A stretch of 64,000 nt of DNA from an archaeon (GTDB lineage: Archaea > Nanobdellota > Nanobdellia > Woesearchaeales > GW2011-AR15), in contig JAZDLQ010000017.1 in NCBI GenBank assembly GCA_043801855.1, positions 15,202 through 79,201 of the forward strand, given 5' to 3'. Under the pieces are notes generated by a model, which was not told where the DNA came from, did no database searches, and worked only from the letters and a program-made list of their open reading frames with translations. Shown here in pieces: positions 1 through 64,000 of the stretch (positions within the stretch are counted from its first letter, which is position 1; each line of letters opens with the position of its first letter). Both the position numbers and the translations under genes were made by a program.

Positions 1-1
1 A

Positions 2-382
2 GTGTATGCATTCACTGATGGAGATATTTACGGTTGGATGAACATATACAGAACTTTGAAGGTAGGATCTGGTAATGCTGCTCACATTAACAAATATTTC
101 TGCGTACCAAATGCCAGATTTTTGGGAGTCACTGCAAGAGATATAATTGATTATAAATTGCCAACACATCCTCTTAAGGATATAGATATTAAAAGAGGCA
201 AAGATGCTATTAAGAATGACCCCTTTGTGATACAGCATAAAGAATGGCAAAAAGCAATTATTGAAATGTCATTAATGAAGAAAAGAGCAGAACAACAAGC
301 TTTGGCAAGATGGGGTCTTAATTACGTTATTAGTAATTATTTACCTGACAAACTTAAAAACCCAAAAACTTGGTTGCCTTGA
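2..382 (+). CDS. top6A: DNA topoisomerase VI subunit A (Spo11-like), C-terminal fragment; 5' end lies outside the window
   Basis: Toprim-like FTDGDIYGW acidic motif, then RFLGVTARDI and a KAIIEMS..ALARWGLNYVISNYLPDKL tail as in archaeal Top6A. The ORF enters from the window edge. Confidence 0.6.
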   Translation: MYAFTDGDIYGWMNIYRTLKVGSGNAAHINKYFCVPNARFLGVTARDIIDYKLPTHPLKDIDIKRGKDAIKNDPFVIQHKEWQKAIIEMSLMKKRAEQQALARWGLNYVISNYLPDKLKNPKTWLP

Positions 383-441
383 TCTTTTAATTTCCACAAC
401 TTTTTTATTTCCCAATTTGTTCTCCATAATACTGATTTTCA

Positions 442-1260
442 ATGAATAAATTATTAACCCTCAAAAAAGTGGATAATGAGAGATGGGCATTTGTGTGGCC
501 CTGTATAAATAATGACCTTCTTTATGACGGTTTTGAGCATATGGGTGGAGGAAGCAAAGCTAAAGCAAAAAAATGTTTTGAAAAAGTGTTATCTGTTTTT
601 CCTAACCATATTGATGCTCTCTGCGCCATGTCTTCTCTTGAAAAAGACAGATTAAAATCCCTTGCATATTTGAACAAAGCATTAAATATCGGAAAAAAAG
701 CGATTCCAGAAGGATTTGATATGAAAAAAGACAGGATTGAATGGATATTTTTGGAGAACAGGGCATTCTTAAGGGCATATCACACTTATGGCTTATTTTT
801 ATTGAATGAAAACCAAACAGAAAAAGCAGTAAAAGTTTTTGAGCAGATGCTTATCTGGAATCCAAATGACAACCAGGGTGTGCGAGATATACTGGCAGAT
901 ATTTATATACAATTGGAAGACTGGAGAAAAATGCTTTGGCTTGGAAATAAATATAAGGGAGATTCCAGCCCATCAATTTCTTATGCATGGGCGCTTATTT
1001 TATTTATGACAAAAAGAAGAGAAGAGGCAGACAAAGCTCTTTTTGAAGCAATTAAGTTTCTTCCATTGTGTGCCAAGGAATTAATAAAGAAAACGCATAA
1101 AAAACCAAAAACCGACATGCCGGGGCATATTGCTTTCGGAGGAGAAGATCAGGCTTATGAATTCTGGGAGACCCAAGGTCAGTTTAAAGCATGGCAGGAT
1201 GAAGAAGTGCAAAAATGGATTGGCAACATGGTTGAAAAAGTCCATGAGAAAAAAATATGA
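442..1260 (+). CDS. helical-repeat (TPR-like) protein, function unknown
   Basis: 272-aa ORF in the same orientation as neighbours with repetitive amphipathic helices (..ALNIGKKAI.., ..AVKVFEQMLIWNPND..). No catalytic motifs seen. Confidence 0.45.
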   Translation: MNKLLTLKKVDNERWAFVWPCINNDLLYDGFEHMGGGSKAKAKKCFEKVLSVFPNHIDALCAMSSLEKDRLKSLAYLNKALNIGKKAIPEGFDMKKDRIEWIFLENRAFLRAYHTYGLFLLNENQTEKAVKVFEQMLIWNPNDNQGVRDILADIYIQLEDWRKMLWLGNKYKGDSSPSISYAWALILFMTKRREEADKALFEAIKFLPLCAKELIKKTHKKPKTDMPGHIAFGGEDQAYEFWETQGQFKAWQDEEVQKWIGNMVEKVHEKKI

Positions 1261-1286
1261 ATTGCAAGTACAAAAGGTAGAAAAAA

Positions 1287-1679
1287 ATGGATGAAAAAAC
1301 AGTAAACGTCAATTGTGATTTCTGTGGAAAAGAAATAGAATGCCCCATAAGCATGATGGAAAAATCAAAAAAGCACATGTGCCATGAATGCTTTTTGGAA
1401 AGGCCAAAAAACGGGAGTGATGAAGAGCTTAAGGATGTGCATGTTGATTTTCCAACAGAAGATTTTATAGAAGAAGCAGCAAATATGATGGTTGGCAAAA
1501 TGGTTGATGAAACGTTTCCAAGCCTTTGGAGCGAGAGAAAAAATCAGCTTAAGGAATTGTCTAAAAAGGAGTTGGCACAGGAGATGTTTGGTGCAGGAGC
1601 ATACCTTGCACTCAGCACTTTTATGAAATTACAGCATGAAGAGGAAAAAAAAGAGGCAGATAAAAAGGAAGTGTCTTAA
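1287..1679 (+). CDS. small zinc-ribbon protein (CxxC...CxxC)
   Basis: NCDFCGKEIEC ... HMCHECF cysteine pairs at the N-terminus followed by an acidic C-terminal half. A-rich region upstream of the ATG. Confidence 0.45.
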   Translation: MDEKTVNVNCDFCGKEIECPISMMEKSKKHMCHECFLERPKNGSDEELKDVHVDFPTEDFIEEAANMMVGKMVDETFPSLWSERKNQLKELSKKELAQEMFGAGAYLALSTFMKLQHEEEKKEADKKEVS

Positions 1680-1680
1680 A

Positions 1681-2406
1681 ATGGAACAACTCAAAAAACT
1701 TATTGAAAAAGGAAAAGATGCATTTGAAGCAAATGATTATGAAAAGGCAATTAATTATTTTGAAAAAGCACTTAAAATTGATAGAAATAATATTGATGCG
1801 TTGCAATATCTTGGTGTTTGCCTGACCATGGCTGGAAATCCTGGAACAGGGCTCCTTTTATTGAATCGTGCGCTTGAGCAGAATCCTGATAAAGATAAAA
1901 AGATTGAAATTTATGCTGCTCTTGCCAATGCATTCAGCTTCAAGGGGCAGGAAAAAGGAGACACAAGATTCTATGATAAATCAATAGAGATCAACACAAT
2001 TGTATTAAAAGAACTTAAGGATGAAGGAACCTATCTAAATTTAGGCAATGTTTACAAATATAAGCAGGATTACAAAAATTCAATTAAGATATTTAATGAA
2101 GGGTTAACCAAGTATCCTAAAAGCGCAAGGCTTATGGTTCATCTTGGAAACACATTTTCTGCACAAAGTGATGACAATGGAAATTTCCCAACTGAAGCAG
2201 TTGAAATGTATAATCAGGCAAAAAAAATTGATCCAAATTATATTGGCTCTTATCTTAACCTTGGGATAGCATATATGAATGTTGGAGAGGATAAGCTTGC
2301 AGAAAAAGAATTTCGACAAGTGTTAAAGCTGGATCCTTATAATGAGCAGGCGATTTTTTTTCTTGAAGATATTAAAAAACAAAACAGAATAATGAAGCTA
2401 GCCTGA
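1681..2406 (+). CDS. TPR repeat protein
   Basis: Several canonical 34-aa TPR units (AINYFEKALKIDRNNIDALQYLG; SYLNLGIAYMNVGEDKLAEKEFRQVLKLDPYN). The start is probably the internal ATG at 1681 (MEQLKK) rather than the overlapping 1636. Confidence 0.6.
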   Translation: MEQLKKLIEKGKDAFEANDYEKAINYFEKALKIDRNNIDALQYLGVCLTMAGNPGTGLLLLNRALEQNPDKDKKIEIYAALANAFSFKGQEKGDTRFYDKSIEINTIVLKELKDEGTYLNLGNVYKYKQDYKNSIKIFNEGLTKYPKSARLMVHLGNTFSAQSDDNGNFPTEAVEMYNQAKKIDPNYIGSYLNLGIAYMNVGEDKLAEKEFRQVLKLDPYNEQAIFFLEDIKKQNRIMKLA

Positions 2407-2423
2407 GCAATTGAAAGATAAAA

Positions 2424-5291
2424 ATGGACGAGCTTCAAGCAACAATTGTTTCGGATGAGCTTTTCGTATGGGGCTTTTCTTCGCATACAGATGAGGTTTT
2501 CACTCCTTATTTGCGGCTCGAAAAAATATATGATGAACTTGGAATGTCCGGAAAGGAATGCAGCGCAGAAATAATGCTTCCATATTCTGAAGAAAAACTA
2601 GTAGTTTCGCAAGGCATGCAGATTTTTTACAGCCAATACGATGTTGGAGAAATAACGCAAAAAAAAATCATTGTTAAGGGAATTGAGCTGGACAAAAAAT
2701 TAATATTTAATATTTTCCTTAACAATGAAAAGCAGCACGGGATTTCTTTTGGCGATTCTTATGATTTTTTAAGGTTGTGCGCCAAATTTGCACTAAGCCT
2801 GGTTTCCAGGGAAAGGTTTGTTCCTTTCCATAATGAAAACAGAAGCGCTTTTAGCGCAAATTTTGACAACACTAAAGATTATGAAATATTTCTTGCGCTG
2901 GCTCACCAAGCTCCGCTTTCTATTGGAATAGATGTTAGTAAGAATAACAGCGAAGAAATAGTAAAGGCAGCAATTAATTTTTTTGTGGAGCTAATTGTTC
3001 AAAGTGCGCTTGAAAAAATATCCATACGGCATAATAATACTGATACAGACAAATGGCTTATTGGGCTATGTGGAAAATATGCAGCTCTCTCAAAAGAAAT
3101 AGCAAATGGATTAGATGAGTGGCTTGCCATAAGAAAAGTTAACAAAAGCCAGGAATTTAGCCTGATGTTTAGGCTTATCGAGCCAGAGGAAGGGAAATGG
3201 GCACTATCTTTTAATATCCAGTCAAGAAAAGATCCCAGCTTAATTTATAATCTTTCAGACATATGGAAAAGCAAGAGCGCTCCTGTGACAAAAGTATTTT
3301 TATTATCTGAACTTGGAGCAGCCTCAAAATATTCAAAAGTTATTGAAAGAGCGCTATATAAGCCAAGTCCCGCAGAATCAATTCTATCTGATGATGAAGC
3401 ACATTTCTTTATGATAAATGACAGCTTTTTTCTAAATGATGCCGGGTTTAACATACAGATTCCTAAGATAAATTATGCGCATCTAAAAGAATTTAGAATT
3501 AAGGTTAGGCTAAAAAATAACGGCAAGATTGCAGGCACAGGAATGCTTGGCAGCTCTTTATTTGATTTTGATTATACTGTTGCAATCGGCGACCTTGTGC
3601 TGTCAAAAGAGGAATTCAATAATCTTTCAATGGCAAAGCAAAAGCTTGTGAATGTTAATGGCAAATGGGTTGAAATTAATCAGAGTGACATAAATAAAGT
3701 CATTCAATTCTTTGAGAAAAAAAAGCTTCTGTCACTGCAGGACACATTTGCTGCAGGCCTTAATGGGATAATAATTGATGAAATTTCTTTTCCTAATGAA
3801 ATTGAAAAGAAAGTAAATGGCCTGTTCAATTTCAGCGGTTTGCCGATGCTTGAATGCCCTGATAAAATTAAAGGAAGCCTAAGGCCTTATCAATTGCAGG
3901 GATACTCATGGATGGTATTTTTAAATAACCTTGGGTTTGGCGGAATTCTTGCCGATGATATGGGTCTTGGAAAAACAATTCAGGCAATAGCATACCTAAT
4001 GCATTTAGGCAAACAATCACTTGTTATATGCCCCACTTCAGTTATTGGAAATTGGCAGCGGGAATTAAAAACATTTGCGCCATCACTAAATGTTTTAGTG
4101 CATCATGGCTCAAAAAGGCTGACAAAAGCTGCATTTGAAAATGAAATAAAAAACAAAGATGTTATTATAACAAGCTATTCTACTCTGCGAATAGATGAAG
4201 AATTGTTTAAGAAAACACAATGGGAAGCGCTAATTCTTGATGAAGCGCAAAATATTAAAAACTGCTATACTAAGCAGGCTTTGGCAATAACTAAACTAAA
4301 TGCAAATGGAAAGTTTTGCCTTTCAGGAACTCCAATTGAAAACAGGCTGTCAGAATTATGGTCACTATTTAATTTTGTAAATCCAGGGCTTCTTGGCGGG
4401 TGGAATTCGTTTAGGGATAATATTGCCGCACCTATTGAGGTTAATGGAGATGCAGTGAAAACTGAAATATTAAAGCGAATAACATCTCCATTTATATTAA
4501 GAAGACTAAAAACTGATAAAAAAATAATAAAAGACCTTCCTGAAAAAACAGAGATAAAAGAATATTGTACATTAACAAAAGAGCAAGCAACACTATACCA
4601 GGCAATTGTTGACGATACTCTTATTAAAGCAAAGGAAGATGCAAATGGCAGAAGAGCAGTTATTATGGCTGCCCTTATTAAGCTTAAGCAGGTGTGCAAT
4701 CATCCATCAAATTACCTTAAAGACACAAAAAAGCTGGGAGAGAGAAGCGGAAAAGTTGCGAGGCTTCGGGAGCTTGTTAAAGATATACTTGAGAACAATG
4801 AAAAATGCCTTATATTTACCCAATACACTGAAATGGGAGAAATGCTAAAGCTTGATCTTGAAGAAATTTTTGATGAGCCAGTATTATTTTTACATGGAAG
4901 CCTAGACAGGACAAAAAGAGAAAAAATGATTGATATTTTTCAGTCTATTGATAATGCCTCTCCAAGAATATTTATCCTTTCTCTTAAAGCAGGAGGGCTA
5001 GGGATAAACTTAACAAAAGCAAACCATGTAATTCATTTTGACAGGTGGTGGAATCCTGCTGTTGAGAACCAGGCTACTGACAGGGCATACAGGATAGGCC
5101 AGGAAAAGAATGTTTTTGCATACAAATTTATTGCTGAAGGAACAATTGAGGAAAAAATAGATGACATGATTATTAGAAAACTTTATTTATCAGATTCAGT
5201 TCTTACAAAAGGGGATACTGCGATTACTGAGCTTGATAATGAGTCGCTAAAAGAGATATTAAGCTTAAGAAAAAATTATCTTGAGGAATAA
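2424..5291 (+). CDS. SNF2-family DNA-dependent ATPase/helicase (RapA/YwqA-like) with N-terminal SNF2-associated region
   Basis: Motif I LADDMGLGKTIQAIA, DEAQNIKN (motif II), LSGTPIEN (motif III), helicase-C HFDRWWNPAVENQATDRAYRIGQ. 955 aa. Confidence 0.85.
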   Translation: MDELQATIVSDELFVWGFSSHTDEVFTPYLRLEKIYDELGMSGKECSAEIMLPYSEEKLVVSQGMQIFYSQYDVGEITQKKIIVKGIELDKKLIFNIFLNNEKQHGISFGDSYDFLRLCAKFALSLVSRERFVPFHNENRSAFSANFDNTKDYEIFLALAHQAPLSIGIDVSKNNSEEIVKAAINFFVELIVQSALEKISIRHNNTDTDKWLIGLCGKYAALSKEIANGLDEWLAIRKVNKSQEFSLMFRLIEPEEGKWALSFNIQSRKDPSLIYNLSDIWKSKSAPVTKVFLLSELGAASKYSKVIERALYKPSPAESILSDDEAHFFMINDSFFLNDAGFNIQIPKINYAHLKEFRIKVRLKNNGKIAGTGMLGSSLFDFDYTVAIGDLVLSKEEFNNLSMAKQKLVNVNGKWVEINQSDINKVIQFFEKKKLLSLQDTFAAGLNGIIIDEISFPNEIEKKVNGLFNFSGLPMLECPDKIKGSLRPYQLQGYSWMVFLNNLGFGGILADDMGLGKTIQAIAYLMHLGKQSLVICPTSVIGNWQRELKTFAPSLNVLVHHGSKRLTKAAFENEIKNKDVIITSYSTLRIDEELFKKTQWEALILDEAQNIKNCYTKQALAITKLNANGKFCLSGTPIENRLSELWSLFNFVNPGLLGGWNSFRDNIAAPIEVNGDAVKTEILKRITSPFILRRLKTDKKIIKDLPEKTEIKEYCTLTKEQATLYQAIVDDTLIKAKEDANGRRAVIMAALIKLKQVCNHPSNYLKDTKKLGERSGKVARLRELVKDILENNEKCLIFTQYTEMGEMLKLDLEEIFDEPVLFLHGSLDRTKREKMIDIFQSIDNASPRIFILSLKAGGLGINLTKANHVIHFDRWWNPAVENQATDRAYRIGQEKNVFAYKFIAEGTIEEKIDDMIIRKLYLSDSVLTKGDTAITELDNESLKEILSLRKNYLEE

Positions 5292-5293
5292 AA

Positions 5294-5971
5294 ATGGGAT
5301 ACTATGAATATTATCATTTTCCAAAAGCAAGCCCAAGGCCAAAAGCAGCGCCTGGCAAGGAAAGAAAAAAATTCGGGGCAACATGGTGGGGAAAAAGATG
5401 GGTCGACTTGCTTTCGAAGTTTGAATATGACCAAAGAATGTCAAGGGGAAGAGCGTATGCCAGAGCAAATCATGTAAAAAATTTTAAGATTAGCGAAGGA
5501 AAAATTTCTGCAACTGTTCAAGGCTCAAGCGGAAATTACAGAGTAAGCATTTCTTTTGATAAATTTAAAGAAAAAGAATGGGATGAGATAACTGCTAAGC
5601 TTTCAGAAGTGCCAATATTGTTTGGAAAGCTTCTTAATAATGAAATGCCAGAAAATATGAAGGAGATAACCGGGTTTGAGTTTATTCCGGATAAATTTAA
5701 ATCTGAATGCAGCTGCCCGGACTATGCAAACCCATGCAAGCATATTGCAGCGGTCTTCTACACTCTTGCAGATGAAATTGACTATAGCCCAATGATTCTG
5801 TTTGCCTTAAGAGGAAAAAGCAAGGAATCACTTTTTGAAAAAACTGGCTTAGAAGAAAAGCAACAGCAACCTGTAAAATCAAGCATTGAATTAGCAAAAA
5901 CAAAGAAAATAAAAACTGTAAAAAAGGCAGTAAAAAGCAATACAAAAAAGAAAGCAAATAAAAAGGAATAA
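5294..5971 (+). CDS. SWIM zinc-finger protein, partner of the SNF2 helicase
   Basis: CSCPDYANPCKHIAAVFY matches the SWIM CxC..CxH signature. Starts 3 nt after the helicase stop (coupled). Lys-rich C-terminal tail. Confidence 0.7.
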   Translation: MGYYEYYHFPKASPRPKAAPGKERKKFGATWWGKRWVDLLSKFEYDQRMSRGRAYARANHVKNFKISEGKISATVQGSSGNYRVSISFDKFKEKEWDEITAKLSEVPILFGKLLNNEMPENMKEITGFEFIPDKFKSECSCPDYANPCKHIAAVFYTLADEIDYSPMILFALRGKSKESLFEKTGLEEKQQQPVKSSIELAKTKKIKTVKKAVKSNTKKKANKKE

Positions 5972-5973
5972 CA

Positions 5974-6198
5974 ATGAAAAATTTTTACTCATTTAGAACT
6001 AAGGCTAATATACATATAGCTATACAGCAGCCTGAAGTTGAAATGAGCGTAATTAAGAGATTAGGAAAGCCAAAGTTCTATGTTTCAAATAATGATTTTG
6101 ATGAAATCATGGGAAAAATGTACAAAACTGCCTCAAAAAAAGCATTGGATATTGCGCTAAATTCAGGTAAGAACACAAATGCATACAGAAACCCTTGA
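5974..6198 (+). CDS. small hypothetical protein
   Basis: 74-aa ORF packed between the SWIM and DUF45 genes, overlapping the next start. No recognisable motif. Confidence 0.3.
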   Translation: MKNFYSFRTKANIHIAIQQPEVEMSVIKRLGKPKFYVSNNDFDEIMGKMYKTASKKALDIALNSGKNTNAYRNP

Positions 6199-6907
6199 CA
6201 TTGACGGAAAAAATATTATTTTTAATATTTATCATGAAAACAGGAATAGTGCGCGCTGCTCTATTGGAAAAAACGCTGTAATTATAAGGCTTCCTTCTGC
6301 TCTAAGTGAGCGTGAAAAATACAAATGGGTATTAAAATATAAAATCTGGGCAATAAAAAAAATAAAAGAAATGCCGCAGAATACTATACTGAATAGATGC
6401 AAAATTTACAAAGATGCGGATGTGCTTGAAATTGGCGATGAAAAATTTTATCTTAGCATTTCATCTGCAGAAAAAGTATCCAGCAGCGCAAGGCTAATTG
6501 AGGATAAAATTATTATTATTCTTTCTTCAAATTTGTCGGATAATTGGAAAAATAAAGTAACATCAACTCTTCTAAGCAGAGTCATTGCAAAAAAAAGGAT
6601 GCCTAAATTAGTCCAAAGAATTAACGAGCTAAATAAAACGCATTTCAATAAGCCGATAAACAAGATTTTTTTCAAAAACACCAGTTCAAGGTGGGGAAGC
6701 TGCTCAAAAGCTGGAAACATAAATATTTCAACTCGGCTTTTATTTGCGCCTGATGATGTGCTGACATATGTGTGCCTCCATGAGCTTGCGCATTTAATTG
6801 AGCCAAACCATAGCAAAAACTACTGGGAGCTTGTTGAAAATGCAATGCCTGATTATAAAAAGCACATTAACTGGCTGAAGGAGAATGGGCATAAGTGCAT
6901 GTTTTAG
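6179..6907 (+). CDS. YgjP/DUF45-like zinc-dependent metallohydrolase (M48/WLM-like)
   Basis: C-terminal HELAHLIEPNHSKNYWELVENAMPDYKKHINWL matches the HExxH..NHs..FW...P.y signature of the YgjP (UTP pyrophosphatase-like) family. Confidence 0.7.
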   Translation: MHTETLDIDGKNIIFNIYHENRNSARCSIGKNAVIIRLPSALSEREKYKWVLKYKIWAIKKIKEMPQNTILNRCKIYKDADVLEIGDEKFYLSISSAEKVSSSARLIEDKIIIILSSNLSDNWKNKVTSTLLSRVIAKKRMPKLVQRINELNKTHFNKPINKIFFKNTSSRWGSCSKAGNINISTRLLFAPDDVLTYVCLHELAHLIEPNHSKNYWELVENAMPDYKKHINWLKENGHKCMF

Positions 6908-6948
6908 CCTATACAGCATGAACAGGAAAAAAACCAAAGGTAGATAAC

Positions 6949-8031
6949 ATGACACAAAAAAACGCTGAAGCAGATAAATGGTATAACAAGTATGAGAAAA
7001 TTAAAGGCCATGAAGAAAAAATCAAGACAGTTCTTGATATATGCAGTTCCAATAAGCCAATAGAATTTTACAAGTATGTTGATATATTTGAAATAATTGA
7101 CAGTGACATCCAAAAGGGATTTATGGAAAACGAAAATTTATCTTTGTATTTTGAGTTTCTTGATAAATTCATGGAACAGTGCCCAGTTGCTTTTTCAGTC
7201 GATTTCATGTGGTACATAAGAGAAATGATTAAATGGCATGTATATAAAGAAAATTACGATAAAGTGCACAGGTTAGCTAATTATCTTATTGAGAACCCAA
7301 AGGAAGAGCCAGACATAATTTTTGACATAATAGACCACCTTATACTTAACAATTGCATTGATGACGCTTCGAGTTTATCTGAAAAATATTATCGTGTATT
7401 AAGTGATGGCAAAGAAACATTGGGTGGCGGTATTTTTGAAATGGCGATAATTGGAAGCATGCTTGCTATTAGTAAATGCCTTCAAGAAAATAGTTGTAAT
7501 TATGATGCGCTAATAAAAATACTGGATAAATATGGTCTTGGGCAAGAGGAAAAAATTATTAAAAAAAGAGTGGATATTCTTAACAAAAAAATAGGATATG
7601 CAGAATGGCAAGATGATAATCTCACTAAAAAAGAATATATTTATTTGCTTACGCTTGAATTTGCAATGTATTTAAATGAGAATTATAAATTAGATTATGC
7701 TGTCTCGCTTTATCTACATATTCTTATCCTTAATTATTTGCTTGAGACTAAACAAAAAATTGATGTGAAATTAAACCACAAAATAACAGACGAATATATT
7801 GCATCATATGCAGGCGGTATGTGCTCACTTTCGCAGTCGCGCGCATTTGGAATACTTGTTGCGCTGAACTTTTTTTATGATTTTTTAAAGTCTAAGTGTA
7901 TTATCGACAATGATACATATTCAACCTCACAGAAAACACTCACCAAGTTAAATTTGGATTTGCTGCATGCATTTGAAAACAGCATTTGGAGATATAATTT
8001 TGCATTGAAATATCTATACTCAAAGAAATAA
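6949..8031 (+). CDS. hypothetical protein
   Basis: 360-aa ORF with A-rich/GG upstream region. All-helical-looking, no motif recognised. Confidence 0.45.
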   Translation: MTQKNAEADKWYNKYEKIKGHEEKIKTVLDICSSNKPIEFYKYVDIFEIIDSDIQKGFMENENLSLYFEFLDKFMEQCPVAFSVDFMWYIREMIKWHVYKENYDKVHRLANYLIENPKEEPDIIFDIIDHLILNNCIDDASSLSEKYYRVLSDGKETLGGGIFEMAIIGSMLAISKCLQENSCNYDALIKILDKYGLGQEEKIIKKRVDILNKKIGYAEWQDDNLTKKEYIYLLTLEFAMYLNENYKLDYAVSLYLHILILNYLLETKQKIDVKLNHKITDEYIASYAGGMCSLSQSRAFGILVALNFFYDFLKSKCIIDNDTYSTSQKTLTKLNLDLLHAFENSIWRYNFALKYLYSKK

Positions 8032-8089
8032 ATTTTCAGACAAAATTTAGTCTTTTCATAATAAGCAACCGGCATATAAGATTGTATAA

Positions 8090-8905
8090 TTAATTATGCC
8101 TGTTGTTATAAGTAAAATCAAGTTTCATTTGTGAATCTTTTTTCATTTCTTTATCGCCTTTTGACATATCCTGCAAAGCATGCCATCCGTTTTTCAAAAG
8201 GTGCTCTAATTTATTCTGTTCTGCAAATTTCACTGCTCTTTGGTAAAATTGCGCTGCATTACTTTTTTCTGTTTCCTTTGGGTCAAAATAAATATCTCTG
8301 CCAACAAGCCTTATGATATATTTTTTGTGCTCCATTTCAAGCCACGATTGAAGCGGTTCACCAATCTTGTCAATTATGACCTGAAATCCTGCTTCTCTTA
8401 AATCATCCTTAGCTTTGATATTAATATACCCTGTACATATTCTAATGATAGTTGATTCCTGCAAGGGATGTATTGAGTGAATTATTTCAAATGCCTTTTT
8501 AGCATATTCGTCAAGGTATGCTTTTTCTGCAAATAAATTACCTTGAAAAAAAGATACATTTATTTCTTTAGTATGGAACATTTCTGTTTCTGAATCATAT
8601 GCTCCGCACAGAACGCCTCCAAGAGGAAAGCCCCAGCCACTGTCGTCAATCATGATAATACGCTTTCTGCTTAGGTCTTCACGCTCTTTTCCTGATATGA
8701 GCTCATCAAGAAGCAATTTATCCGTTGTTACAAGAGTCAGCCTGCCTTTTTTGTTATGATATACTTTTATATTGAAAGAGGAAGGTGATTTTACACCGTT
8801 TCCTTTTTTATGAACAAGAAGGCTTGTATTGTTTTCTATAACATCAGGCAGGCTAATTTTTTTGATTTTTTCAAGATATGAGTGGTCAATTATTTCAGTG
8901 AACAT
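8090..8905 (-). CDS. hypothetical protein
   Basis: 271-aa ORF, last gene of a minus-strand operon (10842->8090). Conserved-looking IIMIDDSGWGFPLGGVLCG core but the family was not recognised. Confidence 0.45.
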   Translation of the reverse strand: MFTEIIDHSYLEKIKKISLPDVIENNTSLLVHKKGNGVKSPSSFNIKVYHNKKGRLTLVTTDKLLLDELISGKEREDLSRKRIIMIDDSGWGFPLGGVLCGAYDSETEMFHTKEINVSFFQGNLFAEKAYLDEYAKKAFEIIHSIHPLQESTIIRICTGYINIKAKDDLREAGFQVIIDKIGEPLQSWLEMEHKKYIIRLVGRDIYFDPKETEKSNAAQFYQRAVKFAEQNKLEHLLKNGWHALQDMSKGDKEMKKDSQMKLDFTYNNRHN

Positions 8906-8934
8906 TTTAGTTTACCTTATTGTTATATTTTGAC

Positions 8935-10035
8935 TCATATATTCTTCACAATCGCCATCAGCGAGTATTTTTTGCCGTATTTTGCAATTATCTCATTTTT
9001 TGTCTTGATAAAAAACCTTCCACTTTTATCAAGCTTTTTAATGTCTTTAAGCAATTCTCCTGCTTTTTTATAATGAAAACCTGTTCCTGAATCAATCCAG
9101 CCTATGCACATCTTCTTTTTTAACTCACAAGATAGCATTGGATAATTTTTTGCAAGTTTTTCAGACAGCATTTCAGTAAATCCATGCTCATTAAAGCCTT
9201 TATAGTAGTCATAAGCCTTCTTGTAATCCTTTTCTTCATAATAAAGCCTGGATAAAAATATTTTTTTGCCTTTTTTTTCAGCTGTGTCAACAATCTTTTT
9301 TAGATAATTCTGCCATTCATTTTTTGAGGCAATGCTTTTTAGGAGAAGATAATACTTAATATCAAAGGCATAAATCAAAGCATCAAGAATTGTTTTTGTT
9401 AGTTCAGCGTTTTTTCCAATTTTTTTATAGATTTCAATTTTTTTGTCAAAAGCAAACATCTTAACATAGGATTCGCCAGGCATATTATCACTTGCATCAA
9501 GAGCTTCATCTAACCTATTTAGTGAAATTAATTTTGTGATAAGTGCAGGATAATTTTTATGGCTTTTTTCATAATCAAGATACTCTTCATTTAGATTTAA
9601 CTTTTCGCATATTTCAGGATATATTGAATTGAATAATGAATCTGTTTCATCACCTTCCAATTCTTCTATGTCTTCGCTGTATGTGCCTATATCACTTTTA
9701 TGTTTTATTTTCTCTTTTTGCTCAAATTCATGCAGTTTTTTTCTTATTAATTCTATATCCTCTTTTTTTGTGCATAAACCAACAAGCGCTTTTGCATAGC
9801 TGTTCTCATTGCCATAATCCTCTTTTTCAATTATTGATATTATTTTATCTGCAAATATTTCCTTATACTTCTTATCATCAAATAGCGTAGCAAACATCTC
9901 CCCGTACATCAAAAACCAATCCTCAAGAAAGATTCCCAAATCGCCCTCATCAAAATATTCTTCACCCCTATAATAAATTGTGCTGCCAAATAGGTCCCTA
10001 ATGTCTTTTTTTTCAATATCAAAAAGCGATTTCAT
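8935..10035 (-). CDS. hypothetical protein
   Basis: 366-aa ORF. A 9-nt gap to the upstream gene suggests an operon. Acidic, helical. Confidence 0.45.
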   Translation of the reverse strand: MKSLFDIEKKDIRDLFGSTIYYRGEEYFDEGDLGIFLEDWFLMYGEMFATLFDDKKYKEIFADKIISIIEKEDYGNENSYAKALVGLCTKKEDIELIRKKLHEFEQKEKIKHKSDIGTYSEDIEELEGDETDSLFNSIYPEICEKLNLNEEYLDYEKSHKNYPALITKLISLNRLDEALDASDNMPGESYVKMFAFDKKIEIYKKIGKNAELTKTILDALIYAFDIKYYLLLKSIASKNEWQNYLKKIVDTAEKKGKKIFLSRLYYEEKDYKKAYDYYKGFNEHGFTEMLSEKLAKNYPMLSCELKKKMCIGWIDSGTGFHYKKAGELLKDIKKLDKSGRFFIKTKNEIIAKYGKKYSLMAIVKNI

Positions 10036-10044
10036 TCTATTTCC

Positions 10045-10842
10045 TCAATTATTCAGCGCCTTGTCGGCGAGCACGCATCTAATCTCTCCATAAGTGATAT
10101 TTTCAGGAAGAGCCAGTTTGATATCAGAGAGTTTTTGAGCATTCCCAAATTTTTTCCTTGCAGCAAGAATAGTTTCAATTTTTTCCTTTGAAACAACTTT
10201 ATCTGCATTTACATATCCATTAGAAATCAGATTGTAAAAATGCCCGTAAATAGTTGATTCAACTAGCCCTCTTTCTTTAGCAATTTCAGAAATGCTTTTT
10301 CCAAGCTTGTGCATCTCAAGAGTAATTTTATCTGATTCACCAACTTCTGCTTGTTTTTTTTCTTTAATTACTTGAAGGTTGACATCTATTTTTTCATTAA
10401 GGACTTTAACTCCCGCAGCCGTTAAAACATAATATGAATAAAATTCAGACACTTGCGACCTTCTGATAAGCTCCATTGCCTCAAGCTGCTCAATGAATTT
10501 TTCAATAATAAGTATCTCATGCCACATAAGCCCTCCAAAGCCTGCCAAGTTAGAATACATAACAACATCTTTGGATTTTGAGCCTTTTAAAAACTCCGCT
10601 AATTTGAGTTTTCCAAGTTGAACAGCGCTAATCGCTGACAGGATAATCCATGCTATGTTTTCACTTTCTTTTTTTCTATCTTTTTTAATATAATAATCTC
10701 TAATTGACTCTTTAACATGCCTGCTTTCAGGGAAGTATTCTTTGAAATAACAGTCATCGCACATTCCATCGTGAATGTACTTATTATGGCCATTTATTTT
10801 TATATTGCATTTTTTGCAATTGAATTCATCATCCATTTGCAC
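10045..10842 (-). CDS. RecQ C-terminal-like DNA-binding protein (zinc ribbon + RQC-like winged helix + HTH_40-like domain), no helicase core
   Basis: N-terminal CKKCNI..CDDCY ribbon. LKGSKSKDVVMYSNLAGFGGL...IEQLEAMELIRR resembles the RQC winged helix. The C-terminal ISEIAKERGLVESTIYGHFYNLISNGYV resembles the helix-turn-helix found at RecQ C-termini. Confidence 0.45.
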   Translation of the reverse strand: MQMDDEFNCKKCNIKINGHNKYIHDGMCDDCYFKEYFPESRHVKESIRDYYIKKDRKKESENIAWIILSAISAVQLGKLKLAEFLKGSKSKDVVMYSNLAGFGGLMWHEILIIEKFIEQLEAMELIRRSQVSEFYSYYVLTAAGVKVLNEKIDVNLQVIKEKKQAEVGESDKITLEMHKLGKSISEIAKERGLVESTIYGHFYNLISNGYVNADKVVSKEKIETILAARKKFGNAQKLSDIKLALPENITYGEIRCVLADKALNN

Positions 10843-10968
10843 TAGTTAAATGTTAATAAAATATAAATTTATTCCTAAATTGGACGCAACAACAAGTGTT
10901 CACATCTGCCAAAGAAACTGAAAGATCCAAAAAGCTGGCTGCCTTAATTCCATTCAAATAAAAGATTA

Positions 10969-11571
10969 CTAAAAATTAAATAGCATATAACTAATCGCTG
11001 ATGTTGCTAGAATTAGGACTATAAATGCAAATTTGAATATAACAACAATAATACCAATTGTTAATAATCTTTGCCAGCTAATGCTTGGATAATGGCTATA
11101 AATTATTACATATGACACCATTGAAGAGAATAGTGAGCGAATTAAATCAATTGGAATAAATAGAGATAATAAATGAATTATAGTTAATATTACTGTTAAT
11201 TTAAGTGCTTTTCTGTAGCTATATGATTCTTTTGCTTCATCATTGCAAAGATATGGTGAAAATAAATCAAGTACAAATGCTTGAAGTAAAATAGCAACTA
11301 CTGCTAGAGCAAGCATAATTAACCATGCAATGTAGACTTTTAATGTATAAGAATAATCCTGTGTATCCTTATAAACTAAATAATTAAAAACAAGGCTTAA
11401 TATTATAAAAAGCATGATTCCAAAGTAAGGATTCCAAAAAAATTTTATAACTTTACTTTCAAGTTCATTATACCTTTCTAATGCAAGCCTTCTTTTCTCT
11501 TTCTCATAATCAATCTTGTCGTAATGATTTTTCATCATTGTTACAAGCTTTTCAAATGATTCCTTACTCAT
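10969..11571 (-). CDS. integral membrane protein (4-5 TM helices)
   Basis: 200 aa with hydrophobic segments (IMLFIILSLVFNYLV, IAWLIMLALAVVAILLQAFVL, VIFKFAFIVLILATS). Confidence 0.5.
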   Translation of the reverse strand: MSKESFEKLVTMMKNHYDKIDYEKEKRRLALERYNELESKVIKFFWNPYFGIMLFIILSLVFNYLVYKDTQDYSYTLKVYIAWLIMLALAVVAILLQAFVLDLFSPYLCNDEAKESYSYRKALKLTVILTIIHLLSLFIPIDLIRSLFSSMVSYVIIYSHYPSISWQRLLTIGIIVVIFKFAFIVLILATSAISYMLFNF

Positions 11572-11950
11572 CTACAAACATAAAATTAAATTGAATTTAA
11601 ATTTATTCAATTTTTATTGGTAGATGATATCATTGGCGAATTAAACAGGTCAACCTAGAAAAAACAAGTGCGTTATTTTAATTTTATTTTTTTGCTTTTT
11701 CCTGCACTATATCTCACTCTCATATACATGAATCCCAAGCTCGTCAATCTCCCATGTCTGAAGCTCTTCTATTTCTTCAGGCATGTAAAGCTTGCCGTCT
11801 TTGTCCTGATACATCATTTTTTCATCTCACCTCGTTTTATACATATTACGCAAATCAAGTTATTAAATGTTGCCTTATACTACATTAACTAAATGGCAAT
11901 AAGTATCCTAAAAGTAATCTTTATGGCCAAAAGTTGTAATTTAAGCAAAA

Positions 11951-11978
11951 TTTTAAAAACAAATTGGAATTTTTAAAT
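11951..11978 (+). promoter_or_regulatory. putative archaeal TATA/BRE region for the tRNA gene
   Basis: TTTTAAAAAC and TTTTAAAT A/T boxes 15-40 nt upstream of the tRNA 5' end. Confidence 0.3.
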
Positions 11979-11992
11979 GAAAACAAACAAAT

Positions 11993-12088
11993 GGGCTAGT
12001 GGCCTAGCCTGGATAAGGCGTCTGCCTTCTAATTGGGTAAAACCAAAAAGTGAGCAGAACACCGGGGGTTCAAATCCTCCCTAGCCCA
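11993..12088 (+). tRNA. tRNA-Arg (anticodon UCU) with ~21-nt canonical intron after position 37; no encoded CCA
   Basis: Acceptor GGGCTAG/CTAGCCC + discriminator A. D-arm GCCT-AGCCTGGATA-AGGC. Anticodon stem TCTGC/GCAGA with loop CTTCTAA interrupted by ATTGGGTAAAACCAAAAAGTG. T-arm GGGGG-TTCAAAT-CCTCC. Confidence 0.7.
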
Positions 12089-12198
12089 TTTACTATTTTC
12101 TTACGAAATCAATTGTTATATTTGAAGATAATTTGAACACACAGTCACTTCGTTCCTGTGCGCTTCGTTTCACTCCGCGAATCCTCCCTAGCCCATTT
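12073..12198 (+). repeat. 19-nt direct repeat (AATCCTCCCTAGCCCATTT) duplicating the tRNA 3' end; copies at 12073-12091 and 12180-12198
   Basis: Exact 19-mer found twice, 107 bp apart. The first copy is the T-arm 3' strand + acceptor 3' strand + discriminator of the tRNA. Confidence 0.8.
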
Positions 12199-12270
12199 TT
12201 CCATTATTTTTATCTAGTTTTCTTTACTTATCCGTAATTATAAAAGATTAAAAAGAAAAGAATTTATTAA

Positions 12271-12411
12271 ATGCCCATGGGTCGGAAGGGAAAATCAATT
12301 TGCCATTGTTGCAAATGTTCCACAGCGTGTTCTGATTTTGCCGAGAATGAAAGGCTTGCTAATGAAGGCTTTTGCCTAAGCATTGTCGAGTGCGAGAATT
12401 TCAAGAATTAA
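12271..12411 (+). CDS. small Cys-rich (zinc-binding?) protein, 46 aa
   Basis: MPMGRKGKSICHCCKCSTACSDF...CLSIVEC has 8 Cys. Below the ORF-track size cutoff. Confidence 0.3.
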   Translation: MPMGRKGKSICHCCKCSTACSDFAENERLANEGFCLSIVECENFKN

Positions 12412-12931
12412 CATTAAATTGAGATGGTTGCTTTTTTTCAATAGTCCTATTCCAGAGATAAGATATTCTTTTGTAAGCTAAAAAAGGCAAAACACCATAT
12501 ATGACATTTCGCACAATGTCTTGCCCAAAATCTGCATTTTGAGCTCCCATAAAGTATGTCTGTGTAACTTCAACACCTACTCCAACAGCTGTTGCTGTAA
12601 GCAGAGCAAAATAATATCTGAATGACTGAGGAAGCTGTGAATTTGTAATTCTATTATATATTTTATTTATATAGTTATAAATTACAGAATATCCTAGTTG
12701 CATCGCACCAAAAGAAAAAATTCCGTGGGCTATCTCATCACGTGTTACTGATCTTAAAAAAGGTGTTTCATCTAATAAATTAGTCTCAACAGCATATCTT
12801 GCAGCAATTACTGCGCAACTAAGCGCATAAGAACCCTTATCAACTATTTTCTCAAGCGATGCTTGTCTCATAAGTGTATTTTTTAAAAGAATCAATAATA
12901 TATTTAAAAAGAAACCTATATTTCTATGCAT
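12401..12931 (-). CDS. hypothetical protein
   Basis: 176-aa ORF divergent from thiI. The true start may be the internal Met (nt 12871), which leaves a divergent promoter. No motif recognised. Confidence 0.4.
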   Translation of the reverse strand: MHRNIGFFLNILLILLKNTLMRQASLEKIVDKGSYALSCAVIAARYAVETNLLDETPFLRSVTRDEIAHGIFSFGAMQLGYSVIYNYINKIYNRITNSQLPQSFRYYFALLTATAVGVGVEVTQTYFMGAQNADFGQDIVRNVIYGVLPFLAYKRISYLWNRTIEKKQPSQFNVNS

Positions 12932-12932
12932 T

Positions 12933-14042
12933 ATGCACTTTGTAATTCATTACGCTGGAGAAATAGGCTCTAAGGGGCAAAACAGGAATTTTTTTTCCAA
13001 AAAGCTAAAGGATAATATAAGAAGCGCGTTTCGTCGCGAAGATTATGATTCTATTAAATCTGAAAATTCAAGAATAATTATAACTGTTAACAAAAATGCT
13101 GAAAAAATAACTGAAAAGATTCAGATGATTGCAGGGATTGGCTTTTTTGGCATTGCAGATTTTGCAAAAAATAATATTACGGATATAAAATCCGTTGTTG
13201 AAAAAAATCATCCTGGAAAATACAATATTAAGATATTTCTTTCGAATAAGCAGTCAGGAATCGTTTTCCAGGAATTAAAAGATTCTCTTTCGAACCATTA
13301 TGATATACATTCACCTGAGCTTAACATTGAGATACTTGATTCTGGTGCGTATGTTTATGATAAAAAGATTGACGGGATGGGTGGGCTTCCTGTAGGATGC
13401 ACTGGAAAATTAATCTCATTATTATCTGGTGGAATCGATAGCCCTGTTGCGTCCTGGAAGATGTATCGAAGAGGATGCTCTGTGTCATTTGTGCATTTTT
13501 ATAATCCGACGACAAATAAGGCTTCAGTCAAGCAGAAGATATTTGACCTTGTGCAGATTTTATCAAAGTACCAGTTCAAGACAAAATTATTTATCGTGAA
13601 ATTTGATGATGTGCAAAGGCAGATTATCGCAAGTGTTCCTGCTGATGTGCGAATGATTGTTTACCGAAGATTCATGTTTAGAATAGCACAAAAAATCGCT
13701 GAATCTGAAAAAGCGCTTGGCTTTGTTACAGGGGATTCTTTGTCACAAGTTGCATCCCAGACTCTTGAAAACATAGGAGTAATATATGAAGCAGCAAAGA
13801 TTCCTGTTTTTGCGCCGTTAATCGGTGAAGATAAAGATGCAATAATTGCCCTTGCTAAAAAAATAGGGACATATTCTACTTCAATTCAGCCATACGATGA
13901 TTGCTGCTCGTTTTTTGTAGCAGAGCATCCAAAGACAAAATCAACAATTGCAGAAATATTAGCAGTTGAAAAAAAAATGGATGTAAAAGCATTAGTAAAT
14001 ATGGCGCTTGTTGATGTTGAAGTAAAGACAATCGTTGGGTAA
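12933..14042 (+). CDS. thiI: tRNA 4-thiouridine synthase / sulfurtransferase ThiI
   Basis: N-terminal ferredoxin-like/THUMP region and PP-loop SLLSGGIDSPVASW. 369 aa. Confidence 0.85.
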   Translation: MHFVIHYAGEIGSKGQNRNFFSKKLKDNIRSAFRREDYDSIKSENSRIIITVNKNAEKITEKIQMIAGIGFFGIADFAKNNITDIKSVVEKNHPGKYNIKIFLSNKQSGIVFQELKDSLSNHYDIHSPELNIEILDSGAYVYDKKIDGMGGLPVGCTGKLISLLSGGIDSPVASWKMYRRGCSVSFVHFYNPTTNKASVKQKIFDLVQILSKYQFKTKLFIVKFDDVQRQIIASVPADVRMIVYRRFMFRIAQKIAESEKALGFVTGDSLSQVASQTLENIGVIYEAAKIPVFAPLIGEDKDAIIALAKKIGTYSTSIQPYDDCCSFFVAEHPKTKSTIAEILAVEKKMDVKALVNMALVDVEVKTIVG

Positions 14043-14054
14043 TTCTAAGAAAAA

Positions 14055-14951
14055 ATGGAATTAGTTAAAATCACTGAAAAGGTATTTTACATTCAAGGTA
14101 GCGTAAATATTGGTGTAATTCTACTTAGCGAAAATAGCTGTTGCCTAGTTGACACTGGGCTTAATGAGGATACTGCAAGAAAGGTATACAATCTCCTTAC
14201 TGAAAAAAAGATTGCGATAAAGGCGATAATAAATACGCACCATCATGCTGACCATTGCGGCGGAAATAAACTATTGAAAGATAGGTCTGGCGCTAAGATT
14301 TATGCGCCTGCTTTTGAAGAGGCGATAATCTCAAACACACTGCTTGAACCCATATACTTATTTTCAGGTGCGTTTCCGATTGATGAGATGCAGAAGGATT
14401 TTTTAATGGCAAAATCAACAAAGCCAGATATTGTTTTTTCATCTGAATCAAATGATATTATGATTGATGATATTAAAATAGGAGTGTTTCCATTGCCAGG
14501 CCACTCACCCGGACAGGTCGGAATCGCATTTGACAATGTGCTTTTCTGCGCTGATTCCCTTATATCAAAAGAGATTGCAGATAAATATAAGATTCCATAT
14601 AACTGCGATATTGAGAAAACAAAAGAGAGCCTGCGAAAACTTATTGCATCTGATTTTAAATTCTATATTCCTTCGCATGGAGCGCTAGTTTTTGATATAA
14701 AAGAGCTTGCAATATTTAACATTGAATTAATTGAGGACGTTGAAAAAAGAATTCTGAAGCTTTTAATAACTGAAAAAACAACAGAAGATGTGCTCTCAAC
14801 ATTATGCAATAGCTTAGGAGTAACGCTTGCAAAAGCACCATCATATTATCTTATGAATAGTGCTGTAATGGCTTACCTTGGCTATCTGCACAACAGCAAA
14901 AAAATCATGTATTTCATCAGAGATAATTCACTTTACTGGAAAATCGCATGA
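14055..14951 (+). CDS. MBL-fold metallo-hydrolase
   Basis: INTHHHADHCGGN (HxHxDH) plus downstream GHSPGQ and SHG metal ligands. Confidence 0.8.
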   Translation: MELVKITEKVFYIQGSVNIGVILLSENSCCLVDTGLNEDTARKVYNLLTEKKIAIKAIINTHHHADHCGGNKLLKDRSGAKIYAPAFEEAIISNTLLEPIYLFSGAFPIDEMQKDFLMAKSTKPDIVFSSESNDIMIDDIKIGVFPLPGHSPGQVGIAFDNVLFCADSLISKEIADKYKIPYNCDIEKTKESLRKLIASDFKFYIPSHGALVFDIKELAIFNIELIEDVEKRILKLLITEKTTEDVLSTLCNSLGVTLAKAPSYYLMNSAVMAYLGYLHNSKKIMYFIRDNSLYWKIA

Positions 14952-15054
14952 GATCTTTTTTGCCTTATTGCATTACTTAAAATAAGCCATGAACTTTCAG
15001 CAAGAGCTATTACAGCAATCTCAATTCCTATGCTTAATATGTTTATCATAACCT

Positions 15055-15135
15055 ATAATACGCAAGCCTGGTTTATAAGGCTGGCGCGGGAATGTCCAGT
15101 GACTAGTGGCCGTGCACTGGACAAGTCCACGTTAG
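15055..15135. ncRNA. candidate structured RNA / GC-rich element (unassigned)
   Basis: Locally GC-rich patch in AT-rich intergenic DNA with hairpins AGCC-N10-GGCT and GTCCAGTG-N13-CACTGGAC. No tRNA cloverleaf could be built. Confidence 0.2.
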
Positions 15136-15181
15136 GTATTTAAAGCATTAACAAGATATATTTTTCAGACAGCAAGGTAAA

Positions 15182-15586
15182 ATGTTAATGGAAGATTCAC
15201 TTTCAATGTTTAAAAATGATGACGTGGCACGAATAGTTGCATTAATTAATAGTGATGGACATTTACAAACAGGAAGAAGAAATCTTATCTCATTTTATTC
15301 AAAAGAATCAGATGAAATAGATTCAGCAAAAAATCTTGTTGAAAAGATATTTAAAATTAATGGAAAGATTTACAAAGACACTCGCGGTAACAGATATAAG
15401 CTTTTTTTTTATTCTAAAGCTGTGCAGATATGCTTATTGAATTGGGTGTTTCGCCTGGCAATAAGACCAATACTTCTTTTTTAGTACTTGACTGGATTTA
15501 TAATGGAAATTCCAATAGGGAACTTTGCAAAAATCATGTTTTATAGCGTGCGCATAGATAATCGAAATTATTAATGCGCACGATAT
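15182..15586 (+). pseudogene. LAGLIDADG-family homing endonuclease relic (single-domain, frameshifted)
   Basis: VALINSDGHL..RRNLISFYSKESDEID..LVEKIFKINGKIYKDTRGNRYKLFFYSK parallels the I-DmoI-type LAGLIDADG domain. The expected continuation ..ADMLIELGVSPGNKTNTSF.. lies in another frame after a T9 run. Confidence 0.4.
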
Positions 15587-15725
15587 ATTGGAGCGCAAAT
15601 AAAAATTTCTACGAATATTACGTGCGCTCCCTATACATGAAGAGCAAAAGCTCTCTCGACGTGAAAAATGTGCTGCAAAGTTATCTATACTCAAAGCGCA
15701 AAAATTGCGCTTTTCCTAATAGCAA
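15545..15725. repeat. three hairpins sharing a GCGC core (GTGCGCAT/ATGCGCAC; GGAGCGCA/TGCGCTCC; AAAGCGCAA/TTGCGCTTT)
   Basis: 8-9-bp perfect inverted repeats within 180 bp, directly after the LAGLIDADG relic. Confidence 0.5.
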
Positions 15726-15904
15726 AGGAATATATCCATTTGCTATATTAGGAGTTTGCAAAGTTTTTTGCAAACTTCTCTATACTCTTTAGCATTGTTT
15801 TCATATAGTTCATACCTTCTTGAATATTTATATTATTGTTTTTTTACTTATTTTCTTTTTTGTCTTACAATTGTCATACAATTATAATACAATATACAAA
15901 AACG

Positions 15905-15920
15905 TAATATTTATATACTA
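15905..15920 (+). promoter_or_regulatory. TTTATATA archaeal TATA-box candidate upstream of the RHH/surface-protein operon
   Basis: Exact TTTATATA at 15910-15917 in a 180-bp AT-rich stretch. Distance to the first ATG is ~70 nt. Confidence 0.3.
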
Positions 15921-15985
15921 CACAGATAATACAAAAATACAATTATTATACTAAAATGATTATCAGTATACTATTTTAGTCAAAA

Positions 15986-16144
15986 ATGGGTCCAAAAGCA
16001 GTAGTTGTAAACATAAGGCTTCCTGATAACATAATCTCCTGGTTGGATTCACTAGTTGAATCAGAGCTTTATAATTCAAGATCTGAAGCAATCAGAGCGT
16101 TCTCACGGGATTATGTTCTTAAAAACAGGGGTGGTGACAGATAG
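15986..16144 (+). CDS. ribbon-helix-helix (CopG/NikR-like) DNA-binding protein, 52 aa
   Basis: VNIRLPDNIISWLDSLVESELYNSRSEAIRAFSRDYV matches the RHH pattern (beta strand, then two helices with an SRSE motif). Below the ORF-track cutoff. Confidence 0.6.
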   Translation: MGPKAVVVNIRLPDNIISWLDSLVESELYNSRSEAIRAFSRDYVLKNRGGDR

Positions 16145-16167
16145 CTGACCAGATAATATCACTAAGA

Positions 16168-16404
16168 ATGCCAAAATCCCTTGTTGAAGAATTAAATAGT
16201 GTTGCAGATAAAAACCATTTTCTTGATATTAGTGAAGAAATCAGGTTTCTTCTTCGTGAAAAATATTTAAGCTATCATGATCCTTATGCATCAGAACTTG
16301 AAAAAATAAGAAATAATTTATCAAAAGTGACTGTTCCGGAAAAAGTTGATGCATTGAAAAAAGACCTGCAAAAGCTATTGGAGGGGCTAAATGACATCAG
16401 GTAG
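16168..16404 (+). CDS. second RHH-like small protein
   Basis: MPKSLVEELNSVADKNHFLDISEEIRFLLREKYL has the RHH N-terminal strand + helix pattern. Its 3' end overlaps the next gene. Confidence 0.45.
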   Translation: MPKSLVEELNSVADKNHFLDISEEIRFLLREKYLSYHDPYASELEKIRNNLSKVTVPEKVDALKKDLQKLLEGLNDIR

Positions 16405-19400
16405 GCTACTATCAAGAATTGTACTTTTAGCACTTTGTATAGCTGCGCTTTTAAATGCAAGCTCTCAGGTTGCGATAATTGATAATAGCACAATCTCAAT
16501 AGATGGTTTTGCATTTAGAAATATTGAAAATCAGGATTATAATGTAGCAAGCGCCGGTTCAATGGCTACGTTCTATGATATGTCTTACTATAATGGCTCA
16601 GGATTTTACCTTGGCGATATTGGAATGGGAACAGATGTTATTTATACCTCTGGATTGAATGCAACCCTTGTTGAAATTTCACTCGTTAAAAAAGAGCCTG
16701 GAAATGTTGATGCGCTACTTGCTTGTGATTATTTTGTTGAAGGATCTTTTGTATGCCAGAATTGGAGTATAGCTGACTTTGACTACGCAGAAAATGAAAC
16801 ACATGTTGTTTTTATAGCAGATTCATTTACTGCGATCGCCGGGCATATTGCTAAGGAGAATAATTTAAAAGAAACATTGCTTGACGTATGGCCGCAAACA
16901 ATTATCGGAAAGCCATATGGTGGAAAGGCCGCATATCCTGGAAATGTGTCTTATATTTATTCGAACTTTACAGATGGAGCATCAGGAGATATATTATCCG
17001 ATGGATTTTGCACAGCAACAGAAACAGTATCTAATTATACAATGATCTACGATTCAGCAAAAAAATTATTCACTTACGCAGTACTATATGATAATCCTGG
17101 AAACTATTCTTTTGGAATTTATTGTTGCAGTGAGGGATATTACTGTTCTAACAAATCAGTAGTCCTTGAAATAAGCCCTCTTATCTCAGCAAACGATACA
17201 CATCTAGACAATGATGGTGACGGGTATTCTTATATCTATGACTGTAATGACAACAACCCGAATATAAATCCCGGAAAAGTTGAAATATTATATAATGGAG
17301 TTGATGATGACTGCAGCAGTGCAACACTTGATTATTTCTTTTTTGATATCAGCACAAATAAGCTGACATATGGATTGGGCGAATCAGTTCAGGTAACAAT
17401 TAGGTCATACAATAATTCCGATGCATATATAACCATTAATTCGCCGTCAAATATTTCTTATGTGTATATATATGCTAATGATACTTATCCTAAAACTCTT
17501 ATTTTTTCACACACAAACAATTCAGGCAATTATTCAATAGAAGGAATTTCTTATTATAATAATTATACCATTTCAAAAGAGATTTCATTTGGCGTTGAAA
17601 ATAATCTTGTAGCCATTGCATCCGCAAACCAGACAGAAGCTTTTAAAAATAATAAGATTGGCTTTTTTGCATCAGCCTCAGGTGGAACCGCACCTTACAC
17701 ATACTCATGGAATTTTGACGACGGAACAGTTGTGTCTGAAAAAGATTTAGTGCATGCATTTAATTCTTCAAAAACTTATAATGTTCTGCTAAGAGTAAAA
17801 GACTACTTCGGAAACCAAAGAACGCAGACACTAACAATTTCTGTAATTGATGAGTATAAGCTTTTAGTGAAAGTAGTTGACAATAATACTAATGCTGCAA
17901 TTAAAAACATTAAAGTGAAGCTTGATAGTGATGCTAAATACACTAATTCAAGCGGGAGCGTTGAATTTAGGGTTGCATTAAAAACATATGATATAAAGCT
18001 ATCTCATGCAAATTACAGCACATACTCGGCTGAAATAAAAATAAATGGAACACATGATAAAGAGTATAGGCTTATAAGAGAAATAACTGGCCTTCCTCCT
18101 CAGATATTTGTCCAGTTGCCTTCTGATAATTCAGAGTATAAAAATAGAGATGTTGAATTTTCTTTCTATGTGATTGATGATACAGATTTAAACTGCACTC
18201 TTTACACTTCTTTTGGAGATTCATGGTGGACAGCTGAAAAAACATTTAGTAATTTAGTTTCTAATAAAGAGGCAAAGCACACTCTTTCTGGGCTAAAAAA
18301 TGGAGAATATTACTGGAAAATTGAATGTATTGATAAAGAAAAAAAGAGTGCAGAAACATCTGAATATAGTTTTACTATAAAAACAGAAGAAAAAAATTCT
18401 ATCGATACAGAGGTGGCTGATATAAACGAAACTTCATCAGCTGTGCAAAGTGTCTATGACCTGCTTCCAGATCTTGATTCTTACACACCTGATCAAAAAA
18501 GAGTGCTTGAATTACTGGATATTTACAATGTACTTGAAGAATCAAAAGTTGAGTTAGACAGGGCAAATAGAGATATGTTTAATCTGCGTTATAGGAAAGA
18601 TTTAATTGATCCAATTGGTGAATCTGAAAAAATAATTCAGCAAATAGCGGCAGTAAAGGATAAGACGCCAAGGTCAGTTACTGTTGAAGATAAGGTTGAA
18701 TTTATTAAATATGTTGATGATAAAGAGGCAGAAGAGTTAATAAATAAATATATTGATTTAAAAAATACACAACTTTCATCAGGAGATAGAAAAAAAATAG
18801 TTGATCAAAACAAGCTGCTCCAAAAAAAGATAACTGTATCCACAGAAAGCTATAATGTGAGAATAGAGTATCTTTCAGGTCGAATTAAAGAACTAACACT
18901 TATTAGCAAAAAATCTGATTACAACAGTGTTACTAATGGGAAATTTGTAGAATTTATTCCTGATGAAATAATAGGCTCTGCAGAATTATCTGTAATTACA
19001 GCATCTCCTGCCATTTTACAGGATGGCAGAATTTTTGAAATACCACAGGATGAAGCGCACACCTTATCTTATTCTATAAATAAAAAGATTTTACTTAGTG
19101 AAATACCAAAAATGAAATCATTACTTATAACGCTCGACGAGCAAAGTGAAATTAAAGAAGGAGGAACAATAACAGGGTTTGCGTTGTTTAATACGCAAGG
19201 CTCAAATAATAAAATTGTATTTTACATCGAAATACTGGTTATTGTAATCCTTGCAGGCATCTATATTTCATATCAATTTAGATATGGCGGAGCCGAAACT
19301 GTGAATGGCGTTCCTGAAACAGCCAAAAGCAAAGAGCCGGTTTCAAGCTATAATTTTTATGGCCAAGGCTTTAAAGCAATTGATAGCGCATCTTCTCTTC

Positions 19401-19723
19401 TTGAGAATGGAAATATTTCGGAATCTTCAATTAAATTTTCAGAAGCAAAATATCTTTTCAACAAAATGTCTGATTACCACAAGTCACTACTCTATCCAAA
19501 AATAATCCACTGTGCAAATAAAATCAATATCAAATACATGCATAGCTTAATTGATGACTGCTATATTAGGATGGCAGAAGGCAATATTGACGGCGCATTA
19601 ATATTATATCAGGAGATTTCAGAGGAATATGCTCTCCTTGATGAAAACTCTATAGAAAAAATTTATCCAAAAATATGCGAGTTAATTGTGGCTCTTGAGA
19701 TAAAAAAATTGAATTGTAATTAA
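16391..19723 (+). CDS. large type-I surface protein: signal peptide, Asp-rich metal-binding-like motif, PKD domain, C-terminal TM helix and ~150-aa cytoplasmic tail
   Basis: Signal peptide LLSRIVLLALCIAALLNASS, GGAGGGG RBS, DNDGDGYSYIYDCNDNNPNINPG..DDDCSS, PKD-like ASASGGTAPYTYSWNFDDGT..H.F...G.YNVLLRVKDYFGN, TM IEILVIVILAGIYISY. Very dense N-x-S/T sequons. Confidence 0.8.
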   Translation: MTSGRLLSRIVLLALCIAALLNASSQVAIIDNSTISIDGFAFRNIENQDYNVASAGSMATFYDMSYYNGSGFYLGDIGMGTDVIYTSGLNATLVEISLVKKEPGNVDALLACDYFVEGSFVCQNWSIADFDYAENETHVVFIADSFTAIAGHIAKENNLKETLLDVWPQTIIGKPYGGKAAYPGNVSYIYSNFTDGASGDILSDGFCTATETVSNYTMIYDSAKKLFTYAVLYDNPGNYSFGIYCCSEGYYCSNKSVVLEISPLISANDTHLDNDGDGYSYIYDCNDNNPNINPGKVEILYNGVDDDCSSATLDYFFFDISTNKLTYGLGESVQVTIRSYNNSDAYITINSPSNISYVYIYANDTYPKTLIFSHTNNSGNYSIEGISYYNNYTISKEISFGVENNLVAIASANQTEAFKNNKIGFFASASGGTAPYTYSWNFDDGTVVSEKDLVHAFNSSKTYNVLLRVKDYFGNQRTQTLTISVIDEYKLLVKVVDNNTNAAIKNIKVKLDSDAKYTNSSGSVEFRVALKTYDIKLSHANYSTYSAEIKINGTHDKEYRLIREITGLPPQIFVQLPSDNSEYKNRDVEFSFYVIDDTDLNCTLYTSFGDSWWTAEKTFSNLVSNKEAKHTLSGLKNGEYYWKIECIDKEKKSAETSEYSFTIKTEEKNSIDTEVADINETSSAVQSVYDLLPDLDSYTPDQKRVLELLDIYNVLEESKVELDRANRDMFNLRYRKDLIDPIGESEKIIQQIAAVKDKTPRSVTVEDKVEFIKYVDDKEAEELINKYIDLKNTQLSSGDRKKIVDQNKLLQKKITVSTESYNVRIEYLSGRIKELTLISKKSDYNSVTNGKFVEFIPDEIIGSAELSVITASPAILQDGRIFEIPQDEAHTLSYSINKKILLSEIPKMKSLLITLDEQSEIKEGGTITGFALFNTQGSNNKIVFYIEILVIVILAGIYISYQFRYGGAETVNGVPETAKSKEPVSSYNFYGQGFKAIDSASSLLENGNISESSIKFSEAKYLFNKMSDYHKSLLYPKIIHCANKINIKYMHSLIDDCYIRMAEGNIDGALILYQEISEEYALLDENSIEKIYPKICELIVALEIKKLNCN

Positions 19724-19724
19724 G

Positions 19725-22700
19725 ATGAAAAATAAGCTAAATAAAAAAAGTATTGACAATCTACTTGAAAAAACACTCATTATTTTAGTTTTATCTATAT
19801 CGTTCATGTCTTTATTGTTCTTCAGGGATTTCATTGGATTTGCTTCCTTCCATGCTGCAAGAGGCGGTCAGATATCAGAAATCAATCTTGCGCAGGAAGA
19901 GCCTGCAGAATATTGGAATGGAATCTATGGCTTAGTTATTATGTTTCCTGCAATCAATAATACATGGTCAGTGCTTACGGAAAATGCTGGAATGAATCAG
20001 CTAGTAATGCTGGTGCCATGCCTGCTTGGAGGCCAAGAAAACGAGCTATATGCTGCGAATGTAACATCAGAACAAATAGAATGGGAAAATGTTGTTGCTG
20101 CGGATGCTGAAATCGTTGATGAATACCTTCAGATAAATTCTGGATCACTTATATCAGCAAATAAGACGTTTACAGATACTATGACTATTGAACTTGGTAC
20201 CAGAACAATTTATGATATCCCTATGGTTCACACTTACCAGCGTGATGATCATAACAGCGAAGTGTTTTCGCATGGTGTCTTAACAGATGGAGAGCACATA
20301 ATATTAGTTGCAAAAGTAACAGAAGGATATCCTATGGGATTTGATGGAAACCTTTACAATTACCAGATGTTTGTGCCTGTTCCTTTAAACAGGACAGTCA
20401 GATATTATATATTGACGGATCCATATGACACCTGTCCGGCAGGAGAAGATGTAGGATTAGGAACCGGATATGTATCTGGCTGGGTGACAGACAACTCAAC
20501 TGGGCTTCCGATTGAGAATGCAGAAGTATTTGTCGGAAAAAGTAGTGCTGTTAGTGATGAAGATGGATACTATAATTTTTCTGTCACAGAAGGCACATAT
20601 AAAATAATAGGAATAAAATATGGCTATAACAATTATATAAGTAATATTACTGTCTATTACAGCAATTATACTGAGCATAATATATCAATGACATTATATC
20701 AGGAGCCGCTTACAGGGATAGGTTCAGGTGTCGGTACTGGAGTTGGCCCTGGTCAAACCGACAAGACAAGGACAGGTGTCGGCCCAGGAGTTGGTCCAGG
20801 AGTTGGTCCAAATATCGGACCATATCTAGAAAAACCAGAGCTAATGGGCATAGATCATTTTATTACTCTTGACAAAATTGATAAAAAAATAAGATTGGAC
20901 AATTTCTTTACAGAGACTGTTTTTCTCTATAGTTTTAGGAAAGAAAATGCACTTGTCCAAATAAGGCTTAATGGAAATGTAACAGAAATTGTCGAGATAG
21001 ACAAAGAATCTGTAACAATTGAGCCAAATGGCGTTGCAAATGTGACTGTCACAGGATTCGGAAAAGAGATTGGTGAATATATTGGATCTCTTGACTTTGG
21101 CGGTGATTTTAACGACAGCCTTCCGATTAAAATTAGAGTAACAGATGAAGATAAGCTTCCAGTTGAAGCGCTTCTTATGGAGCTTGAGCTATTGACGCCT
21201 CATCCATATGCTGGTGATTTATACAAATTTAAGCTCAATCTTCATAACATGCTTATTGAAGAAAGGTATAACATTTCTCTCAAATATAAAATCCAAGGTA
21301 TTGAGGCAAGGACATCAAATTATTCAATGGAATTAGAACCAGAAAGTGTTGCAATCTTAACAACAGTATCTCTAATTAAGCAATTTAACATACCGAAAAA
21401 TTGGCCGAAAGGAGAATACCTTCTTGACATTGAGGCCGAGTATCTGGATCTTTATTCAAAAACATCAACTGTTTTTAATGTATATGAGCCTATTTATATG
21501 TATAAGCTTTTTGGAGTTCTTGAGTTATGGAAATTGTTTTTAGGAATTCTTTGCCTTGCAATAATTGTATTTGGTGTGATATTTATTAGGAGGCATATTG
21601 AATCGAAAAAGAGATTCCATGGAAAAGTCGAATATAAATTGCTCCCAAAAAAAGGGCCAAGGTCATTGTATATCGGAAAAATAGCTGAAACTGAAAATGA
21701 TACTTACATGGATATGGATGTATTAACAGTTCACTCAATAATTGCTGGTTCAACAGGCGGCGGTAAATCCATTTCCGGTCAGGATATAGTAGAAGAATGC
21801 CTGCTGAAAAATGTTGCAGTGATAGTTTTTGATCCTACAGCTCAGTGGAGCGGAATGCTCCGAAAATGCTCCGACAAAAAGATGATGGAATTTTATCCAA
21901 GATTTAATATGACGCCAAAAAGCGCAAGAGCTTTTTCCGGCAACATCAGAGCAATTAAAGACCCAAGAGAAAAAGTTGACCTGATGAAATACCTTAAGCC
22001 TGGAGAAATTCAGATATTTACAATGAGCACCCTTGACCCAAAAGGAATTGACATTTTTGTTGCAAATACCGTGAGGGCAATTTTCCAGTCAAACCTTCAG
22101 GAATATAGGGGGCTTAGATATATGATGGTTTACGATGAAGTCCACAGGCTTCTTCCTAAATTTGGCGGAAGTGGCGAAGGCTTCATCCAGATCGAAAGAG
22201 CATGCAGGGAATTCAGAAAATGGGGAATAGGTGTAGTTCTTATTTCCCAAGTCCTGGCGGATTTCGTAGGTCAAATCAAAGCTAACATTAACACAGAAAT
22301 CCAGATGAAAACAAGAGATGAAGGAGATCTTGCAAGAATCGAAACTAAGTATGGAAAAGAATTTTTACAGGGATTAGTAAAGGCGCCAGTTGGTTCAGGA
22401 ATGCTGCAAAATTCGGCATGGAATAGAGGTAAACCGTATTATGTCACATTCAGGCCGATCATGCACAGCGTAACAAGATTGACAGATGAGGAGCTATCAT
22501 TGTACAATAAATATAATGAGATGGTTGATGACTTATCTTACCAGATAGACCAGCTTGAAAAAGAAGAATTAGATGTTTTTGATTTGAGGCTAGAATTAAA
22601 GTTATCTCTTGATAAGATAAAAACTGGAAGTTTTAACATGGTTGATATTTATCTGGAAGGCTTAAAGCCTAGGCTTGAAAAAATGTGGAAGGATCTTGGA

Positions 22701-23555
22701 AAAAAACCTAAAAAAAGAACTTTAGAACTTGTGTCTGAAGATGATATAAAGGCAGATATTGCAGCAGCTCAAAAATCAAGAGAGCAATATGAAAAAGAAA
22801 AAGGGCCCTCTGCCGGAGGAGAAGAAAAAAAAGGCCCTGCATCATTAGGGTTTAATGACGAAGTTCCTCCTGATAAGCTCCTTAACCTCTCAAACGGAAT
22901 GATTGTAATAAGTATGAAAGGGCTTTATGATGAGCTTGTTCCGATGAAAGATTCAGATTATAAAAATGAAGTAAATGAAAACAAGAACACTTTTGCAAAC
23001 TGGATCAGAACAGCATTAAATAGTCCAAAGCTTGCTGATATCGCTGATAATATTATTGCAAAAGAAGATTATCTTGCATTTTTCGATTCAATAAAAGCAG
23101 GAACAGGTGAAAAATTCAAGCCAAAAGCGCCAAGGCCACCAAAGGAGGCAGCAGCACCAGTAGCAGGCTCAGCACCAGTGGCAGCAGCGACACAAGCAGC
23201 ATCTATTGCACCAGTTTATCCTGCAATAGTTCAACCTGTTGCTCAGCCTTCGGTACAAAATTTGCAAGAACAGTCTACGCAGGCAAATGCGTCTTCAGGG
23301 CAATCAGGAGTTGCTCCTCTTGAATTATTCGACGGTACCAGAATTAATAGTTTAAAAGATTTGTTTGAAGCATTGTCAAAAATAGATGATGATACATTTA
23401 TGCTCTACGTTAATGAAGGAAACAATGAATTTGCAGAATGGATAAGAACAAGCCTTAAAGATGAGGCTTTTGCAAATGAAATTTCATCGCTAAAAACAAG
23501 AGAAGAGCTGAAGAAAAAAGTAGAAGAGAAATTAAAAGTCTTAAAAGTTGGTTAA
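19725..23555 (+). CDS. membrane-anchored HerA/FtsK-superfamily (DUF87-like) ATPase with ~600-aa extracellular N-terminal domain and two C-terminal copies of the novel docking domain
   Basis: N-terminal TM. CarboxypepD_reg-like beta-sandwich (GWVTDNSTGLPIENAEVFV..DGYYNF). Elastin-like GVGPG repeats. Second TM LGILCLAIIVFGVIFI. Walker A AGSTGGGKS, Walker B MVYDEVHRLLP, RKWGIGVVLISQ and NTEIQMKTRDEGD motifs typical of HerA/DUF87. Pro/Ala-rich linker. Confidence 0.8.
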   Translation: MKNKLNKKSIDNLLEKTLIILVLSISFMSLLFFRDFIGFASFHAARGGQISEINLAQEEPAEYWNGIYGLVIMFPAINNTWSVLTENAGMNQLVMLVPCLLGGQENELYAANVTSEQIEWENVVAADAEIVDEYLQINSGSLISANKTFTDTMTIELGTRTIYDIPMVHTYQRDDHNSEVFSHGVLTDGEHIILVAKVTEGYPMGFDGNLYNYQMFVPVPLNRTVRYYILTDPYDTCPAGEDVGLGTGYVSGWVTDNSTGLPIENAEVFVGKSSAVSDEDGYYNFSVTEGTYKIIGIKYGYNNYISNITVYYSNYTEHNISMTLYQEPLTGIGSGVGTGVGPGQTDKTRTGVGPGVGPGVGPNIGPYLEKPELMGIDHFITLDKIDKKIRLDNFFTETVFLYSFRKENALVQIRLNGNVTEIVEIDKESVTIEPNGVANVTVTGFGKEIGEYIGSLDFGGDFNDSLPIKIRVTDEDKLPVEALLMELELLTPHPYAGDLYKFKLNLHNMLIEERYNISLKYKIQGIEARTSNYSMELEPESVAILTTVSLIKQFNIPKNWPKGEYLLDIEAEYLDLYSKTSTVFNVYEPIYMYKLFGVLELWKLFLGILCLAIIVFGVIFIRRHIESKKRFHGKVEYKLLPKKGPRSLYIGKIAETENDTYMDMDVLTVHSIIAGSTGGGKSISGQDIVEECLLKNVAVIVFDPTAQWSGMLRKCSDKKMMEFYPRFNMTPKSARAFSGNIRAIKDPREKVDLMKYLKPGEIQIFTMSTLDPKGIDIFVANTVRAIFQSNLQEYRGLRYMMVYDEVHRLLPKFGGSGEGFIQIERACREFRKWGIGVVLISQVLADFVGQIKANINTEIQMKTRDEGDLARIETKYGKEFLQGLVKAPVGSGMLQNSAWNRGKPYYVTFRPIMHSVTRLTDEELSLYNKYNEMVDDLSYQIDQLEKEELDVFDLRLELKLSLDKIKTGSFNMVDIYLEGLKPRLEKMWKDLGKKPKKRTLELVSEDDIKADIAAAQKSREQYEKEKGPSAGGEEKKGPASLGFNDEVPPDKLLNLSNGMIVISMKGLYDELVPMKDSDYKNEVNENKNTFANWIRTALNSPKLADIADNIIAKEDYLAFFDSIKAGTGEKFKPKAPRPPKEAAAPVAGSAPVAAATQAASIAPVYPAIVQPVAQPSVQNLQEQSTQANASSGQSGVAPLELFDGTRINSLKDLFEALSKIDDDTFMLYVNEGNNEFAEWIRTSLKDEAFANEISSLKTREELKKKVEEKLKVLKVG
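20722..20820 (+). repeat. elastin-like (G)VGPG tandem repeats encoded in the ATPase gene
   Basis: GVGTGVGPGQ...GVGPGVGPGVGP at the nucleotide level is GGTGTCGG/GGAGTTGG repeated. Confidence 0.6.
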
Positions 23556-23557
23556 AT

Positions 23558-23779
23558 ATGGTAAATGAACTGATTAAAATTTTTGAAAACAGACGCAGTA
23601 ATTTAGTGAAGTTGCTTGACAATGCAAGGGATGATATGGATGCAGGCAAGCAACATCAGCTCTATGGCGCAATACTGGAGATTGACAATGTGCTTGAGGC
23701 AATGCAGGATTTGCACTGTAAAAATATTTCAAAAAAATTATGTGATCGAAAAGATAACTTATTGAGGCTTAAATGCTGA
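23558..23779 (+). CDS. small helical protein
   Basis: 73 aa, 3 nt after the previous stop. No motif. Confidence 0.4.
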   Translation: MVNELIKIFENRRSNLVKLLDNARDDMDAGKQHQLYGAILEIDNVLEAMQDLHCKNISKKLCDRKDNLLRLKC

Positions 23780-23780
23780 T

Positions 23781-24590
23781 ATGGAAGAAGAAATACCTCC
23801 TGAAAAGTATTTTTATGTACATGATGGAACAATAATAAGATGTATTGATGAGCTTCCGATATACCTTACGAGTATGGATGAGCAGATATTTGTATTCCAT
23901 GTAACTGAAGAAAAAAATGACTTTGCATCCTGGATAATGGGTGTTTTTAACGAATCATTGCTTGCCGAAAAAGTACAAAATTCCAAAACAAAAGACGAAA
24001 TGATTAATATAATAGGAGAATACATGGAAAGCAAAATTGTCCTCTCTGTTAATAATTATAACTCTATCAATGCAGATCAGCCAGCGCAGCAGATACATTC
24101 TTCTTTAGAAAAATATGAAAAAGAAATTTCTGAGCACGGCAATGAAGAACTAAATGGTTTGAAATCTGAGGAGTTAACGGCAATCGACTCGCTAAATCTT
24201 TCAAAAGAGGCTCTGGAAATAAATTCATTAACTACAAATCAAGAACCTGAAAAAATTAAGAAACAAGAAGATCAAAAAACAATATTGAATCAAAATGATA
24301 CAAAAGATAATTACATATATACCTACAAAAGAGGAGAAAAAAATCAAAATAGCATAATTTCAAAAGCATTTTTTTTTCATTATGATGAGTTAAAAAAGAA
24401 AATTTCTGAAAAAAGAAAAAAGGGATATGATACTAGCCATTGCAATTTGTTAATTATGCAAATTCCTTCAAAAATCAAGCTGCTTGAACACTTTTTTTCT
24501 GAAAAAGAGTCGCTGAAGCTCATACACTTATTTTATATTATTAATGAAGAATTAAATATACTTACTAAAAAGGAGATGGTGTTGGCGTGA
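23781..24590 (+). CDS. soluble protein with N-terminal docking domain (F.FHV..EKNDFASWI)
   Basis: N-terminal 75 aa align to the C-termini of the 1276-aa and 1493-aa proteins. The C-terminal LIHLFYIINEELN is shared with the next ORF. Confidence 0.6.
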   Translation: MEEEIPPEKYFYVHDGTIIRCIDELPIYLTSMDEQIFVFHVTEEKNDFASWIMGVFNESLLAEKVQNSKTKDEMINIIGEYMESKIVLSVNNYNSINADQPAQQIHSSLEKYEKEISEHGNEELNGLKSEELTAIDSLNLSKEALEINSLTTNQEPEKIKKQEDQKTILNQNDTKDNYIYTYKRGEKNQNSIISKAFFFHYDELKKKISEKRKKGYDTSHCNLLIMQIPSKIKLLEHFFSEKESLKLIHLFYIINEELNILTKKEMVLA

Positions 24591-25279
24591 AACAAAATAA
24601 GACAAAAACAATTCAAAAAATTGATAAAAATAAAGGTAATAAGGAGTTTATTACGTGCACTGGCCAGAAAATAAAAACACTTATGAGCCTTCCGATTGCG
24701 CTTCGTACAATGGATGACATGTGTTTTTCAGCGCACGTGAATGAAAACAAAAATGATTTTGCAGAATGGGTCATTAATGAAATTGGACAAAAGAACTTAG
24801 GAGAAAGAATGCAAGAGCATAAAGATAAGGCATCGCTCCTTAAATTCCTAGTTGATTACCTTGCAGACAAAACCTTAATTCAGGAAGAACTGCAAAATGG
24901 TAGCATGGCTAATGAAAAAATACCTGTTGGCTTTTTTCAAAATTTAATCTATAAGATAAAAAAGACTCTTCATCTAAAGCAAATTGTTAAACCCAATTTA
25001 AGCGAAGCCATACGTGGAAGGCTTTTTATTAGTAAAGTTAAAGATATATCTGATTTGGAAGTAATATTTAGCGAGTCGCTTGAGGAATACAGGTGGAAAG
25101 TATATAGCTTAAAAAGCCGTGGCGAGAACACACAGGAGTGCCAGCTTTATCTTGGAACAACAGAGATGAAGATTAGAGAATTTGGCCAATATGTAAATGA
25201 AAAAAATGCAATAGATATCCTTCATTTATTCTATTGTCTGGATGATGAAATAAAAAAGCATGAAAATTCCAAGACCTAG
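24587..25279 (+). CDS. paralog of the previous ORF (docking-domain protein)
   Basis: ALRTMDDMCFSAHVNENKNDFAEWVINEIG at the N-terminus and ILHLFYCLDDEIK at the C-terminus. 4-nt start/stop overlap with the upstream gene. Confidence 0.6.
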   Translation: MKQNKTKTIQKIDKNKGNKEFITCTGQKIKTLMSLPIALRTMDDMCFSAHVNENKNDFAEWVINEIGQKNLGERMQEHKDKASLLKFLVDYLADKTLIQEELQNGSMANEKIPVGFFQNLIYKIKKTLHLKQIVKPNLSEAIRGRLFISKVKDISDLEVIFSESLEEYRWKVYSLKSRGENTQECQLYLGTTEMKIREFGQYVNEKNAIDILHLFYCLDDEIKKHENSKT

Positions 25280-25348
25280 ATTTATAAACTAGATTAAAAT
25301 ATCAAGATATCACAGCAATACTTGTAATTATTAAAAAAGAGGTTGAAT

Positions 25349-26449
25349 ATGTGGCCGTTTAAGCCAAAATTTGCAAGAATAGAAGACCAGCAGGAAAAAA
25401 AAGAGGATGAGTCAGCGGTAGCTGCGCCTAGCAATGATGATTTTCAAGGGAAATCTTCTGATTCTATGCTTGGCGCTGAAATTATGAAATTAAAAGCGCA
25501 GTTTGACCAATTTTCAGAGCTTCGAAAAGTATTTAATGAACGCTTTACAAGAATAAACGAGCAGATTGGGGAACTTCGTGGAATGATAATGGATACTAAT
25601 CGTTCCATGCAGGATGTAGAAGTAAAAACTGTAAAAGCAGTTGACTTGGTAAGCGCAGTTCAGCCAGATAAGCTAATGGTTGAAGTAAAAAAGCAGGATG
25701 CAAAAATTGAGGCACTCAAAGCTAATATAGAAAGTAACGAAGCTATTATGAAATCAATTCTTGACCAGCTAAAAGATATGAGAATACAAGTGTCAAAATT
25801 CAGAGGAGTTGACCAGATTGTTTCTTTATCTGAAGATGTAAAAAAAGAGCTGATGAACATCAAAAAAGTAGAGGCAACTCTTGAGCGACACTCTGATAAG
25901 GTTGAAGGAATATTTATGGAATCACAAAAACGGTTCCAGGATTTTGAGAGAGTTGTAAACAAGCAGGCGGACTTTGACAAGCAGGTGAAAGCAATTCAAG
26001 AGCAGTCTGATCAGCTTAAAATTAAGATTCCCGTTTTTTCAACAAAAAAGGAGATGGAAGATCTTCAGGGTAAATACAATGAATTTGAAAAACACACTGC
26101 AAATGTAATTGATCTTGTTACAAAAAGAGCAAATGATCTTCCTGTCGAGATAAACGACAGATTTGCTCGCTTTGAAAAAAATATAAACAGTGCATTTGAA
26201 AAAAAGATAAGAAAAACAGATGAAACAAATAAATTGATTTCAGAAATTGAAAAAAAAGCACAGAAAATTGCCAAAGAATTAAAACTTCACCAGGCAACCA
26301 CTGAAAAAAAAGAGGAAGGAGCGTCTCTAATAAATTCAGATATGCCAAAAGCTGAAAATAAGGATGAAGCTCCATCAAAAGAGGCAACTGAAAAAAAAGC
26401 AAGATTCTTAGAAGGGCTGTTTAAGAAAAAAGAGAAAGAAAAGAAATAA
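25349..26449 (+). CDS. coiled-coil protein
   Basis: ~366 aa dominated by heptad-like K/E-rich segments. The listed ORF starts at TTG 25343, but ATG 25349 (MWPFKPK) with an upstream GAGG is more likely. Confidence 0.5.
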   Translation: MWPFKPKFARIEDQQEKKEDESAVAAPSNDDFQGKSSDSMLGAEIMKLKAQFDQFSELRKVFNERFTRINEQIGELRGMIMDTNRSMQDVEVKTVKAVDLVSAVQPDKLMVEVKKQDAKIEALKANIESNEAIMKSILDQLKDMRIQVSKFRGVDQIVSLSEDVKKELMNIKKVEATLERHSDKVEGIFMESQKRFQDFERVVNKQADFDKQVKAIQEQSDQLKIKIPVFSTKKEMEDLQGKYNEFEKHTANVIDLVTKRANDLPVEINDRFARFEKNINSAFEKKIRKTDETNKLISEIEKKAQKIAKELKLHQATTEKKEEGASLINSDMPKAENKDEAPSKEATEKKARFLEGLFKKKEKEKK

Positions 26450-26483
26450 TTAATTTGTGAACTTTTTTGCTTTTTGAAGTTCA

Positions 26484-28337
26484 TTAGCGTAAATCAATAG
26501 GAGTAATAGTCTCTTTTTTGAATTTCTCTTTGGCTTCTGCCAGCCTTTTTCGCTGCTGCATTAGGTGCTCATGGAAAATAATTGGGACATCTTGCTCATC
26601 AGCATATATTTTTTCTATTCGCAGTAGCCTGTCCAAAAGCTTTTCAGTTCTGATTGAAAAGAGCTTAACATAGTCTTCTTTTGAGAAATCTCTGTTAAAA
26701 GTTTTTCTGAATAATAATTGCAAATCATCGTACTTAGGAATAAATCCAATTGGTGTTTCAATTGCATCATATTCGTTGTGAATTCTTCCTTCCATCCACA
26801 AAAGCCACACCTTTTTATCAACTTTTTGATTCAAGAATTTTCCGTTTTCCTTAAGGAAATAATTGGTTGCAAAGATTTTAGGAGTTTCATCAAGTATTTC
26901 TCCAAACTTTAAGTGATTATTGATGTAAGTTCCTAGCGGAATAACTAAAAAATCCATATTTGCCATTGGGTCATGAACTCTTACTCCTTCCTGGCCTATT
27001 TTTGCTGATGTTGTCTCTGATTCAAGAGCACTACCGATAAATACGCCATGCGACCAGCTAAGTGATTCAATTACAGGCGGACTAGTATCTGAATCCCTTC
27101 CACCATAAATAATTCCTGAGACAGGAACTCCTTTCTTATTGTGAAGATTAGGATCTGCATTTTCAAGTTCATTAATCCTAATTGTATATCTTGCATTTTT
27201 ATGTGCTGGAAGTATCTCTTTTCCATCATGTCCCATCTTTCCCTCACTCCACTCGCCTGAAAAATTTTCTCCATTAGCTGGAAGCTCTTGCCCCATTCCA
27301 AGCCAATAAGGGTTTCCATTTTTTACCAGTATATTAGACATGATAAGTTCTCTTTTTGTTGTAAGGGCCTTATGGATGACTGGATCATCAATAGGATTTA
27401 TATCCTGAATTATTCCAAAAATTCCCTGTTCAACATTTGCAGCATAGCACAGGCCGTCTTCTCCTGCCCGGAGATATGAAATATCATCACCTATAATTGA
27501 TTGGCCAGGAACCATTGCAGTAGATGTTTTCCCGCATGCGCTTGGGAACGCTCCAGTAAAATAAGTAACTCTTTCTTTTCCAGGAGGATGCACTCCCATC
27601 ACAAACATGTGCTCGCAAAGCCAGCCTTCCCTATTTGCTTTACTGATCGCAAGCCTTAGCGCAAGCTTTTTTAGCCCTACACTGTTGCCTGCATATTGAT
27701 TGTTTATTGTAAAAACTCTTTCTTCTTCTAGATCCATATAGATTCTTCTTTTGTCAACATCTATTGAATTATTATTTGAAGTAAGTTTTCCAGCTGAATG
27801 GATAAAATGAAAAAATTTATCCGTTCCATTTAAGTTGACAAATTCATCATATCCTTTCCGATAAAGTATAGATTCGCTGTGTGCAACATATGCAGAATCA
27901 GTTATCTGCAGTGCAGGAATTGAAAATATTGATTCGTTTGGCCCAAGGCAAAAAAAGCACACGAGCATTTCTTTTCCTTCCATTATTCCATCCAGGAGAT
28001 TAAGTATTTCATCTAATCCATCATCCCTGTCAATTGTATTAATAGATTTTGAAAGCATCTTTCCCTTTGGAAGGAGAATTTTTGTATTTTGTGCATCCCT
28101 GCCCTGATCAAAATAACCATCAAAATGAATCGTGTGGCCAGAAATATTAAGAGGCTTCTCCTCACAATTTTTTAACGAAAGCGTTCTAATGTATTCAAGA
28201 TCCTCGTCTGATCCGCTAAGCACAGTAATTTTTCTCGGTCTGCATAGCTTTGCATATTTTTCAATTATTGAATCCACATGTGAATTATTTAATTTAGCAA
28301 GCTTTTTAGCGCTGTTTTTATCCATTAACTCATTCAT
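26484..28337 (-). CDS. pckG: phosphoenolpyruvate carboxykinase (GTP)
   Basis: Kinase-1a signature FPSACGKTSTAM, 617 aa, and a GIIYGGRDSDTSPPV C-terminal nucleotide-binding region typical of GTP-PEPCK. Confidence 0.85.
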   Translation of the reverse strand: MNELMDKNSAKKLAKLNNSHVDSIIEKYAKLCRPRKITVLSGSDEDLEYIRTLSLKNCEEKPLNISGHTIHFDGYFDQGRDAQNTKILLPKGKMLSKSINTIDRDDGLDEILNLLDGIMEGKEMLVCFFCLGPNESIFSIPALQITDSAYVAHSESILYRKGYDEFVNLNGTDKFFHFIHSAGKLTSNNNSIDVDKRRIYMDLEEERVFTINNQYAGNSVGLKKLALRLAISKANREGWLCEHMFVMGVHPPGKERVTYFTGAFPSACGKTSTAMVPGQSIIGDDISYLRAGEDGLCYAANVEQGIFGIIQDINPIDDPVIHKALTTKRELIMSNILVKNGNPYWLGMGQELPANGENFSGEWSEGKMGHDGKEILPAHKNARYTIRINELENADPNLHNKKGVPVSGIIYGGRDSDTSPPVIESLSWSHGVFIGSALESETTSAKIGQEGVRVHDPMANMDFLVIPLGTYINNHLKFGEILDETPKIFATNYFLKENGKFLNQKVDKKVWLLWMEGRIHNEYDAIETPIGFIPKYDDLQLLFRKTFNRDFSKEDYVKLFSIRTEKLLDRLLRIEKIYADEQDVPIIFHEHLMQQRKRLAEAKEKFKKETITPIDLR

Positions 28338-28392
28338 CTTTACACCTTATTTATTGTTTTAATACGAGCTGTCCTAACATTTAATGCGAGTA

Positions 28393-29709
28393 CTATTTTT
28401 TAAAAAAATCCTCGCACGCATTATAAATGTTATCGAACAATTGTTTCATATCTTTTTGCGCAACGCTTGAAAACGCAATCCTCAGCATATTTTTTATTGA
28501 TATTACCCCTGTATCATATTTAGAAAGAAGAATGTGCCTTATTTTTTCAGAATCTAATCCTTCTTGTAGTTTTATGCACATAAAATAGCCTGAGTTAAAT
28601 GGAACTGGAGAAAAGTGCTTCTCATATTTTTTGTCGCGTAATGTTTCTTTTATTTTTTCATACCTTCCTTTAAGGATATCGAATTTCTTCTTTTTTTCAG
28701 AAATATATTCAAGTGAATTAATAGATTTTAGCACAAGGCTTTGGGATAAGTGCGGCGCATTTGAAATGCTTCCCCTTACAGCTCCTGCTGTTTTATCTTC
28801 AAGAGCTTTGTAGCTTTCTGCATTTAGCCCTTTTGATGCATAAGTAATAAATCCAACCCTTAGTCCCCATGCATAATCTTCTTTTGTTGCGCCGTCTAAT
28901 TTTACAGCAAGGACATTTTCATGAATATTTGCTAAAAGAGTAAATATTGACTCACTGTAAATTCCATCTTCAAATACAAGGCCAAAATACGCATCGTCGC
29001 AGATTACAATTATTTTATTTCCTTTTACAGCAGCTTTCTTAATTATTTCTGCAATCTCTTTTACCTCTGAATTTGTTGGAGTATATCCTGTAGGGTTATT
29101 CGGAAAATTAAGAAGGACTATTTTTTTCCCGAAATTTTCATTTAATTTATTGTTCAGTGCCTCAGTGTCAAAGTGCTTTTCTACAAACGTATTAAATGTG
29201 TCGAGACTCGCGCCGTACGCATTTTCGAAAATAAGCCTGTAATTTCCCCATAATTTATCTGCAAGAATTATTTTGTCTCCTTGGTTTACAAATAAATAGC
29301 CTATCATGGAAAGCCCATGCGTAAGGGCGCAGGTAACAACAGGCTCTGAGACATTTGCCTTGAGGCTTGGGTTTTTTTTGTATATAAGATTCTTCCAAGC
29401 AGTTCGAAGTTCTGGCTTGCCATAGCTTCCTGCATAGGAAAAAGCATCTTTTGGGTCTATTCCAATATATTTTGATATTGTTGAAAGCCGCATAGGTGTT
29501 CCATCATCTTCAATTGCAGCTCCTATTGTTGCATTAATTTTCTTTCCTTTGGCCTGTGCGCTTTGTGCTAATATTCCTTCCTTTGGAAAATATATTGCTT
29601 TTCCTTTTTCAGATAATAAGTCGTATATTATAGGGTTTGCCTTCTCTATAATGCTGTTAAGCTCTTCTGCCTGCATATTTATTGCTGCCATAACAAAGGA
29701 GAATGGCAA
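28393..29709 (-). CDS. class I/II PLP-dependent aminotransferase
   Basis: NPTGYTPTNSEVKEIAEII...IVICDDAYFGLVFEDG and the PLP-lysine region ATKEDYAWGLRVGF (K...G.R.G). Confidence 0.75.
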   Translation of the reverse strand: MPFSFVMAAINMQAEELNSIIEKANPIIYDLLSEKGKAIYFPKEGILAQSAQAKGKKINATIGAAIEDDGTPMRLSTISKYIGIDPKDAFSYAGSYGKPELRTAWKNLIYKKNPSLKANVSEPVVTCALTHGLSMIGYLFVNQGDKIILADKLWGNYRLIFENAYGASLDTFNTFVEKHFDTEALNNKLNENFGKKIVLLNFPNNPTGYTPTNSEVKEIAEIIKKAAVKGNKIIVICDDAYFGLVFEDGIYSESIFTLLANIHENVLAVKLDGATKEDYAWGLRVGFITYASKGLNAESYKALEDKTAGAVRGSISNAPHLSQSLVLKSINSLEYISEKKKKFDILKGRYEKIKETLRDKKYEKHFSPVPFNSGYFMCIKLQEGLDSEKIRHILLSKYDTGVISIKNMLRIAFSSVAQKDMKQLFDNIYNACEDFFKK

Positions 29710-29851
29710 TGCTCTTTTAAATCTATTTGCAAAGCTATTATATTATATATTTTCGAAAAATTTATATATTGTAAAATTTCAATAAATATCAATAAATTAT
29801 TTTTATTATAATAATATTGATAAAAATTGATAATTTTCACAAAGTGATTTT

Positions 29852-30022
29852 ATGAGAAAGCCAAAACCAAAAAAGACAAGATTATGGCTCTATGTAGATG
29901 AGAAAATCCTTTCGTGGGTATATGAAAAAATGGAAAAAAAAGAGTATTCAGATGAGTCGCACTGCTTTGAGCGGCTTGTCATGGAAAAAATGAATTCAGA
30001 AGAAGTAAATGGAGCTAAGTAA
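29852..30022 (+). CDS. small protein (56 aa) upstream of the KaiC-like gene
   Basis: MRKPKPKKTRLWLYVDEKILSWVYEKMEKK... A basic N-terminus plus helix may indicate a small regulator. Below the ORF-track cutoff. Confidence 0.3.
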   Translation: MRKPKPKKTRLWLYVDEKILSWVYEKMEKKEYSDESHCFERLVMEKMNSEEVNGAK

Positions 30023-30045
30023 TTTAAAAAAATAAGGTGAAATAA

Positions 30046-30915
30046 ATGGAAAATCAAAAATCAGAGATTCTAAAAAATAATTCTATTACAGACACAGCGC
30101 TCGATTACGATGCAGCAACGCATATAGGCTCGTCGCAGGGAGAAGGCTTACCGCAAAATAAAGTCTACACAATGAAATACCTAAAAACAGGAGTTCCTGG
30201 TTTTGATGAGCTTATTGATGTTGGTATTCCTCGTGGCTCGCAAGTTCTTATATCAGGCGGGCCTGGGACGTCAAAAACTACTTTTTGCCTGCAGCTTCTT
30301 GTACATGGGGCAAAAAACAATGAAAAATGTCTTTTTTTGTCTTTTGAAGAAGATACAGAAAAGCTAATTTATTATATGAGAAAATACGGCTGGGATCCTG
30401 ATGAGCTTATAAAAAATGGTAATCTATTAATAAAAAAGCTTGACCCATTTAAAATTTCAAGAAGCGTTGAGACTCTTTTGGCACAAGCAAGAGGAGAGCT
30501 TTTAATTGAGACAAACCAAGTTAAGGATTTAATACCAGATGATTTTATTCCGGACAGAATTGTTCTTGATTCACTATCTGCTGTTGCGGCAGGATTTTTT
30601 GGAAAAGACGAAGGCTATAGGGCTTACATCAGCCAGATATTTGATACCTTTAGAAAAATTGGGGCAACTTCATTTTTAATTTCAGAAATAGAGCACTCGA
30701 CAACTAAATACAGCCAGTCTGGAGTTGAGGAATTTTTAGCTGATGCGGTTTTTGTCTTTTATAATCTGAGGCAAGGAACACAGAGGATTAACGCAACTGA
30801 AATTGTGAAAATAAGAGGGACATCACATAAAAAAAGAATAGTTCCGTTTAAGATTAATTCAGGAAAAGGCGTTGTTGTATATCCTATGGAAGAATTATTT
30901 TTTGATGATAAATAA
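30046..30915 (+). CDS. KaiC/RadA-like single-domain ATPase
   Basis: GVPGFDELIDVGIPRGSQVLISGGPGTSKTTFCLQLLVHG (KaiC-type Walker A) and downstream LDSLSAV core strands. 289 aa. Confidence 0.75.
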   Translation: MENQKSEILKNNSITDTALDYDAATHIGSSQGEGLPQNKVYTMKYLKTGVPGFDELIDVGIPRGSQVLISGGPGTSKTTFCLQLLVHGAKNNEKCLFLSFEEDTEKLIYYMRKYGWDPDELIKNGNLLIKKLDPFKISRSVETLLAQARGELLIETNQVKDLIPDDFIPDRIVLDSLSAVAAGFFGKDEGYRAYISQIFDTFRKIGATSFLISEIEHSTTKYSQSGVEEFLADAVFVFYNLRQGTQRINATEIVKIRGTSHKKRIVPFKINSGKGVVVYPMEELFFDDK

Positions 30916-30968
30916 TAATTAGCTTGAATATTCGAACTATATTTATGAACCAAAAAAAGAGGTGAAAA

Positions 30969-33900
30969 TTGGCAGAAAAAAAGTTAGCTAAAAAATCAAT
31001 ATTATTTATGCTAGCTTTTGCTCTGCTTATCTTTTTAATTATTTTTTCACTGCCGCAGATTTTTGCGCCAGCAGGAAGAATCTGCAATTCAACATCACCC
31101 TGCGCATGCGGCAGCGCCTGCAACTCTGGCAATGAAGTTTCAAATGGATATAATACTATAGACAGCTGTCGGGATGGCCCAAATTATAATTACGAATGGA
31201 TCCACGATATTAATATAACAAACCAGAACGACTCTGTTTTTAACGGGCACGATACTGTTCAAGCAGATGCTTTCTTAAACTGCGATCTTGACGGCGATTC
31301 TGTTTCTTTTGCTTATAATAACGGCAGCGGCTGGAAAAATGTGGGTGATGCAACATGCTCTGTTGACGGATATTCACATAGATACCAAAATATAACTTTA
31401 GATAATGTAAGAGGATATCACACAATAAGGGTAATAATTTCGCCTACTGCGTATGGCGGAAGAACTGGGATGACGTGCGGATACACTTATGATACAGGAT
31501 ATTCTGATTCAGATGATGTTAGCCTTTACGTTCTTTTATCAGGTCAGGTAGTGGATTTAGTGATGCCATCAGTAAGAAACTTAAATCCATCAGGCACTGA
31601 ATTCAATTACCAAAACAATCTTGTAATTAATATTTCAGCAAACGTCTCTGATAATATTAACGTAAGCACAGTTTTCGCAAATGTTTCCTGGTCAACAAAA
31701 AATGAGTTAATAAGCCTTGCGCATGTTGGAAATGGGATTTATCTTGGCAATTTTACAAACACAAGTTTTCTTGGCATCTACAATTATACTCTAATTGCAA
31801 ATGATACTTTAAACAACATAAACCAGACAGTAAAAAATTATTTCATAATCAATATGACTTCAAATATTACAGTTTACTCTCCTGTTTCAAACAGCGTTTA
31901 CAAATATCAGGAAACTGATTTCTTTTTTGAGATACCTGCTTTATATGGAGCAGATTTTGTGTGGTATTATTTAGAAGGATATTCTACTGAATTTGCAAAC
32001 GATAATTACAAGCTGTCTTTTGAAGAAAGCGGAAGCGAAGAAGAAGAGATCTCCCAGGCAAGCGTTGATTTAACAAATATCTCGCAGTCGTTTGCTACTG
32101 TTTATGGAATGAATATAAACAAAATCTCACTTAAGATTAAAAAAACAGGAAACCCTGAGAACTCAACTGTTGAAATAAAGGATAATTCAGGCTATCCGCT
32201 AAATAATGCAATTGCAACTGCAAACATAACTTCAGATGATGTTTCTGAAGGATCTTTTGAATGGGTTAACTTGACATTTAACCAGACTGTTTCTTTAAAC
32301 GCAGATACAACTTACTGGATATATTTAATTTCAAATGGAACTGAACAAAATTTTTATGAATTTGAGATAAATTCACAAAGCGCATATGCTGGCGGAAACT
32401 TAAGCAACAATGCAACAAAAGATATGCTCTTTAGGCTATATGACAATAAAAAATACCTGATAAGAGATATTGATTTGGAAAGGCAGGAATATAATGTCCA
32501 ATTTTTTGCAAACCATTCTGTTTTTCCGCAGATTGAATCCGAATACATTACTTTTATTGTAGATTATACTCCTCCTGTGATAAGCGATCTAACTTACACA
32601 CCTTCAGATAGCGATGGGCTTGATCCAGGCACTCCAATAAATGTATCATTGATGGTTTCAGATGAGCTGGCAGGAGCAAATGCTACCCTTCGTTATATGC
32701 ATGAAGATGATGATGACTGGTCAGTTTTTGAGATGGAAAATAAGACTGGTTATTTTGAAGGGAATTTTACGCCTGATAGGGAAGGCCAATGGTATTTTTC
32801 GATTTATGTAATTGACTCTTCATTTAATGATGATTCAATTGAAAACAATGAGCTTGACGTGCGCTATGAATACAACTGGTCAATAACACCAAATGTATTT
32901 AATTCAACAGGCGGAATGCTTGGCACAAATATAACAATTGGGACTCTATTGATAAATAATAGCGCGGACTTTACATATGAATTCAATGTATCGCCTCTCC
33001 AGGCATCTCCTATAATTTATATCAATGAATCAGTCCAGAGATTAATTACACTAGATCCAGGAGAAACAATTTCATATCAGATAATAGGAACTACAAAAAA
33101 TTCGCTTTCAACAGATTATATAAATATATTAGTTGATGCGCAAAACGACACAGCATCACCGCAATCTTATTACAGTAATATTACATTGATATCTGTTTTA
33201 AGCGGCCCATTTTTGCATGTTGATATTGTAGACTATTCATCAACTGTTGTCCAGGGAAGCCATGTAAATACAATCAAGGCAAGAATAACAAATGTTGGAA
33301 ACGAGACAGCTTTTAATGTCAGTGCAAACTGGACTCTTCCAGAAGGATGGACAAGCAGGGAAGCAACAAACCTTACTTATGATAATATATCTTCTGGCGG
33401 TTATGACTCAAAAGAATATACAATTAGCGCTGATGTTTCATCGAGTGCGCCATTAGGTGCAGCCCTGATTGAAATTATTGTAAACTGCAGTGAAGGAAGC
33501 AGTGATTCTGACACAAGAACTGTTACTGTTACATCAGCTAGCCAGGATGATAATAACCAAAATAATAACAATAATAATGATAACAATGGAGGCGGTGGCG
33601 GTGGCTCAACAGGCGGCGGCTCAACAGGCGGTGGCTCAACTGTTTATGTGCGTGACCCAAAGCTTGAAATAAATATATCTGATTTTGAAATTATCCGCGG
33701 CCAAAAAAAAGAATTTGCTTTTAGCATCATGAATAATGTATCTGATATAATATTTGGTTCTATAAATTTTAGCATTGAAGGCCTTTATAAAAATTATTAT
33801 AATATCACACCAAATGAAATATTGAACTTTAGCTATGAGGAAAAAGAAGAGATAAAAATCATCATAATTGCGCCAATCTATATGCAGGCAGGCAAGCATG

Positions 33901-35450
33901 ATTTTGTCTTAAAAGCAATAACAGACCAAGGTGTTTTTTCAGATGAATTCAGTTTGATTGTTTTTGATTCTGCTATTAGTAATATCTCATGTCTTGATGA
34001 ATCTTTAAGATTAGTAGATGAACTTGAAATTGCTGGTTTTAATGTAAACAAGCTTAAGGAAGATTATGAAAAAGCAAGTTATCTTAATAACTTAAAAAAT
34101 TACAAAGAGCTATTATCTGCTTGCGATATGATAAAACTTTCTGCTGCTAATGCAATAAAAACAAAAGAAGGCTTACAAAAAATAGAAGATGAAATAATCA
34201 GTCTTAAAGCGCAAGGTTACAACATAAATGCTGCGAATTCTTCGTTAAGTGAATCTTTGCTTCTTCTTAACAGCGGCGAATTTGACAAGGCATATGTGGC
34301 GCTGAAAGATTCAATATTTCTTTTAGACATAACAAAAAAAACAGGAAAGCCGCTGCCAATTGCAGTAGGAGATTTTATAAAAAAAAATCTGGTTGCAATT
34401 TTACTTGGCTTAATTGCTATAGCTATATTCATAACGCTTAGCGTAAAGCATATTGCGCTTGTTACAATGAAAAGAAAGCTTAGATTATTAAAAAGTGAAG
34501 AAAAAGAGATAATGAAGCTTTTTTGCAATATTCAAAAAGAACATTTTGAAGATAAGATTATGGGAACCAGACTTTATTTAAAATACATGGATGAATACAG
34601 GGCCAGGCTTGCAAAAATAAAAGAAGAAACTATAAGGCTTGAGTTAAATATATTGAACAATGGCTCATCACGACATGGCTTAAATGAGCATAGAAAAAGA
34701 ATTGAGCGGCTTGTTATTGATATCCAGGATTCCTACTATAATAAAAAGGTGCTTGATAAATCATCATATGAAAAAATGCTATATATCTATCAGCAGCAGC
34801 TTGCGTCGCTTGATGAAAAAATATTGCTTACCAAAAAAAACAAGAGCCACAAAAATGAAGAGAAAAAAGAGCAATTAACAGAAGCTACATTTTTGAATAG
34901 TAGATATGATAAAAATCTAGATTTGCATAGTACTCAAGAAGAAAATAAGCAACAAGAAGCTGAAAAAAGTGAGTATGAAGTTGATTATGATGAAGAGCAT
35001 ATTGTATCCGAATCTTCTGGCAAACAAGGTACAAATGATGATTTGTTAGTTCAAGAAGAGAACTTAACTTCGGAAGATAATTTGCTTGCAAGTAAAAAAC
35101 ACACAGCAGTGCTAAACTATCTCTTACATAGAGATGATTCAGATAGCACTCTTAATGAAGAAAATAATTATAGGCAAAAAGAGCCGGAAAAAAATATCTC
35201 TGCTGAAAAATATTTTATTCTTTCAGACGGAAGAAAAATTGATTCAATAGATAATTTGCATACTATTCTTCTGGAAATTACAGATGAAACATTTGCTTAT
35301 CATGTTTCACAAAGCCGAAATGATTTTTCAGATTGGATTACAAATGTATTTAATAATAAAGAACTTGGAGAAAAAATACAGGCTGCAAAAACAAGGAAGG
35401 AAATAATAACAGTGCTTGATAATTTTTTAAGTGAAAATGAAAAAGACTAA
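30969..35450 (+). CDS. 1493-aa type-I surface protein with a Cys-rich N-terminus, N/G-rich linker, C-terminal TM, cytoplasmic coiled-coil/acidic tail ending in the docking domain; TTG start
   Basis: GAGGTGA RBS 6 nt upstream of TTG. Signal/anchor SILFMLAFALLIFLIIFSL. CNSTSPCACGSACNSG. Linker NNQNNNNNNDNNGGGGGGSTGGGSTGGGS. TM LVAILLGLIAIAIFITLSV. C-terminus ..ITDETFAYHVSQSRNDFSDWITNVF... Confidence 0.8.
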   Translation: MAEKKLAKKSILFMLAFALLIFLIIFSLPQIFAPAGRICNSTSPCACGSACNSGNEVSNGYNTIDSCRDGPNYNYEWIHDINITNQNDSVFNGHDTVQADAFLNCDLDGDSVSFAYNNGSGWKNVGDATCSVDGYSHRYQNITLDNVRGYHTIRVIISPTAYGGRTGMTCGYTYDTGYSDSDDVSLYVLLSGQVVDLVMPSVRNLNPSGTEFNYQNNLVINISANVSDNINVSTVFANVSWSTKNELISLAHVGNGIYLGNFTNTSFLGIYNYTLIANDTLNNINQTVKNYFIINMTSNITVYSPVSNSVYKYQETDFFFEIPALYGADFVWYYLEGYSTEFANDNYKLSFEESGSEEEEISQASVDLTNISQSFATVYGMNINKISLKIKKTGNPENSTVEIKDNSGYPLNNAIATANITSDDVSEGSFEWVNLTFNQTVSLNADTTYWIYLISNGTEQNFYEFEINSQSAYAGGNLSNNATKDMLFRLYDNKKYLIRDIDLERQEYNVQFFANHSVFPQIESEYITFIVDYTPPVISDLTYTPSDSDGLDPGTPINVSLMVSDELAGANATLRYMHEDDDDWSVFEMENKTGYFEGNFTPDREGQWYFSIYVIDSSFNDDSIENNELDVRYEYNWSITPNVFNSTGGMLGTNITIGTLLINNSADFTYEFNVSPLQASPIIYINESVQRLITLDPGETISYQIIGTTKNSLSTDYINILVDAQNDTASPQSYYSNITLISVLSGPFLHVDIVDYSSTVVQGSHVNTIKARITNVGNETAFNVSANWTLPEGWTSREATNLTYDNISSGGYDSKEYTISADVSSSAPLGAALIEIIVNCSEGSSDSDTRTVTVTSASQDDNNQNNNNNNDNNGGGGGGSTGGGSTGGGSTVYVRDPKLEINISDFEIIRGQKKEFAFSIMNNVSDIIFGSINFSIEGLYKNYYNITPNEILNFSYEEKEEIKIIIIAPIYMQAGKHDFVLKAITDQGVFSDEFSLIVFDSAISNISCLDESLRLVDELEIAGFNVNKLKEDYEKASYLNNLKNYKELLSACDMIKLSAANAIKTKEGLQKIEDEIISLKAQGYNINAANSSLSESLLLLNSGEFDKAYVALKDSIFLLDITKKTGKPLPIAVGDFIKKNLVAILLGLIAIAIFITLSVKHIALVTMKRKLRLLKSEEKEIMKLFCNIQKEHFEDKIMGTRLYLKYMDEYRARLAKIKEETIRLELNILNNGSSRHGLNEHRKRIERLVIDIQDSYYNKKVLDKSSYEKMLYIYQQQLASLDEKILLTKKNKSHKNEEKKEQLTEATFLNSRYDKNLDLHSTQEENKQQEAEKSEYEVDYDEEHIVSESSGKQGTNDDLLVQEENLTSEDNLLASKKHTAVLNYLLHRDDSDSTLNEENNYRQKEPEKNISAEKYFILSDGRKIDSIDNLHTILLEITDETFAYHVSQSRNDFSDWITNVFNNKELGEKIQAAKTRKEIITVLDNFLSENEKD
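33546..33641 (+). repeat. low-complexity poly-Asn / (STGGG)n coding repeat
   Basis: AATAATAAC repeats followed by GGCTCAACAGGCGG x3. Confidence 0.6.
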
Positions 35451-35463
35451 AGGATTTGCAAAA

Positions 35464-36804
35464 ATGAATATTCATTCTTTAATTTTATGTGTTTTATTAG
35501 TTTTACTGTTAGCTGTGCAGCCAGCATTTGGAGAAAATGTAAATATTACTTATTCAAAAATTGTTGGATTTGCAGAAGATTTAAACATGCGCAATATGGA
35601 TGCAGAGCGTATTTTAGAATTGCATATTGAGGCAAAAGAGGCGCTGCAGAAAAACGATTATATCCTGTATGAAAAAAAAGTTAATCAGGCATACGATGCA
35701 TATCTTTTTGCTATAAGCCTTTATGAATCACAGCAGGTACTTGATAAAAATATTGTATCGCTTGGATCTCTTAATTATTCTCAAAAAGAGATAAAGAAAA
35801 AAGCATATGAAATATCATATGAACTATCTGTTGGAAATTATGAGCAGGCAAAAATATACTTAGATTATGCAAACTCAGAAATTAACAATATCTCAAAAGA
35901 TGTGAAAAAAACCATTAATACAAGGCTTTCTGCACTAAATGCTACTCTATTGCAAAATGGCATTAAACTAAGGCTGATAGAATCTTATTATAACAGTGTA
36001 AATTCAGCACAAGAAGCAAGTGATATTTCAAAGCTTGCCGAGATATTGCAGAATACTATTGAGCTTGAAAAATCTATTGGATATCTTGTTTTACTAAAGC
36101 AGTTTGAAATCAATGCCAAAGAAAATAATGTACCTACTATTATCTTCAAAGACATCAGCGATGAAGCAAATAACCTGATTGAAAAATCAAGATTTGAATC
36201 TGTAAAAGAATTGTATTTGTTGGGAAGAGAAAAATACAACAAGGCAATAGGTGCATATGCAGCAATTAGTGATGCACAAACAAAAATCGCAAAGCTTAAT
36301 AGCACAGTTACAGATGCCGCAGAAAGCGAAATAGCTGCTGCATCTTTTGCGTTAGAAAAAGCAAAGAAGCAATTCAATGAAAGCGATTTTGAAAGTTCTT
36401 TATTGAACGCAAAAGATGCTATTGCCAAAGCAGAAGGAATTGAAAACAAAAATAAGGTTCTGAGTGCAATTACACTCTCAAGATTAAATGTAGATTTTAT
36501 TGGGTTTATAAAAAAGAACTGGATATATTTATTTGCATTATTTGTTGCTATTATAATATTTTGGGTATATATATACAAAAAAATACAAATACTTGTGTAT
36601 CAATATAAATTAAAAAAAGCAATAGAGCAAAAAAATAATCTCATTAGTTGCATCAAAAAACTTCAAGACGATTATTATAATAAAAAGTCAATGCCAAGGC
36701 CAATATATGATGCAAGGCTTGATGCATATCAGGAAGGACTGATACGCCTGACACGCGAAATTCCATTGCTTAAAAATGCTATTGCAAAGGAGAAAAAGAG
36801 GTGA
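35464..36804 (+). CDS. type-I membrane coiled-coil protein (signal peptide, extracellular coiled-coil, C-terminal TM, short cytoplasmic tail)
   Basis: MNIHSLILCVLLVLLLAVQPAFG signal, long helical region, TM NWIYLFALFVAIIIFWVYIY. The likely start is ATG 35464 rather than the overlapping 35431. Confidence 0.55.
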   Translation: MNIHSLILCVLLVLLLAVQPAFGENVNITYSKIVGFAEDLNMRNMDAERILELHIEAKEALQKNDYILYEKKVNQAYDAYLFAISLYESQQVLDKNIVSLGSLNYSQKEIKKKAYEISYELSVGNYEQAKIYLDYANSEINNISKDVKKTINTRLSALNATLLQNGIKLRLIESYYNSVNSAQEASDISKLAEILQNTIELEKSIGYLVLLKQFEINAKENNVPTIIFKDISDEANNLIEKSRFESVKELYLLGREKYNKAIGAYAAISDAQTKIAKLNSTVTDAAESEIAAASFALEKAKKQFNESDFESSLLNAKDAIAKAEGIENKNKVLSAITLSRLNVDFIGFIKKNWIYLFALFVAIIIFWVYIYKKIQILVYQYKLKKAIEQKNNLISCIKKLQDDYYNKKSMPRPIYDARLDAYQEGLIRLTREIPLLKNAIAKEKKR

Positions 36805-36805
36805 G

Positions 36806-37234
36806 ATTATGAAAAATAAAAGTGATTTTGTATTTGAAAACTTAGAGGATTTGAAAGCGTATAAAGTTGGAGGAGTAGCAGGTTACTTCTATCTTGAGAT
36901 GTTTAATAATAGCGGCATAAAATATGATTATTCAGATAATGAAGCTGATTCGCTTCAAAAACTTGTAGCAGGGAGAATTGACCTTCTGCCTTTCACAACA
37001 TCAAATGGATGGGATCTAATTCGCAGCAAATATCCAGATGAGGCCAGCAATTTTGGCACATTAGACAAGCCGCTTGACTCAAATAGCATTGGATTGATAA
37101 TTTCGAAAAATTACCAAAGCTCAAATGAGTTGTTAAGCCAGTTTAACTCAGCCGTTAGGAAAATTGTTGAAAATGGAAAATATCAGGCAATACTTACAGC
37201 ACACGGACAGCAAGAAGGAAGTATAATTGAGTGA
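36806..37234 (+). CDS. truncated solute-binding-protein-like (SBP_bac_3 C-lobe-like) domain protein, no signal peptide
   Basis: DSLQKLVAGRIDLL..NGWDLI...IGLIISKNY..LLSQFNSAVRKIVENGKYQAI resembles the second lobe of amino-acid-binding proteins. GGAGA/GAGGTGA RBS before ATG 36806. Confidence 0.45.
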   Translation: MMKNKSDFVFENLEDLKAYKVGGVAGYFYLEMFNNSGIKYDYSDNEADSLQKLVAGRIDLLPFTTSNGWDLIRSKYPDEASNFGTLDKPLDSNSIGLIISKNYQSSNELLSQFNSAVRKIVENGKYQAILTAHGQQEGSIIE

Positions 37235-37256
37235 ATTTGTTAGAAACTAGTTAAAA

Positions 37257-38918
37257 ATGAAAAGCCACATTCTTTACAAAGTAATTGCTATATTGGTAAT
37301 TTCTGTAATTGCTATGATGGTAATTGAAGGTGTTTTCTCATATTTGTCAGAAAAAAATAAAGCGATAGCTGGCATGAATAAGAATGCAGACCTGTCAGTT
37401 GAGCGCCTTTCCAACAGCCTTATTTATCCTTTATGGAATATCAATTATCCAGAGATTGAAAAAAGCATGATTTTTGAGATGATTAGCCCTGATGTTAAGG
37501 CGATTTTGCTGTTTAATTACAATGGCAAATTTCTCATTGGCAAATCAAAAGACAGTAATCAGGAAATCAAAAAAATTGAGTTAGATGCCAAAACTCAGGA
37601 TGAACTTGATAAAAGCTTTTTAACTCGAACAAAATCAATTACCAAAGAAAATGAGCTCAAAGAAAATGAGGTTATAGGTTCAGTAACAATATACTATACG
37701 GATTTTTTCATGAATAAATATCTTAAAACTGAAATATTAAAGATACTCGTTCAAATCATAGTGGTTTCCACAGCAATTATTTTTATTTTATTTATTAGTT
37801 TAAGGCAAATGATTCTTTTGCCGCTCTTAAATCTGGAAAAAATAGTGAAACAGTTTAGAAATAATGATTTTTCTGCACGAGTTCAGAATATTTCAGATGA
37901 TGAAATAGGAGAACTTTATTTCTCTTTCAATAAGATGCTTGACCAATTGATTTCATCAAAAAAAGTTATAGAAAATCATAATAGAGAATTAGAAAATAAG
38001 ATTGCTAATAGGACTAATGAATTGGATAATAGGGTTAAAGAGCTTGAAAATACCAAAAAGGCAACCTTGAATATTCTTGAAGATATAGATAACACAAATA
38101 AGGAGCTGATATCCGCAAAAGAAGAGCTTGGCAATAAAGTAAAGGAGCTTGAAGTAATGGACAGGAAAAAAGATGAGTTCTTGTCTGTAACAGCCCACGA
38201 ATTAAAAACTCCGCTTACAAGCATCAAGGGCTTTGCAGATCTTCTTAATAACGAAAAAATAATGGAAAACAAGGAATTAAGGAAAAAATATTTTGGCATA
38301 ATTATTGAGGATACAATAAGGCTTGAGCGCCTGATAACTGACATTCTTGATCTTTCGAGGTTGGATGTTGGTACCATGAAATTTAATTTTGAGAAGACAA
38401 CTGTAGATGAATTATTTACTGAATTAATCAACCTATCAACTGTATCAATTAAGAAAAAAGGGTTAATTCCCATATTTAAGGCACAAAAAGGAATTCCTTG
38501 TTTTTACGCTGATAAATCCAGGCTTATTCAGGTTTTATCAAATCTTATTAATAATGCAATAAAATACACTGAAAAAGGATATATTAAAATTGAAGCAAAA
38601 TTAACCGACAAGAAAAATATAGAATTTTCTGTGACTGATACAGGTATTGGAATAGTAAAAGACGAATTTTCGCATCTTTTTGAGCGCTTTTACCAGATTG
38701 ACTCATCATACACAAGAAAAGTTGGTGGCTCAGGGCTAGGCCTTGCGATTAGCAAAGGAATAATTCAGGCTTTAGGGGGAAAAATTTGGTTGGAAAGCAA
38801 ACCAGGCAAAGGCTCAAAATTCATTTTTGTCCTTCCAATAATGGAAAAAGAGGGTGTAGAAAAAGTTGATATGCTAAAAGATAAAAATGAAAACATTGCA
38901 AAAGATAATACAAATTAG
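37257..38918 (+). CDS. sensor histidine kinase (2 TM, HAMP, coiled-coil, HisKA, HATPase_c)
   Basis: TM helices. HAMP-like LPLLNLEKIVKQFRNNDFSARV. H-box SVTAHELKTPLTSIKGFADLL. N-box LSNLINNAIKYT. G-boxes DTGIGI and GGSGLGLAI. Confidence 0.85.
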   Translation: MKSHILYKVIAILVISVIAMMVIEGVFSYLSEKNKAIAGMNKNADLSVERLSNSLIYPLWNINYPEIEKSMIFEMISPDVKAILLFNYNGKFLIGKSKDSNQEIKKIELDAKTQDELDKSFLTRTKSITKENELKENEVIGSVTIYYTDFFMNKYLKTEILKILVQIIVVSTAIIFILFISLRQMILLPLLNLEKIVKQFRNNDFSARVQNISDDEIGELYFSFNKMLDQLISSKKVIENHNRELENKIANRTNELDNRVKELENTKKATLNILEDIDNTNKELISAKEELGNKVKELEVMDRKKDEFLSVTAHELKTPLTSIKGFADLLNNEKIMENKELRKKYFGIIIEDTIRLERLITDILDLSRLDVGTMKFNFEKTTVDELFTELINLSTVSIKKKGLIPIFKAQKGIPCFYADKSRLIQVLSNLINNAIKYTEKGYIKIEAKLTDKKNIEFSVTDTGIGIVKDEFSHLFERFYQIDSSYTRKVGGSGLGLAISKGIIQALGGKIWLESKPGKGSKFIFVLPIMEKEGVEKVDMLKDKNENIAKDNTN

Positions 38919-38955
38919 ATAAATTTAAGAACAAGATTAAATACTATTTTTATAG

Positions 38956-39336
38956 ATGATTAAAATGGCAAAACAAAAAATACTTGTTGTTGACGATGAA
39001 CCACATATGATTGAATTAGAACGTGCAATTCTTGAAAGCGAAGGCTTTGAAGTAATGGCTGCATCAGGTGGAGCAGAGGCTCTTGAAATGCTAAAAACAG
39101 TTAAACCTGCTCTTGTTCTCCTTGACATGATGATGCCTGTCATGTCAGGCAGAGAAGTGTGCGAAAAAATAAGAACAAATCCGAAGACAAAGGATTTAAA
39201 GGTGATTTTTGTTACAGTTGCAAGATTTTCAGAAATTGGCAAAAAAATCCTTGCTGATATGAAAGTTTCAGACTATGTTACAAAGCCTTTTGACAATGCC
39301 GATTTTGTTAGAAGGGTAAAGAAAGCGCTGGCCTAA
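38956..39336 (+). CDS. stand-alone response-regulator receiver (CheY-like)
   Basis: KILVVDDEPHM...LVLLDMMMPVMSGREV..KVIFVT has the phospho-acceptor Asp and conserved Lys context. 126 aa, no output domain. Confidence 0.85.
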   Translation: MIKMAKQKILVVDDEPHMIELERAILESEGFEVMAASGGAEALEMLKTVKPALVLLDMMMPVMSGREVCEKIRTNPKTKDLKVIFVTVARFSEIGKKILADMKVSDYVTKPFDNADFVRRVKKALA

Positions 39337-39452
39337 ATTTTTCTTTTTCAAAATTAGCTTATCTGATACGCTGCTAGATGAATAAATGTCAATTTTATAT
39401 CCGAAAATATTATATACAGGTTCTTCGTATTTAGTTTTAAAAAAGAGGGGAA

Positions 39453-42020
39453 ATGCAAAGCATAATTAGAGTACTAGAATTAGCATACGAAGATAATAAA
39501 GATTATGTTCTTCTGGTAGATGATGACCTTAAAATAATCTGGGCAAATAATGCTTTTTTTCATGATACTCCTAATAAAAAAAATAAAGTTCTTGGAAAAT
39601 CATGTCATGAAGCTTTTAAGAATTCACAATTTCACTGTGATGAGTTTCTGGTAACTGAGGCGTTAAATACAGGAAAACAATCATTTCATAGGCATAAAAA
39701 TGAGATCCACAGCGCAACTCCATTTGAGAATGCAGGAAGGGAATATGTACTTTATAAAATAAGCGATGGAAAGGCGATTCTGGGAGCAGATGCGGACTTA
39801 TCTGAAACAAAAATCACCAGCAAAGCGCCTGAAAAAAGCGATGAAAAATACAAGCTTCTTTTCAATAACATCTCAAACTGTGTTGCAATTTATGAAGCAG
39901 CAAGCGATGGCAAGGACTTTATATTTGTTGATGTAAATAAAGCAGCAGAAATATCATTAAGAACTAAGTCTAAAGACATGATTGGAAGGCGTGTCACGCA
40001 GGTTTTTCCAGGAATTATCAAGATGGGCCTTCTTAAGATCTTTTCAAGAGTTTATAAAACTGGAAAACCTGAATTATTTTCACAAACCGAATACAAAGAT
40101 AAAAAACTTTTTATGTGGGTTGAAAATTATATATTTAAGCTGCCTTCAGGGCTTATTGTCGCGATCTTTAACGACTATACAGAAAAGCACAAGATAGAGG
40201 AAGAACTTAAAAAGTCAAGGAACTATTACATGTCTCTTTTTGAAAACCTGCCAAACCCTATATGGATGTCTGGAAATGATGCAAAGTGCAATTATTTTAA
40301 CAAGGCATGGCTTGATTTTACTGGGCAAGCCTTAGAGCATGAGATGGGTGACGGCTGGACAGAAGGAGTTCATCCTGATGATTTGGCAAGATGCATTAAA
40401 ATATACATGGGGTCGTTTAAAGAAAGAAAGCCTTTTGTAATGGAATACAGGCTAAAGCATAATGACGGGGCATTTCACTGGATTATTGATTATGGAACAC
40501 CATTGTTTGACATGGAGGGCAAGTTTAGTGGATACATTGGCTCTTGCTATGATATTAATGAGAGAAAAATTGCAGAAGAGAGAATGGAGCAGGCAAACTT
40601 AATTATCCAAAATAGCTCAAATATTATATTCATCTGGTCTGCAAAAAAAGGATGGCCTGTATTATTTGTTTCAGATAATTTCAGTAAATGGGGCTATGCG
40701 GCAAGTGATTTCAATTCTGGGAAGTTTTGCTATGCAGATATTGTCTATAAAGAGGATTTGCCGCAGCTTGTTGAAAAAGTAAAAAACATTGAAGCGATTA
40801 ATTATGACGAAATAAAAATCCAATATCGTATTAGGAAAAAAGATGGCTCTATTATCTGGGTTGATCAATGGTCTTGCCTTATCCGTGATGAAAAAGGCAA
40901 TCCTTTGAAATATGAAGGAATTGTCAAAGATATAACTGCCCAAAAAGAGGCGGAAGAAATTGAACAAAAAAAATATGGAACTATCGAAAAATTTAACAAT
41001 TGCCTAAAAGAGATTGCAAAAAACGCTTCACTAAAGACAGGAAAGCTTGAATCTTTTTCAAAGAAATTATGCGAAAAAGTGGCAAAGATTATATGCACAA
41101 GGTATGTCAGCATATGGTTTTTTGATTCAGATAATAAAAATTTAGTATCACTTAGTTCATATGATTCAAAGAAAGGCAAACACACATCAATTGAAATCCT
41201 GGCTGTCAAAGATTGCTCTGCATATTTTAAGGCACTTAATGAACAAAGAGTAATTGCTGCAAACGATGCCATTAACGATTTTCGGACAAAAGAGTTCAAA
41301 GAATATTATTTTAAAAAACATAAAATTGTTTCTATGCTCGATTCGCCAATAAGAATAGGACATGATCTTGTTGGCATATTAAGTTTTGAGCATTCCGGTA
41401 AAATAAGAAGCTGGTCAAATGAAGAGCAGAATTTTGCCGTGTCTCTTGCAGAATTTATATCTCTAACATATTCTTCATTCAAGCTTAAAAAAAGCGAAGA
41501 AGAGGCAAGAGCTGAAAAACAATTTATTGAAAAAATTATTGAAAATGCGCCAAGTATTATTATCGGGCTTGATGAGAATAATAGAATTATTCTGTTTAAT
41601 GCTTATGCTGAGAATATTACTAAGTACAAAAAAGAAGAAGTGTTGAATAAAAAATGGGTTGAGATTTTTGGCTGTAAAGACACAGGAAGTAAAGATATCT
41701 TCGATATGCTCAAAAAAGGAGAAAGTAATATTACTTATGAGGAAGAGATAATATCAAAAGAAGGAAACAAGCTGATGATTTTTTGGTCAAGCAGTTCTTT
41801 CAATGATAAAAAATCTGAACTGAAATTCATGTTCATCGGCCAGGATATAACAGAAAAATCATGGCTTGAGCAAAAGGCAAATGCCCTTAATATTGAGCTA
41901 ACGAAGAAGATTGAGGACCTTGAACGGTTCCAGAACTTGACTGTTGGGCGCGAACTTAAGATGCTTGAGCTTAAAAAAAGAATTAAGGAATTAGAAGAAC
42001 AAATATCTTCACTTAAATAA
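39453..42020 (+). CDS. multi-PAS/GAF sensor protein without recognisable output domain, C-terminal coiled coil
   Basis: At least three PAS-like blocks (..NCVAIYEAASDGKDFIFVDVNKAAE.., ..NPIWMSGNDAKCNYFNKAWLDFTG..HPDD.., ..IIIGLDENNRIILFNAYAE..). GAF-like VSIWFFDSDNKNLVSLSSYD...LVGILSFEH. No kinase, GGDEF or HD motifs. Confidence 0.75.
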   Translation: MQSIIRVLELAYEDNKDYVLLVDDDLKIIWANNAFFHDTPNKKNKVLGKSCHEAFKNSQFHCDEFLVTEALNTGKQSFHRHKNEIHSATPFENAGREYVLYKISDGKAILGADADLSETKITSKAPEKSDEKYKLLFNNISNCVAIYEAASDGKDFIFVDVNKAAEISLRTKSKDMIGRRVTQVFPGIIKMGLLKIFSRVYKTGKPELFSQTEYKDKKLFMWVENYIFKLPSGLIVAIFNDYTEKHKIEEELKKSRNYYMSLFENLPNPIWMSGNDAKCNYFNKAWLDFTGQALEHEMGDGWTEGVHPDDLARCIKIYMGSFKERKPFVMEYRLKHNDGAFHWIIDYGTPLFDMEGKFSGYIGSCYDINERKIAEERMEQANLIIQNSSNIIFIWSAKKGWPVLFVSDNFSKWGYAASDFNSGKFCYADIVYKEDLPQLVEKVKNIEAINYDEIKIQYRIRKKDGSIIWVDQWSCLIRDEKGNPLKYEGIVKDITAQKEAEEIEQKKYGTIEKFNNCLKEIAKNASLKTGKLESFSKKLCEKVAKIICTRYVSIWFFDSDNKNLVSLSSYDSKKGKHTSIEILAVKDCSAYFKALNEQRVIAANDAINDFRTKEFKEYYFKKHKIVSMLDSPIRIGHDLVGILSFEHSGKIRSWSNEEQNFAVSLAEFISLTYSSFKLKKSEEEARAEKQFIEKIIENAPSIIIGLDENNRIILFNAYAENITKYKKEEVLNKKWVEIFGCKDTGSKDIFDMLKKGESNITYEEEIISKEGNKLMIFWSSSSFNDKKSELKFMFIGQDITEKSWLEQKANALNIELTKKIEDLERFQNLTVGRELKMLELKKRIKELEEQISSLK

Positions 42021-42021
42021 A

Positions 42022-42615
42022 TTACAATTCATAAAGCCTATCTGTAAACATCAGCAAATCTTTAAACAGCATCTCTTTTTCAGCGAATGATTCTTCGGCG
42101 CTGCATTCCCTGCTTGCAAACACTACCTTTTCATTGCTTCCTGCAGATTTGGAGAATCTGTCAATAAAAAGGACAATCTCATGCGGCCTGTTGTATTTTA
42201 GAAGAGCGCAAAGTGTATCTACAACAAATGCATCACAACTTTTAGCAGCTTCTGATATTTTACTTTCCAGTTCAGTTAAGTTATATGGTGCTGACACAAA
42301 AATACAATCATCAGTATCTTCCTTTTTTTGATAATGGCTGCTTAATACATCAATATACTTCAAGTCTTTTATTTTCAAATTAGCAGCATCTATTTTGGCT
42401 TCATCATAAGTCTTGTTTATACAGACTAGACAAGTTCTTTTTTTATTCTTATAGTTTTCAATCAGTGTTTTATTTATATTGGAATCAAGTAAATTTATTG
42501 GACTCACAACAAGGGAAAGTATGTTAATGTTTTGATTTTTATTTTCAGTCATTGATTGAGTAAGTATAGTTCTACTATTTATTCTTTTATCACTTCTATT
42601 TAATAACAAATACAA
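42022..42615 (-). CDS. hypothetical protein, paralog of 47208-47735
   Basis: Shares CxVxINK..(I/Y)xDx(L/I)S...C.F(V/I)S(A/S)P..LT(E/D)(L/I)....E..K.CD..(V/I)xDTL..L..Y....I..F with ORF 47208-47735. Possibly a P-loop-less RecA/KaiC-fold domain (inference). Confidence 0.45.
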   Translation of the reverse strand: MYLLLNRSDKRINSRTILTQSMTENKNQNINILSLVVSPINLLDSNINKTLIENYKNKKRTCLVCINKTYDEAKIDAANLKIKDLKYIDVLSSHYQKKEDTDDCIFVSAPYNLTELESKISEAAKSCDAFVVDTLCALLKYNRPHEIVLFIDRFSKSAGSNEKVVFASRECSAEESFAEKEMLFKDLLMFTDRLYEL

Positions 42616-42622
42616 TTTTTAT

Positions 42623-42698
42623 GAAATTTATCCCAAAATCTATAAATTTATCCTAAAATAGAAAAATTTATCCCAAAATCTATAAATTTATCCTATTA
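42623..42698. repeat. 2 x 38-bp tandem direct repeat (each unit containing two AAATTTATCC half-sites) in a divergent intergenic region
   Basis: GAAATTTATCCCAAAATCTATAAATTTATCCTAAAATA followed by GAAAAATTTATCCCAAAATCTATAAATTTATCCTATTA. Confidence 0.8.
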
Positions 42699-42740
42699 TT
42701 GTCATTAAGTATTTAAAGAATACTTTTTAATATACTACTT

Positions 42741-43733
42741 GTGGTCATTGCTGATATTTTTCGTGCAACAAGAATTGAGCGTGCATGTTTTGGCCTTGCG
42801 GCTGCTTTTGTTCCAATATCTCGCTTTCCAATAAGTACTTTTTATGCTATTAGCTTTGAATTTACTTTGTTTTGCGTTGCAGCAACATTGCTATATTGTG
42901 CACTTGGAATAATGAATGCATGGCTTGATAATGATTTTTCTCTACCACTTTTATGGAAGAAAGTGGTTTTCATAATGTTTATTGCAACAATTATTGTAAG
43001 CCTCTTTAGCATCAAGGTCTTCTTTGCAGTTCTTGCCTATATTTTTCTTGGGATAATATATAACACAGTAGCCAGAAAAATTTTTATGATGGACGGAATT
43101 TTGCTCAGCATTGCGCATTATTTTCTACCTGTATTTTTTACTTCTTATTTATTGAATGCAGATATTGTAAATTCACTTTATTTATCCTTTTATTTTTTTG
43201 CGTTTTCTTTTTTTTTCATGCCGCTAAAAAATATAAGAGGAGCAAAAGAAGACAGGAAGAGAGGCTACAAAACAATTCCTGCAATGCATGTAGCTGGAGG
43301 CATAATAACACTGATGCTTATGGACATTTCTTTTTTTGTCATGCTTATTGGCTTTTTTGCATTCAGGTTAAGCTTAATCTATTTAGTATGCCTTTTTCTG
43401 ATGCTTGTTTTAGGAAGCATTTTAAAATTTCTCCACAGCAGCGGTAATGAAGAGCTATTTGGCCATGTTTTCAGACTTGGCTTAATTTTTTTTCCGCTGT
43501 CATTTATCCTATCGAGCAGCCCGCCACTTTATGTCGTATTGTTTCCATTTGCATTATTTATTGTTTTAATCTATAAAATATACTCCTTTATCAAAAAATC
43601 AGGCATGTTAACATACAAATGCTTTATCTTCAATTTAAATAATTTTATTATATGGCATAAAAGAGTATTTTTTTCATCTTTTGCCAGAACAAATGATGAA
43701 AAAAGCTATGGTTTGCTTACAATAAGCAGATGA
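42741..43733 (+). CDS. UbiA-family prenyltransferase (possibly DGGGP synthase-like), polytopic membrane protein
   Basis: 8-9 hydrophobic helices. Asp-rich regions NAWLDNDFS and KEDRKRGYKTIPAMHVAGG resemble UbiA motifs. Confidence 0.5.
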   Translation: MVIADIFRATRIERACFGLAAAFVPISRFPISTFYAISFEFTLFCVAATLLYCALGIMNAWLDNDFSLPLLWKKVVFIMFIATIIVSLFSIKVFFAVLAYIFLGIIYNTVARKIFMMDGILLSIAHYFLPVFFTSYLLNADIVNSLYLSFYFFAFSFFFMPLKNIRGAKEDRKRGYKTIPAMHVAGGIITLMLMDISFFVMLIGFFAFRLSLIYLVCLFLMLVLGSILKFLHSSGNEELFGHVFRLGLIFFPLSFILSSSPPLYVVLFPFALFIVLIYKIYSFIKKSGMLTYKCFIFNLNNFIIWHKRVFFSSFARTNDEKSYGLLTISR

Positions 43734-43785
43734 CATAAAATAACAATAGTGCAAAATTTAGATTTTAAAAAAGAGGTCGAATCAA

Positions 43786-44958
43786 ATAACAAAAATCCTT
43801 ATTATTGGAGGAGGAATTGCAGGAAGCGCAATTTGCTACAATTTAAGCAGGTATTGCCCTGAAGCTGAAGTATATGTTGTTGAGCGAAATAATAGCGGTT
43901 CCGTCAGCAGCGATTATGGCTGTAGGCTCACATTCAGGCGAATTATTGAAGAATATAATCTTCCATACAAAAAAATATTCACAACTCTTAAATTCTGCAA
44001 CAGTAAGGAAGTAATATTTAATTTTAAAGAAAAAGAACTATACTGTGTTGATTACAGCACCATCTGCAATTATCTTTTTGAAAAATCAGGAGCAAAAAAA
44101 ATAAATGATAATGCAAAAGCTATCAACATAAAAAAAAACTTCCTGTTGTGCGAAAAAGGAAAATATGATTATGATTATCTGATTGATTGCTCAGGAAACT
44201 CGTTTTTTATAAGAAAGCTCCTTAAGTTGAATTTGCCATCCAAGCTCTGGATTGGAAAGACACGCCTTTTATTGCTTAACAAAAAGCCAAACTTTCAGAA
44301 TGAGGCATACTACTGCCTGAATGATGATGGGACATTTGAGGATTTTTATCCTTTTGAGAATTATGCAGCGAACGGTGTCTGGAGATACACAGATTCATCT
44401 GACTTAAATCATAAAACTCCTCTAAAAAACAGCCATTTTAGTGATATAATTGCCGAATCAAAAGTCTTTCTTGAAAAAAGAGTAATGGTTCCGGCAAACC
44501 CCGTCTTTCCGCTGCATTACAAAAATATCGGTTTTCTTGGAGATTCTTTTGGCAATGCAACAACAATTGCAAGCGAAGGAATAAGGCCAATTCTTGATAC
44601 ATCAAAGCTTTTATGCCAGGCAATAAGAAAAAATAACCTATCACTTTACGATTCTTCTTGGAAAAAAGTATACCTTAACACATACTTAAAGCACCTTGCC
44701 AGTAAAAACCTTGGTAAAAATAGGCACAAAGACAGAATGAGAACAATTCTTTCCCTAAAAGAGCATCCTGATGCGTTTTATAATATCCTGGATTCAAACC
44801 CTAATTACAAGTTTCCAAAAGAAGCTGTTAATAAAGTTCCATTTGATATTAAGCTTAAGCAATTAATCCATTACAATAAATACAAGCTATATTACTTTTT
44901 TCAGCAGCAATATGCATCTATTTCCTACCTGCTCAATTTTTTCAATAGCAAGGTTTGA
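43786..44958 (+). CDS. FAD-dependent oxidoreductase (geranylgeranyl-reductase-like); apparent ATA start (no in-frame ATG/GTG/TTG upstream of the FAD motif)
   Basis: (M)TKILIIGGGIAGSAICYNL dinucleotide-binding motif lies upstream of the ORF-track start (44146). Frame open from 43762; in-frame TAG at 43759. GAGGT RBS 8 nt before ATA 43786. Confidence 0.5.
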   Translation: MTKILIIGGGIAGSAICYNLSRYCPEAEVYVVERNNSGSVSSDYGCRLTFRRIIEEYNLPYKKIFTTLKFCNSKEVIFNFKEKELYCVDYSTICNYLFEKSGAKKINDNAKAINIKKNFLLCEKGKYDYDYLIDCSGNSFFIRKLLKLNLPSKLWIGKTRLLLLNKKPNFQNEAYYCLNDDGTFEDFYPFENYAANGVWRYTDSSDLNHKTPLKNSHFSDIIAESKVFLEKRVMVPANPVFPLHYKNIGFLGDSFGNATTIASEGIRPILDTSKLLCQAIRKNNLSLYDSSWKKVYLNTYLKHLASKNLGKNRHKDRMRTILSLKEHPDAFYNILDSNPNYKFPKEAVNKVPFDIKLKQLIHYNKYKLYYFFQQQYASISYLLNFFNSKV

Positions 44959-45999
44959 GCTAAGTGCATTTTCCGCCATGCCGGTTATGCCTGATGTGAT
45001 GCATGAGTCTTCAAACTGCGAATATGGAAATTTTTCAATGATAATTTTGATTTTTTCTTCCTGCCATGAAAATTTAGGGATTCCCCAGCCAAAACCTGAT
45101 GTAATCTTTTTTATCGCATTTATTCTTTCTTTTTTTGTTTTTATTGATGACAAAAAAGGCTTTGTAATTTCCCTGTGGGAATTCTGTATGCATTTTCTTG
45201 AAAAATCAAGAAGCCCATATTCATTCATATGATAAAAAATTAAGTTTGCAGCGCCGATTTCATTGATAGTTACATGCTCTTTTCCAAAATACATCAGGCT
45301 GTTTTTTTTTGTTTCAAGAATATTTGCAGTTATAAGGTCTTTTAGTGCAGCATACTCGTTTTTGTTAAATTCTATCGGACTCTCCTGTATGAAATTATGC
45401 CTGTAATAATTATCATCAGGAGCAATTTTTTTAAAGTCAGGAATGTACTTTGCCTTTAGTTTTTTTCCAGCTACAATGCAACAATCCTTTCCTGAAAAAG
45501 AGCATGAAATTTTTTCTGCCTCAATATTTTCTCCGGACAATATTGATACAATTCCGGAAATTACGCCTGCACTAAAGCCCTGCTCATTTGTTTTTGTGCA
45601 GAAAATATTATCTTTGCCGCTGAAAAAAAACTCTTTTTTAGTTTTATTGTATCCTACTTTTTCGTTTATCCTAAATCCAAAAAAACTGAGCATAAAAAGG
45701 ATAATCTTTAATTTAGGAAGTAGAATTGCTTCATTTGACTTGTCCATGTGTGCAAGTAACAATAGTCTGGTTCCTGTGTCTTTGCCAATCCTATAAAAAA
45801 TTTCTTGCGCCTTCTTTTTCCCTTCCTTTTTTATGATGCCTGATTGCAGATCGCAAAAAGCTTTTTCAAAAAGATATATTGACCTTTTTTTACGAAATGA
45901 CTTTCCATACCAGTCAGAGCCGCGTGACATAACAATCCCTGGTTCGTTTATAGAAATAATCTGTGGAAAGTATACTTTATCAAAAATTAATGCAGCCAT
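44887..45999 (-). CDS. V4R-domain protein
   Basis: FSAGVISGIVSILSGENIEAEKISCSFSGKDCCIVAGK matches the V4R G..G..C...G...C signature. 370 aa. Its 3' end overlaps the convergent reductase gene by 72 nt. Confidence 0.55.
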   Translation of the reverse strand: MAALIFDKVYFPQIISINEPGIVMSRGSDWYGKSFRKKRSIYLFEKAFCDLQSGIIKKEGKKKAQEIFYRIGKDTGTRLLLLAHMDKSNEAILLPKLKIILFMLSFFGFRINEKVGYNKTKKEFFFSGKDNIFCTKTNEQGFSAGVISGIVSILSGENIEAEKISCSFSGKDCCIVAGKKLKAKYIPDFKKIAPDDNYYRHNFIQESPIEFNKNEYAALKDLITANILETKKNSLMYFGKEHVTINEIGAANLIFYHMNEYGLLDFSRKCIQNSHREITKPFLSSIKTKKERINAIKKITSGFGWGIPKFSWQEEKIKIIIEKFPYSQFEDSCITSGITGMAENALSSNLAIEKIEQVGNRCILLLKKVI

Positions 46000-46034
46000 A
46001 CTCTTTTTTTTCTTTCTTAAGTTGCAGACCTGTT

Positions 46035-46745
46035 TTACTTATTGACTTTTATTCCACTGTTGCTTATAACGAAGGGAAGTGCAGAATCATGCTGGCATGT
46101 CCATCTCATTTTCGGAATAAATATCCTTCGCTCAATATTGCCAAATGAAAGGTACTCAAGGCTGATTTCTCCATCTATAAAAAACGATACTAAGCCTGTA
46201 AAGTCATTTAGCAATTTTGGATCCTTTTCAAGGACAAGAAGTGTTGTAAGCCCCTCTCTTCTAAACAAGGAAAATGATTCAACAATGAGCCTTCTTAGAT
46301 TTACTTTGCTTGCTATACTTTCTCCTTTTCCTGTGCCATAATGGAAATTGAAAAAGCCGTTGTAGCTGTCAATAACAAGCCTTGTGATCTTCTTATCCTC
46401 TCTTATTTTTGTAAATAGATCATTGTAGATGTTTTCAAATTCATCATAAGGTATGCACATAATCTTTAATTTTCCATTTTTTTCGTGTTCTAAAAGATTG
46501 CTGCCAAAATTAGCGCTTGAAAAGATTCTGTCAATGTTTTTTCTTGGCTCTTCAAGATTAATATATATCCCTTTTTCGTAGTTTTTTGCTCCTTCAAGAA
46601 GGAAGTGTAGTGATAGCAGTGATTTACCAATTCCTGCTGGACCAGATAATCCGATAACACTCCCTGAAGGCAAGCCTCCTTCAAGCATCCAATCCAGGCC
46701 GATAATTCCGGTTTTAATCCTTTCAATTGAGGTTTTTTTTGCCAT
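46035..46745 (-). CDS. KaiC/RadA-like single-domain ATPase
   Basis: GIIGLDWMLEGGLPSGSVIGLSGPAGIGKSLLSLHFLLEGA Walker A and RecA-like core. 236 aa. Confidence 0.75.
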   Translation of the reverse strand: MAKKTSIERIKTGIIGLDWMLEGGLPSGSVIGLSGPAGIGKSLLSLHFLLEGAKNYEKGIYINLEEPRKNIDRIFSSANFGSNLLEHEKNGKLKIMCIPYDEFENIYNDLFTKIREDKKITRLVIDSYNGFFNFHYGTGKGESIASKVNLRRLIVESFSLFRREGLTTLLVLEKDPKLLNDFTGLVSFFIDGEISLEYLSFGNIERRIFIPKMRWTCQHDSALPFVISNSGIKVNK

Positions 46746-46762
46746 TATTATTCACCATTAGA

Positions 46763-47068
46763 CTACAATTTTATCTTGTCAACGACAAAAACATAAATAT
46801 CTTTATGCTTGCTCTCTATTCTTTGGCAGCGGACATCGCTTTTAGAGTTAACTCCTTTTTCGCGAAACTTTTTTGGTATAAGAAAATAAATTGTAGAATC
46901 ATTTTTTCCCCTCATTGAGATCCTTGATTCATTAAGGCAGGCGCCTTCGGCAAAAATATGTATATTTTCCATGAATCCCTTTAGAGCAAGCGATTCTTCT
47001 TTCCCAAGAGAAATATTGTGAGTGACACTTCCGTCCTCTTCAAGCTTTGCATTAAGGATAGTTCCCAT
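46763..47068 (-). CDS. small hypothetical protein
   Basis: 101-aa ORF between the paralog gene and the KaiC-like gene, in the same operon by spacing (17 nt and 139 nt). Confidence 0.35.
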   Translation of the reverse strand: MGTILNAKLEEDGSVTHNISLGKEESLALKGFMENIHIFAEGACLNESRISMRGKNDSTIYFLIPKKFREKGVNSKSDVRCQRIESKHKDIYVFVVDKIKL

Positions 47069-47207
47069 TCATCTGCTCCTCTTTTAATATATTGGCTAAA
47101 ACCATAATCCTATCAACCCCTGAATTTGCTAAACGAGAACCCTATATAAATTTTTCTTTTGAGAAAAACAAAATAGTTTCATGCATTATATTTGTAACAA
47201 TAAAGTT

Positions 47208-47735
47208 TCAATCCATTGCAACAACGCTGTCTACAAACATATTTAAGTCTTTTACTAATTCTTCGCTATCCTCTTTTAATGCGACAAAAACAGATTTTTT
47301 TCCAAGCACCCGTATCTTGGTGATAAGGTTATGCGTAAACTTAATGACTGAATTTATATCCTGATAAACAATAAGCGTTGAAATTGTGTCAAAAATAGCG
47401 TTATCGCATCCCTTGTCAGACAAACCTTCTGAAAATGCAAGGCTGATATCTGTCAATGCAGTAGGTGATGAAATATATGTGCAGTTATTAGTATTAGTGG
47501 TAGACTGGACAGTATTAGTGATTGCATCAACAAAATAAAATTTGGAAGCTTCAATATTTCTCGACTTAAGCGCATTTACAATAGTGTTACTCGGTTTATT
47601 TAGAGTAACATAACAGACTTTATTTGATATGCTGCTTACAAGAGATAGAAGTTCCTGGGAATTTTTTATATAATTTCCCTTGCTCATTACAACTAGAGTT
47701 ACTTCACTATTAAGTAAATCCTCTTTTATTCCCAT
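47208..47735 (-). CDS. hypothetical protein, paralog of 42022-42615
   Basis: See 42022-42615. First gene of a minus-strand operon with the KaiC-like ATPase. Confidence 0.45.
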   Translation of the reverse strand: MGIKEDLLNSEVTLVVMSKGNYIKNSQELLSLVSSISNKVCYVTLNKPSNTIVNALKSRNIEASKFYFVDAITNTVQSTTNTNNCTYISSPTALTDISLAFSEGLSDKGCDNAIFDTISTLIVYQDINSVIKFTHNLITKIRVLGKKSVFVALKEDSEELVKDLNMFVDSVVAMD

Positions 47736-48038
47736 TATTTTTGGTAAATATAAACTCCTTTTTAACTCTTTTGTATAAATTACGGCAAATAAAAAGCTTT
47801 ATATATCATATAAATTATTATTTTGCTTGGGGGTTGATGCTAGTCAATTATCATTGTTATTTGCATAATTAAGCACTGTTGGTGACTTATTGATCGTCTA
47901 CTGCGCTTATCTTGAAACAGACAAATAGCTTTATTTTTGATTTTGCACCTTATGTTGCCATTCCTGCATGATAGAGCAAGATTCTTTTTGGTTTTAGAAA
48001 TATTTATAAATTATACTCTTTTTGATATATTATTATAT

Positions 48039-48143
48039 CTTAAAAGATATAACTGATTGAAAAAATAAAATTATAATAAAAACTTTTATATAGTATAATT
48101 ATAACTAAGAAAAGATATAACATTATACTATAAAAGATATAAT
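48039..48143. promoter_or_regulatory. operator-like perfect palindrome TTATATCTTAAAAGATATAA (48039-48058) plus two further AAGATATAA(C/T) half-sites (48111-48120, 48134-48143)
   Basis: 20-bp inverted repeat and repeated half-sites read directly in the sequence. A fourth half-site (AGAGATATAAC) lies at 48215-48225. Confidence 0.5.
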
Positions 48144-48195
48144 ACTCATCAGAGGGAAAACAATTAAAGAGGGAAAGAGGGGGCTGGAATCTGAG

Positions 48196-48771
48196 ATAGT
48201 TTCGCTTTTCAATAGAGATATAACTCTTTTAGCGAGCATCAATCAGCTTTCCAAAAAATTAAACAAGGCATACCCTTACATAAACAAAAAGGTAAGCGAG
48301 CTTATCCAGCAGGACGTATTTAAGAAAATTGATGTAGGAAGGTCTTATCTTTGCTCTGTAAACCTAAAAAATGAGCGCGCAGTTTTTCTTCTATCAATAA
48401 ATGAGATTGACAAAAAAGAGGCGTTCATAAAAAAGAACAAGGATATCAGGCTTGATGACATCCATTCATTAAAATCAAAATTCAAAGTCCATACTATCCT
48501 TTATTCATCAGGCAGCCTGATATTTGTCCTTGATTACATAAATGACAAAGATGCGATATTAAACCAGTATCCATCACTTAAAAAAATAAGCACCCTTTTT
48601 TTTGATAAGCAAAGTTTCCAGGAATATATCTTGTCAGATAGGGAAGTCATCGATAATCACATCCTTATCTACTCGTTTGAAAAATTCTTTGAACTGCTTT
48701 CTGAAATTGATGACCGGCTTATGCTTAAACATTCTTCAATATTTGGCAAAAACAGAGGCGGCCTGCAATGA
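48196..48771 (+). CDS. winged-helix-like putative regulator (~190 aa) translationally coupled to the giant gene; apparent ATA start
   Basis: Frame open 48121-48771 with no ATG/GTG/TTG until near the end. ..ITLLASINQLSKKLNKAYPYINKKVSELIQQDVFKK.. resembles a wHTH. Stop TGA overlaps ATG of the giant ORF (ATGA). AGAGGGGG upstream. Confidence 0.4.
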   Translation: MVSLFNRDITLLASINQLSKKLNKAYPYINKKVSELIQQDVFKKIDVGRSYLCSVNLKNERAVFLLSINEIDKKEAFIKKNKDIRLDDIHSLKSKFKVHTILYSSGSLIFVLDYINDKDAILNQYPSLKKISTLFFDKQSFQEYILSDREVIDNHILIYSFEKFFELLSEIDDRLMLKHSSIFGKNRGGLQ

Positions 48772-51700
48772 AAAAAAAGCTTAGCCTGATTTTGTGTGTA
48801 GTTGTATTTTCAGCGATTGCTTCTATTAGTTATGCAAATGCTGGTTATGTCTCTAAATATATTGCGCTTGAAAAAGAAACATATGCAGCAAAAGAAAGGA
48901 TAAATATCATCATTGATGCGCAGTCGCTTCCACAACTTAGCCTAAGGATATTAAGCGCTGAAAAAGAATATAGCTATTCTGGCCCTAAAAATACAGTATT
49001 TTTCTTGACGCAGTCAAATGGCCTGCATACAGTTGAGCTTTACAGCCAGAATATTTTAATCGATTCAGTTTCTTTTAATGTAAGCGATACCTTGCCAATA
49101 GTTTCACAACCTGAAATTAAAGAAGATGTATTACAAAAAAATTTTTCATTAATAAAAAACGATTCGGAAACAATTAATCAGCCTGTCCCTGCTCAGCATT
49201 CTAAAAGCCATTACCTTACTCTTGACAGAAAAGTCTATTATGAAAAAACCCCCGTAAGCATTAACCTATCAGCAGACCGATTCAAAAATGAGTCTGTTCT
49301 TGTAATAAAATATGCTGATAAGGAATATAAATTCATGAGTGAACTGACTGACACCATTAATTACATTCCATACACTCCTGGTAATTATTCGATCATACTA
49401 AAAGACCTAGTAAATAATATTATTGAATCAGTTGACTTTGAGGTATTAAAAAATGGAGCAGAAATTCCGCAAACTGATATCCATTTAAATATAACTGAGC
49501 AAAACAATCCAGGATTAAGCCAAGCTTTGCCTTCTATAAATAGTTCAATTCTAAATAGTTCTGTTCTAAATAATTCTAATGTCTCTTTTGGTAGTTTATT
49601 AAATGATACAATAAGCATATTTGAAAATAATATATCCGAATTTCAAAATATCACGAATAGCACTGATAATTATCATTTGATGCCATTAGATAATCTAACT
49701 AATCTAGTTGCAAAACCAAGGCAATTTATTAAAAACAGCAAAGGAGTATTAATGGATGCAACGTTTAATTTGACACAGGAAGCAGTAATTTTAGAAGCTT
49801 TTAATGGTTCTTTTGAAAATATTTCTTCTATTAAAAAATATAGTGCAACATTCAAGCCAAGATCAAAAAAAGATTTTGAACTAAAATTCAATGAATTTGC
49901 ATTCAATGATACAACTGAAATCAAATTTGAAGAGATTGATGTTTCCCAAGTAATTAGGCATAAAGAGCTTGCTGGGCTTGATGTTAAAGATGCATTTGCA
50001 ATAGACCCAACGCAGCTTGATTTTGCAAGCGCGCAGATAACAACGATTGCAAAAGGAACATCCCTTTACAAGTGCAAAGAATATGATTTTACAAGCCAGA
50101 TCTGCAATGGTTCCTGGATTAAAATAATGGATTTGATTCCAGGGCAGGAGTATTCTGTTGAGATATCACATGATGACCCTGCTTTTGCAGAAGTTGGCGT
50201 TGCCTCAATTAATTCACTCAAATCAATATACTATCCCGGGGAAACAGCAGAGCTTCTAATAGTTGTGCTTGACAGGTATGGATACTTGGCAGGAAACGCA
50301 AATGTTAGTGTAATTATTACAAGCCCAGCAAACTACAGCTATTTTTTATCAACAGATATAGGTTCGATTACAACTTTTGAAAGAGGGATTTACAGCGCCA
50401 ATTTTACAGGCACGATGGATGAAGGGTATTATACAATGCTTGTTTTTGCGTCAGGAATTAATGTAAACCAGACAATGAGCTCATATTTTATCGTAAAGAA
50501 TTATTATGAATTTGATATAATAAGAAATGCTCCAGTTACAATTGACCCATGGAAAAATTATTTTAATGTAAGTATTGAAATTATCTCAAACAATTATACT
50601 GGTACATTTAATTTTACAGAAAAAATTCCACTAAATTTCTCAATTATTGAAGCGCCTGGCGCAATATTAACTCAAGATGATGCCTTTAGGTATCTGACAT
50701 GGCGTGATGTGTATAATAGCACCAATTTTACATATTCTGCAAATGCGCCATTGATAACACCTGACCTTTATTCTATTGGTCCAGCGCAGATTTATTTTGA
50801 TAGCCAGATATTTGAAGAGGGGAGGCCTTGGTTTATTGCAGTAGATCCGCAGTTTGCTGCGTCAGCTAAATATGAAATATCACTAGCTTCCCTTGATAAC
50901 CAGACATTTGTAATCTCTTATATTGATGCAACATCATATGCAGCATGCTTTCAAGTGCTTGCAACAAATGGGACAGCTCTAGTTGGTGAGACTTGCCCAA
51001 ACGCAAATGTAGATGTTGATGGAAGAATTGATATTGCAGCAATTAATAGGACGCACTTTGCGATAAATATCTATGATGGGACAGCTGCTGATAATAATGA
51101 TGAGTACTATATATATAATAGGAATGGAAACCAGGAGCTTGGAAGGACAGAGTTTGATGCAAATGCTGGAACAAACGTCGATACAACAGTATGCTCACTG
51201 ACCGATAGGCTTGTTTTCAATTGGCAAGACCCAAATGATGGAAACGATGACCATGGTGAGATATGGAGTTATCGTGGAGTAAATCTTGTAGGCGAAACAG
51301 ATATTGATGCAAATAGTGCACCTGGTGCAACGCTGCAAAACTTAGCTGATTGCGCAGCAATTTCATCTACAAGATGGATTGCAGCAGAATATGATGATCA
51401 GGCAAATTCAGCTACTGTTGCAGTCTATTCAAATACATTTGCGGCAGCAATTGCGCTATTTAATGTTGATGCAAATGTTGGAGAGACAGGACAAGTTGCA
51501 GTAACTGCGTTAAAAAATAACAGATATGCATTCCTTTATTATGATAGTAACACTCAGGACATTTCTTTTGCGATAGGCGATATTACTGGTGATGTAAATA
51601 CCTACATCACTGGCCCAAAAGTGATTGAGAATAATCCTGGAACTTCAGCAAGGGTTGGTGTTACTGAAGTTCTTGTAAATGGTGTTAGCTATGTTGCAGG

Positions 51701-54700
51701 TACATGGTATGAGCAGGCAACAGGAACTATCAGAGCAGCTGTTTTTGACCAATATGGAAACTTAACTGTTCCAATATTTACTGTTGAAAATAACCCAAGT
51801 GCAACAAACCTTCTTTTGGGAATTACAGGAGGAGATTCGCTGTCAGGCACAAGCCTTTGCAACAGGAATTTTATAGTTGCATATACAGATAGCGCAAATA
51901 CAGCACAATATAAAAGATACAATTATCACGGAGAGCCTTGGGATGGCATATGTGTTACAGATTCTCAAGTGCCATCAATAAGTTTGAATGTGCCTTATAA
52001 CAACTCTGTTTATACTTATTCAAACATCACTTTTAATATTACAGCAATTGACAACCGTGACATCAGCCTTTGGTGTAATATTAGTGTTGATGGCGTATTA
52101 AGAGTTACAAATTACAGCGCAGCAAACAATTCATTTAATTTAACAACAATTAATGTTGCTGATGGATATCATTCATGGAACGCAAGCTGCGCTGATGATG
52201 ATAACAACCGCAACTTTACGCAGTTAAGCTATTTTTCTGTTGATGTTTTAGACAATAAGCAGGTTGATGATTCAGAAGGAGTTGATGTAGCAGGAATTGC
52301 TCTTGACAACACAACAATTGTAACAGCATGGATAGACACAAAAGATTCAAAAGCCTCTTTTGCAATCTGGAACACAAATGGCACCCTTATTAAAGAACAA
52401 ACTGTAGTTGATTCATTAGTTGACACAATTAGCAGGATTGCAATTACTCCTATAAATACAACTCATTTTATAATTTCTATAGTAGATGGCCCTGAAGATG
52501 ACCTTGACTTTTATATCTATGACAGGAATGCAACTCTTGTTTTAGGAAAAACAGAAGCAGACAATGATATCGGTGCATTTACAGATGTCAAAATATGCCA
52601 GCTTGGAACACAGTTTGTCTTAGTAGACGCAAATGACAATGACAATGATGCAGATTTTAGAGTTTATAACAATATTGGGACAATTGCTGTCACAGAATTA
52701 AATGTAGATGGTGGAATGGAGCCCGATGTATCGCTAAATAATCTTGTTGATTGCGCAGCTCTATCATCAACTAGATGGGTCTATTCATGGTTTGACGACG
52801 GTTCTGATGTTGTAAGTTATTCAGTTAGGGATAATGCAGGAACAAGTATAATTGGCCAGACTAATATTGACGCTGCATCTGGCGGCACAGCGCAGGTTGC
52901 ATCAGTTGGTTTACGTAACAACAGGTTTGCATATGCATTTTATGATGCAGCTGCAACTACTGTTTATTTAACGATCAGGGAATTAAGTGGTGCAGTTGTA
53001 AATACAATTCTTGCAAATACTGTACTTGATGCAACAGCAGGCGCATCAAGCAGGGTTGCGGTTACTGAGGTTGAATTTGGAGGCGTAAGCCATGTGGCAG
53101 TAGCGTGGCAGGATACAACAACAGGTGATATAAAAGCTGCTGTTTATGATTCCGATGGAGCAGTTGTTGCACCTCCATTTACAATCACTGCAAATGAAGA
53201 TGATGCATACAGCCTAATTTCATTAGTTGGAACAAATTCATTATTGAATTTTGGCTTATGCGACGGCAAATTTGCAATTATATATACAAATTCATCGAAT
53301 AATTTAATGTTTGATACTTTTTTTGATGTTGGCGTTCCATGGGATGGAAAATGCACTCCTGATGAGACGCCTCCTGCTATATCATTAATTGAGCCTATAG
53401 CATATGCAAATTATACCAATTCAAGCATATTGTTTAACTGGAGTGCAGCAGATAATATTGATCCAACAGTTCTTTGCAATCTTTATGTTGATGGAATAAG
53501 AAAAGCAGAGAATATTTCAACAGGAACTGATGATTTTGCTAATTATACATTAGGGATACCTGATGGAAACCACACATGGAATGTATCATGCTTTGATTCC
53601 AGGCTTAACTTAAATACAAGTGTGACAAGATACTTCACTGTTGATGTCCCTCAAGGTTATATTGATTCAAATGAGGCAGTTGATGTTGATATGGCAGCAA
53701 TTGATAATACAACATTAATTGTTGCATGGATTGATAATCAGGCAGGAAGGCCTGCTTCATTTGAAGTTTGGAGCACTAATGGTACATTATTAGTTGATCA
53801 GACAATAGTTGATGCAACTGGTGACAGGGATTCAAGAGTTGCAGTAAGCGCAATAAATAGGACGCATTTTGCTTTTGTTGTTGCAGATGGCCCTGATGAT
53901 GATATTGATATATATGTCTATCATAAAAATGGTTCAAGATCAATTGGGCCAACGCAGCTTAGCGCTGACACTGCAATTTTTACTGATACTTTTGCTTGCA
54001 GCCTTGGAAACAGGTTTGTTGCAGGATATGCAAATGATTTTGATAATGATGCTGATTTTCAGATTTACACAAATGCCGGTGCGCAGGTATTAATAGAAAC
54101 AAATGTTGATGGCGGCATGAATCCAGATGAACGGAGCCAAAACTTAATTGACTGCACAGTACTTTCTTCTACAAGATGGATATATTCATGGTTTGATGAC
54201 GGCTCAAATTTTGTAAGCATTGCAGCAAGAGATGAAGCAGGAACAAATGTTGTTGCCCAGACAAACATTGATGCAGCTGTTGGCGAGCAGGCGCAGGTTG
54301 CCTCAGCTAATCTGCTGAATAATAAGTTTGGGTTTTTATATTATGATTCAACAAATAACAACATAAATTACACTGTAAGGGAGTTATCTGGTGCAGCTTT
54401 CACAACAATTTTACCTAGCACTCTTCTTGATGATAATGCAGGAGCAGTTGCAGTTCTAAGCGCTGCTGAAATAAGTGATGGCATTGAAAGCTATAATGCG
54501 TTTGTATGGCAGGATAATGATGCAGGAAACATAAAAGCAGCAGTAATAGATTCTAATGGTACAATAATCACAGCGCCTTTTGTAATTAACAGCGCCCCTG
54601 ATGCATCATACCAGCTTATTGATGCAGTCGGTTATGATTCAGTTATAAATAATGGCTTATGCCCTGGAACATTTGCTGTTGCATATACAAATTCATCTGC

Positions 54701-57700
54701 TGAATTTACATTTGATTTGTTTTATTTTAATGGTGAGAGATGGGATGGTGTATGCAGATACACACCACCTTCAATTGCATTTTCATACCCAACACCTGGC
54801 GATGGCGTTCAAACGTCAAATGACAGTGTCCAATTGAAAGTAAGTATAAATGAATCAAACATGAAAAGCCTTACATTCACATGGGATGGCACAGGATATA
54901 CGCACTTTGATGACTCGCTTGTTTTGATGTATAACTTAGATAATGTCTCAGCAATTGGTGAGACTGGTACAAGAGTAGTTGACTTAAGCGTTCATGGTAA
55001 TAATGGAACAGTAACTAATGCAGTTGCAAACGCAAGCTGCCAATTTAACGGCTGCTATTATTTTGACGGTAATAATGATTACATACAAACTGCTGATGCA
55101 CCCGAACTTGGCCAACGCGTAAATTTTACTGTATCAATGTGGGTCTATGATACTGATCCTAGAGTTGATCGACAACTTGAGAAAGGCGATTCATATTTTT
55201 TCCTTGATGATATAAATGCTGGAGGGTGTGCGAACCCTGGCAGGTGGCAGTTTTTAGTTAAGCAAAGCAATGTTAACTTTTGTGTCGAAGATACTGTAGC
55301 GCATGAGCAGAGCAGATGGTATCATATACTTGGGATGAAAAATGACACGCATATTTCAATATATGTAGATGGCGTGTACAAGGCAAGTACAACTTTATCT
55401 GGCTTAATCGATGACGATGACCTTGCACTAATGATTGGCGCAGATGATTCAGCAAGCAATGATTTTATAGGATTAATCGATGAAGTAAGGATCTATAATA
55501 ACACTTTTAACAGTTCAGAAATAAGGCAATTGTATTATTCAAGCCTGAATAAATATGCAAGTGATAAATGGTATCTAACTGTAAATGAAGGCGACCTTGC
55601 CTTTGATGGCAACACCTATAAGGCTCAAGTGTATGATAATTACGGAAGCACAAGATCTACTGGGCAAAGGACACTTAACTATTATCTATATAGTTTGATA
55701 GATACAGACCCTCTTGTAGATATTGATACAATTGCAATAGATTCAACAAAAACAGTTCTTGCCTGGATTGACGGCGGAAGCTTTGAAGCTGATTTTGAAA
55801 TCTGGGACACTAATGGAACAATTCTTGTTTTTAGTTCTACAATTGATGCAACTGGAAATGCTGAAAGCAGAATTGCTCTTGCAGCAATAAACACAACAAC
55901 ATATGTTATTGGAATATCTGATGGCCCTGATACTGATGATGATATTGATTTTTATATCTATGATATTTCCGGATACTTATTGTCTGGGCCAACTGAAGTA
56001 GATGACAATATTGGGGATGCAGGTTCAGATGAGAGTGACGTTGCACTGTGCCAGCTTGGCGACAGGTTTGCAATACCTTATGTTGATGACACTGATGTAA
56101 CAGATAATTCTGCATCATTTTGGATGTATTACAACAACGGCTCATCGATTCCTGTAAGCTATGGGCACCTTGATGATGTTATTGCTCCTGGCAGGACAAG
56201 GCAGAACCTGATTGATTGCGCAGCATTAAGCTCTTCTAGGTGGGCTTCTGTCTGGTTTGATGATAACGATAATGATGCTACAATGAGGCTTGTTGATAGT
56301 GACGGGAATTTTTTAACTATTGAAACAGATCTAGATACTGATATTGGTGAAATTGGACAAGTCGCATCAGCCGGGCTTCCTGATGGAAGGTTTGCAGTTG
56401 CATACTATGATTCAACAGCATTAACTATTGCAATTAGTGTTCAGGATACAAGTACAGATGCATTTGTTCCAGTTTTAGCGCCGACAGTGATTGATGCAAG
56501 TGCAGGAGCAGACAGCAGGGTGTCAGTAGCAGAAGTTGAGTCTTCTCTTGGAGGAAGCAATTTTGTAGTTGCTTGGCGCGATACAAATGCAGGTGATATA
56601 AAAGCAGCGGTATATGATGATGATGGCCTACAGGTAACAGCGCCATTCACTATAACAACTCTGCCGCATGCAACATCCCTTATACTTGATGTTGTTGGCA
56701 CAAATTCTCTTTTAGGCTTTGGCCTTTGCAGTGATAATTTTGGAATATCATATGCAAATTCAACTGGTTCATCAGTTTTTGAAATATTCAATATTGATGG
56801 GTCACATTGGAATGGCATATGTGAAAAGTCACCCCCATTAATTGAATATACTGGGCAGACTCCTGCTGACCTGTCTTTTTCAACAGTCACTTCATTTGAA
56901 ATGAATGTAAGCATAAATGAGTCAAACCTGCGCGATGTCACATTATCTATGGATAGGGTTGATTATAGTATTTATGATTCAACTCTTGCACTAATGTTTA
57001 ATTTTGATAATATAAGTTCAATTGGAGATAACGCAACAAGAGCGCTTGATGTAAGCAGATATGGAAAAAATGGGACAATCAACGGGCCATTGTCATGGAC
57101 ATCAAGCGGAAAGTATGGGGGCGCTTATTCATTCAGTGACAATGCAGATTATATTTCAGTTCCAAATGATGCAACACTTGATTTACAGTCAGCATTTACA
57201 TTAAGCGCATGGATAAGGCCTGATAATTCAGGAAATTCTGATTACCAATCTATAATTACAAAAGAAACTGCAAGTGATAATCGGAATTATTGGCTTACAT
57301 TATGGACTGACGGAACACTGCATCTAAGGTTTTCAAGTTCATCGTTTGCAAGTGACTGTGATGCGGCAGGAGCAACAGACCTTCGTGATGGGACTTGGCA
57401 TCATGTTGCAGGAATTTATAATGGGACGCACTGCCAACTTTTCCTTGATGGTGCAACGCATGCGACAGACACAGTTGCTGCATCTCCTCAAGGGATTGGC
57501 TCATCTTTGTACATTGGATATGCGCAAGGAACCGCAGGAAGAGGGTTTGATGGATTAATAGATGAAGTAAGAATTTTTAATACAGCATATAATTACAGCG
57601 ACGTAAGACAGCTTTATTCCTCAAGCCTAAATAAATATGATACAGACAAATGGCTGTTTTACTCAAAGGAAGAAAACCTTTCAACAGAACAGCACCATTA

Positions 57701-60700
57701 TAGCTTAACATCAATTGACTTGTTTGGAAACACAAATTCAACTGCAGAGCGCGGCTATTCAGTTTATCAGCAGGGTATCTTGGATGATTATGGGATGATT
57801 GATTTGTCCCTTGCATCACTTGATAATACAACTGTAGTTCTTGCGTGGATTGATGCACAGAATTATGATGCATCATTTCAGGTAAGAAGCACAAATGGGA
57901 CAATTATTGCAGGAGAAAATGATATTGATATTAATGGAAATGCAACAAGCAGGATATCAGTAACTCAACTTAACAGGACAACATTTGCAATAGGAATAGT
58001 TGATGATCCTGAAGATGATGTTGATTATTTCATATTCAATAGAGATGGCACAAGAGTTTTATCGCGAACACAGGCAGATAATGATGTTGGTGCAAATACA
58101 GATATCTCTCTTTGCACGTTTGGCGCAAGATTTGCAATAGCAAATGCAAACGATCAGGACAATGATGCAGATTATAGGATTTATTCAAGAGAAGGCGCTT
58201 TGCAGGTATCTGAATTAAATGTTGATGGTGGAATGGAGCCAGATGTGCAGTTGCATAACCTTGTCTCCTGTGCTGGTTTAAGCGCAACACGATATGCTTA
58301 TTCATGGTTTGATGATGGCAGTAATGTAGTTAGCGTTTCAATTATCAATGAGACAGGTGGTGCTGTAATAGCACAGACTAATATTGACGGCGCATCAGGT
58401 GAAGCAGCTCAGGTTGCAATAGCAGGCATGCGAAATAATATGTTTGGCTATATATTTTATGATGCAGCAGCAATAACCGTATATGGTACAATTAGGCAGG
58501 TAAATGGGGTTGCGCTGACATCAATTCTTGCAAATACTGTACTAGATGCAACACTTGGCGCATGGAGCCGGGTTTCTTCTGCTGAAATTGAATCATATGG
58601 AAAAAGCTATATTGCATTTGGATGGCAGGATACAACATCAGGCGATATTAAAGTAACTGTTTATAATGCATCAGGAAGTGTTATTACATCTCCTTTTGTT
58701 GTTGCACAAAACATTAGCGCAAGTAACGTCTTATTTGAAATCGCTGGAACAAATTCACTATTAGGCTTTGGCCTTTGCGATGAAACATTTGCAATAGCTT
58801 ATACTAATTCATCAGGAACAGCAGTGATTGACACCTACGATATATATGGAAACAAATGGAACGGGATATGCGATAGAAATGCGCCAATTGCATCATTTGT
58901 AAATCCAACTCCAGCAGATAGGGCTCCAATTACACAGGATTTTTTTACAATAAATGTAAGCATCAATGAATCCTCGCTTAGCAAAATAAATTATGCATTT
59001 GACTTATCCAGTTACTTAATTTATGATTCAAATACAAAACTTTTGCTTAATTTTGATAATCTTACTTCAATTGGAGAAAACAGTTCAATAGTTGCTGATA
59101 TAAGCAGTTATGGAAATATTGGAAATGTAACTGGCGCATTATTAAATACAAGCCTCTGTAAAACAGGCTTTGGAAAATGCTACAGCTTTGATGGCAATTT
59201 GGATTCAATTGAATTTCAGGATAGCGATTCACTATCGCTTAGCGTTAATTTTACTGTTTCAATGTGGCTATATGACACTTCAGTGCAGAATGATAATATG
59301 CTTGAGAAAGGCGACTCATATTTTATAAAAGATGACTGGACTGCAGACGGATGCACAACAGCTGGAAGATTCCAGTTCCTAGTTAGGCAGAGCAATACAA
59401 ATTATTGTGTAGAAGATTTAGCAGCACACAATCAAAACCAATGGTACAATGTAGTTGGTGTCAAAAATGATTCTCATATTTCAATATATGTAAATGGCGT
59501 TTATAGATCAAGTAGCGCACTTGCAGGAAACATCGATGATGATAACCTTCCGCTAGTTATTGGTGCAGATGATTCAGCGTCAGCAGATTTTATTGGTTTA
59601 GTTGATAAAGTTGCAATTTTTGGAAAAGCACTAAGCAGCGCAGAAGTAGCGCTTCTTTATAACATAAATATATACAAAACAGATGCAACAGGCTATGCTT
59701 TAGAAATAAACCAGACAGCCCTAACTCTAGGCATGCATAACTATACAGCATCAGCTATGGACACTTCATTAAATACGCGCCAGCTTGAAACCAGATTAAT
59801 TTCATATTATTCACTTAGTTACCTTGATAATAATCCTTTCCTTGACATTGAACTTGCCGCTCTTGACAACACAACTGTAGTAATTGCATATATTGATTCT
59901 TACACTAATGAATCATCATTTTATATAATGGACACAAATGGAACTGTTTTGGTTGGTGAAGTAGATATAGATGTTGATGGTAATTTTGAATCAAGAATAT
60001 CAGTTGCGCCAATTAGCAGGAATAGTTTTGTGATTGCAATAATTGATGGGCCTGAAGACGATGTTGATTTTTTTATATATAATAGGACCGGCGGGATTGT
60101 GCGCGATAGGACTCAAGTGTCTGCTAATATTGCGTCAGCAGTTGGAGATTCTCATAGTGATATTGGCCTATGCCAACTAGGAGATAGGTTTATTATCACT
60201 TATGCAAAAGATATTGGCGCAGGCTCAGACCAGGATGCTGAATTTCAGGTTTGGACAAACGCAGGAGTCTTAGTTACAGGAGAAACAGCAGTTGATGATG
60301 TGATGAATGCAGAGCATTATAATTATAATTATGTTGACTGCGCAGCAACATCAGCCTCCAGATGGATCTATACATGGTTTGATGATGGAGATAATGATAT
60401 CTCAGTATCTCTTAGAAACCAGGTCGGAACTGCGGTTTTAGGTGCAGGTGACCTTGACACTGATGTTGGCGAAACAGCTGCTGTTGCTGCAACGGGTCTT
60501 CGAAACAATCGCTTTGCAACAGTATTTTTTGATTCAACTGACAATGACATCTCTTTTGAAATAAGGGATGTAACTGGTGACTCTTCTTATGCAATGGTAA
60601 TTGATAATTATGACATAGATGCAGATCCTGGAACAGAAAGCCGTGTTGCTGCTGCAGAAATTGAATATAACGGGCAAAGCTATTTTGTAGCAGCATGGCA

Positions 60701-63700
60701 AAAAACAGGCAATGACTCAATTTATGCAGGAGTTTATAATTCAACTGGGTCTTCGATGGCAACTCCATTTATTGTTGAGGGCAATTCATCCCAGAACTAC
60801 TTATTATTAGATGCAGTTGGAACATATTCAGTTCTTGGGTATGGCCTTTGCAATACAACTTTTGCAATCGCATACACAAATTCAAGCGGCTTGACAAAAC
60901 TTAAAACATACATGTATGATGGTACACCTTGGAATGGCATATGTGATTTTCAAGGCCCAAATATAACTCTTGACCGGCCTGTTAACAGCACAACAATTCT
61001 AACCAGAAGCTATGTAATTAATGCAAGTGTTAGGGACCAATCAAAAATTGCAAATGTTACTTTCTTATACAGGGAAAACCTAACAGCTGACTGGAATGTT
61101 GCATGTGTTGATTCTGATATATTAAATAATGTTTATGCAGAATGCAATTGGAACCTAAACGGCCTTCCTGAAACATATGAATACCAAGTAAGGGCATATG
61201 CAACTGATATTGCAGGAAACATTGGCGTTAATGATACACATGGAAATATTTCAGTAATACTAGGGCTTCCTGTTATCCAAAGAATACAATGCCTTGAAAA
61301 TGCAGTATGGCAAGATTGCTCACTTCTTGCATATCAGGATGTGATTAAAGGTGTCAGAGTCAACTGCACTAGTGAAGAAGGAACAATTATTAATGCAACT
61401 TTTAATTTGACAAATGTTCCTGACTCATCGACATATTTCTTTAATATCTCAACTGATTTTGAAAATGGCTACTGGGTGCATTATAAAAATATGACAATTA
61501 ATGATTCAGGATTATTCTATATGTATGCAAAATGTATAGATAATTCTTCAGCATATAAGCAGGGATATTCAACATGGCTTGTTCCGTGGGGAAACTTAAC
61601 ATCAACTCTTATCTCACCTAATGCAAATACTGATGTTGTTCAGAACCTGACATTCTTATTTACCAGTAGTGTTGCCTGCAGCGGCGGAGAATGCGGAAAT
61701 ATAAATTCAACACTTGACCCTGATGTAAACTGGTGGAACCGCTCGTGGAATTACAGAAAAGAAATCTCAATTATAAATAACGCAAGCAGCAATGCAACCA
61801 ATATTCCAGTATATATAAGAGTAAGCGCCGAATCTGCAATGAGGTATGATTACAATGACATAAGGTTTTTTGGGGCAGGATGTCTTGAGCAGGGACAGCT
61901 ATTAAATTATGATCTTGAATACAATAGTTCAGGCTTCGCTGTATTCTGGGTAAGAGTTCCTGCCATTCTTCCTGGAAATAATACAATCTGTATGTATTAT
62001 GGAAATCCAAATGCAACATTGCAGGCTAATCCCCAAGTAGTGTGGAATATTTCTGAATATGGAATAGTCTATCACATGAATTTGACAGGCGATGATTCAA
62101 CATTAAATAACAGAGACAGGATATCAAATTACGGCGCCCCATCTGCTGATGACGGGACAATTGGCTATGGGATTGGCTTTGATGGAAATGACGGCTGGAA
62201 CCAGATAAATCTTGCATACTGGGAAATTGCTTGGAATAACAGGACACATGAGGTATTTTTTACAACAAGTTCAGATGTTAATTCAAGGCAGACAGTTTTT
62301 GCAGAAGGAGATACTGCAAACGGCGCCATGATGTATATTTTAAACGGCAATCTTTATTCAAGATGGTGGAGCGAGACAAACGGACTTGGAGGAGATGTGT
62401 TTTCTTATCCTATAACAGAAGGCACCCAGTATCATGCTGTTATGACTTATACAAACCCTGGAAACCACTCTTTTTATCTGAATGGCAGGCTTGTTATGTC
62501 AAACACCTCAACTGCAACAATTGCAGCGCATGGAGGTAATGGCGGTATTGGCTATACTGGTTCAAGTTCAAAAGATTATCATGACTTGTTAGGCAGCCAG
62601 GGAAATTATTTCAGGGGAACCATTCATGAGTTTAGGGTTATTAACTGGAATCACAATGTAACTTGGTTCAATACCTCTTATTTAACAACATTTGATAGCA
62701 GCAGATATGTATTTTATGGAGCAGAACAAATTCAAACAAAAGGAACAATTCCAATGGCTTATGGCTCAGTCCCATTCCATTCAATTACACAAAATCCACT
62801 CTCATTAGATTACCTTGCATGCCTTACTGACATGAGACCAGGATCATCTTGCACTACAGACTGGACAGTTAATGCAACAGGGGATATTGATACAACTTGG
62901 GAATTTTATGTAATAGATGAGCCTGACACTTACTCTGGCCAGTATGCACCAGTTTATTCCAGCAGGATAAATATTACAATAGTTGATGTAATAAAGCCTA
63001 AAATTTCTGGACTGCAATGCCTTGAGAATAACTCTATTTGGACATCATGCTCAAATATACAATACATGGATAATGTGACCGCTGTTAGGGCAACATGCAG
63101 GTATGCTCTTTCTAATCCTGTTATGAATATGACTTTTAGAATGACTAATATTGAGGATAATACAACCTTTTTTGATTCTTATACAACAGATAACACATCA
63201 GGCTACTGGACACTTTATCTTCCAGGATATTACATACTTGATTCAGGAGCATTTAATATATACACTAGTTGCAGTGCTGATTCATATGGAGCAACAGGAT
63301 ATTACAATGAAACATGGATTGTTCCATTTGGAAGGCTTTATGGCACATGGTATAATCCAACAGGAAACATAAATGTTACACAAAATAGTTTCTCTCCTTT
63401 TTCAGTCAATGTTGCATGCCTTGGTGGAGAATGCGGAAATGTCTCAGCAGCTCTTGATCCTCAGTCAGAGTATCCTATTGTTTATATGAATTTTGAGAAT
63501 CCTACTGATTTTGTTACAAGTGGAGGAACCTGCGGAACAGGGGCATTATGGTCTTGTGCAACAAGTGCTCCATGGGATTATTATGATAATTGCGTTGCAC
63601 CAAGCAACACTTATGGCATTTGCGCATCTCCTGATGCAAGCAGGGTTGCCGGCGGAAATGGCCTTGAATGCAGAGGCTGTGATTCTTTTGCAGGCAGCGG

Positions 63701-64000
63701 TGCAGGATTATTTATTAACCTAAATGGCACACTTTGCGGCGGATATGCATGCCAATCGTTAAATATCTCTTATTATCAGGTTGTATCAAATATGGATATT
63801 GCAACTGAGGGAAGCGCTGTTTTTGTAAGCGACCTTGACGGAACATGGCGAACAGTATCGACTTGCTTAGACAATGATGCATACTGCGATTGCGAGTCGA
63901 TATTTGGCTGCTCGCTTGCAACAATGGGAAGATATGCGCAAAAAATAAATGTTGACATATGTCAGGTATCAGGGATTAACTGTTCAGAGCCATTGAACAT
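48768..64000 (+). CDS. giant secreted/surface protein, >5070 aa, 3' end beyond the window: signal peptide, Ig-like N-terminal region, at least six ~330-aa 7-bladed beta-propeller-like modules, three LamG/ConA-like domains, Cys-rich C-terminal modules
   Basis: Frame 0 is open from ATG 48768 to the window end, checked codon by codon at 48768, 50400, 55020, 60000 and 63960. Signal peptide MKKKLSLILCVVVFSAIASISYANA. LamG-like signature FDG.NDYI...WYH..G..N....IYVDG...IGADD..FIGLIDEVRIYN. Extreme N-x-S/T density. Confidence 0.85.
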   Translation, partial: MKKKLSLILCVVVFSAIASISYANAGYVSKYIALEKETYAAKERINIIIDAQSLPQLSLRILSAEKEYSYSGPKNTVFFLTQSNGLHTVELYSQNILIDSVSFNVSDTLPIVSQPEIKEDVLQKNFSLIKNDSETINQPVPAQHSKSHYLTLDRKVYYEKTPVSINLSADRFKNESVLVIKYADKEYKFMSELTDTINYIPYTPGNYSIILKDLVNNIIESVDFEVLKNGAEIPQTDIHLNITEQNNPGLSQALPSINSSILNSSVLNNSNVSFGSLLNDTISIFENNISEFQNITNSTDNYHLMPLDNLTNLVAKPRQFIKNSKGVLMDATFNLTQEAVILEAFNGSFENISSIKKYSATFKPRSKKDFELKFNEFAFNDTTEIKFEEIDVSQVIRHKELAGLDVKDAFAIDPTQLDFASAQITTIAKGTSLYKCKEYDFTSQICNGSWIKIMDLIPGQEYSVEISHDDPAFAEVGVASINSLKSIYYPGETAELLIVVLDRYGYLAGNANVSVIITSPANYSYFLSTDIGSITTFERGIYSANFTGTMDEGYYTMLVFASGINVNQTMSSYFIVKNYYEFDIIRNAPVTIDPWKNYFNVSIEIISNNYTGTFNFTEKIPLNFSIIEAPGAILTQDDAFRYLTWRDVYNSTNFTYSANAPLITPDLYSIGPAQIYFDSQIFEEGRPWFIAVDPQFAASAKYEISLASLDNQTFVISYIDATSYAACFQVLATNGTALVGETCPNANVDVDGRIDIAAINRTHFAINIYDGTAADNNDEYYIYNRNGNQELGRTEFDANAGTNVDTTVCSLTDRLVFNWQDPNDGNDDHGEIWSYRGVNLVGETDIDANSAPGATLQNLADCAAISSTRWIAAEYDDQANSATVAVYSNTFAAAIALFNVDANVGETGQVAVTALKNNRYAFLYYDSNTQDISFAIGDITGDVNTYITGPKVIENNPGTSARVGVTEVLVNGVSYVAGTWYEQATGTIRAAVFDQYGNLTVPIFTVENNPSATNLLLGITGGDSLSGTSLCNRNFIVAYTDSANTAQYKRYNYHGEPWDGICVTDSQVPSISLNVPYNNSVYTYSNITFNITAIDNRDISLWCNISVDGVLRVTNYSAANNSFNLTTINVADGYHSWNASCADDDNNRNFTQLSYFSVDVLDNKQVDDSEGVDVAGIALDNTTIVTAWIDTKDSKASFAIWNTNGTLIKEQTVVDSLVDTISRIAITPINTTHFIISIVDGPEDDLDFYIYDRNATLVLGKTEADNDIGAFTDVKICQLGTQFVLVDANDNDNDADFRVYNNIGTIAVTELNVDGGMEPDVSLNNLVDCAALSSTRWVYSWFDDGSDVVSYSVRDNAGTSIIGQTNIDAASGGTAQVASVGLRNNRFAYAFYDAAATTVYLTIRELSGAVVNTILANTVLDATAGASSRVAVTEVEFGGVSHVAVAWQDTTTGDIKAAVYDSDGAVVAPPFTITANEDDAYSLISLVGTNSLLNFGLCDGKFAIIYTNSSNNLMFDTFFDVGVPWDGKCTPDETPPAISLIEPIAYANYTNSSILFNWSAADNIDPTVLCNLYVDGIRKAENISTGTDDFANYTLGIPDGNHTWNVSCFDSRLNLNTSVTRYFTVDVPQGYIDSNEAVDVDMAAIDNTTLIVAWIDNQAGRPASFEVWSTNGTLLVDQTIVDATGDRDSRVAVSAINRTHFAFVVADGPDDDIDIYVYHKNGSRSIGPTQLSADTAIFTDTFACSLGNRFVAGYANDFDNDADFQIYTNAGAQVLIETNVDGGMNPDERSQNLIDCTVLSSTRWIYSWFDDGSNFVSIAARDEAGTNVVAQTNIDAAVGEQAQVASANLLNNKFGFLYYDSTNNNINYTVRELSGAAFTTILPSTLLDDNAGAVAVLSAAEISDGIESYNAFVWQDNDAGNIKAAVIDSNGTIITAPFVINSAPDASYQLIDAVGYDSVINNGLCPGTFAVAYTNSSAEFTFDLFYFNGERWDGVCRYTPPSIAFSYPTPGDGVQTSNDSVQLKVSINESNMKSLTFTWDGTGYTHFDDSLVLMYNLDNVSAIGETGTRVVDLSVHGNNGTVTNAVANASCQFNGCYYFDGNNDYIQTADAPELGQRVNFTVSMWVYDTDPRVDRQLEKGDSYFFLDDINAGGCANPGRWQFLVKQSNVNFCVEDTVAHEQSRWYHILGMKNDTHISIYVDGVYKASTTLSGLIDDDDLALMIGADDSASNDFIGLIDEVRIYNNTFNSSEIRQLYYSSLNKYASDKWYLTVNEGDLAFDGNTYKAQVYDNYGSTRSTGQRTLNYYLYSLIDTDPLVDIDTIAIDSTKTVLAWIDGGSFEADFEIWDTNGTILVFSSTIDATGNAESRIALAAINTTTYVIGISDGPDTDDDIDFYIYDISGYLLSGPTEVDDNIGDAGSDESDVALCQLGDRFAIPYVDDTDVTDNSASFWMYYNNGSSIPVSYGHLDDVIAPGRTRQNLIDCAALSSSRWASVWFDDNDNDATMRLVDSDGNFLTIETDLDTDIGEIGQVASAGLPDGRFAVAYYDSTALTIAISVQDTSTDAFVPVLAPTVIDASAGADSRVSVAEVESSLGGSNFVVAWRDTNAGDIKAAVYDDDGLQVTAPFTITTLPHATSLILDVVGTNSLLGFGLCSDNFGISYANSTGSSVFEIFNIDGSHWNGICEKSPPLIEYTGQTPADLSFSTVTSFEMNVSINESNLRDVTLSMDRVDYSIYDSTLALMFNFDNISSIGDNATRALDVSRYGKNGTINGPLSWTSSGKYGGAYSFSDNADYISVPNDATLDLQSAFTLSAWIRPDNSGNSDYQSIITKETASDNRNYWLTLWTDGTLHLRFSSSSFASDCDAAGATDLRDGTWHHVAGIYNGTHCQLFLDGATHATDTVAASPQGIGSSLYIGYAQGTAGRGFDGLIDEVRIFNTAYNYSDVRQLYSSSLNKYDTDKWLFYSKEENLSTEQHHYSLTSIDLFGNTNSTAERGYSVYQQGILDDYGMIDLSLASLDNTTVVLAWIDAQNYDASFQVRSTNGTIIAGENDIDINGNATSRISVTQLNRTTFAIGIVDDPEDDVDYFIFNRDGTRVLSRTQADNDVGANTDISLCTFGARFAIANANDQDNDADYRIYSREGALQVSELNVDGGMEPDVQLHNLVSCAGLSATRYAYSWFDDGSNVVSVSIINETGGAVIAQTNIDGASGEAAQVAIAGMRNNMFGYIFYDAAAITVYGTIRQVNGVALTSILANTVLDATLGAWSRVSSAEIESYGKSYIAFGWQDTTSGDIKVTVYNASGSVITSPFVVAQNISASNVLFEIAGTNSLLGFGLCDETFAIAYTNSSGTAVIDTYDIYGNKWNGICDRNAPIASFVNPTPADRAPITQDFFTINVSINESSLSKINYAFDLSSYLIYDSNTKLLLNFDNLTSIGENSSIVADISSYGNIGNVTGALLNTSLCKTGFGKCYSFDGNLDSIEFQDSDSLSLSVNFTVSMWLYDTSVQNDNMLEKGDSYFIKDDWTADGCTTAGRFQFLVRQSNTNYCVEDLAAHNQNQWYNVVGVKNDSHISIYVNGVYRSSSALAGNIDDDNLPLVIGADDSASADFIGLVDKVAIFGKALSSAEVALLYNINIYKTDATGYALEINQTALTLGMHNYTASAMDTSLNTRQLETRLISYYSLSYLDNNPFLDIELAALDNTTVVIAYIDSYTNESSFYIMDTNGTVLVGEVDIDVDGNFESRISVAPISRNSFVIAIIDGPEDDVDFFIYNRTGGIVRDRTQVSANIASAVGDSHSDIGLCQLGDRFIITYAKDIGAGSDQDAEFQVWTNAGVLVTGETAVDDVMNAEHYNYNYVDCAATSASRWIYTWFDDGDNDISVSLRNQVGTAVLGAGDLDTDVGETAAVAATGLRNNRFATVFFDSTDNDISFEIRDVTGDSSYAMVIDNYDIDADPGTESRVAAAEIEYNGQSYFVAAWQKTGNDSIYAGVYNSTGSSMATPFIVEGNSSQNYLLLDAVGTYSVLGYGLCNTTFAIAYTNSSGLTKLKTYMYDGTPWNGICDFQGPNITLDRPVNSTTILTRSYVINASVRDQSKIANVTFLYRENLTADWNVACVDSDILNNVYAECNWNLNGLPETYEYQVRAYATDIAGNIGVNDTHGNISVILGLPVIQRIQCLENAVWQDCSLLAYQDVIKGVRVNCTSEEGTIINATFNLTNVPDSSTYFFNISTDFENGYWVHYKNMTINDSGLFYMYAKCIDNSSAYKQGYSTWLVPWGNLTSTLISPNANTDVVQNLTFLFTSSVACSGGECGNINSTLDPDVNWWNRSWNYRKEISIINNASSNATNIPVYIRVSAESAMRYDYNDIRFFGAGCLEQGQLLNYDLEYNSSGFAVFWVRVPAILPGNNTICMYYGNPNATLQANPQVVWNISEYGIVYHMNLTGDDSTLNNRDRISNYGAPSADDGTIGYGIGFDGNDGWNQINLAYWEIAWNNRTHEVFFTTSSDVNSRQTVFAEGDTANGAMMYILNGNLYSRWWSETNGLGGDVFSYPITEGTQYHAVMTYTNPGNHSFYLNGRLVMSNTSTATIAAHGGNGGIGYTGSSSKDYHDLLGSQGNYFRGTIHEFRVINWNHNVTWFNTSYLTTFDSSRYVFYGAEQIQTKGTIPMAYGSVPFHSITQNPLSLDYLACLTDMRPGSSCTTDWTVNATGDIDTTWEFYVIDEPDTYSGQYAPVYSSRINITIVDVIKPKISGLQCLENNSIWTSCSNIQYMDNVTAVRATCRYALSNPVMNMTFRMTNIEDNTTFFDSYTTDNTSGYWTLYLPGYYILDSGAFNIYTSCSADSYGATGYYNETWIVPFGRLYGTWYNPTGNINVTQNSFSPFSVNVACLGGECGNVSAALDPQSEYPIVYMNFENPTDFVTSGGTCGTGALWSCATSAPWDYYDNCVAPSNTYGICASPDASRVAGGNGLECRGCDSFAGSGAGLFINLNGTLCGGYACQSLNISYYQVVSNMDIATEGSAVFVSDLDGTWRTVSTCLDNDAYCDCESIFGCSLATMGRYAQKINVDICQVSGINCSEPLN
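50880..60950 (+). repeat. tandem coding repeats: six beta-propeller modules (periods ~1400, 1400, 2035, 2085, 2045 nt), the last three carrying a LamG insert; ~75% nucleotide identity between modules
   Basis: Module starts near 50890, 52295, 53690, 55725, 57810 and 59855, recognised by the ..AALDNTT(V/I)V.AWID.. blade and recurring blades ..CAALSSTRW.YSWFDDGS.., ..AAVYD..G....PF. Shared 30-mer ATTCTTGCAAATACTGTACTTGATGCAACA. Confidence 0.75.

Follow-up and report, generated by a model that had tools for sequence, protein, structure and literature searches.

Makarova, Galperin and Koonin reportedly presented archaeal KaiC-like ATPases in 2017 as 'signal transduction hubs'. In such hubs, as reported, a single-domain KaiC ATPase is accompanied by inactivated KaiC-like proteins, PAS/GAF sensors, histidine kinases and receivers, as is likewise the case at the locus analysed here; relative to the hubs as reported, the locus adds a fixed pair of bitopic surface proteins, named here big and cc, as well as a DUF5752/OrfY-like domain that is mobile. 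Fusions of receivers to inactivated KaiC-like domains, together with the hub proposal, are documented in other archaea (PMC5847659). The cyanobacterial KaiC and SasA/CikA–RpaA system shares with the locus the association of a KaiC-type ATPase with a histidine kinase and a response regulator, and ArlH/FlaH is likewise a single-domain KaiC-superfamily protein working with a membrane-associated machine. The SlaA/SlaB pair of Sulfolobales consists of a large glycoprotein and a coiled-coil, C-terminally anchored stalk of about 450 aa. DPANN archaea are abundant and, to our knowledge, almost nothing is known of how they sense or engage hosts.

The window, that is, the whole stretch of 64,000 nucleotides that was analysed, comes from a Woesearchaeota-like DPANN genome, and every element named in the original prediction was found in its place. 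According to the window's ORF list, all genes between 29852 and 42020 are co-directional and either lie at most 117 nt apart or overlap (by 20 nt between big and cc, and by 29 nt between cc and the fragment that follows it). Gene order and domain architecture suggest that the most likely role of this module is the relay of a signal across the cell envelope. The features of the module and its surroundings are the following.

16391..26449, + strand, HerA-type module (Pfam, DUF5752 profile, gene context)
29852..30022, + strand, 56-aa basic protein, pI 8.7 (ORF, orthologue conservation)
30046..30915, + strand, single-domain KaiC-family ATPase of CI type, 289 aa (PF06745, E 2.7e-50)
30969..35450, + strand, big, 1493-aa bitopic surface protein (topology prediction: signal/anchor, TM helix, cytoplasmic tail)
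34533..34748, + strand, tail motif Q-x-x-[HY]-[FY]-x-x-K in two copies, aa 1189 and 1253 of big (sequence motif)
35205..35441, + strand, DUF5752/OrfY-like domain at the C-terminus of big, aa 1413-1491 (within-window matches, profile, fold)
35431..36804, + strand, cc, 457-aa helical bitopic protein (signal peptide, C-terminal TM helix at aa 364-382)
36776..37234, + strand, truncated SBP-like ORF, 152 aa, C-terminal lobe only, without signal peptide (TIGR01096)
37257..38918, + strand, membrane histidine kinase with two TM helices, HAMP, HisKA and HATPase_c (Pfam, TM prediction)
38956..39336, + strand, stand-alone receiver, a CheY-like response regulator (PF00072, E 2.2e-26)
39453..42020, + strand, multi-PAS/GAF sensor without kinase or other output domain (Pfam)
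42022..42615, - strand, 197-aa DUF7504-like (inactive KaiC-like) protein, convergent with the PAS/GAF gene (DUF7504 profile)
46035-46745, - strand, second KaiC-like ATPase (Pfam)
46763-47068, - strand, 101-aa ORF (homologue in the module of locus L019)
47208-47735, - strand, DUF7504/KaiC-like gene (Pfam)

Conservation of the module is extensive. The order KaiC-like ATPase, big (about 1300-1700 aa, bitopic) and cc (about 450 aa, helical, bitopic) recurs in about 20 species-level genomes: big lies directly 3′ of the KaiC gene in all of the about 20 close loci with sufficient downstream DNA, and cc follows big in the close orthologous loci wherever the contig extends far enough. This order is kept while KaiC identity falls from 82% to about 50%, the ATPases of Woese-, Pace-, Nano- and Aenigmarchaeota being 50-80% identical to one another. 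Across the 37 loci of at least 15 kb, including more distant Pace-, Aenigm- and Nanoarchaeota loci, big is present in 27; this and the DUF7504 and two-component frequencies given below are raw counts over phylogenetically non-independent loci. Because the order is conserved across species, the arrangement goes far beyond chance. A chance neighbourhood of genes having no common function is already contradicted by this conservation, by the codon overlaps given above and by the alternation of the DUF5752 domain between adjoining genes (see below), and is exceedingly improbable. ATPase, big and cc are a unit inherited together, concentrated in DPANN lineages. The co-directional unit of four genes that had originally been proposed, comprising the small basic protein, the ATPase and the two membrane proteins, is thus conserved across orthologous loci, as is the linkage of the ATPase to the surface protein, whose loss would have spoken against that proposal. 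Few multi-gene systems are conserved between Woese-, Pace-, Nano- and Aenigmarchaeota, and this operon, which connects large surface proteins to a KaiC-type ATPase in the cytoplasm and to a two-component system, is one of them. No earlier description of the module was found in the literature searched, a body of work to which the 2017 KaiC-hub paper does not belong, and searches on DUF5752, OrfY and DPANN KaiC returned nothing specific. A system in a 2015 survey of archaeal membrane proteins proved to be unrelated.

The ATPase matches PF06745 over nearly the full model (171.3 bits for a cutoff of 26.6, model positions 1-230 of 231), and among solved structures it comes closest to the CI domains of double-domain KaiC proteins (top match 8zn5, 195 bits). 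Its fold and catalytic EE are like those of the CI domain of cyanobacterial KaiC; SFEE, GVEEFLAD (as in CI) and the Walker B sequence IVLDS are all conserved. Homologues number 460 in the protein database; the 120 matches listed are 52-82% identical to the ATPase, the query being excluded. Unlike the cyanobacterial protein, it comprises one KaiC domain rather than a tandem pair, carries E-E at the positions of the CII phosphorylation sites S431/T432 and has membrane partners that are new; no KaiA or KaiB match was found among the window ORFs scanned. Scores against the circadian KaiC models of NCBIfam are correspondingly low (139.7 for a cutoff of 408 with NF006799, 105.4 for a cutoff of 546 with TIGR02655). 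The Walker A lysine and threonine (K77 and T78), the catalytic EE and Walker B are kept in all of the about 80 orthologues checked. Walker A itself reads GGPGTSKT, with serine in place of the consensus glycine before the lysine, and this glycine is replaced (by S, A, M or L) in all nine members of the window's own clade. With this substitution the ATPase could be slow, or could serve as no more than a switch, a point against the signalling reading.

Membership of the KaiC superfamily, which ArlH shares, is what speaks for an ArlH/FlaH-class accessory of an archaellum or type IV pilus, the analogy drawn in the original prediction. Scores against the NCBIfam ArlH/FlaH models nevertheless fall far below their cutoffs (51.0 versus 215, 52.2 versus 194 and 27.3 versus 215), the best matches are CI-type KaiC models and structures, and the arl gene context is missing: neither the scan of ORFs in the window nor the Pfam annotation of the orthologous loci revealed ArlI, ArlJ, pilin or TadC genes. 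This reading is already contradicted and must be regarded as very improbable. Nor do the two ATPases of the window side with RadA, a grouping that would have weakened the case for a surface-linked function: both score as KaiC-family proteins, the first reaching 16.6 with the RadB model (cutoff 278) and giving no match to the RadA model, the second reaching 25.9 with the RadA/RadB equivalog models (cutoff 259). Judged by these profiles, the ATPase resembles the CI domain of KaiC and is neither ArlH/FlaH nor RadA.

For the big protein, prediction gives a signal/anchor at the N-terminus (aa 10-28) and a TM helix at aa 1141-1159, with a tail of about 330 aa behind it. Its ectodomain contains 50 N-x-S/T sequons, as compared with 4 in the tail, and shows a weak NEW3/CARDB-like match; 8 of the 12 cysteines of the protein fall within aa 39-170, and a poly-N/GGGST linker spans aa 860-891. 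Across 21 orthologues, ectodomain identity is 21-48% in 50-residue windows, a level of conservation that would suit a structural surface protein too and that led us to reject a hypervariable adhesin. The motif Q-x-x-[HY]-[FY]-x-x-K is conserved in every orthologue examined (21 of big, 6 of cc), always in the tail that follows the TM helix; assignment of this motif as SHOCT-like had no Pfam support. The second membrane protein, cc, is listed by NCBI with 455 aa, implying a start at 35437. A word-indexed search for homologues matched cc itself only, whereas profile alignment by hhalign relates it to big (Prob 99.6%, E 6.5e-24, 245 columns) over a stretch that runs from the helical ectodomain through the TM helix to the first tail motif. 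On this alignment, cc is a paralogue of the membrane-proximal helices, TM helix and first tail motif of big.

By analogy with SlaA/SlaB, big and cc might be structural surface-layer proteins, the ATPase merely anchoring, assembling or quality-controlling the lattice. Indeed, the sizes and order of the genes fit (1493 aa followed by 457 aa, as in the large-glycoprotein gene followed by a coiled-coil gene of about 450 aa in Sulfolobales), both proteins have a signal peptide at one end and a TM helix towards the other, with a helical stalk, the ectodomain is dense in sequons and conserved rather than hypervariable, and the big/cc pair is present in most loci. However, no sequence relationship to SlaA/SlaB was detected, neither protein matches an S-layer family in Pfam or NCBIfam, and big possesses its own TM helix and a long conserved tail, with the pair being linked to an ATPase. 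A cytoplasmic motif repeated in big and common to cc, together with a domain that alternates with the ATPase, would be unexpected in a passive lattice, and the recurring DUF7504, receiver and kinase neighbours point to signalling. We therefore regard a surface-layer function as unlikely. Signalling fits the evidence better than envelope assembly, the other role originally suggested for this locus, which received no specific support.

The genes downstream of cc are those of the hub neighbourhood: in the window, the 197-aa ORF, a DUF7504 gene, the kinase, the receiver and the PAS/GAF protein are found beside the KaiC-like ATPase. The kinase matches PF00512 (E 5e-19) and PF02518 (E 4e-32) and has the H-box HELKTPL in its translation. 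The 197-aa protein scores 53 bits against a DUF7504 profile built in this analysis and has no Walker A. Two-component genes adjoin the module in 23 of the 37 loci of at least 15 kb, in agreement with the original proposal that the module feeds into such a system, and both kinase and receiver are present in 18; their absence from about 40% of the loci is an observation that counts against signalling. A DUF7504-like gene occurs in 28 of these 37 loci, and in 16 of the 37 a stand-alone receiver is found no more than 300 bp away from it, so that a link between receiver and inactive KaiC that takes the form of fusion in the KaiC hubs (PMC5847659) is here one of adjacency. Wherever big lacks the DUF5752 domain (12 loci), a DUF7504 gene comes immediately after cc. 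PAS/GAF proteins adjoin the module in loci L001, L003, L005 and L007. The SBP-like ORF covers positions 114-247 of the 250 of TIGR01096 (E 8e-6), full-length SBP genes being located at similar positions in L001 and L005.

The second KaiC-like operon that had been predicted at 46035-47735 is likewise present, with KaiC-like and DUF7504 genes on the minus strand. In L019, cc, a DUF7504 gene and homologues of the 101-aa ORF and of the second KaiC follow one another in this order and are contiguous with the module, and in L012 the pair adjoins it. The segment 46035..47735 is a displaced part of the same system. Pfam gave no support for the 101-aa ORF as an AbrB-like or KaiB-like protein.

Taken with the membrane topology, these neighbours make the module a candidate for the envelope-spanning input module of the archaeal 'KaiC hub' signalling network, a proposal to which we give slightly less than an even chance. 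Big and cc would form a hetero-oligomeric transmembrane stalk whose tails hold a KaiC-like hexamer at the membrane. An event at the cell surface (host contact or a ligand), a cytoplasmic cue received through DUF5752, or both, would then shift the ATPase to another nucleotide or oligomeric state, and this state would be passed through DUF7504 proteins to the receiver/kinase pair, altering gene expression or behaviour. The module is thereby a testable candidate for the transmembrane input of the proposed network, with the tail motif (Q-x-x-Y-[FY]-x-x-K) and the DUF5752 domain as candidate interaction surfaces.

The C-terminal domain of big has further copies in the window, at 23784-24026 (39.5% identity, E 5e-15), 24641-24868 (E 5e-10) and 23325-23501 (E 2e-6), and a profile search located another in the HerA-like protein. 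A profile of the window copies matches OrfY of Thermoproteus tenax (PDB 4CSO, E 6.6e-5). Consistent with this match, the AF2 model of the domain (pLDDT 89) superposes on 4CSO in Foldseek (prob 1.00, TM 0.58, r.m.s.d. value of 2.1 Å over 81 columns), which returned no other credible fold match, and the KNDFAxWI motif is common to both. The copy in big scores 16.9 bits with PF19027, below the cutoff of 23, and the paralogous HerA copy 25.9, above it. Despite the similarity in motif and fold, OrfY is a stand-alone protein of two repeats, whereas single copies are found here on a membrane-protein tail and on KaiC-like and HerA-like ATPases. The family comprises 5024 clusters at E <=1e-3, and 57 of its 65 top multi-domain members match PF19027; to this family of about 5000 sequence clusters the module gives a first functional context.

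The domain sits on a flexible linker, and its placement is either/or: it is found at the C-terminus of big in 8 loci, at the N-terminus of KaiC in 8 and on both in none, Fisher tests on these architectural types being descriptive only, as the loci share ancestry. Both placements occur at more than one position in the KaiC NJ tree, and KaiC paralogues with one to three DUF5752 copies also exist. This alternation argues that big and the ATPase work as one cytoplasmic unit. The original prediction had described a docking domain linking the module to a second ATPase locus; the shared domain and the link are borne out, as the HerA-type locus carries the same domain and lies adjacent in 5 of the 8 loci of the same architectural type. 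The name is less secure, since stand-alone DUF5752 genes are located in glycogen-metabolism gene clusters and 'docking' could be a misnomer. These glycogen-cluster copies are accommodated by the signalling model but not predicted by it. A more speculative alternative, which we consider distinctly unlikely, is that DUF5752/OrfY senses an alpha-glucan or sugar metabolite and in DPANN archaea has been wired to a KaiC switch, a HerA motor and surface-protein tails, yielding a host-contact apparatus gated by the carbon store. If so, the carbon-storage state of the symbiont would gate host contact, a new link between metabolism and cell-cell interaction.

Of the proteins encoded by the HerA-type module, one is a surface protein of 1110 aa and another a membrane HerA/DUF87 ATPase of 1276 aa that contains two copies of DUF5752; the others are two small DUF5752 proteins and a coiled-coil protein of 368 aa. 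This module adjoins the KaiC module in the window and in L001/L008, L005/L016, L010 and L025/L030. Such proximity, the presence of DUF5752 in both modules and the recurrence of DUF87/HerA in 6 and of KaiC in 5 of the same 65 top multi-domain family members would agree with a machine for host contact or translocation of which the KaiC module is the regulatory half and the neighbouring membrane-anchored HerA/FtsK-like ATPase the motor, the KaiC-like protein modulating this motor as ArlH does ArlI and the DUF5752 domains gathering the parts. Also nearby is a surface ORF with LamG domains whose length exceeds 5090 aa, and DPANN archaea are mostly host-dependent (PMC6393860). However, the HerA module is absent within 10 kb in all 12 loci in which big lacks DUF5752, and the KaiC module therefore stands alone in most genomes; moreover, neither module encodes a polytopic channel protein, and the ATPase shows no relationship to ArlH. 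Such a machine is, on balance, improbable.

Under the signalling proposal, the small basic protein at the head of the module might be another recipient of the ATPase state. No match to it was found in Pfam, PDB sequences or Foldseek. Its AF2 single-sequence model (pLDDT 75) has an extended segment followed by two helices, a compatible topology, and hhalign gave P = 1e-3 against a hand-assembled ribbon-helix-helix (RHH) alignment, weak indications that it is possibly an RHH DNA-binding regulator. It is highly conserved in 8 orthologous loci, where it always lies directly upstream of the KaiC gene, and occurs only in loci that carry DUF5752 on the surface protein.

All genes of the original prediction are present in the window. 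The genes between 29852 and 42020 all lie on one strand, and neighbours either overlap or are at most 117 nt apart. The G+C content of the window is ~34%, and the locus proteins are identical to NCBI entries MFH0874619-21 of a metagenome-assembled genome (MAG; locus tags V1859_01695 and V1859_01700), annotated as 'ATPase domain-containing protein' and 'hypothetical protein'. Since the nearest relatives, among the matches listed in a protein-database search and in a scan of GTDB species, are Woesearchaeota and Nanoarchaeota MAGs, the organism is a DPANN archaeon.

Features of the module and its surroundings (window positions)
29852-30022, +, small basic protein, 56 aa
30046-30915, +, KaiC-like ATPase, 289 aa; Walker A at 30256-30279
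30969-35450, +, 'big', bitopic surface protein, 1493 aa: N-terminal signal/anchor; 8 of 12 Cys in aa 39-170; poly-N/GGGST linker aa 860-891; single TM helix aa 1141-1159 followed by basic residues; ~330-aa tail
34533-34748, two tail motif copies in big
35205-35441, DUF5752/OrfY-like domain at the big C-terminus
35431-36804, +, 'cc', bitopic protein, 457 aa: signal peptide; all-helical ectodomain; TM helix aa 364-382; 75-aa tail
36664-36687, tail motif copy in cc
downstream of cc, +, fragment with a match to a substrate-binding protein (SBP) in its C-terminal lobe only, HAMP-HisKA-HATPase kinase, stand-alone receiver, PAS/GAF protein without a kinase domain
42022-42615, orf197, DUF7504-like
47735-46035, -, second KaiC operon: DUF7504 gene, 101-aa ORF (46763-47068), second KaiC-like gene

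The KaiC-like ATPase, big and cc are co-inherited. A protein-database search gave 460 homologues of the ATPase; of the 120 matches listed, those other than the query are 52-82% identical. All five contexts looked up show the order KaiC, 1,285-1,480-aa protein, 442-557-aa protein. Screening GTDB at one genome per species yielded 282 relatives; 79 loci (numbered with the prefix L) were taken for analysis, and their ORFs were called and searched with profiles made from window sequences together with their orthologues. In close orthologues (KaiC profile score of at least 414), big adjoins the KaiC gene wherever there is enough downstream DNA, and cc then follows wherever the contig extends that far. 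Big is present in 27 of the 37 loci that span 15 kb or more, and more distant loci keep the big-cc pair together, sometimes on the opposite strand.

The 289-aa protein belongs to the KaiC ATPase family (PF06745, E 2.7e-50) and is full-length; its best solved relatives are the CI domains of double-domain KaiC (8zn5, 195 bits). It retains the catalytic SFEE, Walker B and the CI-like GVEEFLAD motif, and has E-E where KaiC CII carries its phosphorylation sites. It scores under the cutoff of every curated equivalog, including the circadian KaiC (139.7 bits versus 408), KaiC_arch_3 (126 versus 249), ArlH (51 versus 215) and RadB (16.6 versus 278) models, and is a member of a distinct KaiC clade centred on DPANN. 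The analogy with ArlH/FlaH drawn in the original prediction, and with it an ArlH-type role, is contradicted by the ArlH score and by the absence of detectable archaellum or pilus genes in the window. Within the clade of the window copy (window, L008-L010 and L012-L016), Walker A reads GGPGT[S/A/M/L]K[T/S] as opposed to ...GK[T/S] elsewhere, the Gly before the Lys being replaced by S, A, M or L in 9 of 9 members versus none of ~70 other orthologues. This replacement suggests that nucleotide handling is altered in these proteins; it goes together with placement of DUF5752 on big and with an upstream small RHH-like gene. The small protein is strongly conserved in eight loci. In its AF2 single-sequence model two helices follow an extended segment, and profile comparison with a manually typed RHH alignment is colinear (P = 1e-3). 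Pfam, PDB-sequence and Foldseek searches returned no match, and its assignment as an RHH protein is plausible but unproven.

Profile-profile comparison shows that cc is a paralogue of big aa ~984-1226 (Prob 99.6%, E 6.5e-24), the common region extending from the helical part of the ectodomain next to the membrane through the TM helix to the first cytoplasmic helix. N-x-S/T sequons in big number 50 in the ectodomain versus 4 in the tail. In all orthologues examined, the tail of big has two copies and that of cc one copy of a motif, Q-x-x-[HY]-[FY]-x-x-K and then a conserved Tyr, that matches no Pfam family. Such a pair might alternatively be an S-layer-like structural one, with the ATPase as an accessory. 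A hypervariable adhesin was ruled out, the big ectodomain being conserved among 21 orthologues (21-48% identity in 50-residue windows).

The original prediction had linked this locus to an ATPase operon, here the neighbouring HerA-type locus, through a domain shared by the tail of big. This link is borne out by tblastn: the C-terminal ~80 residues of big match (E 5e-15 to 2e-6) the N-termini of a 269-aa ORF (23781) and a 230-aa ORF (24587) and the C-terminus of a 1,276-aa HerA/DUF87 membrane ATPase, in which a profile search finds a second copy. Across loci, the domain lies at the C-terminus of big in eight (window, L008, L009, L012, L013, L016, L025 and L030), at the N-terminus of the KaiC ATPase in eight others (L017, L018, L021, L024, L027, L029, L031 and L046) and on both in none. 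A low-complexity linker attaches it in either placement, and the linker region of big (aa ~1300-1400) is restricted to loci with the domain on big. The two placements do not each form a monophyletic group in a rough NJ tree built on the ATPase core, where L025, L030 and L039 lie apart from the main clades; nearby KaiC paralogues carry one to three copies in L010, L012, L013, L024, L028 and L039. Alternation of a domain between two adjacent genes is classic evidence for a shared complex of their products, so big and the KaiC ATPase probably act in one. In descriptive counts, uncorrected for phylogeny, the small basic gene and an adjacent HerA module are found only where the domain is on big, and a DUF7504 gene directly after cc only in the other types. 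In a rival reading, the module would be the regulatory part of a machine for host contact or translocation that HerA drives.

The HerA module itself (16391-26449, +) encodes a HerA/DUF87-type ATPase with an N-terminal extracellular region of ~600 aa and a TM helix. Upstream of the ATPase gene, the module encodes a 1,110-aa PKD/MopE surface protein, and downstream of it two small DUF5752 proteins as well as a 368-aa coiled-coil protein. L005/L016 and L010 have the same set, and L001/L008 and L025 most of it. One Nanoarchaeota contig (JAGLMD010000011.1; L025/L030) holds two KaiC/big/cc modules with a HerA module between them and DUF5752 at the end of both big copies.

A profile of the window copies matches OrfY of Thermoproteus tenax (PDB 4CSO, E 6.6e-5) via a common KNDFAxWI motif, and 4CSO is the sole fold match (prob 1.00, r.m.s.d. 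2.1 Å) of the AF2 model of the big copy (pLDDT 89). An exhaustive HMM search places 5,024 clusters in the family at E ≤1e-3; 57 of 65 multi-domain top hits match Pfam DUF5752, with DUF87/HerA/FtsK ATPases and KaiC as recurring partners. A literature search on the DUF5752/OrfY family found nothing. Three of five stand-alone genes looked up (L087 8001-8396, L088 8001-8273 and L091 535-909) lie within glycogen/alpha-glucan clusters, beside glycogen synthase, GH57, GDE_C, GalT-like, PGM and sugar nucleotidyltransferase genes, which hints at a tie to carbohydrate storage; the other two contexts are uninformative. The domain may thus be a docking domain, as it was named earlier, or a metabolite- or glucan-linked input domain.

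Among the 37 loci that reach 15 kb, 23 carry a kinase, receiver or PAS/GAF gene and 18 both kinase and receiver; a DUF7504-like gene is present in 28, lying within 300 bp of a stand-alone receiver in 16. In the window, orf197 abuts the PAS/GAF gene. DUF7504 proteins have no Walker A and are therefore inactivated KaiC-like proteins; receivers fused to inactivated KaiC-like domains are on record in archaea (PMC5847659). The second KaiC-like operon, as predicted, is present. Its counterpart directly continues the module in L019 and lies beside it in L012, and the operon is therefore part of the same system. Its 101-aa ORF has conserved, equally placed homologues in L012 and L019 (E 1e-28 and 4e-23) and no family match in Pfam.

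On the best-supported reading, the module spans the envelope and feeds input into a KaiC-hub signalling network. The analysis shows the co-inheritance, the paralogy of cc and big, the domain alternation and the neighbourhood counts, from which we infer the complex, the signal itself and the direction of signalling: big and cc would form a transmembrane stalk whose tails hold a KaiC-like hexamer, DUF5752 might serve as adaptor or sensor, and output would run via DUF7504 proteins, the receiver and kinase, and perhaps the small protein. KaiC-like ATPases have been proposed as archaeal signalling hubs (PMC5847659), and their wiring to sensors and two-component systems is already known as a comparative-genomic proposal; a literature search suggests that neither this module with its surface-protein partners nor the tail motif or the mobile DUF5752 domain has been described before.

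The SBP-like ORF (36776-37234, +), whose first 29 nt overlap the cc gene, comprises the C-terminal lobe alone (model positions 114-247 of 250) without a signal peptide; full-length SBP genes occupy the corresponding position in L001 and L005, and the ORF may be a remnant of one. Elsewhere in the window, 2424-5971 (+) encodes a SNF2-family helicase (with DUF3670) and then a SWIM zinc-finger protein, and 10045-10842 (-) an RQC + HTH_40 protein without a helicase core. A single ORF of >5,090 aa (48729-63998, +), continuing beyond the window end, carries four or more LamG (Laminin_G_3) domains and one DUF2341 domain. This giant surface protein is of a type known from DPANN genomes, and its N-terminal part shows weak similarity to big aa 226-294.

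What the first reader, a model, noticed from the sequence alone, without database searches (positions are those of the whole stretch)
48768..64000. Giant (>5070 aa) open reading frame missed by the ORF track
Frame 0 on the plus strand is uninterrupted from ATG 48768 to the end of the window. It is absent from the track only because it has no stop inside the window. The product is a signal-peptide-bearing protein built from six repeated 7-bladed beta-propeller-like modules, three LamG/ConA-like domains and Cys-rich C-terminal modules (CLGGECGN). N-x-S/T sequons occur every few residues, consistent with a heavily N-glycosylated archaeal surface protein. Its start overlaps the stop of an upstream wHTH-like gene (ATGA). 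Proteins of this size are rare in archaea and are typical of DPANN/episymbiont surface adhesins (established knowledge applied by inference).
Basis: seen in the sequence. Interest (0 to 1): 0.75.

Follow-up and report, generated by a model that had tools for sequence, protein, structure and literature searches.

The report
Giant archaeal surface protein gene
The window ends inside a real gene for a giant (over 5,077 residues, probably about 8,000) secreted, sugar-coated surface protein of a Woesearchaeota-like DPANN archaeon, built from six beta-propellers and lectin-like domains; it belongs to an already sequenced but unstudied family and is always paired with a small DNA-binding regulator gene just upstream.

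Summary
From ATG 48768 to the window end there are 5,077 sense codons and no stop. The only hydrophobic segment is an N-terminal Sec-type signal.

What the ORF contains:
- There are four Laminin_G_3 domains, not three, plus one DUF2341 domain.
- Two Cys modules carry C(S/L)GGECGN, followed by a Cys-rich tail.
- N-x-S/T sequons are about twice expectation (156 vs 74, z = 10.9). They cluster in the Ig-like, N-terminal and C-terminal parts, not in the propellers.

The propeller module matches no Pfam or NCBIfam model. A profile search still finds 511 protein clusters. All that carry taxon labels are Woesearchaeota, Nanoarchaeia or "archaeon" MAGs, plus one Micrarchaeota locus. The closest protein (7,039 aa, 44.5% identical, collinear) continues about 3,060 aa past the point where the window ends.

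The upstream "wHTH-like" gene is real. It is a conserved roughly 190-aa winged-helix protein that sits directly upstream of a large secreted-protein gene in all 18 informative loci. It is preceded by two conserved palindromes, TTATAY-N8-RTATAA, flanking a TATA box.

Best reading: a regulated, N-glycosylated, multivalent cell-surface adhesin. It is a new member of a known kind, of moderate interest.

The parts
48033..48052 (+). Distal palindromic site TTATATCTTAAAAGATATAA (TTATAY-N8-RTATAA), a candidate operator
   Evidence: There are only two exact matches in the 64-kb window, both in this region, against 0.18 expected. The same palindrome lies within 220 nt upstream of the small gene's homologue in 27 of 30 loci.
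48085..48092 (+). TTTATATA, a TATA-box-like element between the two palindromes
   Evidence: TTTATAWA sits between the two palindromes in most related loci, for example sites at -141 and -67 with the box at -101. Its promoter function is inferred.
48123..48142 (+). Proximal palindromic site TTATACTATAAAAGATATAA, a candidate operator between the TATA box and the start codon
   Evidence: The position fits a repressor-type operator. Binding by the wHTH protein is inferred.
48163..48771 (+). Small gene of about 202 codons: N-terminal winged helix plus a C-terminal alpha/beta domain. The inferred start is ATT 48163, after GAGGG. Its stop TGA 48769-48771 overlaps the giant gene's ATG (ATGA).
   Evidence: - The frame is open from 48121-48771 with no canonical start before 48631.
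- 18 homologues of 155-206 aa were found, with no Pfam domain.
- GAGGG-N4-6-ATT is conserved at the aligned start in the window, L008 and L004.
48768..64000 (+). Giant ORF, 5' part only: 5,077 codons, 554 kDa so far, pI 4.1. It is cut by the window end.
   Evidence: It is collinear with P0003 (7,039 aa) at 44.5% identity over aa 1639-5076.
48768..48842 (+). Sec-type signal peptide (aa 1-25, KKK + hydrophobic core + ANA|G)
   Evidence: This is the only segment with Kyte-Doolittle hydropathy above 1.8 in the whole protein. The cleavage site was judged by inspection.
48843..50834 (+). N-terminal region (aa 26-689), sequon-rich and probably Ig-like beta-sandwiches. It is the part most widely shared with the giant genes found downstream of the small gene's homologues.
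   Evidence: - 24-47% identity to the N-termini of downstream giants in at least 15 loci.
- 31 sequons against 9 expected.
- Only weak MG2/Invasin_D3 hits.
50835..52007 (+). Propeller module 1 (aa 690-1080)
   Evidence: hmmsearch score 562 bits.
52008..52238 (+). Ig-like linker 1 (aa 1081-1157): 2 Cys, 8 sequons
   Evidence: It resembles the Ig-like repeats of P0001.
52239..53408 (+). Propeller module 2 (aa 1158-1547), the module modelled by AF2
   Evidence: - AF2: pLDDT 83, pTM 0.87, seven blades.
53409..53639 (+). Ig-like linker 2 (aa 1548-1624)
53640..54803 (+). Propeller module 3 (aa 1625-2012)
   Evidence: It groups with module 1 of P0003.
54804..55664 (+). Insert 1 (aa 2013-2299) with Laminin_G_3 at aa 2100-2252
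   Evidence: Pfam PF13385, E = 2e-23.
55665..56855 (+). Propeller module 4 (aa 2300-2696)
56856..57749 (+). Insert 2 (aa 2697-2994) with Laminin_G_3 at aa 2791-2946
   Evidence: Pfam PF13385 and PF02210. It also gives the only PDB sequence hit, 4qvs_A, an S-layer domain protein, at E = 2.7e-7.
57750..58919 (+). Propeller module 5 (aa 2995-3384)
   Evidence: Its closest paralogue is module 2, at 57% identity.
58920..59795 (+). Insert 3 (aa 3385-3676) with the third Laminin_G_3
   Evidence: It is 49-52% identical to insert 1. It is one of the three PF13385 stretches in the second half of the protein.
59796..60977 (+). Propeller module 6 (aa 3677-4070)
   Evidence: It groups with module 4 of P0003.
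60978..61757 (+). Ig-like domain plus Cys module A (aa 4071-4330; 8 Cys; CSGGECGN at aa 4304)
61848..62042 (+). DUF2341 domain (aa 4361-4425)
   Evidence: Pfam PF10102, E = 2.5e-10.
62232..62645 (+). Fourth, divergent Laminin_G_3 (aa 4489-4626)
   Evidence: Pfam PF13385, E = 2.3e-6, 28.3 bits against a cutoff of 27.6.
62997..63461 (+). Cys module B (aa 4744-4898; CLGGECGN at aa 4884), 41% identical to module A
   Evidence: D13.
63465..63998 (+). Cys-rich region (aa 4900-5077, 14 Cys), truncated by the window end
   Evidence: It is 52% identical to P0003 and is repeated there.

Best explanation
The ORF is the 5' two-thirds of a gene for a giant, Sec-exported, heavily N-glycosylated, very acidic cell-surface protein of a Woesearchaeota-like (DPANN) archaeon.

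**Shown**
- It is a genuine, conserved coding sequence.
- It has an N-terminal signal peptide and no other hydrophobic segment.
- Its modular body has this order: a conserved N-terminal region of about 690 aa; six seven-bladed beta-propellers separated by Ig-like spacers or LamG-containing inserts; then Cys modules, DUF2341, a fourth LamG and a Cys-rich region.
- It is the second gene of a conserved two-gene unit.
  - The first gene, whose stop overlaps the giant gene's ATG, encodes a roughly 200-aa winged-helix protein.
  - Two conserved palindromes flank a TATA-like box upstream of that first gene.

**Inferred**
- After export, the protein forms an extended, disulfide-stabilised, glycan-coated fibre. 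Its many propeller and LamG modules bind carbohydrate or glycoprotein ligands multivalently on a partner (host) cell or substrate. In other words, it acts as an adhesin and host-recognition organelle.
- Module content differs between lineages at the same locus: the positional orthologue in L008 lacks propellers in its first 3,320 aa. This may tune specificity.
- The winged-helix protein binds the palindromes and controls transcription of the operon, including its own gene. Its apparent ATT start keeps its own level low.
- The missing C-terminal third (about 3,000 aa in the closest relative) probably contains more Cys modules, about 20 Ig-like domains, a CARDB domain and a conserved terminal domain of about 190 aa that ends ...ELR, with no membrane anchor.
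For: - **Coding reality:**
  - Stop-free frame and codon-position bias.
  - 44.5% collinear identity to the 7,039-aa P0003.
  - 511 profile hits for the propeller module.
- **Export:** a single N-terminal hydrophobic segment.
- **Surface glycoprotein:**
  - Sequon excess at z = 10.9. Other signal-peptide proteins in the window share the excess; cytoplasmic ones do not.
  - Each propeller has 4 invariant Cys.
- **Propeller fold:**
  - AF2 model.
- **Lectin-like domains:** four Laminin_G_3 and one DUF2341.
- **Taxonomy:**
- **Conserved gene pair:**
  - In 18 of 18 informative loci a signal-peptide ORF of at least 789 aa begins within -40 to +73 nt of the small gene's stop.
  - Twelve of these run more than 2,650 aa to the end of the available DNA. 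Complete ones reach 8,788 aa.
- **wHTH fold:**
- **Operator footprint:** 27 of 30 loci carry a site, against a background of 18 sites in 180 kb. The window has only two exact sites, both in this upstream region.
- **Literature:**
  - Giant DPANN surface proteins and LamG/PKD proteins are proposed to mediate host attachment (PMC10266531; PMC7443923).
  - DUF2341 proteins are proposed as adhesins (PMC4858521).
Against: - No experiment or ligand is known for any member of this family.
- The mode of attachment to the cell is unknown. The relatives have no C-terminal transmembrane or sortase-type signal, and the window lacks the C-terminus.
- DNA binding by the small protein to the palindromes is inferred only from co-conservation.
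- Whether this organism is an episymbiont at all is unknown.
Confidence: 0.62

Rival explanations
1. It is a structural envelope (S-layer-like or sheath) protein. It builds or decorates the cell wall and is not a specific adhesin.
For: - The only PDB sequence hit is an 'S-layer domain-containing protein', 4qvs_A, through its LamG domain.
- The protein is acidic, glycosylated and carries a signal peptide, as archaeal S-layer proteins typically do (established knowledge).
Against: - S-layer proteins are abundant lattice formers, usually 400-1,500 aa. They rarely exceed 5,000 aa or show this much module turnover between close relatives.
- A dedicated regulator with operators suggests conditional rather than constitutive expression.
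Confidence: 0.12
2. It is a tip or accessory adhesin of a type IV pilus-like or archaellum-like filament. Makarova et al. proposed this role for large archaeal DUF2341 proteins.
For: - A DUF2341 domain is present.
- In L004 the small-gene/giant-gene pair lies directly after an archaellum-like operon: FlaC, archaeal flagellin, KaiC-type ATPase and T2SSE ATPase.
- KaiC-like and DUF7504 genes lie next to the pair in the window and in L008. KaiC ATPases are associated with archaeal T4P loci (PMC4858521).
Against: - The N-terminus looks like a class I Sec signal (KKK, hydrophobic core, ANA|G), not a class III pilin signal.
- No pilin, PilB/T2SSE ATPase or TadC gene was found among the window ORFs scanned.
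- The KaiC-like genes are on the opposite strand.
- The archaellum-like neighbourhood was seen in only one of the loci examined.
Confidence: 0.1
3. It is a giant extracellular polysaccharide-processing enzyme or scaffold. The propellers would be catalytic (glycoside hydrolase or lyase-like) and the LamG domains would act as carbohydrate-binding modules, serving nutrient acquisition rather than adhesion.
For: - LamG/ConA-like folds are common in glycanases (established knowledge).
Against: - No Pfam or NCBIfam catalytic family matches any part of the protein, even at E <= 10 for the propellers.
- The invariant residues are mainly structural: Cys, Trp, Gly and loop Asp.
- The lectin propellers score higher than the hydrolases.
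Confidence: 0.08
4. It is an assembly artefact or a decaying pseudogene: a chimeric or mis-expanded repeat array that is not expressed as one protein.
For: - The sequence is a metagenome-type contig whose source is absent from the searched collections.
- The gene is repetitive.
- The upstream gene lacks a canonical start codon.
Against: - There are 5,077 stop-free codons.
- The repeats share only 60-88% DNA identity, which is too divergent to mis-assemble.
- The module order is collinear with an independent genome at 44.5% identity.
- Modules 3 and 6 group with P0003 modules 1 and 4 rather than with the window's own paralogues.
- The ATT start context is conserved in three genomes.
Confidence: 0.03

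Closest known systems
P0003 = MFH1174614.1, 'MAG: DUF2341 domain-containing protein [archaeon]', 7,039 aa, contig JAZDHK010000029.1. Also other uncharacterised giant Woesearchaeota proteins: MCF7865839.1 (7,158 aa), MDD9953415.1 (5,392 aa) and MBN1793027.1 (6,018 aa).
   Same: - 44.5% identity, collinear over window aa 1639-5076.
- The same propeller, LamG, Cys-module and DUF2341 building blocks.
- The same upstream winged-helix gene, also overlapping the giant gene's start.
   Different: - P0003 has four propellers, not six.
- Its genome has 51% GC, against 35% for the window.
- Its small gene starts with GTG, not ATT.
- No TTATAY-N8-RTATAA site (at most one mismatch) was found upstream of the small gene in that locus, although two GATATAA half-sites are present.
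- None of these proteins has been studied experimentally.
Giant surface ('SPEARE') proteins of Nanohaloarchaeota, e.g. SVXNc_0300 (9,409 aa) and BNXNv_0298 (8,880 aa) (PMC10266531)
   Same: - DPANN origin and a size of several thousand residues.
- An N-terminal Sec signal.
- Ig-like domains plus WD40-like beta-propellers in a huge acidic ectodomain.
- A proposed role in host contact.
   Different: - No sequence relationship was detected in any search here.
- The nanohaloarchaeal proteins carry transmembrane segments and a cytoplasmic VirB4/TraG-like ATPase domain. Neither was seen in the window part. In the relatives checked, the last 60 residues carry no hydrophobic segment, and Pfam scans of P0003 aa 3975-5629 and of its last 330 aa (with the last 330 aa of P0005) found only Ig-like and CARDB domains.
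- That paper does not report a paired winged-helix gene.
PLL-family seven-bladed beta-propeller lectins (PLL of Photorhabdus, BP39L, CV39L) and fungal AAL/AFL fucose lectins
   Same: - They are extracellular, and their function relies on repeated blades.
   Different: - Only 9-12% sequence identity.
- The lectins are small stand-alone proteins.
- Their sugar-binding residues were not tested here.
- The archaeal module has 4 invariant Cys and Asp-rich loops of its own.
Large bacterial multi-domain adhesins, e.g. SiiE (53 BIg domains) and the 7,651-aa Mobiluncus adhesin
   Same: They are giant, repetitive surface fibres made of beta-sandwich modules (abstracts).
   Different: They use a different secretion and anchoring system (T1SS or sortase), have no propeller arrays, and are not homologous.
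MarR/ArsR/PadR-type winged-helix regulators (for the upstream gene)
   Same: - The gene sits next to palindromic sites.
   Different: - No Pfam family matches it.
- It has an extra C-terminal alpha/beta domain of about 100 aa, whose fold was not assigned.
- It is always coupled to a giant secreted-protein gene.

Membership tests
Woesearchaeota giant propeller/LamG surface-protein family (un-named; defined here by the 388-position propeller profile A1) | One or more copies of the roughly 385-aa propeller module | tested here: met
   The ORF has six copies scoring 562-615 bits. The profile finds 511 proteins at E <= 1e-3 and 175 at E <= 1e-30.
Woesearchaeota giant propeller/LamG surface-protein family (un-named; defined here by the 388-position propeller profile A1) | N-terminal signal peptide and extracellular domain content (Ig-like, LamG, DUF2341, CARDB) | tested here: met
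   CARDB lies beyond the window and was seen only in relatives.
Woesearchaeota giant propeller/LamG surface-protein family (un-named; defined here by the 388-position propeller profile A1) | Conserved C-terminal domain of about 190 aa ending ...FYxELR | not testable with these tools
   The window ends before the C-terminus. The domain is present in 14 of the 151 listed representatives, including P0003. The source contig was not found in any collection.
Small-wHTH / giant-secreted-protein gene pair | A homologue of the roughly 190-aa winged-helix protein lies immediately upstream, on the same strand, overlapping or within 80 nt | tested here: met
   The window has the ATGA overlap at 48768-48771. 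The arrangement holds in 18 of 18 informative loci.
Small-wHTH / giant-secreted-protein gene pair | TTATAY-N8-RTATAA palindromes flanking a TATA-like box upstream of the small gene | tested here: met
   Window sites are at 48033 and 48123. 27 of 30 loci carry at least one site.
Laminin_G_3 / ConA-like lectin superfamily (PF13385) | Score above the Pfam gathering threshold | tested here: met
   The half-protein scans score 83.6 and 180.2 bits against a cutoff of 27.6. The fourth copy is marginal at 28.3 bits.
DUF2341 (PF10102) | Score above the Pfam gathering threshold | tested here: met
   41.1 bits against a cutoff of 23.4, at aa 4361-4425.
Nanohaloarchaeal SPEARE-type giant proteins | C-terminal transmembrane region plus a VirB4/TraG-like ATPase domain, with sequence homology | tested here: not met
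   - No ATPase or transmembrane segment occurs in the 5,077 aa of the window.
- In relatives, the last 60 residues of the giants checked carry no hydrophobic segment. Pfam scans of P0003 aa 3975-5629 and of the last 330 aa of P0003 and P0005 found only Ig-like and CARDB domains.
- The true C-terminus of the window protein is unseen.
PLL-type propeller lectins | Sequence family membership and conserved sugar-binding residues between the blades | tested here: not met
   - No sequence hit to any PDB chain and no Pfam hit.
- The resemblance is at the fold level only, with 9-10% identity.
Archaeal type IV pilin-like / class III signal peptide proteins | A class III signal: a short charged N-terminus, a [KR]G-type cleavage motif, then a hydrophobic helix | tested here: not met
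   The N-terminus MKKKLSLILCVVVFSAIASISYANA|G fits a class I Sec signal by inspection. No FlaFind or SignalP tool was available.

The most novel reading that the evidence does not exclude
The giant gene and its overlapping winged-helix partner may form a previously undescribed, Woesearchaeota-wide 'attachment operon'.
- **Regulation:** a dedicated autoregulator binds two TTATAY-N8-RTATAA operators that bracket the TATA box, switching a single enormous host-recognition fibre on and off. In this lineage the regulator is translated from a rare ATT start.
- **New lectin family:** the propeller module, which has no curated domain model, would be a new archaeal lectin family.
- **Host range:** the copy number of this module (0 to 6 at the same locus in related genomes) would set host or substrate specificity.
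Probability: 0.3. Interest if true: 0.6.

Novelty: new member of a known kind. Interest (0 to 1): 0.4.

Why it matters
DPANN archaea are thought to live attached to other cells, yet the molecules that mediate contact are almost entirely unknown outside a few cultivated nanohaloarchaea and Nanoarchaeota.

This locus offers a concrete, testable candidate for Woesearchaeota:
- A protein of more than 550 kDa, probably about 900 kDa when complete.
- Defined modules that can be expressed separately and tested for ligand binding.
- A conserved regulator-and-operator pair that could reveal when such fibres are made.

It also flags a widespread propeller domain (511 clusters) that no curated domain library yet models. 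The gene itself is not surprising: giant surface proteins are a recognised hallmark of DPANN genomes.

Tried and rejected
1. **Word-index homology search with module 2.** It returned only one irrelevant hit to the Ig-like linker. This would have wrongly suggested an orphan domain. The exhaustive profile search found 511 relatives, so the first result was a sensitivity artefact.
2. **Exact-protein look-ups and a DNA scan for the source contig.** Look-ups of two window proteins and an exact 49-nt scan of metagenome contigs with sequence from the window's end found nothing. The 3' end of the gene could not be recovered.
3. **The search for related loci with the six-module alignment.** It failed for lack of a conserved 7-10 column stretch. 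A three-module alignment worked but found only 3 genome loci.
4. **Curated family searches for the propeller, the N-terminal region and the small protein.** Pfam and NCBIfam gave no significant family. The weak hits (CPDase, NUMOD1, MG2, TafC below cutoff) were rejected as noise or generic folds.
5. **SPEARE-like secretion conduit.** Rejected because no ATPase or transmembrane domain was found here, at the C-termini of the relatives checked, or in the parts of P0003 scanned with Pfam.
6. **Assembly collapse.** Rejected because the DNA repeats are only 60-88% identical.
7. **Antisense ORFs inside the gene (56441-56941, 57577-57903, 60412-60768).** Treated as chance ORFs and not pursued.
8. **Disulfide geometry and sugar-site residues.** These could not be checked because model coordinates are not exposed to scripts.
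Full report
**1. Observation**

- Translating window 48768-63998 on the + strand gives 5,077 codons without a stop. The frame is open from 48729, and ATG 48768 is the first possible start.
- The ORF tool omits it only because it runs off the window.
- Codon-position GC is 45.6/41.7/25.7%, typical of coding DNA in a 35% GC genome.
- The product so far is 554 kDa with pI 4.1 (614 Asp+Glu against 250 Lys+Arg).
- It has a single hydrophobic segment, aa 3-25 (MKKKLSLILCVVVFSAIASISYANA|G). By inspection this is a class I Sec signal peptide.

**2. Anatomy**

Six modules of about 390 aa:
- Self-comparison shows them at aa 690-1080, 1158-1547, 1625-2012, 2300-2696, 2995-3384 and 3677-4070. They are 37-57% identical to one another.
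- Modules 1-3 are separated by roughly 78-aa Ig-like linkers.
- Modules 3-6 are separated by roughly 290-aa inserts, each containing a Laminin_G_3 domain.

Downstream of module 6:
- An Ig-like domain plus Cys module (CSGGECGN).
- DUF2341 at aa 4361-4425.
- A fourth, marginal Laminin_G_3 at aa 4489-4626.
- A second Cys module (CLGGECGN), 41% identical to the first.
- A region with 14 Cys in 177 residues, cut by the window end.

Propeller fold:
- AlphaFold2 of module 2, using the six modules as its alignment, gives pLDDT 83 and pTM 0.87. The model has 27 strands arranged as seven four-stranded blades. An N-terminal strand appears to complete the last blade.
- Foldseek ranks the fungal fucose lectins AOL, AFL and AAL first.
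- Each module has four invariant Cys, which probably form two disulfides. This is inferred; the geometry could not be checked.

Sequons:
- There are 156 N-x-S/T sequons against 74.3 ± 7.5 in shuffles (z = 10.9).
- The excess lies in the N-terminal region (31 vs 9), the Ig-like linkers (8 vs about 2.4 each) and the C-terminal modules. The propellers are near expectation.
- The other signal-peptide proteins in the window show the same roughly two-fold excess, and the cytoplasmic ones do not.

Assembly:
- DNA repeats within the ORF are 60-88% identical with no long exact copies, so assembly collapse or expansion is unlikely.

**3. Relatives**

The propeller family:
- A word-indexed search with one module found nothing relevant.
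- An exhaustive HMM search with the six-module profile found 511 representative proteins at E <= 1e-3 and 175 at E <= 1e-30. Many are giant, up to 7,158 aa.
- No Pfam or NCBIfam model matches the module, even at E <= 10. No PDB sequence matches it either.
- Among the 151 listed proteins plus the window protein:
  - 101 have one near-complete module.
  - 13 have two.
  - One has four.
  - Two have six (the window protein and P0002).
- Every source name available is Woesearchaeota, Nanoarchaeia or "archaeon". One genome locus is Micrarchaeota.

The closest protein:
- P0003 (MFH1174614.1, 7,039 aa) is collinear with window aa 1639-5076 at 44.5% identity. It continues for about 3,060 residues beyond the point where the window ends.
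- That extension holds more Cys modules, about 20 sequon-rich Ig-like domains, a CARDB domain and a roughly 190-aa terminal domain. The terminal domain ends ...FFVELR and has no hydrophobic anchor. The same ending recurs in 14 of the 151 representatives.
- By inference, the complete window protein is about 8,000 aa.

Module history:
- In a tree of modules, window modules 3 and 6 pair with P0003 modules 1 and 4. Modules 2 and 5 are each other's closest relatives.
- The array is therefore old and maintained, not a recent or artefactual expansion.

**4. The upstream gene and the operon**

The small gene:
- The frame ending at TGA 48769-48771 (the ATGA overlap) is open for 216 codons, but it has no ATG/GTG/TTG before 48631.
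- It is nevertheless a real gene. A profile search found 18 homologues of 155-206 aa, up to 51% identical, all Woesearchaeota, Nanoarchaeota or archaeon, with no Pfam domain.
- AF2 (pLDDT 89.5) predicts an N-terminal H-H-H-beta-beta winged helix, a long helix and a C-terminal alpha/beta domain.
- At the aligned N-terminus, the window and its two closest relatives (L008 and L004) all read GAGGG-N4-6-ATT. More distant homologues have ATG or GTG there. ATT 48163 is therefore the likely start; this is inferred.

The conserved gene pair:
- In seven database loci and 31 metagenome loci, the close subfamily of this gene is always followed by a signal-peptide ORF that begins -40 to +73 nt from its stop.
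- All 18 loci with at least 2 kb of downstream DNA have such an ORF of at least 789 aa. Twelve run more than 2,650 aa to the end of the available DNA. Complete genes of 3,155, 4,877, 5,808, 7,039 and 8,788 aa are recorded.
- These downstream giants share the window protein's N-terminal roughly 690 aa at 24-47% identity. Only the window and L001 carry propellers.
- A distant subfamily of the small gene (L037-L043) is followed instead by a 191-aa cytoplasmic ORF.

The upstream palindromes:
- Upstream of the small gene lies a conserved 20-bp palindrome, TTATAY-N8-RTATAA.
- In the window it occurs at 48033-48052 and 48123-48142, flanking TTTATATA at 48085. These are the only exact matches in 64 kb, against 0.18 expected.
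- In 27 of 30 loci at least one site lies within 220 nt upstream. Typically two sites sit 74 bp apart around a TTTATAWA box.
- The background is 18 sites in 180 kb of the same loci.

**5. Genomic setting**

- The window carries a 98-nt tRNA-Arg(TCT), consistent with an archaeal intron.
- Window 37257-64000 is syntenic, at 28-68% protein identity, with Woesearchaeota MAG contig JAFGRO010000026.1 (L008). The shared order is:
  - a histidine kinase;
  - two ORFs;
  - a 370-aa ORF, a KaiC-like ATPase, a 101-aa ORF and a DUF7504/KaiC-like ORF, all on the minus strand;
  - the small gene;
  - the giant gene.
- The positional orthologue in L008 (5,808 aa) has the N-terminal region, DUF2341-LamG and the Cys modules. 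It has no propeller in its first 3,320 aa, so the propeller/LamG block is lineage-variable.
- In L004 the pair follows an archaellum-like operon.

**6. Interpretation**

*Best-supported reading (confidence about 0.6).* This is a regulated operon encoding a giant, exported, N-glycosylated, disulfide-stabilised surface fibre. Its many propeller and LamG modules bind glycan or glycoprotein ligands multivalently on a partner cell or surface.

*Status of the evidence*
- **Shown:** coding status, export signal, fold assignments, family membership, taxonomy, the conserved gene pair and the conserved palindromes.
- **Inferred:** ligand binding, the adhesin role, operator binding by the winged-helix protein, the ATT start, and the content of the missing C-terminus.

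*Rivals*
- S-layer or structural protein (0.12).
- Pilus- or archaellum-associated DUF2341 tip adhesin (0.10; Makarova et al., PMC4858521).
- Polysaccharide-processing enzyme (0.08).
- Assembly artefact or pseudogene (0.03).

**7. Comparison with known systems and novelty**

- Giant DPANN surface proteins with a Sec signal, Ig-like domains and WD40-like propellers are already described in nanohaloarchaea (8,880 and 9,409 aa; PMC10266531). LamG/PKD surface proteins are routinely proposed as DPANN host-interaction factors (PMC7443923).
- The window protein is not homologous to those nanohaloarchaeal giants, and it lacks their ATPase and transmembrane part.
- It is a diverged member (at most 44.5% identity) of a family already deposited as "DUF2341 domain-containing", "Ig-like domain-containing" or "hypothetical" proteins.
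- Verdict: a new member of a known kind.
- What I did not find described in the papers I read:
  - the strict pairing with a winged-helix gene;
  - the dual palindromic operators;
  - the un-modelled propeller domain family.
- Interest: 0.4.

Noticed in passing
window 48121-48771; L008 9860-9900; L004 9960-10000: The small winged-helix gene has no ATG/GTG/TTG near its conserved N-terminus. The window and its two closest relatives all read GAGGG-N4-6-ATT at the aligned start, which suggests a conserved non-canonical ATT initiation codon. Gene callers truncated or shifted the start in the relatives: 155 aa was called in L008, and a TTG start was called in L004.
   Followed up: partly
window 48033-48052 and 48123-48142, with TTTATATA at 48085: Two exact copies of the palindrome TTATAY-N8-RTATAA flank a TATA-like box. 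These are the only exact copies in the window. The same layout is conserved upstream of the small gene's homologues in 27 of 30 loci, usually with 74-bp spacing.
   Followed up: yes
window 16391-19723 and 19725-23555 (+): Two adjacent large genes.
- The first encodes a 1,110-aa signal-peptide protein with PKD, MopE-like metal-binding and CarboxypepD_reg domains.
- The second encodes a 1,276-aa protein that combines an N-terminal hydrophobic segment, a CarboxypepD_reg domain and a HerA/DUF87-type ATPase domain.
The surface domain plus secretion-type ATPase combination loosely recalls the nanohaloarchaeal giant proteins, but split over two genes.
   Followed up: no
window 30046-30915, 30969-35450, 35431-36804 (+): A KaiC-like ATPase gene is followed by a 1,493-aa signal-peptide protein with 54 sequons against 23 expected. 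A 457-aa signal-peptide protein then overlaps it. This may be a second surface-protein cluster, and it has almost no Pfam matches.
   Followed up: no
window 46035-47735 (-): A KaiC-like ATPase (236 aa), a 101-aa ORF and a DUF7504/KaiC-like ORF (175 aa) are transcribed divergently from the small-gene/giant-gene pair. The same trio sits in the same place in Woesearchaeota contig JAFGRO010000026.1 (L008), at 56-68% identity. This suggests a functional link with the giant-gene operon.
   Followed up: partly
window 11992-12089 (+): tRNA-Arg(TCT) is 98 nt long, about 22 nt longer than a standard tRNA. This is consistent with an archaeal tRNA intron.
   Followed up: no
P0003, P0005, P0008, P0046 and 10 other relatives (C-termini); not in the window: Many full-length family members end in a conserved domain of about 190 aa after a CARDB domain. 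The consensus reads ...TGILWDxSDGGxxYxGxQDxVFV...YDYEIxIPxxLRxY...VxFYxELR-COOH. It has no hydrophobic anchor and no Pfam match. It could be the cell-attachment domain or the distal tip.
   Followed up: partly
L037-L043 (metagenome loci): A distant subfamily of the small winged-helix protein (29-38% identity) is followed by a conserved 191-aa non-secreted ORF with a 4-nt overlap (MKAKDILL...), not by a giant gene.
   Followed up: no
L004 1-9400 (Woesearchaeota WJJD01000058.1): In this relative, the small-gene/giant-gene pair (the giant is 8,788 aa) lies directly downstream of an archaellum-like operon: FlaC, archaeal flagellin, KaiC-type ATPase, T2SSE ATPase and a 565-aa protein.
   Followed up: no
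window 56441-56941, 57577-57903, 60412-60768 (-): Antisense ORFs of 108-166 aa lie inside the giant gene. They are most likely chance ORFs in the stop-poor antisense frame of a long gene.
   Followed up: no
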